In this document: one piece after another, positions 1 to 64,000 of the stretch
Layout: every line of letters begins with the position of its first letter
Position numbering within the stretch: position 1 is the stretch's first letter
Source of the DNA: Heterodontus francisci
Lineage: Eukaryota
Assembly: GCF_036365525.1 (NCBI RefSeq)
Contig: NC_090372.1
Span: 74,758,078-74,822,077, forward strand
DNA length: 64,000 nucleotides
Direction: 5' to 3'
Notes under the pieces: generated by a model
Database searches by the model: none
Seen by the model: only the letters and a program-made list of their open reading frames with translations
Told to the model about the DNA's origin: nothing
Position numbers and translations under genes: made by a program

Positions 1-120
1 GATTAGAACCCCGCAGGGGATTTACCCCGGTATCATTTCCTCCTTCTGTTTTACAACTTTTTTTTCTCTTCCCCCCACCCCCCCCCCCCCCCCCCACCGC
101 CCCATGCTCTCGTAAGATCA

Positions 121-1072
121 CAGAACTTGTCTCCGAAGCTGTTGTCCACAATTCCCTTCCAAATTGTCCAGTTACTCTACTTAGGTTTTTGGTTTCTTTC
201 CAGCGGATCAGTTGCTTTTATGTGCAATGTTAATAGGTATACTTGTCGGTTTTATATGGAGAAAAGGAAACCCAGTATTTACAACAGATATACAGTCTTG
301 CAACGATGCACCTGGTACGTTGACATTAAAGGGTTATTACAATAAAATATGTTTCTGCATTTCCGTCTGGGGTCCTTTAGGAAACATTTTCTCTAATATT
401 AGGATATGTTATTTTCTTTTGATCTCTGGAGTCTCCTCTAGCAAGTCACAATCCTTGTGCTAAGCAGACAGGCTTTGCACCAGCGGGGGTGTTTTATCAG
501 GAGATTATTGCACTACATTCGTCCCTCGCTCTTAAAGAAAAATCTTTGATATAAGCTGCAAAACTGTCTGCAATAACCATGTTTCCTTTACATTCCAAAA
601 TCGAAACTGTGCGCAAATCTACATGTTCTGGGAAGCGCTTGAGATTACGCTTTGAATGCTCAACTTTTCCTACATCACAATATATCCGAAGCCGAGGTAT
701 CAAAGATTTTACCAGACCTAACGGATGACCTTAAAATGTTGAGAGTTTAAATAAAATTTACACCATTACAATCCACAGCGAGCGGTTGTGTCGAGCAGAA
801 GAGGCGCGTATTATATATAGTACCAACCTTTTTAAAACCATATTTTCCAGGTCTGAAAATTTCCCCACTGAAAATTGGTTACCGCTCTCGATTGCTCTTT
901 GATTACAAGGAAAATAACTCCGATGAAAACTTGAGAAATAAAAATCGAAGGAAGGGGGAGAGTGGAACAAAATGCAATATAATTGAACGATTACCAGTAA
1001 AGTCAACGTTTCATTCATGAATTTCTAGTTCAATAATAACAAAAGAACGCTGTTAACTGAAGCCAAACGCAT
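121..1072 (-). pseudogene. Probable HoxA8 pseudogene remnant (exon-1-like ~1072-713, homeobox-like ~320-121)
   Basis: The minus strand 320-121, read across frameshifts, gives VPG/HRCKTVYLL*ILG FLF-PYKTDK..IAH..LERNQKPK*SNWTIWKG..DNS..DKF. PG8 reads [60 protein letters not shown]. Upstream, one frame from ATG 1072 gives MRLASVNSV (cf. MSSYFVNSL), GKFSDLENM (cf. AKFYGYDNL) and LVLYIIRASS (cf. LVQYPDCKSS). A donor-like G|gtaaaa lies at 713/712. Position is the PG8 slot, 3' of HoxA9. Confidence 0.65.
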
Positions 1073-1754
1073 GCTACGAAAACAGATGCTCCGCAAAACC
1101 TCCAAAATCTTATTTTCTAATAATATGAAACAGATGTCTGGGGAAGCTGATTTTTCACTTCTATTTTGCTCTATATTTCGCCATTTCTCCGGGCTGTAAG
1201 CTTTCTCGCACAGCTGGCCTACGTGCATTGCGACTGCAGGGCCCCAGTTACACATATTTATAAATAAAATACAAATTACAGCATTTTATTGTACACTTTA
1301 ATTACTCGTGAATGTCATTGTCACCGTTAAATAAGACTTTACTAATAAAACATTGACACTAACGCACAAGGTTTATTTAGCAACAATCGCAAATGCTTAT
1401 TTTCTTTTATTACCAGGGATCTAATGATGTATTGGTCACAGCGCCATATTAACAGCTCGAACTGGGGAAAATATAGAAACAAAGAAAACGAAACATTTTT
1501 AACATGAATTAATAAATTATTATGGTTGCAACTTCAAATGTTACCGTATATTTTTTGCAACAAAATACAATTGAATCGTATGGATGGTCAGTAAACCATG
1601 GTGTCTTCATAAATCGAAGAGTTTCAAACTATGTCTTCTCATCCACAACTGGAGAACAAGGAGAATACTAAAGGAAAAACATCTGATAAATATGCAATTG
1701 CATAAAATTTCTCATTTGTGTAGAAAGATGGATAGATCGATGGGTAGGTAGGTT

Positions 1755-1777
1755 GATAGATAGATAGATAGATAGAT

Positions 1778-1838
<61 letters not shown>

Positions 1839-1841
1839 GAT
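1755..1841 (+). repeat. (GATA)n microsatellite
   Basis: About 21 GATA units with two variant units, read directly. Confidence 0.97.
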
Positions 1842-3740
1842 TATGTTGCCGTCATAGCGTTATGTTTTGCAGAAATTTAAATGATAATGGCAGATTTCGT
1901 AAATTCGGAAATCCGAGTTTCTTCTGTTCTTCAGGATAGGGCTATATGCCCCATGATTTTTTTTTAAACTCTTTCTATCAGATTATTATTAATGTTATTG
2001 TAAACTGCTTACAAACACAGGAAAAGACTTTTTGCAACATTAAGATTGTGTTGCGCTGCAACAGGTAACACTCGAAGTGCAGCAGGGAAGCTTACATTTC
2101 AATAGACAAAATAACAAAGAGCACAGTGATCACGGAGCATATATTTGAATTGCCATTGAATAATAACGTAGATCATTCCTGTCAGTATATTTTGAAATGT
2201 AAATATATCAATTTCTTTTCACGTCATTTTCTATGGTTTGGAATCTACTATATGGCTGTAAAAATTCCCCATTCCTTCTGTCCAGTTTATTAAAGGAAAT
2301 AGAAGCTTGATTTCTGGTCTTTCTAAATTCTGGCTTAGTATTGTGCTGTGGCAAGAACTACACAGATTTATATATATAGAAAACATAATTGCATATATTA
2401 CGCTCGAGTAATGAATGCGAACATCTTTATTTTGTACCACACATCATGAAATCAATATAATTCACGTGATGACAAACGTTTTTGACTCCACATCACCACG
2501 TTTTAGGAAGGTGAGGAAGCCACCTGTTTTTAGTTCCAAAAGGTATACACTATTATGCTACTAAAAAAGCAGCTGCGTGATTTTGACTTTCTGATGTATG
2601 AAGAAACTTAGGTGACGTTATTTAAACATAACAGTCACACTGTAACAAAAACAACATCTTTTAGATACAACCGACGCTTTCATTCAGTCTGAAATCAATA
2701 CGGGCGAGCTTTTACAGAATCTTTCAATTGAAAAGATGCAGACAGCTGAGTATATAGGCCGCAGTGTCTCAACTAGAAAATATTATGTGGGCACCTTTAA
2801 AAAAAGACATGTATCCTCCCAACTGACTTTCTTTGTCACCGCATTTGACCCAAGTTATAATGTAAACGTTAGTATGCTGTCAAGTACATCCAACGTGTTT
2901 TTCACCATATACCATTAATAACGCTATCCATTTAGTCACCTACTTATCCATTACCTATCTATTTTTAAAAGTATTTGAATTTTGTTGCACTGTAATGTGC
3001 ATTTCGTTCTCTGTGTGCGTACATAACACAAATAAAATCACTTATTTTACAGATCTCTCCTTTATGCATGTGTGTAAAATAGACATTATTGCTCATGAAT
3101 TTTACTTTATTGCTGTTCTAGTTCACCTATTCTGTCTATTCTGTCTATAGATGTGATTTTATAAATTACAATAAAATGGAGCCATAAAATACACCAAAAA
3201 ATTTAGTCACTTGTGTACTTCAAAGATATGTCACATTTACTGGTCTCGCTGGGGAATTTCGGGATAAACAAGTGTACATGCATGTGCATTTAAGTATGTG
3301 ATTGGACACATGTATACCTGTATGTATGTATAAATGTGTCTGCATACGCGTATATATAGATATATAACAGATCACGTCATTTCTTTTTCAGATACTCACA
3401 ACTTCTAATTGCTATCCCCTGTTGCATGCAGTTCAGTAGACTGAGAAACAAAGTGGAAAATAATCAATTTAAATCGTATTCTTGTACATTAAAAATAAAA
3501 CATGGAAGCACAAATGGATTTCTAAACCCCATGTCATGTGGAATTAATCTGTCCCCAAATGAGTTGATGGATTCAGAATGAATATACTCCATAGACCTCA
3601 GTTCATTTTTACAAGTACCATTTGTGGTAGATGTTTTCATCCCATTTACAACCTACTGTATAAATAAATCCCAGTTTATAGCAGTTATTGCACTTTTTGG
3701 CAGCTTGGCGGCACTCTTTTTAAATTCTTCTGTGGATTAA

Positions 3741-3758
3741 CACTGCCATCTCCTGGCT
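3741..3758 (-). promoter_or_regulatory. Candidate CTCF site 3' of HoxA9
   Basis: Minus strand AGCCAGGAGATGGCAGTG resembles the CTCF core CCASYAGRKGGCRS. Mammals have a CTCF boundary in the A7-A9 interval. Confidence 0.5.
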
Positions 3759-4189
3759 ATGAAAGAAAATTGCAACAAGGAAATTGCTGTCGGCGAATGC
3801 AGAAAAAAACCTTTTCGAAACTGCAAAGAAATTAATACCTATATCTATTTTTGACAATGCCTTTTTTTCTTATACCTAACAAATGTAATTGCAGATAGCG
3901 TTAAAACACGCATCAAAATAACTAAAGATCTGTTATTTTTCCACTAGACGCAATAAATTAGTGAAGAGATATCTAAGGGGCCCACATTAAAGACGAGACT
4001 AATAAAGGTCGTTATTTCCGCAGACCCTTTTGTCTAGGCAGCCAGACAAAACAAATGGATCGCCTTCTCTGGAAAAATACTGATTGTAGCTGGACAGTTG
4101 TAAACTCATTAAAACCTGAATACCAGACGGCTTGCCAGACCCTTCATTTTATTGCAAGTCTCCCAGTTTAGTCTTTGAAGTTCCATCTG

Positions 4190-4207
4190 CAACAACAGAG
4201 GGCGTCA
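4190..4207 (+). promoter_or_regulatory. Candidate CTCF site
   Basis: CAACAACAGAGGGCGTCA is a partial match to the CTCF core. Confidence 0.35.
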
Positions 4208-5802
4208 CAACATTATAACCTTTCAGACTGAATACTTAAAAATAAAAAGGTTCAATTTAGCAGCTGCTTAATATAATAATGAAAATTGTTTCAATAATTG
4301 TAATCCTATTCAAGTATTTGCTGCCAGATGCTGAAGAATGCTCCAAAATTAAGATCGTCAGTGTCGTGTTTATGCACTTCGCCCCTTAACCTCCAGCGTT
4401 TTACACCCCATAAACGCTTACAGCAGTCATTTTCTTTTATTGCGGTACACCACTCTGAATTTTACTAACGACAGCCACTGCCAAGACTTCCAACTATGTG
4501 GGCCTCGCTGCCCAGTGTCCAAATCATTTGAATCCCACTAAATCTATCCAAACTGTCTTCGGGGTCTTAAAAAGTAACTAGGGATCTTACAGTTGGAAAG
4601 GAAGTTGCATAAATGTCGAAGCCATGCACAACAATTTTTTTAGCGGTAAGACGACTAAGTCTACTTTAACTTTCTTCCTAAGGGTGCTGCTCTTTTGTGT
4701 TGACGAGTTAATGAAATGGTGGCAGGGATTGGTGCCAGTACGAATTTTTAGAATTATTTACCTCTCTCTTTATTATACGATGAAATCTAAACAATTTCGG
4801 TGCTCTTCACACGGACAAGCAACTCAAGATTATTCATTTCCACTTTCAACAGAAGTACTACATTGCTTGAATAAGTAACACACAACAAATCATATAAATA
4901 ATCAGCGGCCTTGGCGCATGGCCAGGCGACAGATAAAAGTTGTTAATGCACAGTTTTGCACATTCTCGGGTTAATTGGCGATAACTGGGCGTTAAGCACA
5001 AACGTATTCAGAATCTGTATCATCAGATTCGCTTCTAAGCCAACGCTATTACATTACACTTTCTATTTTCTTCCCTTTTGCAGAAACCCCAGTCTCATTC
5101 TAATTTTAGTTACCCATGTCAGCTAAGGTGATTATATTCGTTGCAATATTTATTGAGGGAAATTCAAACTTTGAGTTAAGGTTTGAATGTCAGCATTTTG
5201 TGCAAAATTCAAAAATCGTTAAATTTTACAAAATTGTAGAAGTTGATGTTAACTATGCAATGTTAAATATTATTTAAAAATGGGATTACTTTCATGAAAC
5301 TGACAAACTTTATTCCGCTTATTTCATTTACTTGCTGCTGTTCGCCTGAAAGCTTGCATTTTGATTCGCGTGTTGAAAATCTGAAATATCTCTAAAGGTA
5401 CGGGGTGTTTTGAAAATTCTGCAATGCTGGTGGAATAAGAAGGTAATCGTGGAGTTCCATATGAGGTGTTTGCATGCATTGAGCTTCATAAACAGAAAGC
5501 ATATTTTATATGTAGTGAAACATATATTTTATTAGACAACAAATAAAATGACATTTCATTACAAACAGTATAGTTTGGTCAATATGACGCGAGGTATTCA
5601 TTTCAAACGTGTACACAAATGTAAATGTGTTAGCTCTACAGGCCTAAAGACAACCCCCATTTAAAACACATTAGTGGTATATTTTCTTTCTATTGCACCC
5701 AGATATTTTCCTTGTACACATTACATTTATTAACAATATTGTTTATTTTTATCGCATAAATGCGTCAAAACAATATTAAGGGTGACATTTACACACAAAA
5801 CA

Positions 5803-5833
5803 TAGGTAGTTACTAGTTTTACATATAGGTAGT
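5803..5833 (-). promoter_or_regulatory. Two miR-196 8mer target sites in the presumed HoxA9 3' UTR
   Basis: TAGGTAGT on + at 5803-5810 and 5826-5833 reads ACUACCUA in the mRNA. This matches the seed of the mature miR-196 encoded at 13847-13868. Confidence 0.75.
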
Positions 5834-6654
5834 TTTAAACCAAATCTTACACTTTTCTTTGCACCACAACACCGATAAATACAAAGTGTCTGAGAACTTT
5901 ATTCGTGCTTTTATCACAACAGACAAGAGTATCGTGTAGCATTATGCTCAGCGCTGCTCCTTGAAATACAACTTATATTAGCATTCTATGCAATTCAGTT
6001 TCATATAATTTCTGAAGAACAACACAATCGTCATGCACCCCGGGCAAGGCCGTTACTCAGTCTCACAAAGACAGCATAAAGCCTGAAGTTTCTACAGGTT
6101 CATTCACAGTGAAAATAATACAATATATGTTCCAAGGTCACCACGAAAATAACATTTCAAATGCACTACAGAGCCTATTATCTTTATAATAAACATCCTG
6201 AGTTAAATTGAGATTTTTCTTTTGTTTGTTTACACGATCTTTACTCGGACACCGCCCGAGCACAGAGGCCCAGTCACAGAGATAATCACCACAACAGACA
6301 CAAGGATTCAAGTATATAAGGCAGCCTCGTTTGCTGCATGTAAAACAAGTAAATATTAAACTAGTACAGTATTACTGAATTACTGTCCACGGAGAAGAGC
6401 GGTGGATTAAGAAAAGGTAGTTTTCATGTAAAGTAAGGTAGATTCCGTAGCCTCATGCTTAACCTTGCCGTAAATGTCCCCTCTTTGGTTCCCAACTAAC
6501 AAGTGTATCCCACCATATTTAGTCCAAAACTGGCAAAGGAATAATTTGTGCTAATGACATGACAAATGTACACATAGTCTTTCTGCAGTGGGGCCTATTT
6601 CGATTTTAATTGTGAATTAGTTCTTTTTCTCCCTCAAAAATATTCTAATTCGTG

Positions 6655-6896
6655 TCACCGGTCGTCTTTAGGTCTTTCCTTGTTGATTTTTTTCATCTTC
6701 ATCCTTCTATTCTGAAACCAGATTTTAACTTGCCGTTCAGTAAGGTTAAGGACTCTGGCGACCTCGTATCTGCGGTCTCTTGTGAGGTACATATTAAACA
6801 AGAATTCCTTTTCCAGTTCCAACGTCTGATGTTTGGTGTAAGGACAGCGCTTTTTTCTGGTAGACCTTGCATGCAGCCAGTTGGCGGAAGGGTTAT
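6655..6896 (-). CDS. HOXA9: HoxA9 exon 2 (homeodomain)
   Basis: Acceptor ttcag|AT at 6897/6896. Encodes [47 protein letters not shown]...[11 protein letters not shown]. Stop TGA at 6657-6655. Confidence 0.97.
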
Positions 6897-7566
6897 CTGA
6901 AAATATGAAAGGAAATACATTTGATATATTTTCCCTATTCATGTAGTCAAAATATTGCCACATTCTCAGAATCAAAACACCTTTACAGATAAGAGGGTCA
7001 AGAAGTACTAGCTTAATGAGGCTGGTTGCTACATTTTTATCTGTGTTTTCATAGTATTAAACTCTTAACACGAATCGTCTTGTTCAATGAACAAACTCTA
7101 TGAATAAAGTCCAAAATGAATTAGAAAAAATTAATATTGTGACGCTGTGTTAATCAGACACGTTAATAATCCAAAACAATATGCAGTCTGTCTGTGGTGT
7201 CTATTGTGTGCAATATTTGTTTATCCAGTAGTCTTATCTCCATCACATCCACTTACACCAGATGCACTTGAATTACAGAGTCAGTAATTACTCAGTATCA
7301 CCCCCTTTCTCACCCCCTTTCTCTTCTATAATGAATGGAAATTAGTTCACTGTATACCCACAGTACAGCCGTAAATTTGCAGCATAAACCTTGAACAAAT
7401 GTCTCAAATCTATTTCAGTTATATATAAAAAAAACAATACTGTAAATAGATCTGTGCATTTGTATTTTCGCTATGTAATGAAGAATATGGAAGGAATATA
7501 AAACAGTTCGTATTTATAATCCTTATCTAGAAAAGTAATGCAAATATTTAGGGTTTCCACACTTAC

Positions 7567-8107
7567 TTGGATCCATGTGTAGCTTATCTGCGTTTGACTC
7601 AGTCTCTCCATTATTTTCAGAAAAGGAAACCTCGCTCACACGTTTGTCGGCAGGAGAAGTTCCACAAGTATACTCTGAGAGGGCCAACGTGTGTGTTTCA
7701 AACGTGGTGCAGTCACTTCTGCGGGAAGCTACTGGCTCGGGTTTGATGCCGTAGTGTCGACTGGAAGGTAACCCGGGAAAGGAGAGGGTTCCCGGCATGG
7801 GATCTAGCCAGGAGCGCATGTACCTACCATCGGGCGCGGCGGCAATCGGAGCCTGGTGCATGTAAGGGTGATAAACAGTGGGCATATTGGCAGAGCTCTG
7901 AGCATGAACCGGGCTCCAGGAGGTGCTGAAAACTGTGGCTTTAGACTGGAAGTTGCATGGGGAGAAGTCGGGGTGCTCAGTAAGGGCTGCCTGCCTGGAA
8001 GCCTGAGCCAGTGAACCCGACGCATATCTGGACGACAGCAGATCCTCGTTCTCATGCATTATAAGGGAGTCGACATAATAATTGCTGATAGTCCCTGATG
8101 TCGACAT
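7567..8107 (-). CDS. HOXA9: HoxA9 exon 1
   Basis: MSTSGTISNYYVDS... with PG9 motifs VYHPY, DGRYMRSWL and YGIKPEP. Phase-1 donor A|gtaagt at 7567/7566. Spliced CDS is 783 nt, 260 aa. Confidence 0.97.
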
Positions 8108-8149
8108 TCTCGGCAATGACACAGCAAGCCCCTCTGAAAATATGAAAGA

Positions 8150-8345
8150 GCAGATTTCAATGTAACAACTTACCGCCGCGACAAGTACAGTCTACTAATA
8201 TGGTGCAGAAGCACTTCCATGCCATTGGCTAAGTTACTCACGTGATTCAAAAAACAACAATAAAATATAAATCAATCCGCAGCTTGTAACAGAGTCAATC
8301 TTTTATAGACATAATTTTATATAGCAACTCCGTATGTTTTTATGC
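8150..8345 (-). promoter_or_regulatory. HoxA9 proximal promoter / 5' UTR block
   Basis: A CCAAT box (ATTGG 8224-8228) and E-box CACGTG (8239-8244), followed by clustered TTTAT/ATAAA Cdx/AbdB-type motifs, lie just upstream of the start codon. Confidence 0.55.
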
Positions 8346-11300
8346 AAAGAGATATAATCACCTCTATATATGGAAGCTGATTTCTTTGTTGCCAGCGGAG
8401 AGGTTAAAAAAAAAGTATTCCGTTGTAGTTTTTTTAGGGGACTATTTTATATCATAATCAATCTTCCCATCAGATGCTCGTTTTTTTTAACGAACACCTT
8501 AAAACCGTTAACCTTCACATAAAAGATTATGGAAAGAGTGAAACTATAAACTGCAGAAAATAACAACGAGGAAAGAGATTGGACAGGTATTTATTATTCA
8601 TGCTTAGTAAAATTAAAAGCGCATTCTTAACAAATAAAAATCGTTGACGAAGTTTTAAAGCGTACCTCTGAGAAGTGGCGTGTGTACCTGCAGCTGCTAA
8701 AGATCTAAAGATTTTAAAAATGAGGCGCACATAAACACACTGTGACAATCTCCGTTTTATAATAGTTTGAGCAATAAAACTACATGTTAGTAAGCTATAG
8801 TCATTCCAAAAAGGCTCTTTATCTACAATAAACCATAATAAATTTCAACTTCCGCATTCAACGTGCTACTTTGGTTGACAGATGCAGATATCCGGATAAA
8901 ATACATTTCTTCGGAAATCGGGCAGTTCTGCCATCGTTCTCTTCAAATTCGTGGACTTTTTGTATGAGTCACTCTCTGGCGGGTTCTGTGGAGAGTAAAT
9001 CGGAAAGCTTCCCCGCACAGGCGGCGTTCGGAAACCCAATCTGTTATATAGTTAAGATATGTTACTTTCAATAGCAAATAAAAGAAAACGATTAGATATA
9101 TAAACAGATGCAAAACGTAACAGTCGTATTTCAATAGTTAGAAGGCATCCTTATTACAGTGTTATCGGCCTATTAAACATTTAATGTGCAACTAAGTACT
9201 GTGCCTTAAAAACTTAGTAGGCCTCACACACACTATGGATATAAATGTGTATAGCGTTGGACGATATTACTCAGTTACATTAAAATTAATAAATGGGATG
9301 TTAGTCAGAAGGCCAGTATCCTGGTTTAACATGATCTAGTTTTAAAGTAAATGAACTTGCAATATATTTTTTAATAAAATAAATAAAATAACTGCAGAAA
9401 CAATCCATATCGTCCGCCAGTGATTTATCTTGTTGCCATTTTTCGCTTGGAATAATTTATCGTTGCTATTTTAGCATGAAATGTTTCATTTTACGGGTAT
9501 GGTTTAGGCGTCAGTGCGTTTGTTTATACAGTTCCAGTACACAGTTTCACAGGGCATAATGATATGTTACATTATGTTGTGTTTCATTGGACTGCTCTTT
9601 TAAAACATATTTGATGTATGCAGTTGCTCAAAATCTGAAAGAGAATTGGCAATAGTCATTTTAATCAAATGCAACTTGCCCTAGTTTTAAAACGTTTAGA
9701 TCTTTGAAGACAAACAGTAATATGATTTGGTAGCTGGGCTATGTGGGTTTGCAAATGAGGCTTGTTTTAATGCTTATTTTATATTTCTTTGTTGTTATTT
9801 TATAATTCCATATGCGGGCATTTTGTTTATTTCTGCTACAGCAAACTTAATTTAAAAATACCTTCGGTTTATCTCGACGCTAGCAACAGCGTAAAATAAT
9901 CCTATATCCAAAATTGTTATTTAGTACTTGAACTGTTGCGTGGATCAGATACCACAGAAATAACCATTAAACAAAGACATTTATCAGATCCCACATTAAA
10001 CCAAAGTACTGTCGCCGTCGTGTTGAATCGCTTGCTTCCCCCCACCATCCGCTGGCTGGATCAGCTCTCAGTTTAAAACCTTTGCAGCTAACTGAAAGAC
10101 AACTTCCTTTTCTCGACGTTTGGGGTCCCTTTATCCGAATCTTTCTTTAGATTTCTGTGCATTCCCCATTGTTTTGTTTTGGAAGGGGAGATTCAGCCTG
10201 TCGCCTGTGCGCCAACATTGAGTATCTGGTCAGCGGAGTGTTACAGCGACACTGGCGGAGTGCTGAGGTCTAGAGCAAAATCGAGAACCACTCAAGTCCA
10301 GTGTTGAGCCTCAAGAAAGAAAACGTTTTGTGTTTCCTGTGCAGATGGCCTGAAATTAGGATTTAAATGTTGGTTCTATATTTAAAAAGTGAAGCTAGGA
10401 CGCTGTGAAACTGCACTTCTCTTTAAAGAGCGGTTCCTCTAATTGAAATGTAGGGGTATTTTTTGCTAAGAAAATAGATAAAAACAACCCACTATTAAAA
10501 CGCCTGAAAGAATTTAACCACAACCTTGGAATGTGTCGCGGCTTGCTGCGATACCTAAAGATTTATAGTTTTGTACGAAATATTTGATTTTAAATTATAT
10601 AGTTGAATTCGTTGCAATTAGCATAGTGAATTCTCAATCTCAAATGGATCACTGTTCCCCCCCCACCCCCTCACCCCCCGTCCCCGCCCCCTCAACCCCG
10701 TCCCCCCAAAAAAGATAGTTACGGATTTTGGTGACTTGTCCGGTTTAGATTTTCAGTTTAAGCTTTTGTTTGAACGTTCAACACAGAAAACTCGCATGTT
10801 ATTTGCAAGTTGCAGCTTTCAGGCTCGGAAAGGGAAAAAAAACAGAGAAAAAGATCCGTTACGTGCGTGGATACAATTCATCCAAGGTCTCCAAAGAAAT
10901 TAGTATTATCATACAAAGTTGGTACAGATTATTCAATAACATACAAAAATACAATACAGCATCCATTCTAATTTTAAGACGCATTCTGGGGTAGCGGAAC
11001 TTATCGTATTTTCATTCTATGGCAAGACGAGTGGAATAGGGATAAAGCGAAACTTTTTTTACGTGCTGTTTTGAGCTGTTCTTTTTTACTTTGAGAATCA
11101 TGTTTGTAGGATCTAAATAACACAATATTTTATTAATTCATGTACTTTCCCAGTAGCTAAGAATTCAGTCAAAAATATGGTACTCGCATTCACTCACAGA
11201 CTGTGTTTAATACTTTTCGGAATTTTCGAGGCAAGTAGGATATGCATGGAGTACACCTTGTAGCCAGAAAGACTAGGCAAAAATGTCACAAATAAGAGTG

Positions 11301-13799
11301 TAGAAATATTCCAAAACTGGGATAAAACCGGGCGGCAATAGTTTCAAAGCAGAAACACATTCGATCTGTGAAAATTTTTGGCATTCTAATTGTACCATTT
11401 AGAATAAACTATAAACGTTGACGCCTTTATTTCCGTTCAGATAACATCTGTGTGAAGTTGCAAAGCCAATTTGTGGGAATGCAGTGTGCAATGACGACAG
11501 CGTGTTCAAAGTGCTTTCATCATTTTCGAGTCTAATTGGCATACAGCGTGTAATTTGGCAACGATTTACAAGATATATAAAAAACATAAAATAAAACTAA
11601 CCAAATCCTGGAGACATCTGCACGAGAGTTTTCAAAACTGGACGAGCCGGCCCCGTGGCTAGACTTCAAGATCTCAATTTCAGAAAAGTCATGACTGAAG
11701 ATAATCGCAAACACCAAACGTTATGTTGGGGTGTGTTTTGTTTACGAAAGATTGAAGCACTTTTTAGTTATCCGCACTAGTCTGAAATTAAATACTTCAT
11801 TTAAAAGTGTTAAAATAGCCCGCTTGTGCTGGCTTTTAAAAGCCAAACTATAATTTAACATTAAAGAAGGAAACTTCAAAACCACGGTGGCTTCTAGTTT
11901 TTTTTTAAGTCTATCAATCATATAAGCTTGGGAGAAGTTCGCGAGCAACGAGTAAATAATAAAAGTCGAGCCACAAGCAGAATGAATTTTAAGTAAAAAT
12001 TTTAATTTTTACCATTAGATTTGTGAAAACAAGATAAGGAGGAAATGAATACACCTCGCATAATCGAAGCACGTTTGAATTGAGAAAGATTATTCTTTAA
12101 ATAATGGTGTCTGAATGAATCGCCTTACACAACTTACTCAGGCGCCTGATAAAGAATAATTTCCAATTTCTTGATAAAGTGTATTTTAAATCAAAACTCA
12201 GTAAATGAAATGAAAGACGTTAAGCTAAAGGACTGAGCTGAACTGCATTTTAAACAGGGCCTGGCTGTTACCCGAAATGGTGGTTTGAACAGCACAAACT
12301 TGACAGTATTTTTTCTTTAAAACCAGACCGAAGATAGTTTTCAGGTGGGACAATCATGTTGGGATTGAATCACGCTTCGTGTTTATAACAGCGCATATTT
12401 TCCGGAAGATGTTCTTTTGTATTGCACTGAAGAAAATAAAAAATTAAGAAAAAGGTTTTAACTCACGCAAAGTGTCCTTCTAAAACATGTCGTACATTAA
12501 TATACCTAATAAAGAGGATGATAGCATTTAATATTGTAAATGAGATTTTATAAATTTTATTTGAATGTAATATTTGTGATTTATTTACAATAGTAATTTA
12601 AAACCAGTTAAATCGACATACGGGAAACTGTATGCAAATGCAATTCCTATTAAAAGCGCTTTGCTTTCTCTCAGTTAATCTGCTGTGTTCATTTTACCAA
12701 GGAAAGGTTACCATAGGTATGTATATTTGTTGTATGAAATTACTTTAATGGTACATTCGTAAGATCGCACAAAATCTATCCTATTGCAAAGTCTATGTTG
12801 TAGAATCATGTGGATACATAGATTTAAAATGGTTTAATTCCAATCGGACGCTCAATTTGAGTAACTGGACCAACAGAATAAAGAGCCATGGTGTTTGTTT
12901 ACCGCCTTGCTTAGATTAAAGCTTCTGTTTGTCTCGTCTAAACAGCCAATATAATGGGACAAGTCTGCTTTCTGTGTTTAGTCTAGTTTCCTGCAGAGCC
13001 GACCGAGCCGCGCTTCCACAACATTCCGCCGAGGTCGCTGTTTCGTAGAACAAAACAAATTTACGCGCCCAGGCGCCATGTAATGATCATAACCGAGGCC
13101 TTGCGCCTTTCAAGTAATTTCTTTGTCTTGCACATGGTAGAATAATAAGCTTAAAACGTGCATCCTAAATCACTTGGCGCAAGCTTTTTTATTTTCGATT
13201 TTCACCGGGAATTAAAAGATCAGCTATGTACAAAATGCACGAAAGAAATATGTTCCGTTTAGGCGATGTTAATATGATGATGAAATATTTATCACTAACA
13301 AAGAGAAAATCTGCAAGGCATCGATTACGCAGTTGTGCAGATGAAATTGCAGTTATCTGCAGTGGAATAGCGCCGGCCAACATCAGTGTTTACAAATAAT
13401 AATTCGGCATATATGCTGCAAGGAAATCTGAAATTGATCATATTTAATTTAGACGTGAACTTGATCCTTCTTAGAAAAAACACATCTGATGAAAAGCATT
13501 ACACTTATAAAATCCCAATTGACAGTGACGTTAAGGAAACATGACCCAGTCAGTGCTCGCTTGCAAAGTATAGAAGGCACTCTGCTCTTCAAGAATTATT
13601 TTACAAAGTTGCATTAATTTAAAAAAAACTTGCCTAAGAAACAGTCGCCATTTCTTTTTACAAAACATTGTTACTCCTGTCACAAAACATGTAATTTTGC
13701 TGTTGGCCATATCAAAACAAAATCTTTTACTTATTCGTGGTTATTGAGTAACTGCGGTTTCTTTCCAAACCAGCGACAGAACTCACTGGCGAAGACTAT

Positions 13800-13883
13800 A
13801 ACTGCAGTAATTCAGGCAGTTTCGTGTTGTAGAGATAGACTTGAGCCCCAACAACATGAAACTACCTAAATCACACGCCAGTT
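13800..13883 (-). ncRNA. MIR196B: mir-196 precursor (HoxA-linked, mir-196b locus); mature 5p at 13868-13847
   Basis: The minus strand has TAGGTAGTTTCATGTTGTTGGG, a loop, and the complementary arm ACAACACGAAACTGCCTGAA, closed by AACTG...CAGTT. It lies between HoxA10 and HoxA9 as in other vertebrates. Confidence 0.95.
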
Positions 13884-15654
13884 CTATCACAGCTCTTTAG
13901 ATTCCTATCACTGTGCACACATAGGAATAACCTAAATGCACATTCAACAAGCTTGCTCAAATAGAAAAAATCACAATCATTATGCTTCTCGTCACAACCT
14001 CGCATGCAATTTAACAAACGCGCGAAAGGCACTCCTTTAACGCGCAATATTGTGGGTCCCTGAAATAATTTTCCAAACAGTTCAGCTTTTCGCGTTCCAG
14101 GCCGAATTTATATTCAAATGAATGGATTGCATTGCAAATTCAGCATGAGAATAATTGTTAGTTCTCCACTAAATATGGCGGATTCTTTATTATCTCTGTG
14201 CAGGATTTCACGCAATCTAAATGCATATCATTCATTCCAGTGATGTTAAGCCATAGCAACTTGTCTGCACTGCAATAATCACGAGTTCAAGGTTTGTCCG
14301 AAGAAAAGAGCTAGTCAGATGACATAGCCTATAGAGATATATTTTATTTTTCTCTTCTCACCCGCCAAAATATAAACGATACCGTAACGTTAACTTTTAT
14401 TTGCTAAAAGCACCGTTTGCATTTTAAAATATACTAAAGATGCAAGGCTGTTAGAAATAACCTCACCGATTATTTTAAAATATAGGATAATAGGCCTTAG
14501 CATTCGTTCCTCTTACAGACCTCACCTTCATTGTAAATGTCTCCAGAGGTCTTATCTGCTGTTTTTGTTCGATTCCTCACACTCTTCTGATTTTAGCCGA
14601 TTAAAAGATCTGAGTGTATTGTGCTCACAGAAAATCAATTTCCTACATCCGAGCGGTGCTCTGCTTCCTCTGTCTTCGTGGCTGTTCGCTCAACTGAAAC
14701 CACTCGTCCAAGACAGCAACAACCCAGATATACTAGCAAGTCATAAAACTCAACAAAAGCCGACAAACGTTACAGCACCATTGCTATATAGCCCAGACAA
14801 ATTACGACCGTCTAGGTAATATTTAAATAGATTGCAACGGTAATTGCCAGTCTTTAAACCTACCATTCCTGTTGGAAGCTTCCTCAACAGATGAGGTAAG
14901 AAAAAAACGAACACAAAATGAAGTAAAAACAATGTACATATACCTATCTCAAAGGACTCCGACCAAATACGTTTTATTCATCTTTCATGAAAACACAAGT
15001 ATTTTTTTAAATGTACACAGTTCAGCAGCAATAGGATTGAGCATGATTTGAGTCCTCTAGTAAGAGTATTTCATCTTTGCAAACCCAAATGAATCAATTC
15101 TATTTGTTTTTGTTTTCTTCTAAAAGTGAATCACGGCAGTGACTAGAACACATAAAGTATTTCACATTTACATGTGTTTTGATGCTTCCGTTCATGGTAC
15201 GTGATATCTTTATGTAACAACACACTTTACAGCATATTCACATTTAACTTCTATTAACATGTCAGTTTACGGTAGTTACTTTGGAACTATTTTAACAGCA
15301 TAGGTCATCTGTGTTTAGACATTACAAAGTTTGATTTACTTAGCTGATAATTGGTAATTAGCACAATTAAAAGATTGGTGCCCCCCCACCCCCCCACCCC
15401 GGCCAGTTGTTTGGAAAAATCATCATATAGGGCGATAGCTTCTGTGCATGCCATGCTTATCAATGGCAACACTTATTATAGTTACAGAAACAGACTACCG
15501 CCACAAATAAAAACAAGACACGTAAATCGCAAATATCTACAGCCAACAGAAGGCTGAGAAGTCAGAGGTAAGTGGAAAAGTTTTTAGTCTTTTAGCAACA
15601 TTAGCACAGCTTCCCGATGTCCCGTTAAAATCTGTAAACCAGCGTTTGTGTTTA

Positions 15655-15929
15655 TCATGAAAAGCTGAAGTTAGCTGTAAGCTCCCGAATCCTGTTTTCA
15701 CGGTTCATTTTCTTGAGTTTCATCCTGCGATTTTGAAACCAGATTTTGACCTGTCTGTCAGTCAGGTGGACACTGCGGCTAATCTCTAGGCGACGCTCTC
15801 GAGTCAGGTACATGTTGAAGAGAAACTCTTTCTCCAGCTCCAGGGTCTGATGTTTGGTGTAAGGACATCGTTTTTTTCTACCACTCTTTGCAGTCAACCA
15901 GTTGGCCCCGTTTTCAGCTTTCACCTCCC
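15655..15929 (-). CDS. HOXA10: HoxA10 exon 2 (homeodomain)
   Basis: Acceptor ttactag|GG after a long pyrimidine tract. Encodes [51 protein letters not shown]...[15 protein letters not shown]. Confidence 0.97.
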
Positions 15930-17319
15930 CTAGTAAGTAAAGGGGTGAGAAAGAGAGAAAGAGAGGACGAGAAAGAAAACAGAGAGATAAATAGGGAGAG
16001 ACGGGATAATAGATAAACAGGGAAAAGAGAAGAAAGTTTATCATGTTTCATCATATAATTTTCAATAGAAACCTAATTGTGATAGGTTGGATGCTTTTAT
16101 AAGTATGAAATATATTTAAGTGCCTATGAAATACTTAAATGCTATATCTTCCAATTTTCAATGTTTTGGTTTGAAACCATGGCACTAACAATTTATCTTT
16201 TATCTACAATCTATTTTTGCATATCCATATGGAACGCAAAAATAAGATATTTTCAATTACTTTATGAGTTGAACGGGTTTGTGAAATGTAGTGCTACATG
16301 ATGTTAAAGTGAGCTGTAGTTGCATTTAAACTGAAGACGAAATTAGTTTGAAAAACTCTATTTAGATGCTTAAATATATTTTAAAACGATTGTTATGTAC
16401 TTGGGGTGACACTGTCTGGTTTGATTTTATTCGACAAGAATCTCGCACATTTTCCCTTTTAGTATGCTTGATGACGGGCTCAGTACATAGTTATCCACTG
16501 AAAGAGAAATTTTACTGCAATTATCGGTCAAATTCAATATTTTGCTTAGCACCAGTAGGCGTGTCTTCCCCTCTGGTATCATTCCCAACTTTTTTCAGCC
16601 ATGTTTCATACCAAACAAAAATCTATGTTTATCTATTTCATTCGTCAGAGGAAATTAAGCAAAGTTTTTTGAATACGCAAACAAATCCAATTGAGCAGAT
16701 TGAAGTATGGAATCTTCGCTGGAATGTTTTAAGATCGTTGCCTTTTTAACACTTCATTGTTTCATTTTATTTGAAATAACTTTATAAAATGTTTTCATCG
16801 GATGTTCGTTAAGGTTAAGACTGACATTTTCCACAGAATGTCAGTCTTTCTATTGTGACACCTCCATGTAGCTGATCACCTGGATTTCAGACATAGCAAA
16901 AACTAACTAACGAATAAAACTGATGTATAACTCCAAATTTTGATTGTTTTTCTAGACAGATAAGTAATAATTCTGCCCTGGTCTAATACTATTAAATATC
17001 TTAAAGCAAAAGATGACAGTGTCACCTTTTAGCGTTTAGAAAACTTTTTTTCTTTTTTGCTCGAAAAGCGCGCTAGAACATAAAACATCACAGGGTTCCT
17101 TTGAGTATTATTTATTGGCTGTCTTCTGTTTACTTTGGACCCTGTGTGCAAATATGTCCTTCTATGCGGTACACTTAAATAACTGCAGAAAGGATTCGTG
17201 GTTTGTAACTTATCTGACAAGTTTAGAATGTGGCTACAATTGACTCTGGAGCGTGGGCTCGTGCTATAAACTATAGCAGGCATTAATTTTTACAGCATAG
17301 CTCACGCCCAAAAATAAAA

Positions 17320-17333
17320 AGTTCACAAGGTCA
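17320..17333 (+). promoter_or_regulatory. DR2 nuclear-receptor element (RARE-like) in the HoxA10 intron
   Basis: AGTTCA-CA-AGGTCA: two consensus half-sites with a 2-nt spacer. Confidence 0.55.
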
Positions 17334-17434
17334 GAATAAAACTCTCTTTGTTACGCTTGTTGGCTGTACCTGCCACGTCTACCCGTTTCTGAGTGCTGGC
17401 TATATAAATTCCCCTCTGCCTCTTATTTACCTAC

Positions 17435-18194
17435 CTTTTGTTTCTTTCTCAGGAGAGTTTTTGTTGCTTTCTGAAGGGACTGGAGATGACTCTTCGTTCG
17501 CTGAAGAAGCCGCAGCTTCTGCTTCTTCTCTTTCCGAACTGCAGGTTAAATGACCAGGGGATGTCCCTTCACTTCCTTTTCTCCCCAACTCAGTCGGGGT
17601 CGAAGCTGAAGAAGGGGGTGTTCCGAAACGGATCTGGGACTGGGGCACGAATGGAGAGGCCCCAACTTGCCCCGTGTTGCTATAAAGTGTCTGTTTGGAT
17701 GTCGGATAGGCTTGGGACAGACGGAAATAGCCGGGGACAGGAACCCCGCCGCTAGTAGTAGTGTCATTATTGGAGCACGATTCTGATGTCAGCCTTGGGA
17801 ACGTGGAAAGATCTGTTGCTGCTGCACTTTTGGGACATTTCTCAGAATCATATAAACAATATGCATTTTCTTCTTTGATATTCTGGGGGAAGGAGCATGT
17901 TGCTACTTGCTGGGTTGCAGGTTGCTCCATGCGACAAGACCTGGGGGGATCAGACCAGACTTCCATCCCGCTCATGTAAGGATGAGAAGTCAGGACCATA
18001 CTCTGAGAGTTGTTCTCGCTGCGTTTGCTCAGAGATGGGAAAAGTCCACAGTTCTGCGTGCCGTAAGACAGCTCAGAGGCAGGCGGCAGGTACACGCTGC
18101 TGTTAGGGTAATAGGTTCCTTCCCCGCCACGGCCCACGCTGATCAGAGAATCTACTAAAAAGGAGTTTGCAGACGGGCTGTCTGAGCATGACAT
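17435..18194 (-). CDS. HOXA10: HoxA10 exon 1
   Basis: MSCSDSPSANSFLVDSLIS...NIKEE..YCLYD...VPVPGYFRLSQAY. Phase-1 donor G|gtaggt at 17435/17434. Spliced CDS is 1035 nt, 344 aa. Confidence 0.97.
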
Positions 18195-21100
18195 TGTTGT
18201 GGGGCAATTTGGCGAAAGCAGAAGATATCCAGTTCAGGCTGACATTTCTTGTGCAAACACGCTGAGTATGATTAGAGATACCTCCGCAGCACGACAGACG
18301 GGACGAGCCAATCAAATGGCGCAGCTGGACATAAGCCCCTCCTCCACGGAGTGCTGCGTCACTCGAACTGCAATAAGGTCACCATATGTATTCGGTAAAC
18401 TGCAAAAGCATCTAAATGAATCTTTATTTACTCGGTTCTACTTTATTGGAATCACGTCCTTCAAATAAAATAAAAGCGGGGCTCCAATATGTAGCGCAGT
18501 ATCACCACAAGTTTCAGCAATACATTAAACAGGGTCACTGTGTCATGGTAGCAATCATTTTATTATTTTGAATTATTTACATGTGAAGTTCACAAAAAGG
18601 AAAGTTTTAGCCCTGTTATTAAGCACTTTTAATCACACGCTAAGGTTCCCTGGCAGGCACTGGCGAGAAAACATAAGTAATCTTGACTTTCCCGGGTCTG
18701 CTTGTGATTAGCCGGTTGCTGCTGCAGTTTCACAGTGATCACTGTAATTCTGATCCATACTGGGGCTTTTCTGATTGTTACTTCCACTACTATTCTGTGA
18801 CGCGTGGTGTTTAAGAATCACTTTTGAACATACAGCCGCAAGATTGCATTACTGTTTTGATGTTTGTAGTCTAATGTTTAGTAGATTAATGCAACGTGCT
18901 GCCGCTCTTTAGGTTAAGTGTAGCAGGTCAGTGACAACAAACTAATAAAGCAACATAATCTATATATTTTCTTTCCTCTTGTATTTCACCAGCATTAGAT
19001 ATTAGAAGTTGATTGAGCCTTGACCATTTCTGATATTTCATACTTACCATTTCAAGAAATCGAAAACATTTCTTTCAAAATGTTTTCACCATGTGTTCTT
19101 CGGCTGCCTGAGCTACAGTAGACAGCATTTACCACATCTATAAAATCGATCTCATCATTTCGTCTTAAAAATAGAAAACAAGACTGTTAAACAGAATTTA
19201 CAAGCAGCTCAACTACAAATCGGTCAAGTTTAAAACAAAGCGCGGAACAGAAGCTTCGTCCAGAGTTTCTCACTCCACCCCATCGAAAGGTAACTTTTGC
19301 AAATGAAGTCAGACAGAAAACTACAACTGCCTTGTCTCTGTTTCAGGAGAGAAGCGGGAGTTTTCGGTTTGAGTACTTTACTTTCGGAATGAAGTGGCGT
19401 TCAAGTACAAATATAAACCAAGTAAAGCTATTATCCTTAATATTAGCGCCGGTAGAAGTAAAGTGATATAACAATTAAAAAGACCCCCTCCCTCCCCCCA
19501 CACCCTCCCCCAACAAAAAAAAACCTTTTGGCCAAAGGAAACATACGCGCTTACTAGCGTGTACACGCTGTTTTTTTTTCAAATTGGTGATTTTGTGGCA
19601 TATCTGTACAATTTGACATATATCAATGCGGGTCGGGATAGGAGACATGTTATGTGTTTTTTGTTCGGCCACCTCTGTAATCAAGTGCAGCCAACAACGA
19701 CGCTCGCAAATGCAGCCTTTAGGTTGGGATCGGGAGTAAACAGTGTGATTTCACAGTGACAAAGGATTTAACCTTCAGTCTCTGGTATTGCTGCGCTTTA
19801 TTACCAGTTGATTTTAAGTCGTCCCCGAATTGTACCCCTACCCCCCACCCCCTCCCTCCCACCGTCACCAACCCCCATCTCTACACTATTATTTCAATTG
19901 TTATTTTAACTTCAGGCGCTGGATTAAAGTTCAAAAATGTTGCTAATCTAAAGCAGGTCATTTAAAATATCGTTTATATCGTTTGTGGTAAAGTCAGCGG
20001 GATATGAAGGCTGGCTTCACACGCATCGTGTTTGCTAAGAGGCCATCTCAGAGGATTCCTTATTCTTGCTTTTTTTTTAGTACAAACAACTGCTTGGAAT
20101 TATCAGGGTCGTGCAGAAAATCTATAAAAACCTGAAGGCGTTTTATCCAAAAAAAAGAAAATTTTCGCTTTTGCAGTCCCACTGTGCCCATGATACGTAT
20201 GATCATGGGAGCATACAAAGATTTAATGGGAGGGAAATAACAATTGTCATCTATACCAGAGTCTCATATATAAAAGCTCAAGCTGCTGTACACCAATGCT
20301 AACTAGCAGCGCGTTTATGTGTTGAAGGCTGGATATTTATCTGATGCTCTTGGTAAATATTACATTGCTCAATACATTGGTGCCATATTTAGATCATTTT
20401 ATTGATATGTTTTTGGAAAGGCTTAAACGTTTATAACCCAGTTTCCCAGTAAAACTGTAATGCAGATAGTGAATTGGTTTCTGCAGTTTCTAAAGACACT
20501 GCAGTCCTTTCTGAACTTTATGGGTAGGCATGGTTCGAAGGCCGTATGGGTCCTGTATCCATTTTAAAAAACGCTCTGGGAAATAATTGAAGCACCAAGG
20601 ATTTGCGGGAAAAAGTTTCTTCCCCAGTTTCTAAGGTGGTGGTAACTGCTAATTACGAAATTGTTAACCGTTAAGAAATATGCTTAACTCTTCTAAGAAG
20701 GAGGTAGGGGCAGATGAAGTGGCTTGAACATCAGTGACATGGCTAGACAAAACATAAATATAAGAAATAGCTACAGAAACTGCCTAAATCCGGCTGTTAT
20801 ACAATATTTTTTGTGGCGTTTAAAGCGTTCCCTTTACAAAAGAAAGAATAACGAAGACAATTTTCTTTCCGCCAAGCTGTATCGATTGTGGCTATAGAAA
20901 GATTTCTCCATTTCTCCTTCAACGCGCCAGCAATAAACAAACGTCTTGAGAAATTGCATCAAATGAGGTAAATGATATGTTGTCCAACCAGTGATAAAAG
21001 AGCGAACGTAGAAAGCAGTAGAGTGAGTGGTAGTTCTCTAGTAAATAAGTGATTTCAAAGCCTGAGCAGAGCAGGCTGACTGCACTCATAGTTCGGGCTC

Positions 21101-24100
21101 GTTCTTAGCCTAGATCGTGAACTTAGGCTGAAAGCCAGACAGAATGCTTATTTCACTCTGTTACCTGAAATAAAGCTCAGAGGGAAATGTTCATATATTC
21201 ACCTCTTGCCGCACTGAGTGAGATTACTTGTAAGTATTTACCTCTGATTTGCATTAGCAAAATCTATGCAACACTTTGTGAAGTCTCAAAAAGACGCTTC
21301 ACCCTTCAAGTGTACCGGCCATTGTATGAGCGCAGTAAATTCTTTTCAGTCTAACAACTAGAGCAAATATTTGCCATTCGCGTACTCTGATTTAACATAT
21401 ATCGTCTTTTTCTTAAAATATATATAATTCTCTTTGATTCGCCAAGATTTCGGGAGAGGTCGAAGAGAGATAATTGCTTTGTGCCTCAGAAATAAATCTG
21501 AAAACAATGGCGCCCTTTAACTGGCTATGTATTAAACGGTTTTATAGTCAGGCATCTGAGACCCCTGTGCAGTTTGTCTATCAGAATGTGTTTAAAAATA
21601 GATTCCTTTTAAAGGATACACTTTATGTAAACGTATAAATTATATGGATAAGAAAACACCGAAGACTTACAAACCCACGGCAATAGCTTTTCCCTTCTTT
21701 ACACATGATTTTTAAAACATTGAATAAATTAAAACAGAAACACTATCCTGCACTTTTTTTAAAAAAACGATACCCAACGGGAACTTTATACAGACTTTGA
21801 AATCAAAACAAAACCTAAAAGATACAGACCGCTGTCAAGAACGTTAAAAAAAAGTCAAGAGCAAGTCCCTGTTAAATTCACTTAAAGCTTACTTCTTATT
21901 AAATCTACAATCCCAGCTAATTTGTTTAATTGCCGCCAAAGCACTCCACTGCAGAAAGTGCGTTAGGGGAACTTACCGTCCAGAGTAAAAAAAATGTTAA
22001 AACAGAAAGAACCAAAGAACACAAATTAAACAATCTTTTTGCATTTGCATTTCAGTGTAAAAGAAACGGGGAATAGAGACAGAAAACCAAAAATAAAACA
22101 GTTTGAATAAAATGTAGCGGAACAACAGAAACCGACCCATGACTGTTCAACGAGATGATATGATAACAATACAATATTACTGCCCCAGTAAAAAAACTTG
22201 TTTGCTTAAATAGACTTCAATGAAGATGGCTTGAGTAATATATAGATATAGTTCATTAGTGTTTTTGAAGCCTTATTTTAGTTCAGCTACTTTATGTTCT
22301 TCATAATTATCTGCTAGGAGTCACTTTAACAAATGAAAACTCAAAGAGCGATTGAATTATATGATTTGAAATGAATCAACCGACTTTGAACATGGACAAT
22401 GCATAACATTTCACAAGGTAAAAGTTCTAACTTTGAAATTGAAGGTTTACATTCGCAGTGAAAATTATAGTCGTTTACACATTTTATATCTCAGCAACAG
22501 CTCTGTCGATCAAGGTGGTTCAATTAAAAACGCTCCTAACAATTCAAAGAAAGTGTTCTGATGAAAATAGGGTGGGGGAACTGTGTTGTCAGAGTTTAAA
22601 ATCTATTATCTAGACTGAATAGAGTGAATTGCTTCCTGTGCAGTATTGTGAATGACACGTTGATACCGCTTTCTTAAAAAAAACGACAAATCTTACAATA
22701 ACTCAGACGTTAATTTCCCTTCAGAGATTACAGGTGTAAATGTTCAAATTATGCAGCAACCACGCATGCAAAACACAAGAACATAAACACAGAAAAGCGC
22801 CAACACTCTCATATACACACTTCCATGCCGCGTTATAGTTAAAGAGAATTTGATTGGATTTTGTTGAAATACAGAGACGGGTTTCACTTATTTGAAAACG
22901 TAGGTTTATGTTAATTTGTATAATTTACAATCAGACCCACGAATTCTGATTTTATTTGGCATCATTGTAAATAAATGAGTACATAGTTTTTTTTCCGCTG
23001 ACAGAATTGTTCACTGGCTTTATTCCAAAAAAGCGGCAATTCAGTCGCTTAGGCCACGGTGAAGGTGACGCAGCGGGGGTTCGGTCACAAACCAAAAGAA
23101 TGCCGATATTATGCACCACGTCGAAAATAAAGTCTCGGTGTAAAATATACAATTCCAGCAAACTTCTCACATTAATCTATATAGAACTACACTGATTGGA
23201 ACGTTATCATTCAATAGTTTGATACCACAAAACAAAGATATTTTTGTGGTATAAATGATCAATTTAAAGTCGTTCAATAACGTAACGGAATGACAAATGT
23301 CTTAGAGAAAATTGCGGTGTTACGTTTTTGAATATGAAGTGCACACATGCTATATCTGTTTAATGTACAGCTTCAATGTTCCAGAATAAAGTAAACGTTA
23401 ATTTTCACTATTATATCTCCTTCTTTCAAACAAAGAACCTACTGTAACCAGTGTTACTACATTGTGCAATCGACGGCTGTAGAAACAAAGCTGTCTTGTA
23501 GCAAAGCGTTTTAAGTACATTATTACCCTGCTTGTGAGATCGGAGTTCAGTAACTACACAGCAGAAGCTAGTAAGCAAGGTAAAGTGCGTTGGGAGTTAA
23601 CTGTAAAATTCAGTTGAATTTGAATGGTTAAAAACGCAGCTAGATGCACAAAATGAACAACTGTTACAGTGTTTTCTTTCTCGGACAGAAGAAATTAGCT
23701 AATCTTAAAAAAAATCGACGAACGTGCAATTAAACTCCGGAATGTCTAGACGGTTCTATTTTCCGAACAGTTAAATTAAAGCTCACAGCAGCAGGTCGGG
23801 GCTAATGTTTGTTCTTTAGTTCCTCTTACTGTTTCTTACTCATCTCTCACTGTTCCAAAATGTTGGCAGTCTCACGTGGAAAATCTTCACTGTTTCTACG
23901 GCTTAATTGGGGATTTATTCAGTTATATATTAATTAACCCCTCAACTATTTAATCGACGGTTTAATACTTCCATACACTTGAAAGGTTGCCTCAGTAATT
24001 GCAAAACATGAAACGCCTTTTGGAGCACCAAATCTCAAGTCCCCAACAAGACCAAAGAAGGATTGCTGAAAATGTTTCTTTTTTAAATATATAGCCTTTA

Positions 24101-24308
24101 CCAAATAGGATACCGCAGACCTTTTGTATCTATTGCGACAGTAAACACAAAGATAATAACTGCCCTTAGAAATAAAACCCTATTTTTAGTTGTTTTGACT
24201 AGGTTCTGATCACAAAAATCACTTAGTTCTGTAATACCAGAATATAATTTTTGCAGCAAAACCCCCCCAGAATGAATCACTGGCGTGCTGTTGTGCAAGT
24301 GCTAATGC

Positions 24309-24326
24309 TGGACCCAGAGGGCGCTG
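24309..24326 (+). promoter_or_regulatory. Candidate CTCF site between HoxA10 and HoxA11
   Basis: TGGACCCAGAGGGCGCTG is close to the consensus TGGCCACCAGGGGGCGCTA. Confidence 0.6.
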
Positions 24327-26375
24327 TGGCCAAAAGTTGCCTCAGCTTCTGACTCTGATGCATTAAATATTGAAGTTGTACTGATTTTTAATGGGAATGT
24401 ACTTCATGACATGATCGAACACCAGAAAACATTTTATTAAAATAGTAAGTACGCGATAATTGGAAGTTGTATTTTGTCCTATGGTCCAAAACAAATGGAT
24501 AAATTGAGAGGGAGAAAATGATATTGCAAATATACACTCGGGCTTGTAAACTAAATAATTTGCAATTTAACCAAACCAAACGATTGGATTAAGACTATAC
24601 TCTTTCCTAGGTAGGCATAGTCACGTTAAACTTGCACATATATACACGCACGCACACAGTGGACAAAATTATATTATACACGAATTTCCTACCGAATCCA
24701 TATACCACAAGAATTTGACACAGTAATAGTTGTCGCAAATAGTATGTGCATTTTTTAGCTAAGCCGTTTATTAGAGGGAATCGTTACTGACAGCAATAAT
24801 GAACAAGACAAATTTGATCTGTTTTCCCGCAGGTAAAACTTAAGATCAACAAGTATAATGTTCACATGAAATTTGCTTCAAAATGTCACGTAAATCGTGC
24901 CTAGTTTAGGTAAGAATTTCGGAACTGAAATTAAGCTTTTTTAAATGTGATATTTAAGTTTTGTTAAATGTTATCCATCCAATTGAGTTCCTGGAAGTTA
25001 ATTTTTATGTTTAATGCCTTTGTTAATTAGCTGTCTATATTAAAAAAACATAAAATATTTGACTGGCAAAAATATGTAGACAAATACTCTGTAAATCTAG
25101 ATCGCATTCATTTCTGCTTTAACCGTTTAACATTGTGTAGTGCGGGAATTAGAAATAATCTGATGTCCTTTGAATTAAAAGAAAACATAAAATTACAACA
25201 GTGTACAATGTTTCTTTGAAATTTAAAAGTTAACTTTTAACTGAAAAGAAACAACAGTGCCCGGCTAAGGCGTATAAATGACAAAGCTCCAATTAGTAAA
25301 TCAGGCAAGTTACACGAATCGGTTCAAGTATTCGCTTTCAATCAATATTTACGAAACAGATAAAACTGCGAAGATGGATTATTTCACCAAGTAAACAGTT
25401 GAATATTTTTAAAGGAGAAAAATCCTTCCTTTGTATAAATGGGAAAACCACAAGACGAGGCAGCATACAAGGTGCAGAAATGTGCTCCATCTTGAACTTA
25501 AAATCCAAGATCAACGGCAGAGCACATTTGAACTTTGAGGTTTTGAATAACACATACAGTCATTTAGCGATTAGAATTCTAAAAATATAAAATGTCCCGG
25601 TGGTTGATAAATAAATCTAATTTAATTTCGCAGATCAAATTATGAGAACAAATCTGTTGGTATTTTATGAAAGTGTTATATTTTTACTTTATGAAAGAGA
25701 AATTGTACAACATCATGCAACAACAGAAAAAGTAACATTAAAAAAAGATGACGTAAAAGTATAATTCCAGAATTAAAGCTTTCTTCCCTAACCAGCAAAC
25801 CTGACAATATGCATTGTATGTTGTTACTGTTGTGAAATATTTTACCGTAAGTATTTTACTTAAACAGCAAGCTTACAGTATTGTCTATCCTACTTTCAAA
25901 ATTCAATTCAAGTCTGCTATGAAATGAAAAGCGTGCACTTCTCCTTTCCCAGAGGTTTCTCGGACGAAATAAAATCAATTGCAGAAGGAACTTTCAGCCC
26001 TCCCATCTTTAATTCTTACATTAACTGTAACATAAAATCTGTGATATTTCGTTGATAGTGGTGTAATACCATTTATCAATCTGGTTGAACAATCTGTAAA
26101 CTATTATATGGATTTTGGTCGAATAAAACGTCCATGTTGTATCTACATGGAGTCTAATCACCTACCTTTGTTAGCAAAAACGGTTATTTTGGAGCTTTTA
26201 TGGGACGTTCCGAGCCTATTGGATTTAATTTATCTCTCGAAATTCTCCAGCATTCAATTCGGATTCAAGAAACGAACATATATTTTTTGGAACTCGTGCT
26301 TTGAAATAGCGATGGTCAAAGTATTTCTCCTTATAGATTTTTGCTGCCCTACAGCGGCTTTGACATTGATCTAAA

Positions 26376-26392
26376 TGGCGCCACCATGTGGA
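26376..26392 (-). promoter_or_regulatory. Candidate CTCF site
   Basis: Minus strand reads TCCACATGGTGGCGCCA. Confidence 0.45.
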
Positions 26393-29300
26393 CTGAATAC
26401 CCTGTTGAAATAATTCATTGTCACTGCTCCCTGGCGTGGCAGCACAAAACCTCAAACGAACGCAAAAAGATACCTAGAATGTCAGAACAGCTAAACTCGA
26501 ATTATTTGATTGCGTTCGCTCGCATTTGGAATTCTAAATATATTGAGGATTCTTGGAAATATGCGGAGAGCCACATTAAAACAGGCTTTATGATTGTCCT
26601 GCTGTTAGTAACCACAGCAACCGAGACCATTTCTTGTCATTTGCCTTGAATGCAACAGCCCCCTAATCCGGTACAACGCTGGTCTCAACTCCCTCTTCCG
26701 TACAGCTAAAAGCTACACTCATATCTTTAATCACAGCAAGTATCATTCATTATTAAAACAACCTCGCACGCAACATTAAACTTCCATGATGCCAGATCAT
26801 AACTCGCTCGGAGCTCTGCCAGTCATCTTGATCAATCTCTTACAATTTGTATCGGGTTCCCGACACCTCCGGCGGGAGTCTAACCAGTGTATGGAAGCTT
26901 CAGGGCTGGTTATCCCTTCACCCCCACTTCCCCCACCCCCCTCCCCAAGGTTAGAGGTGACGTCCATGGCGCAACAGAAGTTCAAAGCCAGGAAACAAGC
27001 AGGAAAACAGAATGCAAACCGGCATTAAAAATATTATGATACAAATGAAAGGTATTGTAATCATTTCTAAAGCAGGTCCCGACAAATCCAATCAAACGCA
27101 GTGGAATGCTTGCCAATCGGAGAGCTTAAATTCGCAATATTTTCCAAATTACAGTCAATTTTTCTTCTTACAAAAACTAAGGTTAAATTCACACGAATTC
27201 TGGCAGCTCAACCGATTTTGTGAAGTTGTGTGCCCTACCGTTCAATTCTACCAAGAGAAAATTAACTGAAGTTGCATTGTCCAAAATTTGATTTGAATTT
27301 CTAGGCTTCCAGAAAATAAACTAAAGAAAACCATACCAATGTATGTAGGATGATGTGGAATGTTCTCCAACTTTAATGATTGTTTATTACGTACATGAAA
27401 CGCACAATAATACAACACTTTGCAGGTGGTTTCGTTTTCGGCTTGAACACCCGGCAAAGTTCAAGAAGCCTACATTGAACCTCCTCAAGAAAAAGCAACT
27501 ACTTTCTCCACCTTGAATCCTACTGTGCGCTCTCTGAACGTGTACATGCAAATCTTACACCTTTTTTTAGTCAAATCGATAAATATAAATTATATACAAA
27601 TGTTAAGCAAATGTTGGTATCACATTTAAACAGCATTTGTTTAAGACTTTCCCTTAAAAGAATTTGTATTTCTTTTTAAAATCTAAATGTTTAATGTAAA
27701 AAAAAGCACCACTATGTGCGGTGCATATTCCAGCCTTTTAATACATTTCAGTGTTTTGCAAATTAAACTAAAATTACCAAACAAAAAGATAAAGGCAAGT
27801 ACTCGGACGGCTGTTATCTGTCGTTTTATGTGAAAATACAAGAAAATCACCAACTTTAATGGGGATAATGACACAGACCACAACGAAACATTTAAATTAA
27901 ATTGGTATAATAAACAAAACATTGTAAAGGCTGGTATATGTTATTAGGTAACGGGTAGGCGATATTTGTACAATACGGCCTATAGATATATCGGCCTATA
28001 AAAAGCTTATACGGTGAAATACACGAAATGTTACCATTGTGCAATAAAACACGTATGTGTTTAATGAAAATAATTTTCTGTCTTTGGTTCACACGGATAA
28101 AGATGGCTTCAACATTGTAATTACTGCAGACTTGTCATCTTTTGGAGGAATCCGTGAAATTCATAGATGCATGAGCAGCAGCTTTTAAACCCTATTCCTA
28201 TTTAAAACTGTCAATACACATTCATATTGTACCAAAAGAGCGATATATTTACAATACTTTGTGCTCAAGTATGCCATCATGGGTAGTATCTCTTCTGTTT
28301 GAAAAGTTAAAAGTAAAAACTACATTTGCAAATTACGACGCACAATATGTCAAGTACAAATAAACACCCACGGATTGCTTCAGCAAGCATAAAAGAGCCT
28401 GTTTTGAAAAATCTTATTATTCCAAGCAATGCTTTAAACGGCAAAGTGTTTATATATAGAGCCCCACAACTAAAAAGTTACAGAACTTTACATTCTAAAC
28501 AGAATTTAATTACACTTGCCTATTTTGGTGGCGAATATGAATTTGACACAAAAACGCCTTCAATTCCCATCAGCAGCCATCTTTTGATTATGAATTCCAG
28601 ATTGGATATTTACATGCATGCTCTCCATTTGGGGTAGTTGCGGGGCGGGGGGGGGGGGGGGGGGTGGGGAGCGGGAATTATTCACCGTTATTTATTTTTT
28701 AAAAAACACGGATTTATTGTAGAGATGTAGGTTTTAATCTACCTTTCATATTGACAAGTTTCAGTATCCTAAGCAGTGATGAACAGGCATTGTTTAGAGA
28801 ATTATCGCGCTAATATTCCGCCTTACGGAAGGTTCAGTTACAAAAGAACGAGGCTCGTTGCTACTTATTGTAACTGAAGATATAAAATATATATCCAATA
28901 GCTGTGATTGACAGTGAGAGCCACTGAAAGCTTCCTAATCTAAAGCATGCGCATATTTTATTACTTTGTTTTTATATTGCAGCTGGTCCACAACAGTAAA
29001 CTCTTTCTCTTAGGGCTCCAATACACAGGTCCGTATTCGTATAGAAGCTGCATTCTTCTTCGGATTAAAACAAATCTGTTTCGCTGAACTAAATCCAAGC
29101 ATTCACCTTAGCATCTCAACGGTAATCTCTTCAGACACCTTTTGTACAAAGCATATAGATAACACAAGTGAGAATATAATAGTGTGTGTGAAATCAACGA
29201 TGAGCATTAATTCCAGTTACTTTTTAAAGTTGAAACTCGACGTCTCAATTAAGTTTGCAAAGTTGTCCGGCCTGTCAGAACTGTACTAAAGTGTCTGCTC

Positions 29301-29409
29301 CCAAACTCGAACTTGAGTTTTACCTCTGCATTCTGCCCTGGCCGCATTCGTCGTAAAAGGAGAAGTTAGGAAGGAGAGAGACATGCCTCTTTGTAATCTC
29401 AGTCTAATC

Positions 29410-29642
29410 TCAGAGCAATGGATTCGTAGTGTAATATTGAAGGCGGTCCCTGTTTAACTTCTTTTCCTTCATCCTCCTGTTCTGAAACCAGATTTTAACT
29501 TGCCGATCGGTTAAGTTGAGCATCCGGGAAAGTTGCAGCCGCTTCTCTTTGTTGATATAGACACTGAAAAAAAATTCTCTCTCCAGTTCCCTTATCTGGT
29601 ACTTGGTGTAGGGACACCGCTTTTTGCGTGTACGTTGGCCAC
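29410..29642 (-). CDS. HOXA11: HoxA11 exon 2 (homeodomain)
   Basis: Acceptor ttacag|GT. Encodes [47 protein letters not shown]...[12 protein letters not shown]. Confidence 0.97.
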
Positions 29643-30699
29643 CTGTAACAGGTAAACAGTGCGTTAAAACTTTGATAGTTGTAAGTGAAAGGAACCACAT
29701 CTTTCCATGTGTTAATATCTGCTTTGCTGTGAACACATTCACCAGAAAAAATCTCTCCATGGCTCCTGATTTTCATACAACGATCTTTTTTCAGCAGTAC
29801 CCAAAGTACAAAATTGCTCGTTAAAGCATAACGCGTTTTTCTTTCATATTTTGAATGGTCCTTGGAACAAAAGATGGCTGCCCCGCTCTGCATTGATTCT
29901 AATGGTTGTGGAATTCTCAAGTTGAAGCTGTAGTACTCCCATTCCAACGATATACTTGAAAGTTACAAATGAGCTTCCCGTAACCAGGGACTAGCTACAA
30001 CTTTTAGAAGAGAAATGTTTTTGAAAGATGAACCCTTCCTTTATGAGTGCATTAACGACAGAGAATGGATGAAATGAAAGCTGCACAAAGTTTTCTTTTA
30101 TCTGAGGTGTTAAAATAGAAAGGGGCTGGAGAATGGGACACTTGAGCTATCTTTTTAAAAGATGCTGAGAAGCTCGAATTAGTTTCGTTAGGGGAGGGGG
30201 CTTAATTCTATAGTCATTCCGCATTGTAAAACTCCACATGGAGCAGTTTCAGAAGATTGCAGCGTTAAGACTGCGCCGATCGAACGTTCAGCTATAAAAC
30301 GCGATTATTAAATAAAATACGGTCACCCCGTCCTGAAATAAGTTTTTATGATGGAAACCTCCATGCTAGAGGTATTGCAGTATTTATATAGTTGTTAAAA
30401 ATGTCATTTTGCCACATTATGTTTCAAAGCGGTTACTTATGGAACTGAATACAACCTATAAATAGAGTTTTTGTGTCAACACGTGTGTTTTATAGAATTG
30501 CTGAGCTGTATTAATACACGCAAAGATCACAAGCAGGCAAAAGCAATTTTTCATAAACTTACACCTACTAATTTAAATGATCAAATTTTTAACCCCAAAC
30601 TCACTTTTTGAGGTGCCAGTGAAAGTATTTTAATGCAGCGATTGGCTGGAGTTATTTCACGGCCAATTTCAGAGCTGAACACGTGATCATGTCATTTAT

Positions 30700-30790
30700 A
30701 TAAAAAAAGTTTTGTTGGGAAATCTACAGGCCATCCATAAACCCCCTTATATGCTTATAAAACAGCACATAAAATTTTTAACAGCAGCGC
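30700..30790. promoter_or_regulatory. Hox/Cdx motif cluster in the 5' part of the HoxA11 intron
   Basis: CCATAAA, TTATAAAA and CATAAAA are clustered within ~50 bp near the donor. This resembles, from recall, the conserved intronic block of vertebrate HoxA11. Confidence 0.45.
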
Positions 30791-30838
30791 GCGAGATCGC
30801 AAAACTTTCTCTCACAAGTGGGCACTGACTCTACCTAC

Positions 30839-31448
30839 TGGAGTTGCTGCCTTTTTCCTCATTGTTGCCGGAAGAAGACTCCGGGCTGCTGCTCCCGGGA
30901 CTCGTCTCTTTCTCCACGGACACCCTCGAAGTCTCCGAACTTGAAGTTGCCGCGGACGGCACTTTATCTGGGCTCTTCTCCCCGCAGTACTCCGACTGTT
31001 GATTCTCACTGGAACCGTAGGCAGTCTCGAAAAACTGATCAAATCCTTGCGGCAGGACACCGTTCCTACCCACCGGGTTGTAGAAGCTGGAAGACGCATT
31101 GGAGCTGGGGTGGTAAACGCTCGCGCTATTTTTCATTAACATCTCGCCCATGGTGCTGGCAGGCAGACATTCTCTGTGCATCAGCTCCTCTGCGGAATAG
31201 CAATGGGGTAGATTGCCCCTGTGATGCCACTTATTGGAAGGATCGATGGCATAGTCTCTGAAGGTAACTTCTCGCACAGGTTGAACCTGGGGGATATTGG
31301 ACGAGTAAGAGTATGTCATGGGGCGAGAAGCCGGTGTTTGGGGTAAAAAAGAAGGCAGGCTGGAGAAATCCGGACCCGAGACATAATAGGTACAGCTAGG
31401 CAAATAAAGATTAGAGCCACAAGAAACCCGCTCATCAAAATCCATCAT
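30839..31448 (-). CDS. HOXA11: HoxA11 exon 1
   Basis: [39 protein letters not shown]...[11 protein letters not shown]...[10 protein letters not shown]. Phase-1 donor A|gtaggt at 30839/30838. Spliced CDS is 843 nt, 280 aa. The start could also be 31445, or an upstream in-frame ATG at 31487. Confidence 0.96.
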
Positions 31449-33683
31449 CGCTTGCTTGGGGTCCCCTAGCGCAAGAATAGCTTGCATTCGCACAGCTAAA
31501 CATGGTCCTTAGATGCTGCTGCCTCTTTGAAGCTGATCCGCGGAGTAAAAATTTGGAAACGTAAGCTGACGTGGAAATGTATCTCCATACATCGCAGGGA
31601 CAAGCCAGTCATGTGACCAGATGCCTGGAGAAATTGACATGCATCACTTTGGATTCCCCCCTCGCACCAGGAGCGCAAAGCTCTTCATATCTGAGCTCTG
31701 CACATTTCTAAAGAGGGAAAGGAAAGCTCGAATAATACTGTGAAAGTATTCAACCTTCACACCAGAGACGCATTTGGCACATTTACTTCACGTCGCTCTA
31801 ACAAGCTGACTTGAAGGGAGGATGGAAATAACAGTTAATGATTTCCGCAGTGGAAATATATCAAAAACAGTTTATTTTCTAGAAAGAGCTGGTTTCGACC
31901 TGTCTCATACATATTTGTTCTGCTGGAATATTGCGGGAATATTCGGCATTTTTATTGGCAAATAATAATTATCTTTGCTTTCTCTTTTTTGCCATTTTAA
32001 TAAAAGAAAACTGTGTATCATACCTATTTCGCCTGCACAGAATTTGTAAAATTGCTGATGAATATTAAGCAAGACTCTACTAAAAAAATCCTTACCGAAC
32101 TATATAACGGTGAGAGTGCAATCTTTAAATGGCTAAAACATATTTTATGTAAAATGATCTCCCTATCTTCGCTAAAAAGAACATGAGAGCACACAATGAT
32201 CTATAGACCCCACAGAGACTTGGGGAGGCAAAGTTAGACCGTCCACAAGTTCGACATGGACGTAGGTTTGTTTATATTTTTGTGAGTGTATCCAAATTGA
32301 TATTAGATTATTTATCCTATAAAAATTGAATCCGTAGAAATTTGCCGAATGTGAGAGGTGAAGAAGAGTTTTTTTCCTAAGATTGTTATTTTGCCTCTGT
32401 TTTATGGACAAGCGGGCATGGTCACGTTCAACTCCACAATCCTCGCCCTATCAGCAAAATTATATCAATCAGTTATCCGCTTCGCTGGATTTCGAGAAAT
32501 ATTAGCGTAAAAAATGCAATGCGCAGCCCAATTTCACATTTCAGACAGAATTTTTGTGAATATATTAATCAAGAGAGAACACTTGCCGTCATGGGAAACG
32601 TTTAGGATGAAACACACAAACGCGAACAAAAGCGGATAAAAAGAATGCTGTTTTATTTGACATTGGCCGTGGCTACATTTTTTCCATATTTCCATAAAAT
32701 GTTACCTAGGACAACCGAATAAACAACAGGCTGAGTTTTAGTGCAAATTGAGATGTTTTTAATAGTTTTAGTTTAGCGAGAGTTATATTCATTAAAGAAT
32801 GTCTAATAAAATGCATTTTATTTCGGTACACTACCTCCGTGTAAGAATTTCAATGATTTAACTACATGAGAGTTTGAAAATCATGGGATGAATTCTGGTG
32901 TTGTTGAAAAGAATGGGACTGTAGAAAAGAGTTGAAGTTAAACTTTGCCTTAGATTTTGTCACATATTAGCTTTTTGCTGTTCCAAAAACAACTGCGCAG
33001 TGCCAAAACAAACAGGTTTTTCTGAGGAAAAGGACCTTTGCCATCAACATTTGCCAGAAAGACCTTCTATTTAAATTAAATTCCATGCACTAAAAAAAAC
33101 TCTGTACTAGAAACCGTGTTAGTAGCAAGTTGACAATTTCATCTTGTTTTTCTAATCGCTTCGTTATGATAAATGCACACCAATGATATGAAAAGTCTGC
33201 AAAATACCTGTGTCTTGTTAATTTCTAGCCTGCTGTAACTGGATAATTCCATCGCTTTAAAAGTAAGACATATAACATAATAATTTTAGATACTGAAAAC
33301 GTCGAGATTATTAATATAAATATTTTAGAATAAGGCGTTGTAATATTCAATATAAAGACTATTGATGAAGTTCAACCACTGTTTATTACACTTACCTTTA
33401 CGATTTACTTCACAACACTAAAAAAATGTCAAGTCTTGATGGAAAATAAAGTTATTTGTATTAAACAGAATTATACAGGGAAGCCATGATATGCTAATGG
33501 CTGCAAATTTGAATGTTTAAAAATAAGATATAAATCATATAATGTACAATGATTTAAAAACTGAATAGGATTGACTCGTAATCGGGTATATTTAGTAATC
33601 CACGTATTCAAAATTACTTAAGTGCGACATAGAATTTAAAGGTTTTACGCTTTATGAACAGAAAGGAAATCCGATAAGACAGT

Positions 33684-33877
33684 GGCACCATCTGTCGTTG
33701 CATGAATGGGCAAATTCCGGCACATGTACAGCGTTCTTTATAATATAATTAAATACAGAACGTCTATGAGAACCGAAAGCGGTTTAGTTTGACCTGCGGT
33801 TTTAACAGCAGCTTTGACAACCAGCTTCACTAGATCCCCGGAATAGACATTATAGCTAAAGACGCCACCTACATGGA
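33684..33877 (-). promoter_or_regulatory. Pair of candidate CTCF sites between HoxA11 and HoxA13
   Basis: Minus strand CAACGACAGATGGTGCC (~33700-33684) and TCCATGTAGGTGGCGTC (33877-33861). Confidence 0.4.
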
Positions 33878-36139
33878 ATCCCTGACATTCCCAGCTAACG
33901 TGAGCAATCAGGCGTCCCCAAAAAGAGACAAGGACGCGGCTTTGTCTGATAAAAGTCGGGCTGAGTATTAGAAGAGTAAGTTTTTAACTGTACATTGCGC
34001 GTCTTTACTATGTGATCAAAATCTAGTGTATTGTCCCTTTTCTTTCTCTACAAAAGGGGTGGATTCTCCGTAAATACGTGGCTGTGTGTTTTAGCGCAGT
34101 TTGCCTATGTTGCTTCCAAGAAAATAACAGAGGGAACGTTGCAGCTATTTAATAATCTTCCGAACGAAAAGGGAAGCTGGCGATTGTGTTTCCGATTAAA
34201 TAAAAGCCGAAAAATGCGCCAAGATCTATTCACTACCTTATTCGCTTCGCCATTTTCAATCCATCTGTATTTCCCAATTATCACACTTCTATTGAAGTAT
34301 CGCTCTTTTACAATGACTTTCAATTACAGATTCTAGATCAAATTGACTCATGTCGTCATTTTTAGTCTTTAGTCGTATAGTCATTTCCAAGAATGTAGTC
34401 ATGCAAAGCTAAAGAGATGCTTCTAAAAATTAAATATACCTACCTCGTTGATGTCATATCAGACATACACTGCACGCATTATGTTGATATTCGATGTGAA
34501 TAAAATGTAATGTAAATACAGAAGTTTAAGGAGATCAGTGAATTATTGCGGCGCAAGCCATTTTCCTGCAGGAGACCAACTCAACGGGAGGGCTGAGACC
34601 CGGATGAAGCTGAATTTCTTCACACTGATGTGCACTTCGAAGCTTCATCGCAGATATAATAAGAAACGAAATCGGATTTAAAACTCTATTGTCAAAGTTC
34701 GAAAATAAAAACAAGCACCAAAATAAGATTGTGGTAAGGCAAAGTCTTCGCTTGAGTTATTTGACGGCTTTGCAGTTTAAGTGCGCACAGCCTGCTTAAC
34801 ATTGAACTTCAACTTTGGAAAATGCTGCACAAGTATAAGAAATATACTTTTTAAAGATGAGAGTTATATTATGTGAAATTAAATTTAAGTCATAATGACA
34901 ATGGTTTAAATCAAATGTTCATCTAGAAAAAAGATAAACATTTGGTCGAGTCCTGTCGATATTTGGAAAGTCGTTCGTGTCATTAGTTGTAATATAATTT
35001 CATTCTAAAATATTACTATCTACGGGATAAAAATTGATAACTATATTTTCGGCCAGTACACTTTTATTGTTACCCTAAAGCTAATCAATACGGCTTGAAA
35101 ACGGCGAGCCATGTTTCCTTTACAGATTTTGCAGGCAATTGTATTCGCATTAGTTCTTTCAGTTCTTCCCACGAATTACATTGCACGTTAGTTGTCACTG
35201 TGCAAATGAAGTCACATATGTCTTAATTGCCTTCAACCGCAAAAAGCACTTTACTACACTACGCCCCAAACTAATTTTCTAACGTGGAATGGTTTAACTC
35301 ATTACTCATTATCAATTTCTTTCTAGACGAGAAAATATTGTAAATGAGAAGTGAAAGTAAAGATTTCCTGATCCAGCCTCCTACACATAATATGAAATAT
35401 TCAACTGGAGCTATTGTTAGACAGTAGCTGCTTCCTTTGAACAGAATCCTTTCACATTATTGTAAGACACTTATTCATTCCAAAATTAGCTGACTTTGAA
35501 ATTGGCACATTCATATTATTTCGCAGCAATACTATCCCACATTTTAAGTCAATGGTGTGAAATGAAATAAATTGAAAAATAAAATTATTTCTTGGTGGTG
35601 GGGTGGGGGGCGGTGGCGAGGGTCTACAATGACTTTGTTTTACTCTGATTACCAAAAAAATCATGACTCTCAAAATCTAAACTGCAAATTATTGGCCTCA
35701 TAAGAGTGCGTCTCTTTTAACGAAAGTCCACGTTGTTTTTATGTGTGTCGTTCCTTTGCCGCCTTGTTCAGTAACACTGGCAATGACAAGACAACGGTTC
35801 CTGTCGGCCATTTTTATGCCGAGTGTCTCGGAAATATTGCAGAAAGTTAATTCAACAAAAAGTACTTCAAGAAACGAGAACTTTATTAAATGAAGGATGC
35901 CATGAATTGATAAAGAACATCTTCTAAGATTTTAAAAAAAACCCAAGTAATAATAGGCCCCCGCCTCCAAGTGGATTAGTCTTGAAGATGAAAACTAAGC
36001 CAGAGTTGTATCCTATTATTCCATTGTTACTTTTTTTTTTGCTGAGCCACAGTAGATTTATTAAAATAATAGTGAAATAAGAGATTATAAATAGACCATT
36101 GTGGCCTACAAATAAGAAAAATGAATATTTTAATCTTGT

Positions 36140-37510
36140 TTACTAATATTATTCTTGCGCCCTATGAAAACCAGGGTAGCACAGTAATATCCACGCAGGG
36201 ATTGGCAATGAAACCTGAAAGTAACGCAGTTTGTAAATTATAACTGAGGATTTCACACTTTGGAGTCTCTTACGAAGGCGTTTTTTTCTTCTCCGAAATC
36301 ATGCACTGTTCTATGAGCGTATGCGTGTATCTGTAGTATGTGCAGTTCGGAATGTATCATTTTTTATGATAGACATGTAGCACTTTAAATTCCGCTTTCT
36401 TTCTCACCTCTGCATATTTTCTCAATAAAATCATTGAAACTCTTTCGCGCGCATTTTATTATAATGCTTTATACAATTACTTCGATATATTCTACAATCT
36501 CGAGCCCAAATATGTTAAGCTGCCCAATAAGTCACACAAAAAAACGCTTCGCCGGTGGTTTTCCAACACTGCATCGCAAAATAAATGAGACGTTAATTAA
36601 TATTGAAACTTCCCTTTTGAATAATTTAGGCATAATCGTCATAATATCGGTGTTATATTTACAAATACACATGAACAATGTTTCACTTCCCAGCATTGAT
36701 TTAATTGCGTGCGAGTTTATTTTGAACCAAACATTCATTATCACTTTTATATGAAATGCCAATTTGAAGAGGAATGGGGAGTTCATGTCATGCTTTTGAA
36801 CTTGGCGTGCATGATAATAAAAAAAATGGAGCAATGCCATTTGCTGTCGCAGCAACTTTTCAGGTCTGGGTTTAGTACTTCAATGATGGGATTTAAAAAA
36901 CATAAAAATAAAAAGGTTAAGCAAACCCATTAATAGTTCAATGGTAATTTTCGACAGTGTTTCCTTTCACGAAAACATACAATAAAGAAATATTGTATGT
37001 TAGCTGGCGCCTCGTCTAATGCAATATTAAAGTCGGGCCAAGTAGTCATGCAGATTGAAATAGCTAGAAGGGACGCAGTTTCACTTGAACTGGCCGGATT
37101 TGAACTTGAAAGATCCTTACTTTGAACTTGGCTAGAGGAACACAGCTCGGAATTTCTGAATTTTCTTCATTAAAAGGCGCTCCACTCACCTCCACTTGTA
37201 GCAAAAACTGGAACATGAGCATATGAACTATTTTCTTGCACTTGTCGGATGGATTCTTCCAGCTTTCTAATCCTCAATCTTTCAATAAATAGCGGGTACT
37301 GCAAAATGCACAGATGCGGTGAGTTCGGAGCATTTCCTGAATCCTTTTATCTATCCAGTGCCCAGTTGGTGTGCCCATATGAACACAGAAGCTGTTGACT
37401 TCTAACTGCACCGAATCTTTGGCAGGTTAGCATATTCCAAGCCAGGGGTGATGCAGTTGTCTCCCAGACGAACCTTCAGGACCCACACACGTCGCATGTG
37501 CGCTCACTAA
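36140..37510 (-). pseudogene. Candidate highly decayed HoxA12 remnant (exon-2-like 36330-~36140; exon-1-like ~37510-37120)
   Basis: A phase-1 acceptor ctacag|AT at 36331/36330 is in frame with S*NSA*FRRRKKR (cf. PG12 PWYPINSRSRKKR). Then GAAATCCTCAGTTATAATTTACAAAC (cf. EFLVNEFIN) and VLPWF follow. Upstream, NCITPGLEYANL at 37458-37423 resembles the PG12 N-terminal N..SP..FYFANL. Position is the PG12 slot. Confidence 0.45.
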
Positions 37511-38737
37511 ACTTACAATGTGACAAAATGACTTTCAACTGAAAGAACATATGGAAGAACATTGAAATATCGAAGTCGTGTGAAATGTCAACAACAAGAC
37601 TGACCGCGATTGTGTGTACCAAAGAGACGGAGTAAACTATGTTTTAATGAAAGCTCCAATTAATGAATTGCATGCGCATTCACTTTGATGCTTTATTAAT
37701 GAGTTATGTAAATTACTTTGGATGACAGTGGCTCTGAATGCGGTTATGTATATTTCTGATTGTAGGTCTTAAATTCTTCGAGTTCAATGGAAAAAGTTCA
37801 TATCGCAATATGCCGCTTCATTGTTTTAAGAGTAAGTTTTCACACCATTGTGAACGAATTTACCATTAGAACTTTTATCTGTTTACATCCGTCCATGTCG
37901 AGATACAAGGCTTAAATTGTACTGCTAATTCATTAACTATTTGAAACCACCCGTATTAACAAAGGAGTGAGGACCATATTACATTACGAATACAGATACA
38001 TCAATAACACCTCAGAATAATAAATGTAGTTGTACAAATCTTCGAAGTTGATTATACTGAAGAACATTTCGGCCTGTATTATTTCGGTAAACCATTAAAC
38101 AACAACACTGCACGAATGGAGGATTGAGCTATATGACCATGCAACAACATAATTCACAGCGCTTCAAAAATTAATAACCGGTCGCAGAAATTACATCTAC
38201 TCTAATAAAGATTTAAAAATCTTATATTTTTGCGTTTCGTGATACAGAATCATTACTTTAATCTCAGACTTGCATTTGGAGATGCAAAACCAATAATATA
38301 ATGGGCTGTAATGATTTATTTTATGTCCAACATAGAATATTCCTTAAATGAAACAGTTGGACTTGGAATTTTAAGGAAGTCTTGCATTATATATCATGTA
38401 AAATGTATTACGGTACATTAAAGGATATTTTTGGATTTGTGAATTTAGAGTATTAAGTGGAACTATACCGACATAATTGCATAGTTAACTAGAATATACT
38501 TAAGAGCGTTTGTAAATACTCAATTTTATTTGTTTCATCTATATCAACATTTTTTTTAAATCCGCAAAATGAAATATACTTCCCTGCGAAATGCACTAAA
38601 ATCTATTAGATAGTACTTTAGTCACCCCGCATGTCAGTTTGTAAGCGGGACACTAGTTGGTCAAATATAAGTGAAATACTACACACCCAAAATGTCCTGC
38701 GACATAAACTGCCCCAGACGTTATTAGCTTAAAATCT

Positions 38738-38753
38738 TATATATATATATACA

Positions 38754-38786
<33 letters not shown>

Positions 38787-38820
38787 GTCTAGATACACAC
38801 AGATATATGTATATATATAT
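38738..38820 (+). repeat. Compound (TA)n/(TG)n/(TATG)n microsatellite
   Basis: Read directly. Confidence 0.9.
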
Positions 38821-41800
38821 AGCAACATGAAATAACCCCGTTTATTATATATAATACATAAACATGGAAGATGCCAGTTTATTATATGTCTATAGCAAAT
38901 AAACAGGTATATTGCATATTGATATGCATCCATTGATAGGCACACACAGTACTAATAACCGCAAATATTATGCTTTGGCACGTCGTCTGTAAATTCAATA
39001 TTTGAGGTTGGATAAATGGCCTTGTTTGTGCACTATATATTTTCATTTTTTAAAAGTTCAATTCCGGTTTTATGCAATATATTGGACACATAAACGACTA
39101 AACTAGGTCTCCAATGCCACAAGTGCTCATATATATTTAATTTTTAAAGGATTCCATTTTTCGATCCATGTTGTCGGCAATGTAACCTAGTATACGCTAT
39201 TATTGTACTGTATTCTAAATGAAAGTAAAGCAACGAGTCAATTATGAGTGTACATCCAGGCAGATCTGATTTAACTAGAACCAGTTATATTACAACAATA
39301 TGGCTCCAGTTTATTTTTCATTTATAAAAACAAGTTCGACGCGGCTCAATAGTATTTGGTTACAAATTATAAAGTAAGTTCAACAATTGTATAGTCAGTC
39401 TGGCGAAATTTTATTTTAAATACTTATCGGTAGCCTTTTCAAAAATATGTATATACTGTTCATTGGGGGCGGGAGTTGGGTGGTGGGATGGGGACGGAGG
39501 ACAGCGGGGGGGGGGGGGGGGGGGTGAGGGGGGTGTGGGGGGGGGGTGCGGTTGGTGGTGGGATAGTATTAAACATCCACTGCAAGCAGTCCGTGGTTCT
39601 TCCTTGAATTCATTTTAGGCACTTTTGACGAAATATTCTTTTGTAATGATGCACACTAAACATTAGATTCACATTTTATGGTTCTTATTATTGAGAATAT
39701 TAGGTAATGGATAAATTTACTGTATGGTACGACATTAGTAAAAAACACAAAAAAATAAAGCGCATTTTGTAGTGCACATATTCAGTATCTCATACAATGA
39801 ATGATGTACGGCCTTGGAATTGATAGTGTGGCAGCAGCCGCGTGAAAAGAAACAAAATAAATCAAATAAACTGCTTTTAACAAGATAAATAAACACATCG
39901 ACTGCAAATAGAACAGTCGCTCCAAGTTAATCTAATTTGGATATAGACACAATGATGCAAATATTTGTATATTTTAAAAAAAAGTAGAGATAAGACTAGC
40001 AAAATGAAATTCAAAACTACATTGAAGACATATCCAGATCTTAATACGCCTTCGGTTCTCGACAATGGCTTCTTCGGGTTTTTTTCTAATGCTCATAGAA
40101 CGATAGACGATGTTATATAGATGATACAGAGCATAAAATCCTTAAAGTTCGATTAGTAATGCTTTGTTTCGTGTATTTCTCACGAAATGTTAAGTCTTTT
40201 GTGGCATTCTAAAGTAAAATGGGCGAGCTTCTCCGTGAGGACTGCACAGGAGACCGTTCCTGAGGCTATTTGGCAACACAAATTCAATGATCCAAAATGC
40301 ATTATCGTTTTTACAATAAACCAGGTTAATCGCTCGTGATCGCCACTGTAACTCATAAAAGTTACATTTATTTACTGTAAATAGAGATTCACAGTTCAGG
40401 ATTAATCCATTGGCGCAGAACGATTGGAAGAATTGAAAGCTAAATAATTATGTTCTGGAATGTCAGTTGCAACTGATTGCATTTTCTGCTTTGCGGTGCT
40501 TTTATAACAAAGATCACATTGACAATATGATTAATTTTACTTCAACCTTTATCTTGCAATGAAAGAATAACAAGAACCACCTCAATAATCAGAAATGTGC
40601 CATTGACTGTTCGATAGCTACGTTGAGCCTTTTACCTTTAGCACATTTTACTTAAAGCCCAAGAACGACAAAAAAAGGCCGAAAAAAGGTTTTGCACTTG
40701 ATTAATTCTTTGGGAAACATTGATAATTGTCAGTTCCATCTGTAAAATGATCTGTTTTGTTCGCACCAATCAACAATGGTTACCCATAACTAATAAAACA
40801 TTAAGTAGCTATTTCTTCCTCATCAGCGTAAATAGAAATCTTGTGATATATCTAAACTCAGTGCATCTAGAAAACAACTATAAGCGGATTATTAGACAAG
40901 CCTTGATCAGAGAGAATGCGGGTGGTTGGTTCTCTTCAAGTATTTTCCAACAAATATTGAGTTGGATTTTACAAGAGGATGCTGTGATTGGTTCGAATGA
41001 GTCATGTGATGAATGCAGAATTTTATAATCCCACAACATTTTGGCAAATCAGCTTTCATTTTCCTATAGGCAACTGTTGGATGCGGCTTAGCTTGTATTA
41101 AGAAATGACACAAGCGGAGATAAATGAATTATTTTAGCTTGGGCATTACACATTTAACATTGATCGGAATTAAATGTAACAAAAATCCATTGTTCATGTA
41201 AGCAAGCCTGCTCAGCTTAGTCGCAACTAATAATGGTAAAGGGTGCATTTCTATAATGTCCACTTTAAAAATAAAAAACAGTTTGCATGTCTATGGAATT
41301 CCTCTGTAATTCGGTATTTTTAAATGAAAATTTGAGGTGAAAAGCTACAATTTTTAGTTGATGCAAAGGTAAAAATGCAGATAAAAGTGTGTTTCTACTT
41401 TCTATAGAAAAAAAAGCTTATGGAATTTCACATATTATCCACAAGTTCGATTTGAAATGAATGTGGAGTGCATACTTAATAATTTTATCAGCACAATTCT
41501 TAAAATCTCGTATTATTTGTAACTAAATTATATAACACCACTGAAAAAAAACAGCTAAGCGATTGCTTTAGTTTTGTGAAATTACATGTTAAAATATACA
41601 ACTACTTAATCAGACACGGTGTACAGGAGTATGAAAGTGAATTGATAAACGTGGCCAACAGATTAGCAGAAGCAGATGGAAAGAGATCCAGATAAAGACA
41701 GATAGAGTGATCCAAGGGTGAATGTGGACAGACACGTTGTAGACTGATCACCATCATTAAAATAAAACTATGCATTTCACAAATGTGCTAGCGATCAAGT

Positions 41801-42197
41801 TTAGCTGATCCGTTTGGTTACTCTTTCGTTAGTTATTTTACAGCGGCTGAAATTTAAACTACCCGTGAGAAATAATTTACAAAACGCGTTACCATAGCCT
41901 TTTCCTTGATTCTATACCTTCGCGCTTGTGATTCTAGTACAATACCAAAAGCTTGGTAATTGTTTTTGGAGGTTTTATTGTTTATAATAGTGAATCATTC
42001 CTGGCGAGTCTTTGAAATTCGAACCCTTTAAATAATTTCTCTGAGCGTTTCCACAATTTAAACGATGCATAATTAGTTGTTAGTATTACTGACCTACATC
42101 TGACGGTCCTAGTTCATCCTCTGCTCGTTTACTGTTGAAACAATTACGTTTGGTTGCTCGTTTGCTCGAAGCCCGTTTAAATGAATATCCGCAGATT

Positions 42198-42214
42198 AAC
42201 AGTAGATGGCGCAA
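42198..42214 (+). promoter_or_regulatory. Candidate CTCF site 3' of HoxA13
   Basis: AACAGTAGATGGCGCAA is a near match to CCAGTAGATGGCGC. Confidence 0.5.
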
Positions 42215-43865
42215 TTGCTCTACCTTTACACTTCATGACTATTCATGAGCAGTTAATAGTCAAGGTCAAAGACTATCAGTTTTCGTCAAGGTCAAGGTTT
42301 AAGCCCCCCCCCCCCCCCCCCACCCCCCCCCACCCCACCACCACCCCACTCCTAACGCCCTGCCTCCATATTAAAACCAAAGGCAGACCGTATATTCCCA
42401 ATCAGAATATGGACAAAATATATTGCTTTTAAACTTTCAGCATATTTTAATACACGCGTAGGGATCCACTTCCAAAAAGCGTTTCTATCATGATAATCGT
42501 GATGCTTTTCCTGGTAGTCATGTTTTCGATTTGAAGCAGTAGGGAATATTCATGGATACCTTTTGATGTCAGCAAATTGCTAGATTATTTCTAGAAAATC
42601 TTTAGTACGAAAGTATGGTTTTAAGGTATTTAAACCCCTAAACAAATGGCCTGGTTAACATCAGGAATAAATCTAGCTGGCCCATATTTCTTTGCATTTT
42701 TGTTTTAAAAGCTGTTAGCTGGCGTCATGTTTCTTAACAAAAAATTCGACGCTGTTGTTTATGAAGATATTTTATTCGTGAAATAATTTGTTGTAATGCA
42801 TGTAATTCACTAGCTGAAAAAAGACAATAGGGTATACAGATTAAACAGCTGCATAATAGTAATGCCAGACATTTTAATTTCATGATTATCATTCGTGGTT
42901 TAATTTTGTAACTATTATTGGTATATATTAACTAAGTAGGAGGGTGCATGCAGATAAAACAATGCGTTATTTAAAAAAAAATACAATTGCACGCAGATGT
43001 TGTCATCTTTAGGAAGGAAGCTGTGCGCCTTAAGTCTGCGTGGAGGCTAATGCTATGTGAAGTGGGTAATATAACAAGCAGACAGAAAAGACTTAATATT
43101 TAGTTCATTTACACGGGAGGAGATGGTTTCATGATTGCAGACAGATCTTAATTCTACTCTGTAGAAAATGGCAATCTACTTTGCTATTTAATTACGAAAG
43201 GCGCGGATGCTCCTAAATATATACATAAGACGAAATGTAGAGTGCTAGAATAGTAGGTATTTAATTGTCAATATACATTGCTATTTAGAATATATTCTTC
43301 ATTCTACCTGTACATTAATATCTTTAGAGATAGCGCATCCCATCCAAAGAAAATGTAGTGCGTAAACATTTTATTATACATTTCACGATATATCCCATGG
43401 TTTACCTGAGGAAAAATTAGCATGCACTCTAGTTTTTTGTTAACCAGAACATTCTCCAGCAATACACATTTTTAGGTGCGTTGATGATGTTTATGTGAAG
43501 GCAATGTATAAATCAAATTGGTACTCTTATTCCTTTGAAGTGATATATTTTATATGCAGTAAACAATTAATTCTGTATGTTTGCTACATTTAAAAATTGC
43601 AACCCTTTAGATTCTTAATTAATGGACTTGACTTATTTTTGGCGAATATTAGTTTGCTTTAACAAAACCTTTATACAATGTCTTTCCTAGATATTTACTA
43701 GTGTGTTTATGCTTTTTTTTTAAATAAGAAAAAGCAATGAGCAGGCAGAAAGAAAAAAAATCTAGCATCAAGAAAAGGAGCTGTGGTGGGTTTTTTTTCT
43801 CCAGGCTGAGATCAGTTATTTTTAAAATTTTCAAAAGAAGTCCGAACGTTTCTGGAATTGTCGCA

Positions 43866-44110
43866 CTAGCTGTTACTTTTCAGTTTAGTAAGAACTTTCT
43901 TTTCTTTGACTCGTCTGTTTTGAAACCAAATAGTGACTTGTCTCTCAGAGAGGTTTGTTGATGCCGATATCCTCCTTCGTTTGTCCTTGGTAATGAATTT
44001 ATTGGTTGCATATTCCCGCTCAAGTTCTTTCAACTGCACTTTAGTGTAAGGCACTCTTTTCTTTCTCCCACGCCGAAAAGAGCTCGCATCGGAAGGATGC
44101 GAAACGACGT
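43866..44110 (-). CDS. HOXA13: HoxA13 exon 2 (homeodomain)
   Basis: Acceptor ttcacag|AC. Encodes [72 protein letters not shown]. Stop TAG at 43868-43866. Confidence 0.97.
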
Positions 44111-44511
44111 CTGTGAAGAGAAAAACACACCTTACCATCCATGGCATTTAGCAGCAAATAAAAGTTTAAAACCGGCAGTGTCGCCGGAGTCAAGTTCAAG
44201 ATTGCACCATGGAGATGTTATATCGACTGTACATTTTGTAATAAATTATATATCAGAAAATATAATGTTGAAAAATGCGTGAGAATTGTGGTGATTATGA
44301 AAAATTATGCAAGTTAGTATTTAGCTAGTGCACTAAACATTGAAGTTTATGATAATATAGAAGTACTTGTCTTAGAGAATTATGCATATAATTTCCTAAT
44401 ATAATCTATTTTATATACTATCCAGCTACCCATATGTATTTACACATCAGAATGTCTTGTCCCCTTTATTGCACTAGTTTCTCGTGTTAATTGTGTTTTA
44501 TCTATACTTAC

Positions 44512-45160
44512 CTGGCAGGCTCGATTTCCAGAGGTGGGTAGCTTGCGGTTGCTCTTTCGAACAGCAGACTTGACCATTCCACCCATTGGTAATTGCCCAG
44601 GGCTGGTAGCTCTCCATGGGTAATAATGTGTCGTGTCTTGGTTCCCCCGGAGCGCTGATGGTGGGAACCACAGGTACGTCCAAATAGCTGGGCATCGGTT
44701 GGTACGGCCCCGCGTAACCTTGGTAGAATGCGAACTCCTTGGCTCTGGAGGTGAATTCCTCGCCGGCGGACGTGTCCATATATTTGTCGGCAGGATAGCC
44801 AGACAAGGTGGAGGGCTGAGCGCAGGACTTAATGCTGCTATGGTGGCTCATTCGGCAGGGATAGTAACTGCTCCCAAAGTATCCATAAGGCAGGGCAGCA
44901 CTGGACGAAGTTTGAGCAGCAGGACAAGGACTACACTGTTTGACAGGTTCAGCAATACCAGACGCTGGCACTTCACTCGACGTGTAGGCAGAGCTGGGAG
45001 CTAGGGATGCTGGATGGGCCATCAAATTCCTGCATTGATTTGCTGTGAAGTTCCCTCCTGAAAATCCATCCATGTTTTTATTAATTTCATCCAAACTATT
45101 GTCGTAGACGAACATCACAGTGTCGATCCAGCGGGGATGAAGTATCACGGACGCTGTCAT
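44512..45160 (-). CDS. HOXA13: HoxA13 exon 1
   Basis: [21 protein letters not shown]...QCRNLMAHP...[13 protein letters not shown]...[14 protein letters not shown]. Phase-1 donor G|gtaagt at 44512/44511. Spliced CDS is 894 nt, 297 aa. Confidence 0.97.
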
Positions 45161-48100
45161 ATCACGTCCAACATTGAGACTAGTGGCCGTTTTAAAAGCC
45201 CCTAAGACTGAAAAGAGATACTGAGTCTCTCAGACTTAGCAGCATTGACGCGCCAGTGTCGCTGAAACTTGCCTCCTCATTGGCTGCGAGATGATCACAT
45301 GATATGCAAAGTAGATGATAAATATATGAAGAATAAAAAGGTAGGTACTCCATTAGTTTAATAAAACCACGTTTGATTATTTACGTGAACGAATGATTGG
45401 AATAAATGCATTTACTAAAACAACAAAATACCAGCGGTGCACAAAATAAGCCAGTTATGTATAAGCATCACATAGGTAGGTGTAAATGAAAACGCATGAC
45501 AAGACTGGAAAGGTAATATTTTGCCTATACACAAAACAAGCCAGAGCTAAAACTGCTGGCTTTTGCATGTAACAAAAGAAATAATTTACATAATTATAGG
45601 CTATACGACATAAATACTTTAAATTTCATGGCTGTATATTTGTGTATTTGCTTATTATGCCTGCAGTTGAGGTTACTTTTGCATAGCTGATTCTACAATT
45701 CATCTTTTTATAATCTATACCCTCTTATCGGTGAAAATGCACTTCCTTCTAATAACAGTTGCCGTTTAAGCAAAACCTGACATGTGGATGGGCTAAAACT
45801 GAACCTTTCCTGCTTTTTTGCATTTCACTACATAAATAAAATCTCAAGGTATTTTCAACCAATAAGAAAATAACATTTAAAAAATAGGTAGCAGCACCAT
45901 TTTATAGTAAAAAGGAAACATCTGTATGACCTTTGTATTGCTTCATGACATAACTCGTTAAACCAAATAGTAATAATGCCGCAGAACAGTCCGAAATTAT
46001 TCCAGAGCCTAGATTTCTTAATCCGTGATAAATAAATGCATCTTTTCACTCTGGATATAATATTTGTAATTAAACTGAACACCAGAGCAAGTTCATTAAA
46101 ATAAATCATTTTACATTTTTGAACTCAAGAGCAATGAAGTCGATTTGAATTTCCATACACAATATCCAATTAAAATGCTTTCTTGTTATAATAGCAAAAT
46201 TACTAGCCAGCCACAAATATAGATATATTTACATCAAAGGACATTTATAAGCCAGATAAGGATATTCACTAATTCTTCCTTTGCCGTTTGCCAGCCGCGA
46301 TACAACAGTATTTAAATAAATGTCAGCTTTCTTACTTCCCCCGCTAATGCAGCCGATTCGTGTTAACTTGCTTGCTGCAAAATACGTTTTCATTGAGCAG
46401 GAACAGTATTCACATAACTAGATTTCACACTGAAATATCAGTGCACATGTTTTATGACTACCCGGCACCATTTAATACATGGAAAAGGAATAAAATGTGA
46501 ATTATTTAACAATATCTACCACATTGTTAAATGTGCTAAAATCCATAAATATGATTTGTTTTATATCTATCCAGCACATTGTTAAAAGTGTTATTTGATA
46601 AATTTGAACTATATTGTAAATGCATTTGGAATGAATTTGCTGCAATTTGGCGAAAAGCATGGGGATAACCCGTCTTACTACAGTCATATGTCACATGATG
46701 AGGAAGGGTGGCTGCTGAAAATGCATAAAGTAAGCAAAAATATAGCCAATATTATTCAGCTGGCATGGGTGGTCGGAAAGGGTGATTTTTAATTCAATTT
46801 CAGTCACTTAATTGTATATCAGGTGTTGTGATAAATGAAATGAAAACCATCTCCTATCAGACGAACTCGTCAAGCTCGTTTCACCAAGTTGTTAGTCCTG
46901 TTTTTTTTCTCGAACAGGACCTAATGCCTGCAATGATGCAGCTGTTTAGAGCAATTATTTTACAAATAAAATCTTCCTATTTATTCTTTATAATTCCTCT
47001 TTCTCTCTTTTTCCTGCTTATCTCTTCCGTTCTCTTCTTTTCTTACGAGTTTTCTGTATGTTTTTACACTATTGTACTACTGGAATCATGCAATCGCTTG
47101 AGAAACAGCTACACGCCGTTCCTTCAAACTTCTTATAGATATTGGAAGTGATACGATCCTCGATGATTTAGGAGCTACTGACTATCGTTATTCAAGCAGA
47201 GACGCTGAATTCCAATTATGTTGAATATAAACATTCTCTGTCGACTAGCGTGCAATGAAATAGCGAGATTAAAACGTGTCTCCACCGTATCTCGAGATTT
47301 TCGACATGATCCGCCCTTTCGGATATCAACTGAAGGTGTTCATCGTTTTCTGGATTATAATTGTGGAAATATATCGAGATGATTTCAAAACATAAAACGT
47401 TGGAGCACAATTATGACAAGCCAAATAGGGAATTTTGATATTTTTTCTCAATATACCTTAAATGATTAACCTTTCAATTCCATGACCAACCCATACGATG
47501 GGAACTCATGCAATTTATACTTCAGTGATGATTATGTGATAAGGCAACTGGTATTCACTGACTGACAATGCTTCGTCTTCTTCACATGATTATTGGTTGG
47601 TGGGACTCTTTAGTTTGAATTTAATATAGATGGTGCAGCTTGATTTTTCCAGTGTATTATAAAAACAAATGGTCTTATTAGTATTTGTTTTTGGTGATTC
47701 AATATTTTGTAGAAGTGCATTTTTTTCACCTAACTCTCCCATGTTAATCGTTAATAGAGCCTTTTCTGCAATGCTAATCTCAGAATATACACCGAGGATG
47801 CGCCACACTTAATTGTGTAAGTCTTTTTGATTACCAAATTAAACATGAAAAAATGAGCACCGGCTGCGTCGTTTTGGATTACATTTTAACTTGAAATGCT
47901 TTTGAACAACAGCTTTACACGGAATCGTATTTAATTCTCCATTCTTGAGTTAAGAGAAGGCTGCCCCTCCCCCAACAAATTACATGTTAAATTGAAGCTA
48001 AAATTCGGCTGCAGACTTAAGTGATAGGTAGAACCGCTAGTGCCTTCCACTGATAAGAGTACTTGTGCTATGGGATGTATGTTTTCAAATACAAACTGTA

Positions 48101-50137
48101 ACATATTCAAACGGCCACATTGTCGATTCTACTACAAAATGGCAGCAACCAAATGGGCAGCTCTTTTACATACGGGTTAGACACGGCTAAAGGCCAAGGT
48201 CAAGTTGAAAGTTGCAGTCTAGCCGATGTGAGTGCTGTCATTCACGCGTTGACGACCTGTCTGAATTCTTATAAAGGCAAGCCGTGAGAATTGACTTTTC
48301 ATTGCCGTTTTGTTTGTTTTCTTTTGTTTTCCACTCACAGCCCTCCAAATGAAAAAAAGATTCCACTGACTATACCGTCTTCATTTCCAGGCTGTTTCTG
48401 CATGGCTGGCAAAAGGATGTGAAATGGATGCAGTCGTTTTAAGATACATTGCAAATTATATAGCATAGCATCCGGTTTAAATGCACTGTTTACAAAACCT
48501 CTTGTTTTGAGCTGACTGTTTGCACCAGAGGCCCGTCAATATTATTGGAAAAGATAGAGGCATTCTGTAGAAGATAAAACAACTGCCTTAATGAATAACA
48601 CGCCAAAGTATTGAGGGTCGTACTGTGGTGTAAGGTGTTATCTCCAAGGCATGGTTTCAAACTATTTACAGATCGGGACATCACCAATAAGAAGTAACTG
48701 TCCAGAGAGGTACTGTAACCTGCTATTCCGGATCTGCTCATGAACTGTAATGAAGCCATCTTTAGAACGATAATACAAATAAATCTTTTTTGTAATTATT
48801 GTCTGTTATTTCGTTTAATAAGCTCAGTATAGGTGCTTTCAAATGTATTATAGAACACTCATGCTAAAGCAGTCAACGTCCTAATCTGCTCTGTGTTATC
48901 AGCTTAGTTGTGCTTGTTCTGTTAGGCTTAAATTGCGAAAAATATATTGGGGCGCTTTTTGTGTGTCTGAAATCAAACCGGTCGCTGGGGTAAAACTACG
49001 TTGAGTGAGAACATATACATGGCTGTACACATTGGTTCATAATTTGGTGTGGCCTAAACATGCCCAACTGTTGTTCTCCCAATAAAAGGGAATTCGTATT
49101 TTGATTCATATTTATTGCATCAACATAGCGTTAAAATATTCAAGCTTTTGGGATCACCGAGATCTTGAAATGCCATTTTTACCTCATGAAAATAATTACG
49201 TGACCGAGGAAGCTTGTGTATTTTAATCCCCAAATTCTTCATTATGGATGTCAGTCCAGTCAAATGTCTCTGTATATTTTGTCAGTCGTGATTCCTTGGA
49301 GCAATAAGGCTTTAAAAAATATTTGTTCAACATAAATTTGGCAGCAAATAACATAGAAATGATATATTAACCGTACAGCTGTTAAAACTGGAACTTTTCC
49401 TACTTGTTAAGCTATCGTCCAAGAGTAACAGAATTAAAATATTTTCTGCTAATTTTATCTGTGGATGTTATACAATAGGTTTAAACTACAGTGTGGATTC
49501 AATTTTTCATATCAAAGAACTAAGCTGACTAAAATGCATTTGTTTTAACATCAGAAGACCCCATTTGTGGCAATTTTAAGGACTTATATTGCACATGTTC
49601 TCAAAGTTGCTATTTAATTTTGCATGATTGCCAGCCTAATACGCTTTAAAAGGAAATGGCATCCACATACTCCAGGAAATGGCATGTTAACATGCATTTA
49701 ACATTTTCATTATTTGTTCCCTTCATTGTCAATAAAAAATACGAATAATATGTAACAATTTAATGGCTAATTTAAATAGACAACTTAAGAGGTGCCGTTT
49801 TGATTTCTGATTTTTTTTTAACCACGTTTATCATTCACAACACTTATACTCCAGTATCAGTGCTCTTTCACTTGCTGTTGCTACCAGTATCTCAAAGCAA
49901 TGTCTTAGACAAAACAAAGAAACTCTTTACTCTTGCATTTCACTATTATAGATGTATTACTTTAGAATTATTTCTAGGCTTTGGACAATTTAATCACAAT
50001 AAATGATTATATTATTGCAATGATCATTTCATAAAACAATTACATTATAGCATGTTAACCATGAGTCTTAAGAATCGTATATGGAATAATTATGCAGTTA
50101 TTAGATTAACACCGGCACCGCAACAAACCAGTACGTA

Positions 50138-50506
50138 GGGAGGCGATGGCGCAGTGGGAATGTGACTGGGCTAGTAATTCAGAGACCCAAGCTACTGATC
50201 TGGGGTCATGGGTTCGAATCCCACCATGGCAGATGGTGAAATTTGAATTCAATTAATATGGGAATTCAAAAGCTAGTCTAATGACCAAGAAACCATTGTC
50301 GATTGTTGTGAAAACCCATTTAGTTCACTCATGTCCTTTAAGGAAGGAAATCTGCTGCCCTTACCTGGTCTGGCCTACATGTGACTCCCACAGTAATATG
50401 ATTGACACTTAACTGCTCTCGGCAGTGGCCTAGCAATTCAGTTCAAGGGCAATTAGGGGTGGGCCTAACCAGCGATGCCCACATCCCACAAAAACGAATA
50501 AAAAAA
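50138..50506 (+). mobile_element. Near full-length tRNA-derived SINE
   Basis: Pol III A-box TGGCGCAGTGG (50147-50157) and B-box GGTTCGAATCC (50211-50221). About 370 bp, ending in ...GCGATGCCCACATCCC...GAATAAAAAAA. A second copy of the same tail is at ~60261-60335. Confidence 0.85.
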
Positions 50507-51658
50507 GCCTGCCAAACATTTCATATTATTTTTCCTGAAACATTTCGTAATTCTATTCTGGAGCCCGACTGAGAGTTATCAAAATGATTAATCAATTTCG
50601 TTGTCCATAAACTGCTTAATTAACAATATCATAACATACATGTCATTAAATATATTCAAACTACAGATAGGATATAGTTCCTTGTATCTCTTTATTCTAG
50701 CACATCTCGAATACATTCAACCATCATTGTGACTGCTGACTCATGACACGCACCATTGACCAACTGCCTCAGACTAACTCTGTAGATGTATCATATCCTT
50801 GGAGAACAACTTGTTACTTATGAGAATATGTGTTGGCATACCTGGCCATATCAAGATTTCATATGTGTTTATATCACTTCAATTAATCAAGCTGTTTCAG
50901 AATACAATATAACTAATATTTTGCACATATTTTTGCGTTGGCTGCATTGATCAATGGCACAAACCCATAGACAATATGTTAAGAGGTTAACAAACTTCGT
51001 TTTTCACATTTGCTGATGTCAGTCCATCATTTGATATAAGATGCTGTTTATTTTTATCAAATGCAATTAAAAATACAAAATACTGTATTTGAATTGGAGT
51101 CAGTGACATCATTGAATTGTTAGTGCGTATTTGATTAGGTTCCTCACATTGGTGGGAGCAGCTTACGCTTTTGATTATACCACTTTTATTATGCAAAGTA
51201 GGTGTGTATATTTATTATGCTAATATTACAAAATAAAATTGCATGAACAGTTGCATAAAAAGTAAGTCAAATGCATCGCAACAATTGTTCATGAAACTGT
51301 TGCAATATACTTACCACCAACATTATAAAAAGGTAATGAGATCATTAGCGAGAAGATATGCTTTTGTAAAAGGTTAAAAAAAAAATCACTTTTTACGAAG
51401 TATTTTCTAACTTGCTAACAAAAAACAACGTAAATTTTTGTTCAAACTAGAAGAAAACAGGAAATGTGCAATGATAAACTTAGAATCGTTCTTATTTATA
51501 ATTCTACTCAAAATTTGTCTCTAATTTAAATTGTTTGGAACCAGTCGATGTCATTGTAGATAACGTTGTTTAACGTCAAAAGACTATTTGCATATTTCCT
51601 GCTTTAAACCGAACTACGTTGACTCTTCCTCGTTTCTGGCACCAGTTGTCAACAATTG

Positions 51659-51802
51659 TCAAAAATATTTACATAAAAAGATATTGAAATGTAAAGGTCC
51701 GGTTTCAGCACTGCAGCCCACAACTAAAATATTCATTCCAGTTTGCTGGCGGCAAATGAGCCTTTTCTGTTGCTAATACTGAGCTTGAAACCAAATTTTT
51801 AC
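51659..51802 (-). pseudogene. HOXA14: HoxA14 pseudogene exon 3 (3' part of the split homeobox)
   Basis: An intact acceptor ttctctttatag|GTA is followed by VKIWFQAQY*QQKRL (cf. PG14 VKIWFQNQRQKEKKL). In-frame TAG at 51775-51773. Confidence 0.9.
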
Positions 51803-51900
51803 CTATAAAGAGAAAATGTTACAGTAGTGGACTCCCATGAAAAAAAGCTCATTATTTATTTGCGTCCGCCTGGAACATTTTTCATTGCGAATCTCCTAGC

Positions 51901-52085
51901 CTGTTGTTCTGGTAGCCCTAGTTTTGCAACAATTATTTTTGCAGTTGTCATATTTCAATCGCCAGAAAGCAAGTTTCCTCGAAAGCGATGTTGTGCAGTC
52001 TGGGGTTTTCTATGATAAATTATTTTCTTCCTCTGTGTGTACTGAGCTCGTGGGTGGGCAGACCAGGGTGAATGAACACTCGGGG
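51901..52085 (-). pseudogene. HOXA14: HoxA14 pseudogene exon 2 (5' part of the split homeobox)
   Basis: Phase-1 acceptor tttacag|CC. Reads QRKKIIYHRKPQTAQ / IAFEETCFLAIEI*Q / IIVAKLGLPEQQ (cf. PG14 RKKRIPYSK.QI.ELE.AFEENRFLTPEIR.NIS.KLGLTERQ), with two frameshifts and one stop. The donor has decayed to GCTAGG. The 98-nt intron falls between Q44 and V45. Confidence 0.9.
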
Positions 52086-53035
52086 CTGTAAACGAATAAT
52101 ATCCCATTATTCGATTCAACTATTTTCATCATATTATTAATTATGTACAACTTTAGTAATATATGAAGAAAACGTCCCTCGTTTTGACTAAATGCATATA
52201 ACATTCCATAGTGATACTTTCTACATTATAAAACCCCAAAGGCATTAAGTATGTACAATGAATGCAAGTAACATTTTCCAGTACACAAATGTATGTGCAG
52301 ATATCAGCCTTGTGATAACTTCAATTTATGATCACAAACCATGAACCTTCTGTAAACTACTGCTACCCAAAACTCTACAAATGGGTTTAAATTCATTTAA
52401 GACAAGTATCTCTTCAAGTCGACACCAATGCACGCATGCACGAAGATGCAATCATTATACGAAGTTAAATATGTATTCCTCTTTAAACGACAAATGCCAA
52501 AGTTCATGGTTTGTAGGCATATAATATCAATAGATTTAAAGACATATGAATCAACACTAACTGGAAAACAAGAAAAAATATATTGTTGCACTGCAATATA
52601 ACTGCTGTCCACACTATATGAACCCAACGTTTCTTACATTTAACAAGTACAATGTCAAAGCTAAATATTAAAGTTGTTTTACTATAATACATTCTAAATG
52701 CTTGCAATTGCGAGACGTGAATTTATTTTCACTCCTTAACAAGACATATCATTTATTTGTTCTCCTCTAACGCCGCATCGTTTGCATGGGAAGTATTTTC
52801 TATTGTACTCTGTAACTCTATTGCATATACCTGTTACGTGCCAAATAATAAGTGATATATTTAATACTAAATGACTATTTTACAAAAACTGTTTTCTGTC
52901 GGTGTTGTTTACATCTATGAAGATAAGCTAGATATAAGTGTTCCAAATCAAGGTGTCTTGGTAGTGTTTGCTGTTTATTGCTTTGAATTTTCATCCCTAA
53001 TATTTTATTCCTTATTCTTATCAAACATACAGTGT

Positions 53036-53096
53036 CATGAAGGCACAGAAGGAGGCCGTTCGGCACATTGAGTTTATGCCCGCTCTATGTAGAGCA
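53036..53096 (-). mobile_element. Short CR1-type LINE/SINE 3' tail fragment
   Basis: Minus strand ...ATGTGCCGAACGGCCTCCTTCTGTGCCTTCATGAC resembles the CR1/HER1 3' terminal stem-loop. Confidence 0.6.
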
Positions 53097-54315
53097 GATA
53101 TGTGAAAACAATTTGCTGAAAGGTATTATTTCCTCAACATTTTTCTATTTTGTTTCTAGGAATGTATTTTAATTAAAATGTACTCACCACGTTAACAAAC
53201 CATTAATCCTGGGGGGACCGACATATTGTATATTTTCAATTAATGGGCTATTTTCTTATTTAAGGTGCATTTCAACAAGCAACAGGAAATTCTATTTATA
53301 CGCGAATATTATTCCTTTAAAATCAATTCACCGGATGCTTAGGAACAATTTACACTATGACACTGAATATTTAAACAAACGATCTCCTCTGTGACTGGCT
53401 TCGGCTATCTGTATAAACATATCGAAACACACATCTGCACATTTTCGTTCACAACTGCCTCGGAAAGTCTTCAAAGACTTTTATAAGTTTCAGCGATAAA
53501 GGTAGCATAAAAGGATGATCGGTTAATTTTCTCTTTCTCCAGTCTGTAAGAAAAATGTTTCCCGAGCAGTAACAAACATCTCGTCACCCTCCCAGTGAAC
53601 TGTTTAAAAATTATGTCATACATTATGTCGTAAAATGATAATCTGTTAATATTGTTTAGGGCACTTGAGTGGAGCATAGTATCAACATAAAGTTTTACTG
53701 TCGCTTTTAGACTGAAGCGTTTCTTTTTGTCAATTTATGATGCCCAAATGCAACACACTGTCAACATTATACCACACACGATCTTAATCGTGAACTGGGT
53801 TCTCCGTTGCTTCACGGAGGTAGAGACTGCAACATTCAGCAGATATTTAAAATGAAGTGTTCCACACCCAAAATTAACAACGTATACACGAGATGACTCG
53901 CATCAGGCAGTACAGACATTAAAAACTCAACTTACATTATATTTGATATTATGCAAAGGAGAGATAAGGCTATGAGAAGGCGCAAAATTATTGTACAGTT
54001 TTTTCCTGGCTATTTTATGGATGTGGAATTATGTTAGTATATATTATGTTAGTATGAAATTGATCTGTATATATTTCTGCAAATTATCACCCCAGGGATT
54101 TCATTTTGTCGGTTTAGTCAACTATCTGTTTATCGAATCATTCTAAATTATGCTTAGCATAATAACGTTTTGATTGCAAATGTTATAAAATTGATCAGAA
54201 ATTGATCCCGTCACTTCAACTAGTTCTGTTAGCAAGCTCCAACAGACTTAAGGAACGAGGGTTATTAATTACTCCTTGGCTACCCTCACGTCTGGTTCAT
54301 TCGAATCCGTCTTAC

Positions 54316-54780
54316 TTTGACCAGTGAGATTAAAGGGTCGTGGGAATGCTATAGCTTCCTGATAAGCACGGCTGACCCCTACATGTTTAGCCCATACACA
54401 GGTCGGAAAAGGAGTTTTCGGATAAAATGACAACTCATAACTACACAATGACGAAACTGCAGAAAACGGGATCACAACCGGGGGGAATCAGTGCTAAACT
54501 TGAAACGCGCGCGGGAAAGGACTATGTCTGACATTCAGTGATGAAGGAGAAAAAATAATGTACATATATTCCAGATTACCAGGCGAGATCATTTCTGTAT
54601 TTGCCCTTGTAGTGACACAGCTTTCCCACTAGATGTCTGCAGAGTTAATTGAAGATATTCAAGAATATTATTATTCCTTGAATTTTGAGTCTTGTCTCCA
54701 AAGATTGCGGTCATTGAGTGATCTTGGTACTGAATCTGGCTGTATCTAGGTAAACAGCAGCTATGTGTCGAACGCAATCT
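54316..54780 (-). pseudogene. HOXA14: Candidate HoxA14 pseudogene exon 1 (5' limit uncertain)
   Basis: SPGNLE at 54586-54569 (cf. PG13 PGYLD) and ECQT*SFP at 54536-54513 (cf. YQPW). An open frame then runs to a phase-1 donor CAA A|gtaaga at 54316/54315, which matches the phase-1 acceptor at 52085. Confidence 0.5.
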
Positions 54781-57700
54781 TTTACTATGCTACAAAAAGC
54801 AATCATTCTTGTCACAGGATATATATATTGCACCTACGCAAATGGTTCATTTTATTACAGTGTATGTGTTTAAATAGCAAGGTAAAACCGTAAACACGCC
54901 TCTGGTTAAACTTTAATCTGTTCGAGTCAAGGACACTGAGGCGGCAACCGCACTTACATTGCCAGATGCCAAGTGTGATTCGAGATCAAAATTGCTACTT
55001 GCATCGAAGTCCAGAAGCACATTTTTACCTTCGAACATATTTGTGCAGTTTACATAACGTGGGTCGAGCTGAGTATATGAAATATAGTGGACAACTGTAT
55101 CTGGTCCAGCTAATTTAGTACAGAGACGTGGGAGGCTTGAGATTTATTGGTCATTACAATGGGCAATGCACCTTGGCTTTCTTCAAAGACACCTACATTA
55201 GACTTTTGAACAAATATTTAGTCTCTAAGTCATAAAATGTTTAGTATCGAAGAAATGCAGTGTCCTTGGTGCCCTGGGCTGGTTTAAACTCGCTAAAGCA
55301 GTTGTTCCCCGCCCTTCCTGTAGTTTTTAGTTCACATTGCCTGCTCTCTTGCCCAGTGTCCATCTATTCAAATAAATCCAAATATTTATGTAACACGTTC
55401 ATACGGTGACGAGGATCTCACACTATTTTCGACCGAAATTGGTAACTTGGCTTTCAGATTTATTCCTTTTGTAACTGCAGCCGGAAAGCGCAGCCATCGC
55501 CCACACTGTATGTGGCTACAGCATGATTTCATTTAGGCTTTAGGCCTAGTTTTAATTAATTTTAGTAAAGTAAATTATTGCCGAATACCTAAAAGAGCAA
55601 CACTAGGTAAATCAAAAATTCCCTTTACCAATAAAGAGCTTAAAAACGTTTTTATAGAAGTAATTCAAATTTCGTCCATCTGCATCTCAGTTTTGGAAAT
55701 TCCAAAACAAATTGAAAACTTATTTTCTCGAAATTTATATAGTGTCTTGAAACTAATTCACTGAATTATGTAGCGTCTTCATTTTTTTCTGATCCAATGA
55801 CTCCATTATACGAACTCGTAACAAATTAAACTTTTGGCCTATATATAATCATGTACCCACACTAAAGCGTAACACAGAATCAGCATCAGCGCATCAACTG
55901 GGCGATTAGATTTTGCTGCTGTTTGTTTCTGACTGCATCTGACCACGTATTGCAAAATGCTCCTCTCCTCCCGTTTTTGTTCGACTACGGGGAACGTGCT
56001 GCTTCGCAGAAACTCGAAACATATCAGTTGAAACGTGGGTGCAAGGGCAAACAAACTTGCAGCTGATTGGCTGAAAGGCATTCAACTATCTCAGGAAGGT
56101 GTTTTATTGCCACTGTTATGAGCAATCAAGAGCAAAGGGCACGATGTTGAGATTATTGATCCTTCCATCATCGATGATATTTCTTACCGGCAACAGCCGA
56201 GCAGATAACTCGCACAATCTATCAATATTTGGCGGGTTCCGCTCTATCAATCCAATCCAACAGTGTTTTTCTGTGCTCACATATTCATTGCAACAATATG
56301 TGAGCTGCTTACTGAATGATTGTTTTAAAATAATTATTTTCATGGCCTATATGTTGCATTCACATTTCCGAGAACTTACTAATCCCATCATTTCATGTTA
56401 CGCTCGTAAAATCTTTAAACGAATGGAATTTGGAGTTCAAACGTGTGGTAACTTCCACACTGCTATGCACCCCAGGAAGTCAAAAATCTCTTGAGTGAGT
56501 GTGCTACCATTAAAGACTATAAAAAGCTCTAAAAGCTATGAATCATTGTTGAGATTAATGTCAGCATATAGCGTAAATGAAATTGGACTATTTCAGCTTT
56601 GTATTTGATCATTGTGGATATGTTAAAGTTACATTCTACATATTACACAGCGATAAATCGCCGTATGCTATTGATTTGTATGTCCTGTGGAAATTCTGTG
56701 TTATACTTGTAGCACACAGAAAAATATATTTCCACTGCTTCGAGATGACAATTAAACATCATTAGACGTAACTCGGGAGAATGCAGCTCCTTTCTGCTAT
56801 GCAATAACCACTTAATGCCTTTGTGAAAATGCTACCGTGTGAAGCACAAGATCCCCCAGTAACAAGCACCGAGTTCTCTGATAGGTAAGTTATGGTTTGT
56901 TCTTACATTTTTACAATGTAACTAACTAACTTGTAGATTTTGCAAGGCAGGCGAACTTGGATAAATAGGCGTGCCTTAATTAGTTTAGGCGGAGATGAAA
57001 ACCAGTAAAAAACTGGTCAGTTTCACAACTTTAGAGAACTTTTTACACTTGAATAATTTACTTGTGCATTGTGCTCTGAAATTATATATATTTTTTAAAA
57101 AGAGGAACTCGTATTTTTCCCTCAACACCTCTTAAATTAGACCGCCGCTCAAAATGGTCGACAATCAAATCACAGCCCACCTTTTCGATTGTTCGCAGTC
57201 TCTTAAAATTCTTTTTCTTATAAGTTAATGTAAATGACCTCTACTTTATTTCAGTTGGTTCCTAAAGAAACAACCCGAATTCCGCTTTGTATGCTGTAGT
57301 CTTCATTTGTCTGATATATTACCTGAATTATTTCAATGGTGTTTCACTTTTGAAAAAAATAGGATTGTGTCACTATCATGCTCTTGTAGCCCAACAGGAG
57401 TCGCACGGTTTATCAACACTAATATAACATTAATTAACCCAAGAGTCGGCAAGTTTGAATTGTTCGTTTCAATTATAACGACGTGCAACAACTCCCCAAA
57501 AAATTATTCGTTATGAAAAAAAGTAAACGTCTCTGATCAGAGCAGTTTAATTGGCATGAGGAAGATGTGTATTACGGTACTCGTCGGTTCTGCGAACTGG
57601 GGTTCATTTCCATTAACGTGGTTCAACAGTAGGGGGAGCACAAAGACAGCGAGTGATACCTGGGTTCAGATGGAGGCTCTGTCGCGCAGGAAGCACAGAA

Positions 57701-58401
57701 ATGGATAGAGCTTTGGTTGTCTTTCGAAAACGATACAGACAAGCAAAGGCTCATGTGTGCCCGCCTTGTTCTTAATTCTGCGGTAGCATGCTCACAGGTC
57801 TTATTTAGTCTTGAAATTCTTTAAACAAGTGTATAAATATTACCTTTTAAGTCTCCTTGTTTCAAGATTATTTCAAGGGGAATTCATTGTTTCACGGCCC
57901 ACTGTAATTCAAAACGGAGGATATTATAAGAAAAGCATTTGTTGGGGTCAAATTTATTGTTGTCATTCCTGTGTTGACGCGTTATGTGCTTTGTTATAAT
58001 GCACAGCGTGCAAAGTAAGTCTATATATTATATAAATGGCAATTATGTATATATGTTGCCATTTCTCTTTTCAACTGTTGGAGAAATGATCTTTGGTAAC
58101 AGATATACACTTCTTTCAATTACAAAGATTAGGATGGAATCTCAAGGCACCAAACGCTCTTGAATCGTGCCCATTTCACTGTTTATCTGTCAGCAGCTGT
58201 TACAACAGGGAACTAATTAAGCGTGTACAATTAGTATCGACCCAGAGGGAAGACGGCTAATACCCAGCCAATCTTATACGCCAGATACTGAAAGAGTATC
58301 AGGGGACAGGATAACTGGTACTCAGCCACTCTCATACACAGATATTGCAAGAGGACCAGATAGGGGGTACTCAGCCAATCTCACACACGGGTGTTGCATT
58401 A

Positions 58402-58542
58402 ATATAGCACTTTTAACATAGGGAAACGTCCCAAGTTGCTTCACAGGAGAAATATTGACACAGAGCCAAAGAAGGACAAGTGATCAAAAACTTGGTGAAA
58501 GAGATAGGTTTAAAGTAGCGCCTTAAAAGAGGGGGAGAGGTA
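58402..58542 (-). mobile_element. L2-type LINE 3' end fragment
   Basis: The minus strand ends GTGAAGCAACTTGGGACGTTTCCCTATGTTAAAAGTGCTATA, resembling L2-clade 3' termini. Confidence 0.55.
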
Positions 58543-58545
58543 GAA

Positions 58546-59820
58546 TGTGGTTTTATGAAAGGGAAATGGTGTTTGACAAATTTATTAGAGTTCTTTGAGG
58601 AGGTAACAAGCAGGGTGGATAAAACGGAACCAGTAGATGTAGTGTCTTTGGATTTTCAAAAGGCATTCAATAAGGTGCGACAGAAAAGGTTACTGCACAA
58701 GATAAGAGTTCGGGGTGTTGGTGTAATGTATTAGCATGGTTACAGAATTGGCTAACTAACAGGAAACAGAGTATTGGAATAAATGGGTCATTTTCAGATC
58801 GGCAAACTCTAACTAGTGGGGTGCCACAGAGATCAGTGCTGGGTCCTCAACTATTTACAATCTATATTAATGACTTGGATGGAGGGATAGGGTGTATTGT
58901 AGCCCAATTTGCTGACAATACAAAGATAGGTAGGAAGACAAGTTGTGAGGAGGACATAAAGAGTCTGCAAAAGGATATAGATAAGTTAAGTGAGTGCGCA
59001 AAAATTTTGCAGATGGAATATAATGCGGGAAAATGTGAGGGTGTCCACTTTGGTCGGAAGAATAGAAAAACAAAATATTTAAATAGAGCGAGACTACAGA
59101 ATGCTGCAGTACAGAAAGACCTGGGTGTCCTTGAACATGAATCACAAAAAGTTAGCAAGCAGGTAGAGCAAGTAATTAGAAAGGCAAATGGAATGTTGGC
59201 CTTCATTGCAGCGGAGAAGGAGTATAAAAGTAGTGAAGCCCTGCTACAACTGTACAGGGCATTGGTGAGACTACACTTAGAATACTGCATAAGTTTTGGT
59301 CTCCTTATTTAAGGAGGGATGTACTTGCAATGGAGGCAGTTCAGAGAACATTCACTAGGTTGATTCCTGAAACAAAGGGGTTGTCTTATGAGGAAAAGTT
59401 GAGCATGTTGGGCCTCTACTCATTGGATTTAGAAGAATGAGAGGTGATTTTATTGAAACATATAAAATTCTGAGGGGGCTTGACAGAGTAGTTGCTGAGA
59501 TGATGTTTTCTCTCATGGGGAAATCTAGAACTGAGGTACAGTTTCAGAGTAAGGGATGGTCCATTTAAGATGGAGATGAGGAGGAATTTCTTCTCTCAGA
59601 GAGTCATAAATCTTTGGAATTCTCTATTTCAGGGAGCAGTGGAGGCTGGGTCATTGAATATTTTTAAGGCTGAATTAGACAGATTTTTGATCTACAAGGG
59701 ATTCAAGGGTTATGGGCGGGGGGGGGGGGGGGGGGGTGGCGGGGGGGAGGTGTGGGTGGGGTGGCGCAGGAAAGTGGAGTTGAGGCCATGATCAGATCAA
59801 TCATGTTCTTATTGAATAGC
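58546..59820 (+). mobile_element. 5'-truncated, decayed CR1 (L3) LINE: reverse transcriptase and 3' end
   Basis: Reads GFMKGKWCLTNLLEFFEEVTSRVD..VDVVSLDFQKAFNKV, GVPQRSVLGPQLFTIYINDL, FADNTK, LYRALVRLHLEYC and RRNFFSQRVINLWNSL, with frameshifts. Confidence 0.93.
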
Positions 59821-59823
59821 AAA

Positions 59824-59888
59824 GCAGCATTTACCCTGTTAAGCCCCCTCAGAATCTTATATGTTTCAATAAGATCACCTCTCATTCT
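59824..59888 (-). mobile_element. Inverted CR1 fragment
   Basis: Reverse complement of the RMRGDLIETYKILRGL segment that is also present forward at ~59434-59496. Confidence 0.8.
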
Positions 59889-60260
59889 TGGAGTATAAGA
59901 CAATCTCCTGGAAGGAGTTTAGTGCACTCGGTTGTAAGATCAGGAACTGGCAACTGAACTCAACTGTTATTTCTGCCTCACCATGCATCCTGAAGTTGCT
60001 TCACATCCACACAAAATGACAGGATAAGTTCATCCTACAGCATATGAAAACCACTTAACTAATGTTCAACCAACCCCATACACAAGACCCTGGAACAGTG
60101 CCATTGGACCAGATAGAGATGTACCCAACCAATCTCATACACAAGGTACTGGAAAATATTAGGGAGCCCTATACCTTGATACCCAAGCAACCTCACGCAC
60201 TAAACTGTGATCAGGGGCTAGCTAATGACCCATCAGTATCATATGCCATACATCAGATAC

Positions 60261-60335
60261 AAGGGCAATTATGGACGGGCAACAAATTCTGACCTTGCCA
60301 GCGATGCTCATGTCCCAGGAATCAATAAAATAAAA
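60261..60335 (+). mobile_element. 3' tail fragment of the same family as the SINE at 50138-50506
   Basis: AAGGGCAATTATGGACGGGCAACAAATTCTGACCTTGCCAGCGATGCTCATGTCCC...AATAAAA. Confidence 0.7.
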
Positions 60336-60548
60336 GGAAGAATATAAAGGCTCCCATACTAATCTCTGGCTAATCGCATATACAAGATCCTGAAATGAAA
60401 TTAGATAACTAATACTCAGCTAATTTCAGAATTTAGGCTATGGCAGATTGTACAGATCTACAGGGCTAATTGGTATCTAATGTCACAAAGTACACAATGA
60501 TATAGTATTAAGGGATAATAGAACTGATACTCATTTCCCAGACACAAG

Positions 60549-61256
60549 GGGCTGAATTTTACTGGGATGGTTGAGGTCCTGCTGCCGGAGCCGAAAGCAC
60601 AAGGCGACCCAGCTTAGGCCGGCGGTGGGACCCAGAGAGGCATCTTCCCAGCAGTGGCCAATTAAATGGCCACCACCGGGGCTGCCATCCCTGTGAATAG
60701 GAGGACCACAAGCTTAGTGGCCTCGCAGTGCCACTGCTAGTGATGGCAATTGCTGCGGCTGCACCTGCAGAATGAGGTGCATTGATGGCCGTGCTTCCCC
60801 AAAGACAGGTAACTGGGGTCTGTGGATACCGGGGCCAGCCTGGTATGCCCTGGTGATTGGTTGGGGGGAGGGGGTGGTGTTGCGGAGGGCAGGCAGTGCC
60901 ATTGCCACAGGGGGCAGCCATAACTGCTGGGCGACCGCTCCGCGAGCTCAAAAGGAGGGGCTCCCCCTATCCTGGAGCCTGCTTGGAGGCGGCCAGGATT
61001 TACTGGACAGTCTCCCTACATGATGATGCCTCCCCCCACCGCTGCCAAAATGCCTGCAGAGGCAGGGAGAGGCCCTTAATTGGTCACTTAAGTGACTCAA
61101 CTGGGCTCCCAGTGGGCGACACATCTGTCATTTTGCCAGCAGTGGGAAAACATCAGGCACGCCCCCCTTCCCCCAACCTCCTGACACTTTCCCACCCCAT
61201 TTTGCCAGCTTTCCCACCTCCCAGTCCATTACCAAGTGCCTGGTAAAATTCCAGCC
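60549..61256. mobile_element. GC-rich non-autonomous DNA transposon (MITE-like) with short terminal inverted repeats
   Basis: Left end GGGCTGAATTTTAC; right end GTAAAATTCCAGCC (reverse complement GGCTGGAATTTTAC). The ~700-bp GC-rich interior has sharp compositional edges and no transposase ORF. Confidence 0.7.
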
Positions 61257-61729
61257 AAGGACAATATCAAAGAATCGGATATCTAAGACCCAGTTAATCT
61301 TGTACATTGTCCATAAATAGAATATCAAAGGATCAAATAGCTAATATCTAGCAAGTCAAATGCATTGTATCATGGGAGAGTATCAGGCTCCACCAGAGCC
61401 AATATCCAGCCAATTTCATGCACAGGACACTGGAAAAGCATTGGAAATCAAAGACCCATACAATCTTTCACAAGTAAGCAGAAACAAACTATCTAAGGGT
61501 CAGAAGTAAACTGCTGAACTTGAGGACCATCTGGCTACATGCCACGCATAAATGGAAAGGGAAAGTTCCTGGAAACACATTTCAGAAGATAGAGAGGGAC
61601 AGCAAAGCAAATAGGGGAAATAGATGAAATGCAAGAATAGGAGCATGAATATCCAGGGAGACTCTAGGGGTACAGTTTTTAGTGGTTTTGGTTGAGGTGG
61701 GGTATGTTGGCTAAGACTCCAGTCAAAAT

Positions 61730-61937
61730 CCCTGCTCTTCTTAAAATAGTGTCAAGGGATCTTTGATGTCCAGCTTGGCAGGCCTTGGTTTATTATCTCA
61801 TTCAAAAGATGATACATGTGGCAATGCAGAACTTACTCTGCCCCATACTGAAGTGCCAGCCTAGATTATTAACGGATGTTGAACCCACAAACTTCTGACT
61901 CAAAGGTGAAAATGCAAAAAAAAGCCAATCTGACACT
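61730..61937 (-). mobile_element. Decayed DeuSINE-type SINE
   Basis: The minus strand has a tRNA-like head (GAGTCAGAAG..GTGGGTTCAA). A Deu-domain-like region follows: ATCTAGGCTGGCACTTCAGT...TCTTTTGAATGAGATAATAAACCAAGGCC...AAAGATCCCTTGACACTATTTTAAGAAGAGCAGGG. Confidence 0.7.
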
Positions 61938-62209
61938 TGGTAAATGAACAAAGGGATTTAAGAGCTGAATCCATGCTCGCATACTCCTAGCAGGGAACAA
62001 CATCCAGAGGGAGTGCAATGCGGGAAATTGTATGCACACAGCCTGTGGTTTTTCATTCATTCATTTTAATGGATGGAAAATCATAGGCTGTGCACCTACA
62101 ATTTCCTGCATTGTGTTTCCTGTAACTGCTGCTTCCTGCTGGGACAGCAGAATCAGCCCTTTAGGGTACAGGTACAGAAATCATTAAAAATTAGCTCACA
62201 GGTGCAAAA

Positions 62210-63529
62210 AGAACCGTTTAAAAATTCAAAGAATGCTGGACCTCACAACAAAAGGTATCAAATTTAAAAGCAAGTAAATAGTAGAGTGCTAGTTGGATCT
62301 GATTTGAAATATTGTGTTTAGTTTTGTACACTTTCTATGCATTGGGAACACCTTATACATGCATTGCTGTTCTTCTTGTAGTAACTACTATTGTAGTTAT
62401 TGTTGTTGTAACTGCTGCTGCTATCATCTTGAGCTTTTTGAGCCAGGATCTGATATACTTCCATGGATCTCACAAGGAAAAAGGTGGTCCATTCAGCTTC
62501 AAAATGTGAGACTTGCCTTGGTTGAGGTGAGAAATGCTCTGATTGTCATTTCCCTTTTTGTTTTGTCATATCATGAATGTTTTGTGCCTTCATTAATATG
62601 CAACTCTTCAAAATTGGTTCAATCAACTTAAAAGTGAGCAATGCTATATTGCTTCATTTCAAAAAATAGTCAAGGGTAAGGATGAGATATTCCCAAGTAA
62701 AATGCTAACTTTGAACCATAGATGGGAATAAATCAATTTATGGCCCACAAATAGTTTTTATAATTATCTGCTTAATAGCAGGTTATATTATTCTTATCAG
62801 TCCAGATTAATTAGTTACATTTATGAAGGGAAAAAGATAATGTCATGAAAATCTGTAGTCAATATAAATGAAGAATAAGCACATTATGTAATGCTAATGG
62901 GAATTGCTTATGAATGTGACTTATACATCCAATGATAATGGAGATCAGGTGTGAATGAGGATTAAGTATAGTACTAAATGACAGTGCACTATGCACAGAT
63001 TTAGTTGGGAATATCTCATCCTTACCCTTGACTATATCAGCCATTCTTCGGAAGCAACACTCTTGCTTAAGATTTTTTGAAATGAAGCAATATAGCATTG
63101 TTCACTTTTAAGTTGATTGAACCAATTTTGAAGAGTTGCATATTAATGAAGGCACAAAACATTCATGATATGACAAAACAAAAAGGGAAATGACAATCAG
63201 AGCATTTCTCACCTCAACCAAGGCAAGTCTCACATTTTGAAGCTGAATGGACCACCTTTTTCCTTGTGAGATCCATGGAAGTATATCAGATCCTGGCTCA
63301 AAAAGCTCAAGATGATAGCAGCAGCAGTTACAACAACAATAACTACAATAGTAGTTACTACAAGAAGAACAGCAATGCATGTATAAGGTGTTCCCAATGC
63401 AAAGAAAGTGTACAAAACTAAACACAATATTTCAAATCAGATCCAACTAGCACTCTACTATTTACTTGCTTTTAAATTTGATACCTTTTGTTGTGAGGTC
63501 CAGCAGTCTTTGAATTTTTAAACGGTTCT
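62210..63529. repeat. Long near-perfect inverted repeat (arms 62210-62696 and 63005-63529)
   Basis: The arms are reverse complements over ~490 bp, with a few substitutions and a ~37-bp indel near 63036-63072. The spacer is ~310 bp. Confidence 0.95.
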
Positions 63530-63687
63530 CTAGCTTGCGTTGTTGTGCTCTTATCTGCGAAGCCCAGTAATGCGCAATCTATGGGTAATTATGGTCAGTA
63601 AGGTTGTGTGAGGCATGAGCAAGCAGTAAAGTGTGAAACAGGTGGCCTGACAATATTTTGTGGCATTGATTGAGTTACATTGAGTTT

Positions 63688-63930
63688 ACACCACAGAAAC
63701 AGGCCATTCATCCCAACTGGTCTATGCCGGTGCTTGTGCTTCACACTAGCTTCCTCCTACCCCTCTTTATCTAGCCCTATCAGTATACACTTCCATTCTG
63801 TACTCTTTCATATGCTTATCTAGTTTCCCCTTAAATGCATCTATGTTATTTGCCTCAACTATTCCTTCTACTGGCATGTTCCTCATTCTTACTACTCTTT
63901 GGGTAAAGAGGTTTCTCCTTAAATCCCTTC
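63688..63930 (-). mobile_element. CR1-type LINE 3' end fragment
   Basis: The minus strand encodes a RNLFTQRVVRM..AFKGKLDKHMKE-like ORF2 C-terminus and ends TTGGGATGAATGGCCTGTTTCTGTG. Confidence 0.75.
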
Positions 63931-64000
63931 TGGAAATATATGCACCATGTAGTTGCTAAATTTGAGTTGGTGTACTTTGGCAGCTTCCTTAAGTTGTGCA

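Follow-up and report, generated by a model that had tools for sequence, protein, structure and literature searches.

The DNA analysed here, referred to as the window, is a stretch of 64,000 nucleotides from Heterodontus francisci (NC_090372.1, positions 74,758,078 to 74,822,077) that contains the posterior HoxA cluster on its minus strand. HoxA9 (6658..8107; exon 1 at 8107-7565, exon 2 at 6897-6658), HoxA10 (15658..18194), HoxA11 (29413..31445) and HoxA13 (43872..45160) are intact, all on the minus strand, as is mir-196 (13804..13877; Rfam RF00256, 76.7 bits); HoxA7 is positioned immediately beyond the window. HoxD14 of this shark has the identical sequence to a protein listed under Heterodontus francisci. 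Two minus-strand non-coding elements have paralogous counterparts in other clusters. The one at 4387..4500 matches the element between HoxB9 and HoxB8 (74.6% over 118 nt, E 2.8e-12) and is the upstream anchor of the HoxA8 slot; the one at 42200..42303 matches the D13-D12 spacer and, weakly, the region after B13. A six-frame motif search of the window detected no fifth homeobox. Frameshift-tolerant protein alignment of the D8, B8, D12 and C12 exons gave only noise outside the true genes, and plain DNA alignment was at noise level. Peaks obtained with a fixed-background PSSM in the GC-rich stretch at 60.5-61.6 kb were false, and the local background was therefore used from then on.

A HoxA14 pseudogene with three exons, a split homeobox, stops and frameshifts extends from about 54680 to 51730, 6.6 kb upstream of the HoxA13 start and on the minus strand, which is the cluster strand. 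Exon 1 (54200..54680, ends approximate) comprises a part that aligns to lungfish Hox14 with two stops (54592-54281) and a part, in a different frame, that resembles the D14 N-terminus (54663-54601). Exon 2 (51901..52085) is identical to lungfish Hox14 in 29 of 63 columns and carries two frameshifts and one stop. The 98-nt intron that follows (51803..51900) splits the homeobox behind ERQ-like codons, where PG14 genes, D14 among them, have theirs; its donor is GC and its acceptor AG is retained. Exon 3 (51731..51802) reads KIWFQAQY* where KIWFQNQRQ is expected, so that the PG14 helix-3 motif WFQNQR has become WFQAQY*, with the Q at the diagnostic place retained and one or more stops in each of the three exons. 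With a decay profile built from D14 of the same genome, the homeobox exons scored 41.5-42.0 bits, a score reached in 0/30 null windows (best null score 12.7 in 574 kb) and in 0/28 windows of a further null set. Exon 1 scored 112 against lungfish Hox14, with identity in 40 of 108 columns (best null, 58). D14 exon 1, used as a query on this true exon, was equalled in 9/30 null windows, which indicates that a paralogous query alone can miss a real exon. The strong A14 remnant announced in an earlier sequence-only reading of this DNA was thus confirmed.

Nine Hox14 proteins were compared with the remnant. Lungfish Hox14 (XP_043922143.1, Protopterus annectens), assigned to HoxA14 according to PMC3038165, was the top match to exons 1 and 2; the lungfish protein is intact and has WFQNQR, whereas the shark copy is broken. 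Lungfish Hox14 scored 112, 88 and 62 on exons 1, 2 and 3, and four shark-group D14 proteins scored 43-48, 45-54 and 48-53, respectively. On these pairwise scores for exons 1 and 2, the remnant is nearer to HoxA14 than to HoxD14. Hox14 pseudogenes already known from cartilaginous fishes also lie between HoxA13 and the Evx side on the cluster strand, with three exons, a split homeobox and inactivating lesions; the present one does not differ in kind, except that here all three exons are mapped and lungfish Hox14 is the best match. As HoxA14 pseudogenes of cartilaginous fishes are a published kind, A14 by itself adds little. The bowfin and gar hoxd14 pseudogenes are, as described in PMC8423624, likewise dead Hox14 genes in the collinear slot with a split homeobox; they differ in belonging to the D cluster, and the bowfin copy also in keeping WFQNQR and in being transcribed. 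One published view runs the other way: according to Mulley 2009 (PMC2746220), neither horn shark nor skate has Hoxa14, a verdict that concerned Hoxa14 as a gene and was drawn from the order of conserved elements.

A weak PG8-like trace was found at about 666-16 (minus strand), at the place expected from synteny. It lies on the cluster strand, with the B9-B8 paralogous element on one side and the PG7 promoter on the other, and the distance from its end to that promoter is about 0.85 kb, compared with 1.07 kb for D8 and 1.49 kb for B8. The candidate 3' part of exon 1 (367..666) contains QQEADLVQYPD-like and MFPWMRPQ-like stretches at the DNA level. A former intron of 152 nt may have occupied 215..366 (223 nt in D8, 384 in B8). 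The candidate exon 2 (16..214) has a helix-3-like word, L*NRRRK*, at 56-33 and is interrupted by a poly-G run. The helix-3 N codon lies 164 nt past an AG (161 nt in D8), and the word occurs with up to four mismatches twice in 509 kb of antisense null sequence and twice on the minus strand of the window. This best register places helix 3 beyond the span of the sequence-only reading, which started at 121; a register ending at 121 is one of two incompatible alignments with similar scores, one with the 152-nt intron and the other with nearly none. Like HoxB8 and HoxD8 in this genome, the candidate trace has its motifs in gene order, on the cluster strand and at a comparable distance from the PG7 promoter; unlike these genes, it has no open frame, shows no more than 45-55% gapped DNA identity and is statistically marginal. 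Early horn shark cluster papers may mention an A8 pseudogene.

The trace scored 7.9 bits, or 13.4 with its low-complexity tail, and its p value was about 0.02-0.2 depending on the null. Over the whole slot the score was equalled in 14/108 and 15/73 real-sequence null windows (13-21%), and in shuffles it was equalled 7-9 times in 300 (3/300 with the tail). When the slot was narrowed by synteny it was equalled in 9/260 to 17/379 windows; this narrow slot was defined with the candidate already in view, and more than one setting for decay and gaps was used. Masking of low complexity abolished the signal (112/204 null windows equal, 74/204 with whole-gene scoring), whole-gene (glocal) scoring did not raise the score, and the exon 1 part scored alone gave 4.5 bits, equalled in 34/204 null windows. 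Among 10 group profiles PG8 was the top one in the slot (7.9 versus at most 5.4 bits), with a profile that held no HoxC8, as none was found in the HoxC stretch examined. A multi-species PG8 profile of 37 sequences brought no improvement. Over 101-380, PG8 homeoboxes ranked 11th and lower among 32, and protein-level alignments were noise (28-29). Alleles of other organisms moved the score weakly towards PG8, with 14 to 94 of 200 random sets doing as well (four organisms, scattered alleles). A tandem copy of A7 was rejected as the source, PG7 scoring 3.4-4.1 bits, as was a repeat, since the stretch matches itself alone in the genome, in a search that cannot prove rarity. In simulated decay of a PG8 gene, 0.7 substitutions per site left a median of 15.1 bits and 0.9 left 5.1, so that 8 bits is compatible with a real but old A8 fossil. 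We give the trace about an even chance of being real, and the moderate support previously ascribed to it was too generous.

Non-coding conserved blocks cover parts of 275..531 at this site. Four of ten other organisms were compared: every one of them conserves 301-369, three conserve 464-531 or 491-531, and one conserves 275-429. In their contigs the level of conservation is about 87-90% for 301-369 and 464-531; the comparison concerned one stretch with 5-6 of 30 bins covered, and parts of 1-1000 without cover were not taken as absence. The 301-369 block is not coding-like in itself. The conservation lends some support, at this site, to the earlier suggestion that dead exons overlap regulatory sequence; a non-coding function acquired later probably maintains part of the A8 site.

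Since no coordinates had been given for the proposed A12 remnant, the whole A11-A13 interval was scanned, and neither exon 1 nor the homeobox of a PG12 gene was detected in the slot (31480..43840). The best PG12 score there was 4.6 bits, equalled by 28/43 null windows and 21/100 shuffles. D12, C12 and a 44-sequence PG12 profile gave no signal (28/43, 69/81 and 74/81 null windows equal). A weak PG12 match that recurred at about 39560-39430 was rejected as a poly-C run. D12 and C12 are present in the same genome, and B12, like A12, is missing. HoxA and HoxB are sister clusters under the tree [(A,B),(C,D)], as cited by Kuraku 2011 (PMC5054437); under this tree the loss of PG12 probably predates HoxA as a separate cluster, and the lack of PG12 in HoxB makes parsimony argue against a PG12 gene in the ancestral HoxA. 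The proposal that the ancestral HoxA held PG12 lacks sequence support. The non-detection of A12 would also be expected from a real but older fossil.

Taken together, a three-exon A14 pseudogene, a possible and much older dead A8 and no A12 are best explained, with somewhat better than even confidence, by deaths in place at different times, the later losses being the readable ones. A14 would have died after sharks and bony fishes split, as lungfish and coelacanth keep A14. A8 would have died after the A/B duplication and before living jawed vertebrates diverged, early enough to decay to about the detection limit. PG12 would have been lost a single time, in the cluster ancestral to HoxA and HoxB, in which case a HoxA12 possibly never existed. 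That remnants can still be read would be due solely to the slow change of sharks and to the scarcity of tolerated insertions and deletions in Hox clusters. That genes 8, 12 and 14 all persist as collinear fossils recording the order of their loss, as the sequence-only reading proposed, is very improbable: A14 is real, A8 is marginal, the A11-A13 interval (12.4 kb) is long enough for a decayed gene and the method would not see a fossil decayed beyond about 0.8 substitutions per site, but the PG12 signal is nil with every profile used, its recurring best match is poly-C and B12 is missing as well. The unbroken 8-14 series lacks support. The ranking of A14 over A8 over A12 was right and the grades were too high; within the series A14 alone is significant, and PG8 matches that rival 7.9 bits occur at non-collinear sites (11.8 bits at +61649, 10.5 at +21023 and 7.4 at -22551). 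The outcomes that the sequence-only reading had named as refuting have thus largely come about.

These non-collinear matches also count for a less likely but substantial alternative, in which A14 is the sole fossil, A12 is absent and the A8 trace is a chance similarity within a conserved non-coding element beside purine-rich poly-G. The real-sequence nulls (p 0.13-0.2), the effect of masking, the ambiguous register and the non-coding character of 301-369 all fit chance; it would leave to coincidence the correct strand, slot and distance from the PG7 promoter, the first place of PG8 among 10 groups, the hexapeptide-like word and the helix-3-like word that follow gene order and are spaced much as in D8, and the shuffle p of about 0.01-0.03. 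It is also rather unlikely, slightly more so, that the remnants were kept mainly through re-use, either as regulatory DNA or in non-coding transcripts; decay would then tell little of the date of death. The conserved A8-site blocks agree with re-use, as do a PG7 promoter that persists in HoxD without its gene and the transcription of bowfin hoxd14 (PMC8423624); however, non-coding HoxA DNA is highly conserved in general between shark and skate (PMC2746220), so 87-90% need not mean function, and this conservation was seen over 5-6 of 30 bins only. Re-use is compatible with deaths in place at different times.

Ancestral Hox inventories are built by parsimony from surviving genes; fossils in place would show cluster membership and a rough time of death. 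The A12 result keeps an unsupported complete 8-14 series out of the record, and A8 and especially B11, if confirmed, would add fresh cases of loss after the vertebrate genome duplications. In the literature consulted, which leaves out Kim 2000, Chiu 2002, Chiu 2004, Kuraku 2008, Ravi 2009, Powers and Amemiya 2004 and supplements, no pseudogene of HoxA8, HoxA12 or HoxB11 was found.

Outside the window, a search of the 24.8 kb upstream of B13 gave no B14 remnant, and coding remnants of D6 and D7 were likewise not found. A second homeobox-like word in HoxB (KLWFNSRRTK, C33 at about 54348220-54348390) fell short of the null and was not accepted as B12. A significant homeobox remnant of PG11/10 type lies on the cluster strand in the HoxB13-HoxB10 interval and is likely a dead HoxB11. 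It scored 27.9 bits (0/150 shuffles equal, maximum 16.3); in a comparison with 574 kb of null sequence, which peaked at 15.5 bits, it scored 25.6. It is single-copy, and its exon 1 was not found. The top 7 of 32 homeoboxes were the seven PG10 and PG11 genes, D10 being first, and the PG11 profile alignment extended further. In the sister cluster, then, a gene lost after the duplication did leave a fossil, and this one appears fresher than A8, something that simple parsimony would not lead one to expect. Tentatively, fossils may be readable for losses that followed the second genome duplication (A8, B11, A14) and for none of the earlier ones (A12/B12, the D7 coding region). If so, the order of Hox losses and the (A,B)(C,D) pairing would both have direct support from sequence. 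The B11 remnant has decayed as little as A14, and a working HoxB11, a gene missing from the reconstructions consulted, would then have persisted until early sharks or the ancestor of jawed vertebrates.

Four intact homeoboxes (A9, A10, A11 and A13) were recognized by six-frame translation on the minus strand of the window (G000:C2:74758078-74822077), with mir-196 placed between A10 and A9; A7 lies outside, its start about 940 bases before the window begins. For each paralogy group (PG), paralogs from this genome were combined into one nucleotide profile, to which a neutral decay model was applied; remnants of missing genes were then searched for with a frameshift-tolerant forward algorithm that scores against local base composition. 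The comparison clusters (HoxD, HoxB, HoxC and anterior HoxA) came from the same genome; D14, D12, D8, B8, C12 and other posterior genes were extracted, and true Hox exons were masked before the scan. The D14 protein matches one labelled Heterodontus francisci at every residue. Two kinds of null were used, slot-sized antisense windows from the four clusters and block shuffles. A simulation with 25 runs per level marked the detection limit: scored with D8, B8 reached a median of 62.6 bits after a decay of 0.5 substitutions per site, 15.1 bits after 0.7 and 5.1 bits after 0.9. With a fixed background, the GC-rich segment 60500-61650 gave false peaks with every profile.

The HoxA14 remnant is a genuine pseudogene, as the sequence-only reading had proposed. 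Its homeobox exons score 41.5-42.0 bits, equalled in 0/28 and 0/30 null windows, and the homeobox is split: between exon 2 (52085-51901, minus strand) and exon 3 (from 51802, minus strand) lies an intron of 98 nt, in the position typical of PG14. Exon 1 is nearly invisible to the D14 profile (9 of 30 null windows do as well). Hox14 of the lungfish Protopterus annectens (XP_043922143.1), found by profile search, aligns to exon 1 at 54592-54281 with a score of 112 (best null, 58) and 40 of 108 columns identical; its scores on exon 1 and exon 2 exceed those of four D14 proteins from the shark group, which fits orthology of the remnant with HoxA14. The lesions are two stops within the aligned part of exon 1, and two frameshifts and one stop in exon 2; exon 3 reads WFQAQY*. 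This is a fossil of a known kind: two earlier papers describe Hox14 pseudogenes in cartilaginous fish (PMC3707753, PMC3509897), although Mulley 2009 (PMC2746220) held Hoxa14 to be missing from horn shark.

The case for HoxA8 is evenly balanced. In a restricted alignment, D8 exon 1 matches window 666-368, ending with an MFPWMRPQ-like stretch, and two registers can be read downstream. One has FLFNPY-like and NNKDKF-like words at 305-121 and an intron of almost nil, and is probably what had been seen originally; in the other, a 152-nt intron precedes exon 2, which begins at 214, and L*NRRRK* falls at 56-33, 164 nt past an AG (161 in D8). The candidate is correctly placed, since element 4387-4500 has a paralog in the B9-B8 spacer, and the A7 promoter has paralogous elements 1.07 kb past D8 and 1.49 kb past B8. 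PG8 also ranks first among ten groups in this slot, but the statistics do not decide between a fossil and a chance match. The score of 7.9 bits, which rises to 13.4 when the acidic tail is included, was matched in 14/108 and 15/73 real windows (17/108 and 14/73 with the tail), by 7/300, 9/300 and 3/300 shuffles, and in 9/260 or 17/379 windows of 1.5 kb, this last slot being picked after the fact. After low-complexity masking, which cuts a poly-G run inside the candidate, 112/204 and 74/204 null windows were as good. PG8 peaks as good or better occur at the non-collinear positions +61649 and +21023, and null peaks reach 13.1 bits. The stretch is single-copy within reach of the genome search, and the site is conserved at about 87-90% in contigs of four other organisms among ten listed (301-369 plus 464-531 or 275-429); their alleles shift the score slightly and non-significantly toward PG8 (14 to 94/200). 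We give the trace at 666-16 an even chance of being a real A8 fossil. A short repeat is present at 1721-1857, within the A9-A7 interval.

No HoxA12 was found in the A11-A13 interval. For the full gene, D12, C12 and a 44-sequence profile stay at or below 4.6 bits, scores that were matched in 28/43, 69/81 and 74/81 null windows and 21/100 shuffles; in an exon-by-exon PG12 scan of the interval, 38/46 and 39/46 nulls were as good. According to simulation, a PG12 fossil that has decayed by more than about 0.8 substitutions per site would lie beyond the reach of this method. A recurring match near 39500 is a poly-C run, matched by many unrelated profiles. In conclusion, the window holds one known fossil (A14), one open candidate (A8) and one non-finding (A12); the sequence-only reading is partly confirmed as an observation and partly supported in its interpretation, but an unbroken 8-14 series of fossils is not supported.

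D12 and C12 are present in this genome, and A12 and B12 are absent; with the cluster tree [(HoxA,HoxB),(HoxC,HoxD)], cited in a passage of Kuraku 2011 (PMC5054437), a single PG12 loss ahead of the A/B split would be simplest, in which case HoxA12 may never have existed. A8 would have died after the split, since B8 is intact, and A14 last, since lungfish and coelacanth retain it, as stated in part of PMC3038165. The decay order proposed from sequence agrees with this expected order of loss, but only its last step was measured: best-fit decay, including paralog divergence, is 0.4-0.5 for A14, with a flat optimum near 0.8 for the A8 candidate.

The most promising lead came from scanning other empty Hox slots with the same method. 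A PG11/PG10-type homeobox remnant lies on the HoxB cluster strand between B13 and B10 (G000:C33:54370004-54370240, +), 18.8 kb upstream of where B10 starts. With PG11 exon 2 its score is 27.9 bits, equalled in 0/150 shuffles of the 72.6-kb interval (maximum 16.3); the real-sequence null tops out at 15.5 over 574 kb. When 32 homeoboxes were compared with it singly, the seven genes of PG10 and PG11 took the first seven places. It is single-copy in the genome, is preceded by an AG, retains the words YxK, LELERE and INK across frameshifts, and is decayed to a degree similar to the A14 remnant; exon 1 was looked for and not found. Slot and alignment length favour PG11, with PG10 as a possible alternative, and the remnant is likely a HoxB11 pseudogene. 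No report of such a remnant was found in the literature searched; a section of one preprint describes amniote HoxB without B10-B12. A homeobox-like word, KLWFNSRRTK, in the B12 slot between B13 and B11 (L024:8216-8387, on the fetched HoxB stretch) scored below the null and was rejected.

At G000:C7:77551548-77551661, 1.07 kb past D8, HoxD retains a stretch paralogous to the promoter and 5' leader of HoxA7 (67.5% over 114 nt, E 5.6e-8); it runs as far as where the start codon would stand, and no PG7 coding remnant follows it. The HoxC cluster, described in part of an older review as lost in elasmobranchs, is repeat-rich and GC-rich (G000:C51:118195-222529). C6-like, C10, C11, C12 and C13 homeoboxes were seen; the reading frame of C12 is broken in each of its exons, either genuinely or through an assembly error. 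Neither a C8 nor a C9 homeobox was found in the fetched stretch, which itself contains gaps. In the window, a non-coding element at 48160-48250 has 82.6% identity to one upstream of HoxB13. Interspersed repeats (50127-50531, 58394-59889 and 63661-63946) first appear in the stretch from A13 to the A14 pseudogene, with more beyond it; a reverse-transcriptase frame (RVT_1) was observed at 58674-59309. A split-type homeobox about 120 kb past A13 (G000:C2:74922100, + strand) is by position probably Evx1.

Follow-up and report, generated by a model that had tools for sequence, protein, structure and literature searches.

A unitary HoxA14 pseudogene in the HoxA cluster of the horn shark, with probable residual spliced transcription

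PG14 is defined by three exons and the motif WFQNQR (PMC3509897), and a homeobox split at a conserved position by a second intron is described as a Hox14 feature, which is also found in lamprey Hox13beta and in some amphioxus genes (PMC3707753) and so is insufficient on its own. The PG14 pseudogenes of cartilaginous fishes are credited there to Powers and Amemiya 2004 and to Ravi et al. 2009 (PMC3509897), and for the elephant shark Hox14 pseudogenes are listed in the A and B clusters (PMC3707753). Lungfish HoxA14 is covered in PMC3038165 and PMC7875771, and PMC1845163 and PMC4778128 add nothing on A14. According to PMC2746220, Hoxa14 was not believed by its authors to be present in skate or horn shark, a statement which fits gene loss and gives no support for a remnant having been recognised. 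The closest case of a transcribed relic is the bowfin hoxd14 pseudogene, which is non-coding and is both transcribed and spliced; its expression is high and domain-specific, as shown by cloning and in situ hybridisation, and a regulatory role was raised by the authors (PMC8423624).

The locus described here lies in a stretch of 64,000 nt of the Heterodontus francisci genome (NC_090372.1, positions 74,758,078 to 74,822,077), which is called the window below. A HoxA14 pseudogene was reportedly found in the horn shark by Powers and Amemiya in 2004, and we take it to be the present locus. The relic is thus of a known kind and very probably the same one as already published; it is the same gene with the same fate as in the cartilaginous-fish accounts (PMC3707753, PMC3509897), in line with the first-pass annotation of this DNA, made from the letters alone, which had called its HoxA14 pseudogene probably not new. 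The portions of these accounts available to us contain no mention of exon 1, its donor or transcription. No published report of transcription of a shark HoxA14 pseudogene was found in a search made mostly outside the subscription literature, which is not proof that none has been published. The features of the locus are collected in Table 1.

Table 1. The HoxA14 pseudogene and its neighbourhood, in positions of the window
Feature	Position	Strand	Basis or remark
16-nt word also present, letter for letter, upstream of the genome's own HoxD14, collinear; possible shared regulatory motif	55209..55224	-	blastn 55191-55224, E 0.011
11-nt and 9-nt words common to HoxD14 upstream; possible promoter remnant	54906..54936	-	alignment
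Putative remnant of shark/ray HoxD14 N-terminal extension, out of frame with ATG 54592	54601..54663	-	protein scores and shuffles
Exon 1 remnant, ATG 54592 start, probable ancestral phase-1 donor after 54248	54248..54592	-	tblastn, shuffles, exon-end comparison
Strong GT donor within the exon-1 remnant	54310..54315	-	best consensus match
Intron 1, intact AG acceptor	52086..54247	-	2162 nt from the probable ancestral donor, 2230 nt from 54316
Exon 2 remnant with residues 1-44 of the homeodomain	51901..52085	-	net -5 and +8 frameshifts, TGA
98-nt intron 2 within the homeobox, between Q44 and V45	51803..51900	-	donor GC not GT, acceptor intact
Exon 3 coding remnant	51698..51802	-	VKIWFQAQY, then TAG (51775-51773)
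Downstream stretch, presumed 3' part of the RNA	51400..51697	-	same X1 contig as exons 2-3
HOTTIP-like antisense transcript between HoxA13 and the pseudogene	45341..50225	+	GT-AG intron 45341-48340, exon from 48341
HoxA13, intact, downstream neighbour	43869..45160	-	matches horn shark HoxA13 (P0127) at 216/216 and 81/81 residues

The window covers the 5' part of the HoxA cluster, and HoxA9, HoxA10, HoxA11 and HoxA13 all lie on the minus strand downstream of the pseudogene; mir-196 is also found in the window, at 13804-13877. The nearest of these genes, HoxA13, is 6.5 kb downstream; of the 15 cartilaginous-fish proteins compared with it, the 14 besides that of the horn shark show 2-12 differences in exon 1, in agreement with the horn shark as the source of the window. 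About 108 kb upstream of the pseudogene, on the plus strand, there is an Evx-like exon of 33% identity, the sole other match to the Evx2 exon-1 query, which we infer from its position to be Evx1. A PG13 homeobox was found in four clusters of the genome, and the one split PG14 homeobox belongs to an intact three-exon HoxD14 on contig C7 (L031; P0135). In a homeodomain search of the genome, 150 of 177 candidates were scored and one PG14 exon, that of HoxD14, was recognised among 76 matches. Possible Hox14 remnants in other clusters were sought with eight PG14 proteins: upstream of the PG13 gene over about 40 kb of contig C33, over about 30 kb of contig C51, and over 20 kb beyond the window. The search gave three weak matches only (E 0.18-0.40), and these were put down to chance. 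Judged by its sequence and setting, the feature is a unitary HoxA14 pseudogene in its ancestral place between HoxA13 and Evx1 and the ohnolog of the intact HoxD14: the locus is the ancestral one, the introns are kept, and the stretch 51700-52100 is single-copy, with one DNA match genome-wide.

The first-pass reading of exons 2 and 3 held in each detail. The 98-nt intron lies at the same place as the 169-nt homeobox intron of the genome's own HoxD14, and the PG14-like residues AFEE..FL..EI, KLGL.E.Q and WFQ.Q are all present. Exon 2 measures 185 nt against 182 nt in HoxD14, a difference made up of two breaks, one of net -5 near 51990 and one of net +8 near 51950-51934; these are the deletion of about 5 nt and the insertion of about 8 nt that had been proposed, and the second includes the expected TGA (51950-51948). 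The frameshift-aware score of exon 2 was 86, and none of 60 dinucleotide shuffles reached it (maxima 36-39). In exon 3, which carries the other stop that had been named, the helix 3 motif WFQNQR has become WFQAQY, so that the diagnostic Q is kept while N and R are lost (N51 and R53 changed); the motif is thus not intact, as would be expected of a decayed copy. The decayed donor of the earlier description is that of intron 2, and both acceptors are intact in the window, as had been stated.

Exon 1 was compared with HoxA14. The proteins used were P0151 of Latimeria ('Hox-D12-like'), P0152 of Neoceratodus ('HoxA14 homolog') and P0153 of Protopterus ('Hox-B9a-like'), of which P0151 and P0153 were assigned to HoxA14 because they grouped with P0152; no PG14 proteins from the cluster-representative search were used. 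All three match exons 1, 2 and 3 in order on one strand, and from their first residue they match 54592-54278 with tblastn E values of 1e-7 to 5e-9 and an identity of about 31-37%, which places the HoxA14-aligned start at the ATG at 54592. The frameshift-aware scores of exon 1 with these coelacanth and lungfish proteins were 103-112, and 0 of 60 dinucleotide shuffles scored as high (shuffle maximum 39). Among other PG14 proteins the scores were 41 for the genome's own HoxD14 (1/60 shuffles as high), 32 for sturgeon and 28 for lamprey. At the DNA level, the match to HoxD14 was no better than that of shuffled sequences for exon 1 (142/200), intron 1 (35/40) and intron 2 (182/200). Exon 1 also contains two stops, TAG at 54496-54494 and TGA at 54490-54488, which were absent from the first-pass list of lesions.

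The end of exon 1 differs from that first proposed. The donor at 54316 matches 5 of 7 consensus positions, is the best of the 37 GT sites in 54230-54799, and is in phase 1, the first-pass annotation having called it phase-matched; it lies inside the exon-1 remnant, however, with HoxA14 similarity continuing past it to 54278, which rules it out as the ancestral donor and makes a newer origin more likely. Before the first intron, HoxA14 has 27 further residues versus 30 nt in the window; the last ten codons there are similar to the final part of HoxA14 exon 1, and GTCTGT comes next, in phase 1 (GTCGGT in HoxD14). Exon 1 thus appears to have lost about 52 nt in a frameshifting deletion near 54277, a lesion likewise absent from the first-pass list, and the ancestral donor was probably the one after 54248, with the position of the first intron taken from HoxD14, as HoxA14 was compared as protein. 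The ATG at 54714 was considered as the HoxA14 start and was ruled out; it opens a 41-codon frame that stops before 54592. The same frame contains the putative remnant of the N-terminal extension, for which the HoxD14 N-termini of two chondrichthyans gave scores of 40 and 45 (0/500 shuffles each); its comparisons with paddlefish (130/500 shuffles) and lamprey (41/500) were not significant. In total, the pseudogene carries four stops, three frameshifting indels and a dead intron-2 donor, and since every exon has a stop or a frameshift, a homeodomain protein cannot be made.

To place the sequence among its relatives, the read-through sequence was examined in trees. In homeodomain trees the pseudogene fell inside PG14 with support of 99/97 (50 rows) and 100/98 (37 rows, that is, without 12 anterior or ParaHox rows and one echinoid row). 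In the full-length tree, with exon 1 added (15 PG14 rows), it formed one clade with the three HoxA14 proteins at 100/100, and the AU test rejected a placement with HoxD14 (p=0.039). The homeodomain alone (85 columns, on a long branch) rejected neither the PG13 (p=0.065) nor the HoxD14 placement (p=0.42) in the AU test; since the test against PG13 was not significant, the identity rests on exon 1, intron position and synteny. These two values are what could be held in favour of a tandem duplicate of HoxA13 that has decayed, a HoxD14 copy that has moved, or a chance resemblance. Such a reading is nevertheless exceedingly improbable and already largely refuted: exon 1 scores 26 with HoxA13 and 41 with the own HoxD14 against 103-112 with HoxA14, the homeobox of HoxA13 is without an intron, unlike that of the pseudogene, HoxD14 is rejected by the full-length tree, and the observed scores were higher than those of all 60 shuffles. 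The HoxA14 identity, the three-exon plan and the pseudogene status proposed at first therefore stand on ordered exon matches, tree and lesions, and both checks suggested with them agreed, as the reconstructed homeodomain lies in PG14 (with the PG13 placement at the p-AU given above) and exon 1 resembles the HoxA14 N-terminus.

The locus shares its cluster position and exon order with HoxA14 of coelacanth and lungfishes, besides the common clade; those are intact genes, whereas the horn shark copy is broken in every exon. With the own HoxD14 it has in common the three exons, a phase-1 first intron, the Q44/V45 homeobox intron and words upstream; HoxD14 differs in its open frame and GT donors, and its exon 1 is weakly similar to that of the pseudogene. 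The words of 16, 11 and 9 nt stand in the same order as upstream of HoxD14, 300-650 nt before the old start. For the 16-nt word the banded exact-word score was matched by 3 of 1000 shuffles, in a region picked after the match had been seen, and for the whole upstream stretch the local-alignment score with HoxD14 upstream was matched by 12 of 200 shuffles, which is weak alone.

Next, we considered whether the locus is transcribed. Four of five sequencing runs, presumed to be RNA and given as unstranded contigs, were mapped to 41000-60900. Runs X1 and X2 represent one sample of a close relative that is about 2% diverged in non-coding pieces, and not the species of the window; the long pieces of run X4 show 0 differences from the window. 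The contigs of X1 and X2 are without the HoxA13 intron 44111-44511, which indicates spliced RNA in both runs. In X3 and X4 the bins 51624-52287 and 54280-54943 were without cover and HoxA13 had almost none, and their missing pseudogene cover is thus uninformative on expression. In two of the four runs a contig ended exactly at the exon-2 acceptor 52085: X1 record 5 (852 nt, depth 6.6) covers 51400-52085 and leaves 161 letters over, and X2 record 12 (481 nt, depth 6.7) covers 51771-52085 and leaves 160. Both run through intron 2 unspliced. At 52086-52087 the minus strand carries AG, and the plus strand has no GT there. That the 52085 end might belong to a plus-strand RNA was rejected, since the nearest plus-strand GT starts at 52088 and the piece would then end at 52087.

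The position of the leftover letters was estimated from depth. For bin 54280-54943 the product of depth and leftover length comes to 1.61 in each of the two runs, and the reported values are 1.6 and 1.61; with a donor at 54248, 1.29 would be expected in this bin and about 0.32 in bin 53616-54279. In X1 and X2 the bins 53616-54279 and 54944-55607 were without cover, and lack of cover is not proof. The leftover bases most likely lie wholly within 54280-54943, and the donor of the present RNA, as judged from depth, is most likely 54316; the GT sites at 54580, 54533, 54383 and 54290 (4 of 7 consensus positions each) are further possible donors in the bin. Thus, of the residual spliced non-coding RNA with a 54316-52085 junction that had been suggested at first, the 52085 end is seen in the contigs of the relative, and a 54316 end would fit the depth. 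The longest ORF of the putative RNA has 31 codons, or 41 if the RNA starts by 54800.

We consider it likely that a spliced RNA of the pseudogene exists in the relative. The supporting contigs come from another species and from one sample only, a contig end cannot show where a transcript starts, and a polypyrimidine-CAG resembling an acceptor is found near 54457, not far from where the contigs probably have their 5' end; all of this would suit a pseudogene that is silent in the species of the window, or contigs derived from a longer read-through RNA that started upstream and used the old acceptor. This explanation seems very unlikely, however, with the 52085 acceptor and the 54316 donor intact in the window itself, and with upstream motifs held in common with HoxD14 at the distance given above. 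Compared with the bowfin hoxd14 pseudogene, which belongs to the D cluster of a ray-finned fish and keeps WFQNQR and the split-homeobox junction (PMC8423624), the shark pseudogene has lost the motif and the intron-2 donor, and the evidence for its RNA consists of two low-depth contigs.

A second transcript was found between HoxA13 and the pseudogene. X1 record 2 joins 45338 to 48339 with splice signals that fit the plus strand only, and a read-through from the pseudogene into HoxA13, proposed from this record, was rejected on the ground that the joint is GT-AG on the plus strand only. The Rfam family HOTTIP_2 matches 48160-48298, inside the intron (E 2.4e-15, 67.4 bits, below the gathering score of 80). 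This HOTTIP-like transcript is of a known kind, with bamboo shark HOTTIP appearing in a review table (PMC8293171). It is directed toward the 3' end of the pseudogene, and the plus-strand-compatible cover ends at 51231, beside an AATAAA at 51232.

On these results, we propose that the old upstream region may still drive low transcription on the Hox strand. The old exon-1 donor would be weak, and a stronger donor inside exon 1, most likely that at 54316, would be joined to the intact 52085 acceptor, with intron 2 retained due to its dead donor. The resulting RNA would be non-coding and at least about 850 nt long; most likely it arises as a by-product of its place in the active 5' HoxA end and is without a function of its own. 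A unitary HoxA14 pseudogene with residual low, functionless by-product transcription that is still spliced is the reading we favour as the probable one.

The same pseudogene could also have kept its promoter or RNA for a regulatory job at the 5' HoxA end, either as a cis-acting lncRNA or as a converging unit that tunes HoxA13 or restrains the HOTTIP-like RNA. Between the two species, the exon 2-3 core 51771-52085 shows 1 substitution in 315 positions, versus 99 in 4833 (about 2%) in six other non-coding pieces (p ~0.013, in one test among several possible, on one sample and with one count derived by subtraction); the same core, however, carries 6 gap letters. The collinear 16-, 11- and 9-nt words have been kept with HoxD14 despite a coding drift of 1.1 changes per residue, but the upstream stretch overall did not stand out from its shuffles to that degree. 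The substitution deficit and the shared words are thus a weak, post hoc hint at constraint. A spliced RNA seems to be present, and its 3' part, reaching to 51400, comes near the end of the plus-strand-compatible cover; the bowfin pseudogene offers a spliced precedent with domain-specific expression (PMC8423624). On the other side, 51400-55200 has no match to any Rfam family at E values of up to 1. Taken together, a function of the RNA or the locus is doubtful, and retention for a regulatory job is in our view unlikely. It is somewhat less likely still that the dead HoxA14 locus was co-opted as a conserved non-coding unit, in which the old promoter would give an RNA with a new donor, arranged tail-to-tail with the HOTTIP-like transcript and regulating 5' HoxA; if this were true, a Hox14 pseudogene would have stayed transcribed in a second, independent case besides bowfin hoxd14.

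Functionless by-product transcription being the preferred reading, what is added here is modest: an exon-level map which includes exon 1, a tree which assigns the pseudogene to A14 by sequence and beyond position, and a hint of spliced RNA. The last of these is possibly the sole new element, with the bowfin precedent already in print (PMC8423624). The pseudogene itself implies that HoxA14 and HoxD14 were both present in the ancestor of jawed vertebrates, and that the copy retained by sharks is the opposite of the one retained by lobe-finned fishes, which has been published before (PMC3509897, PMC3707753). If the RNA holds, two independent dead Hox14 genes would still be transcribed, and the comparison would offer a test of whether Hox14 loci persist via promoters or RNAs that are important to the 5' end of the cluster, or whether they reflect the slow decay of shark genomes only.

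The intron of the HOTTIP-like antisense RNA (45341-48340, plus strand, with GT-AG signals) was observed in a contig of X1, one of four sequencing runs (X1-X4, presumed RNA), and the Rfam HOTTIP_2 match (48160-48298) lies within it. An X4 contig showing no differences from the window also ends at 48339. Contigs of both X1 and X2, which derive from one sample of a close relative, stop at 56884, before a perfect plus-strand donor, and the X1 contig carries 450 further letters. The stretch ending there is possibly another non-coding exon, directed toward Evx1. The expected mir-196 was found between HoxA10 and HoxA9.

Features of the window
Feature	Position	Strand	Evidence
HOTTIP-like antisense RNA	45341-50225	+	X1 contig joint, GT-AG signals, Rfam HOTTIP_2
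Candidate non-coding exon	56583-56884	+	X1 and X2 contig ends, donor
mir-196	13804-13877	-	Rfam match above gathering score

Contig depth was very high in all four runs over repeat-derived stretches (50150-50400, part of 52952-53615, and 58550-60270), one of which is inside intron 1 of the HoxA14 pseudogene. An inverted repeat at 62210-63529 (arms of 458 nt, 99% complementary, spaced by 404 nt) is unusual so close to a Hox cluster; it is perhaps a young foldback, a transposon insertion or an assembly feature.

Automatic source names were misleading for most of the Hox14 proteins P0135-P0153 (Hox-B13a-like, Hox-D12-like, Hox-C8-like and hhex-like, among others). In a passage of PMC3707753 (2013), HoxC is described as seemingly lost in elasmobranchs. 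On a contig of the same genome (G000:C51:118195-222538) lies a further Hox cluster, the fourth, whose homeoboxes are PG13-, 12-, 11- and 10-like; it is spread out and more diverged, and is presumably HoxC. Shark HoxC genes were reported later than 2013.
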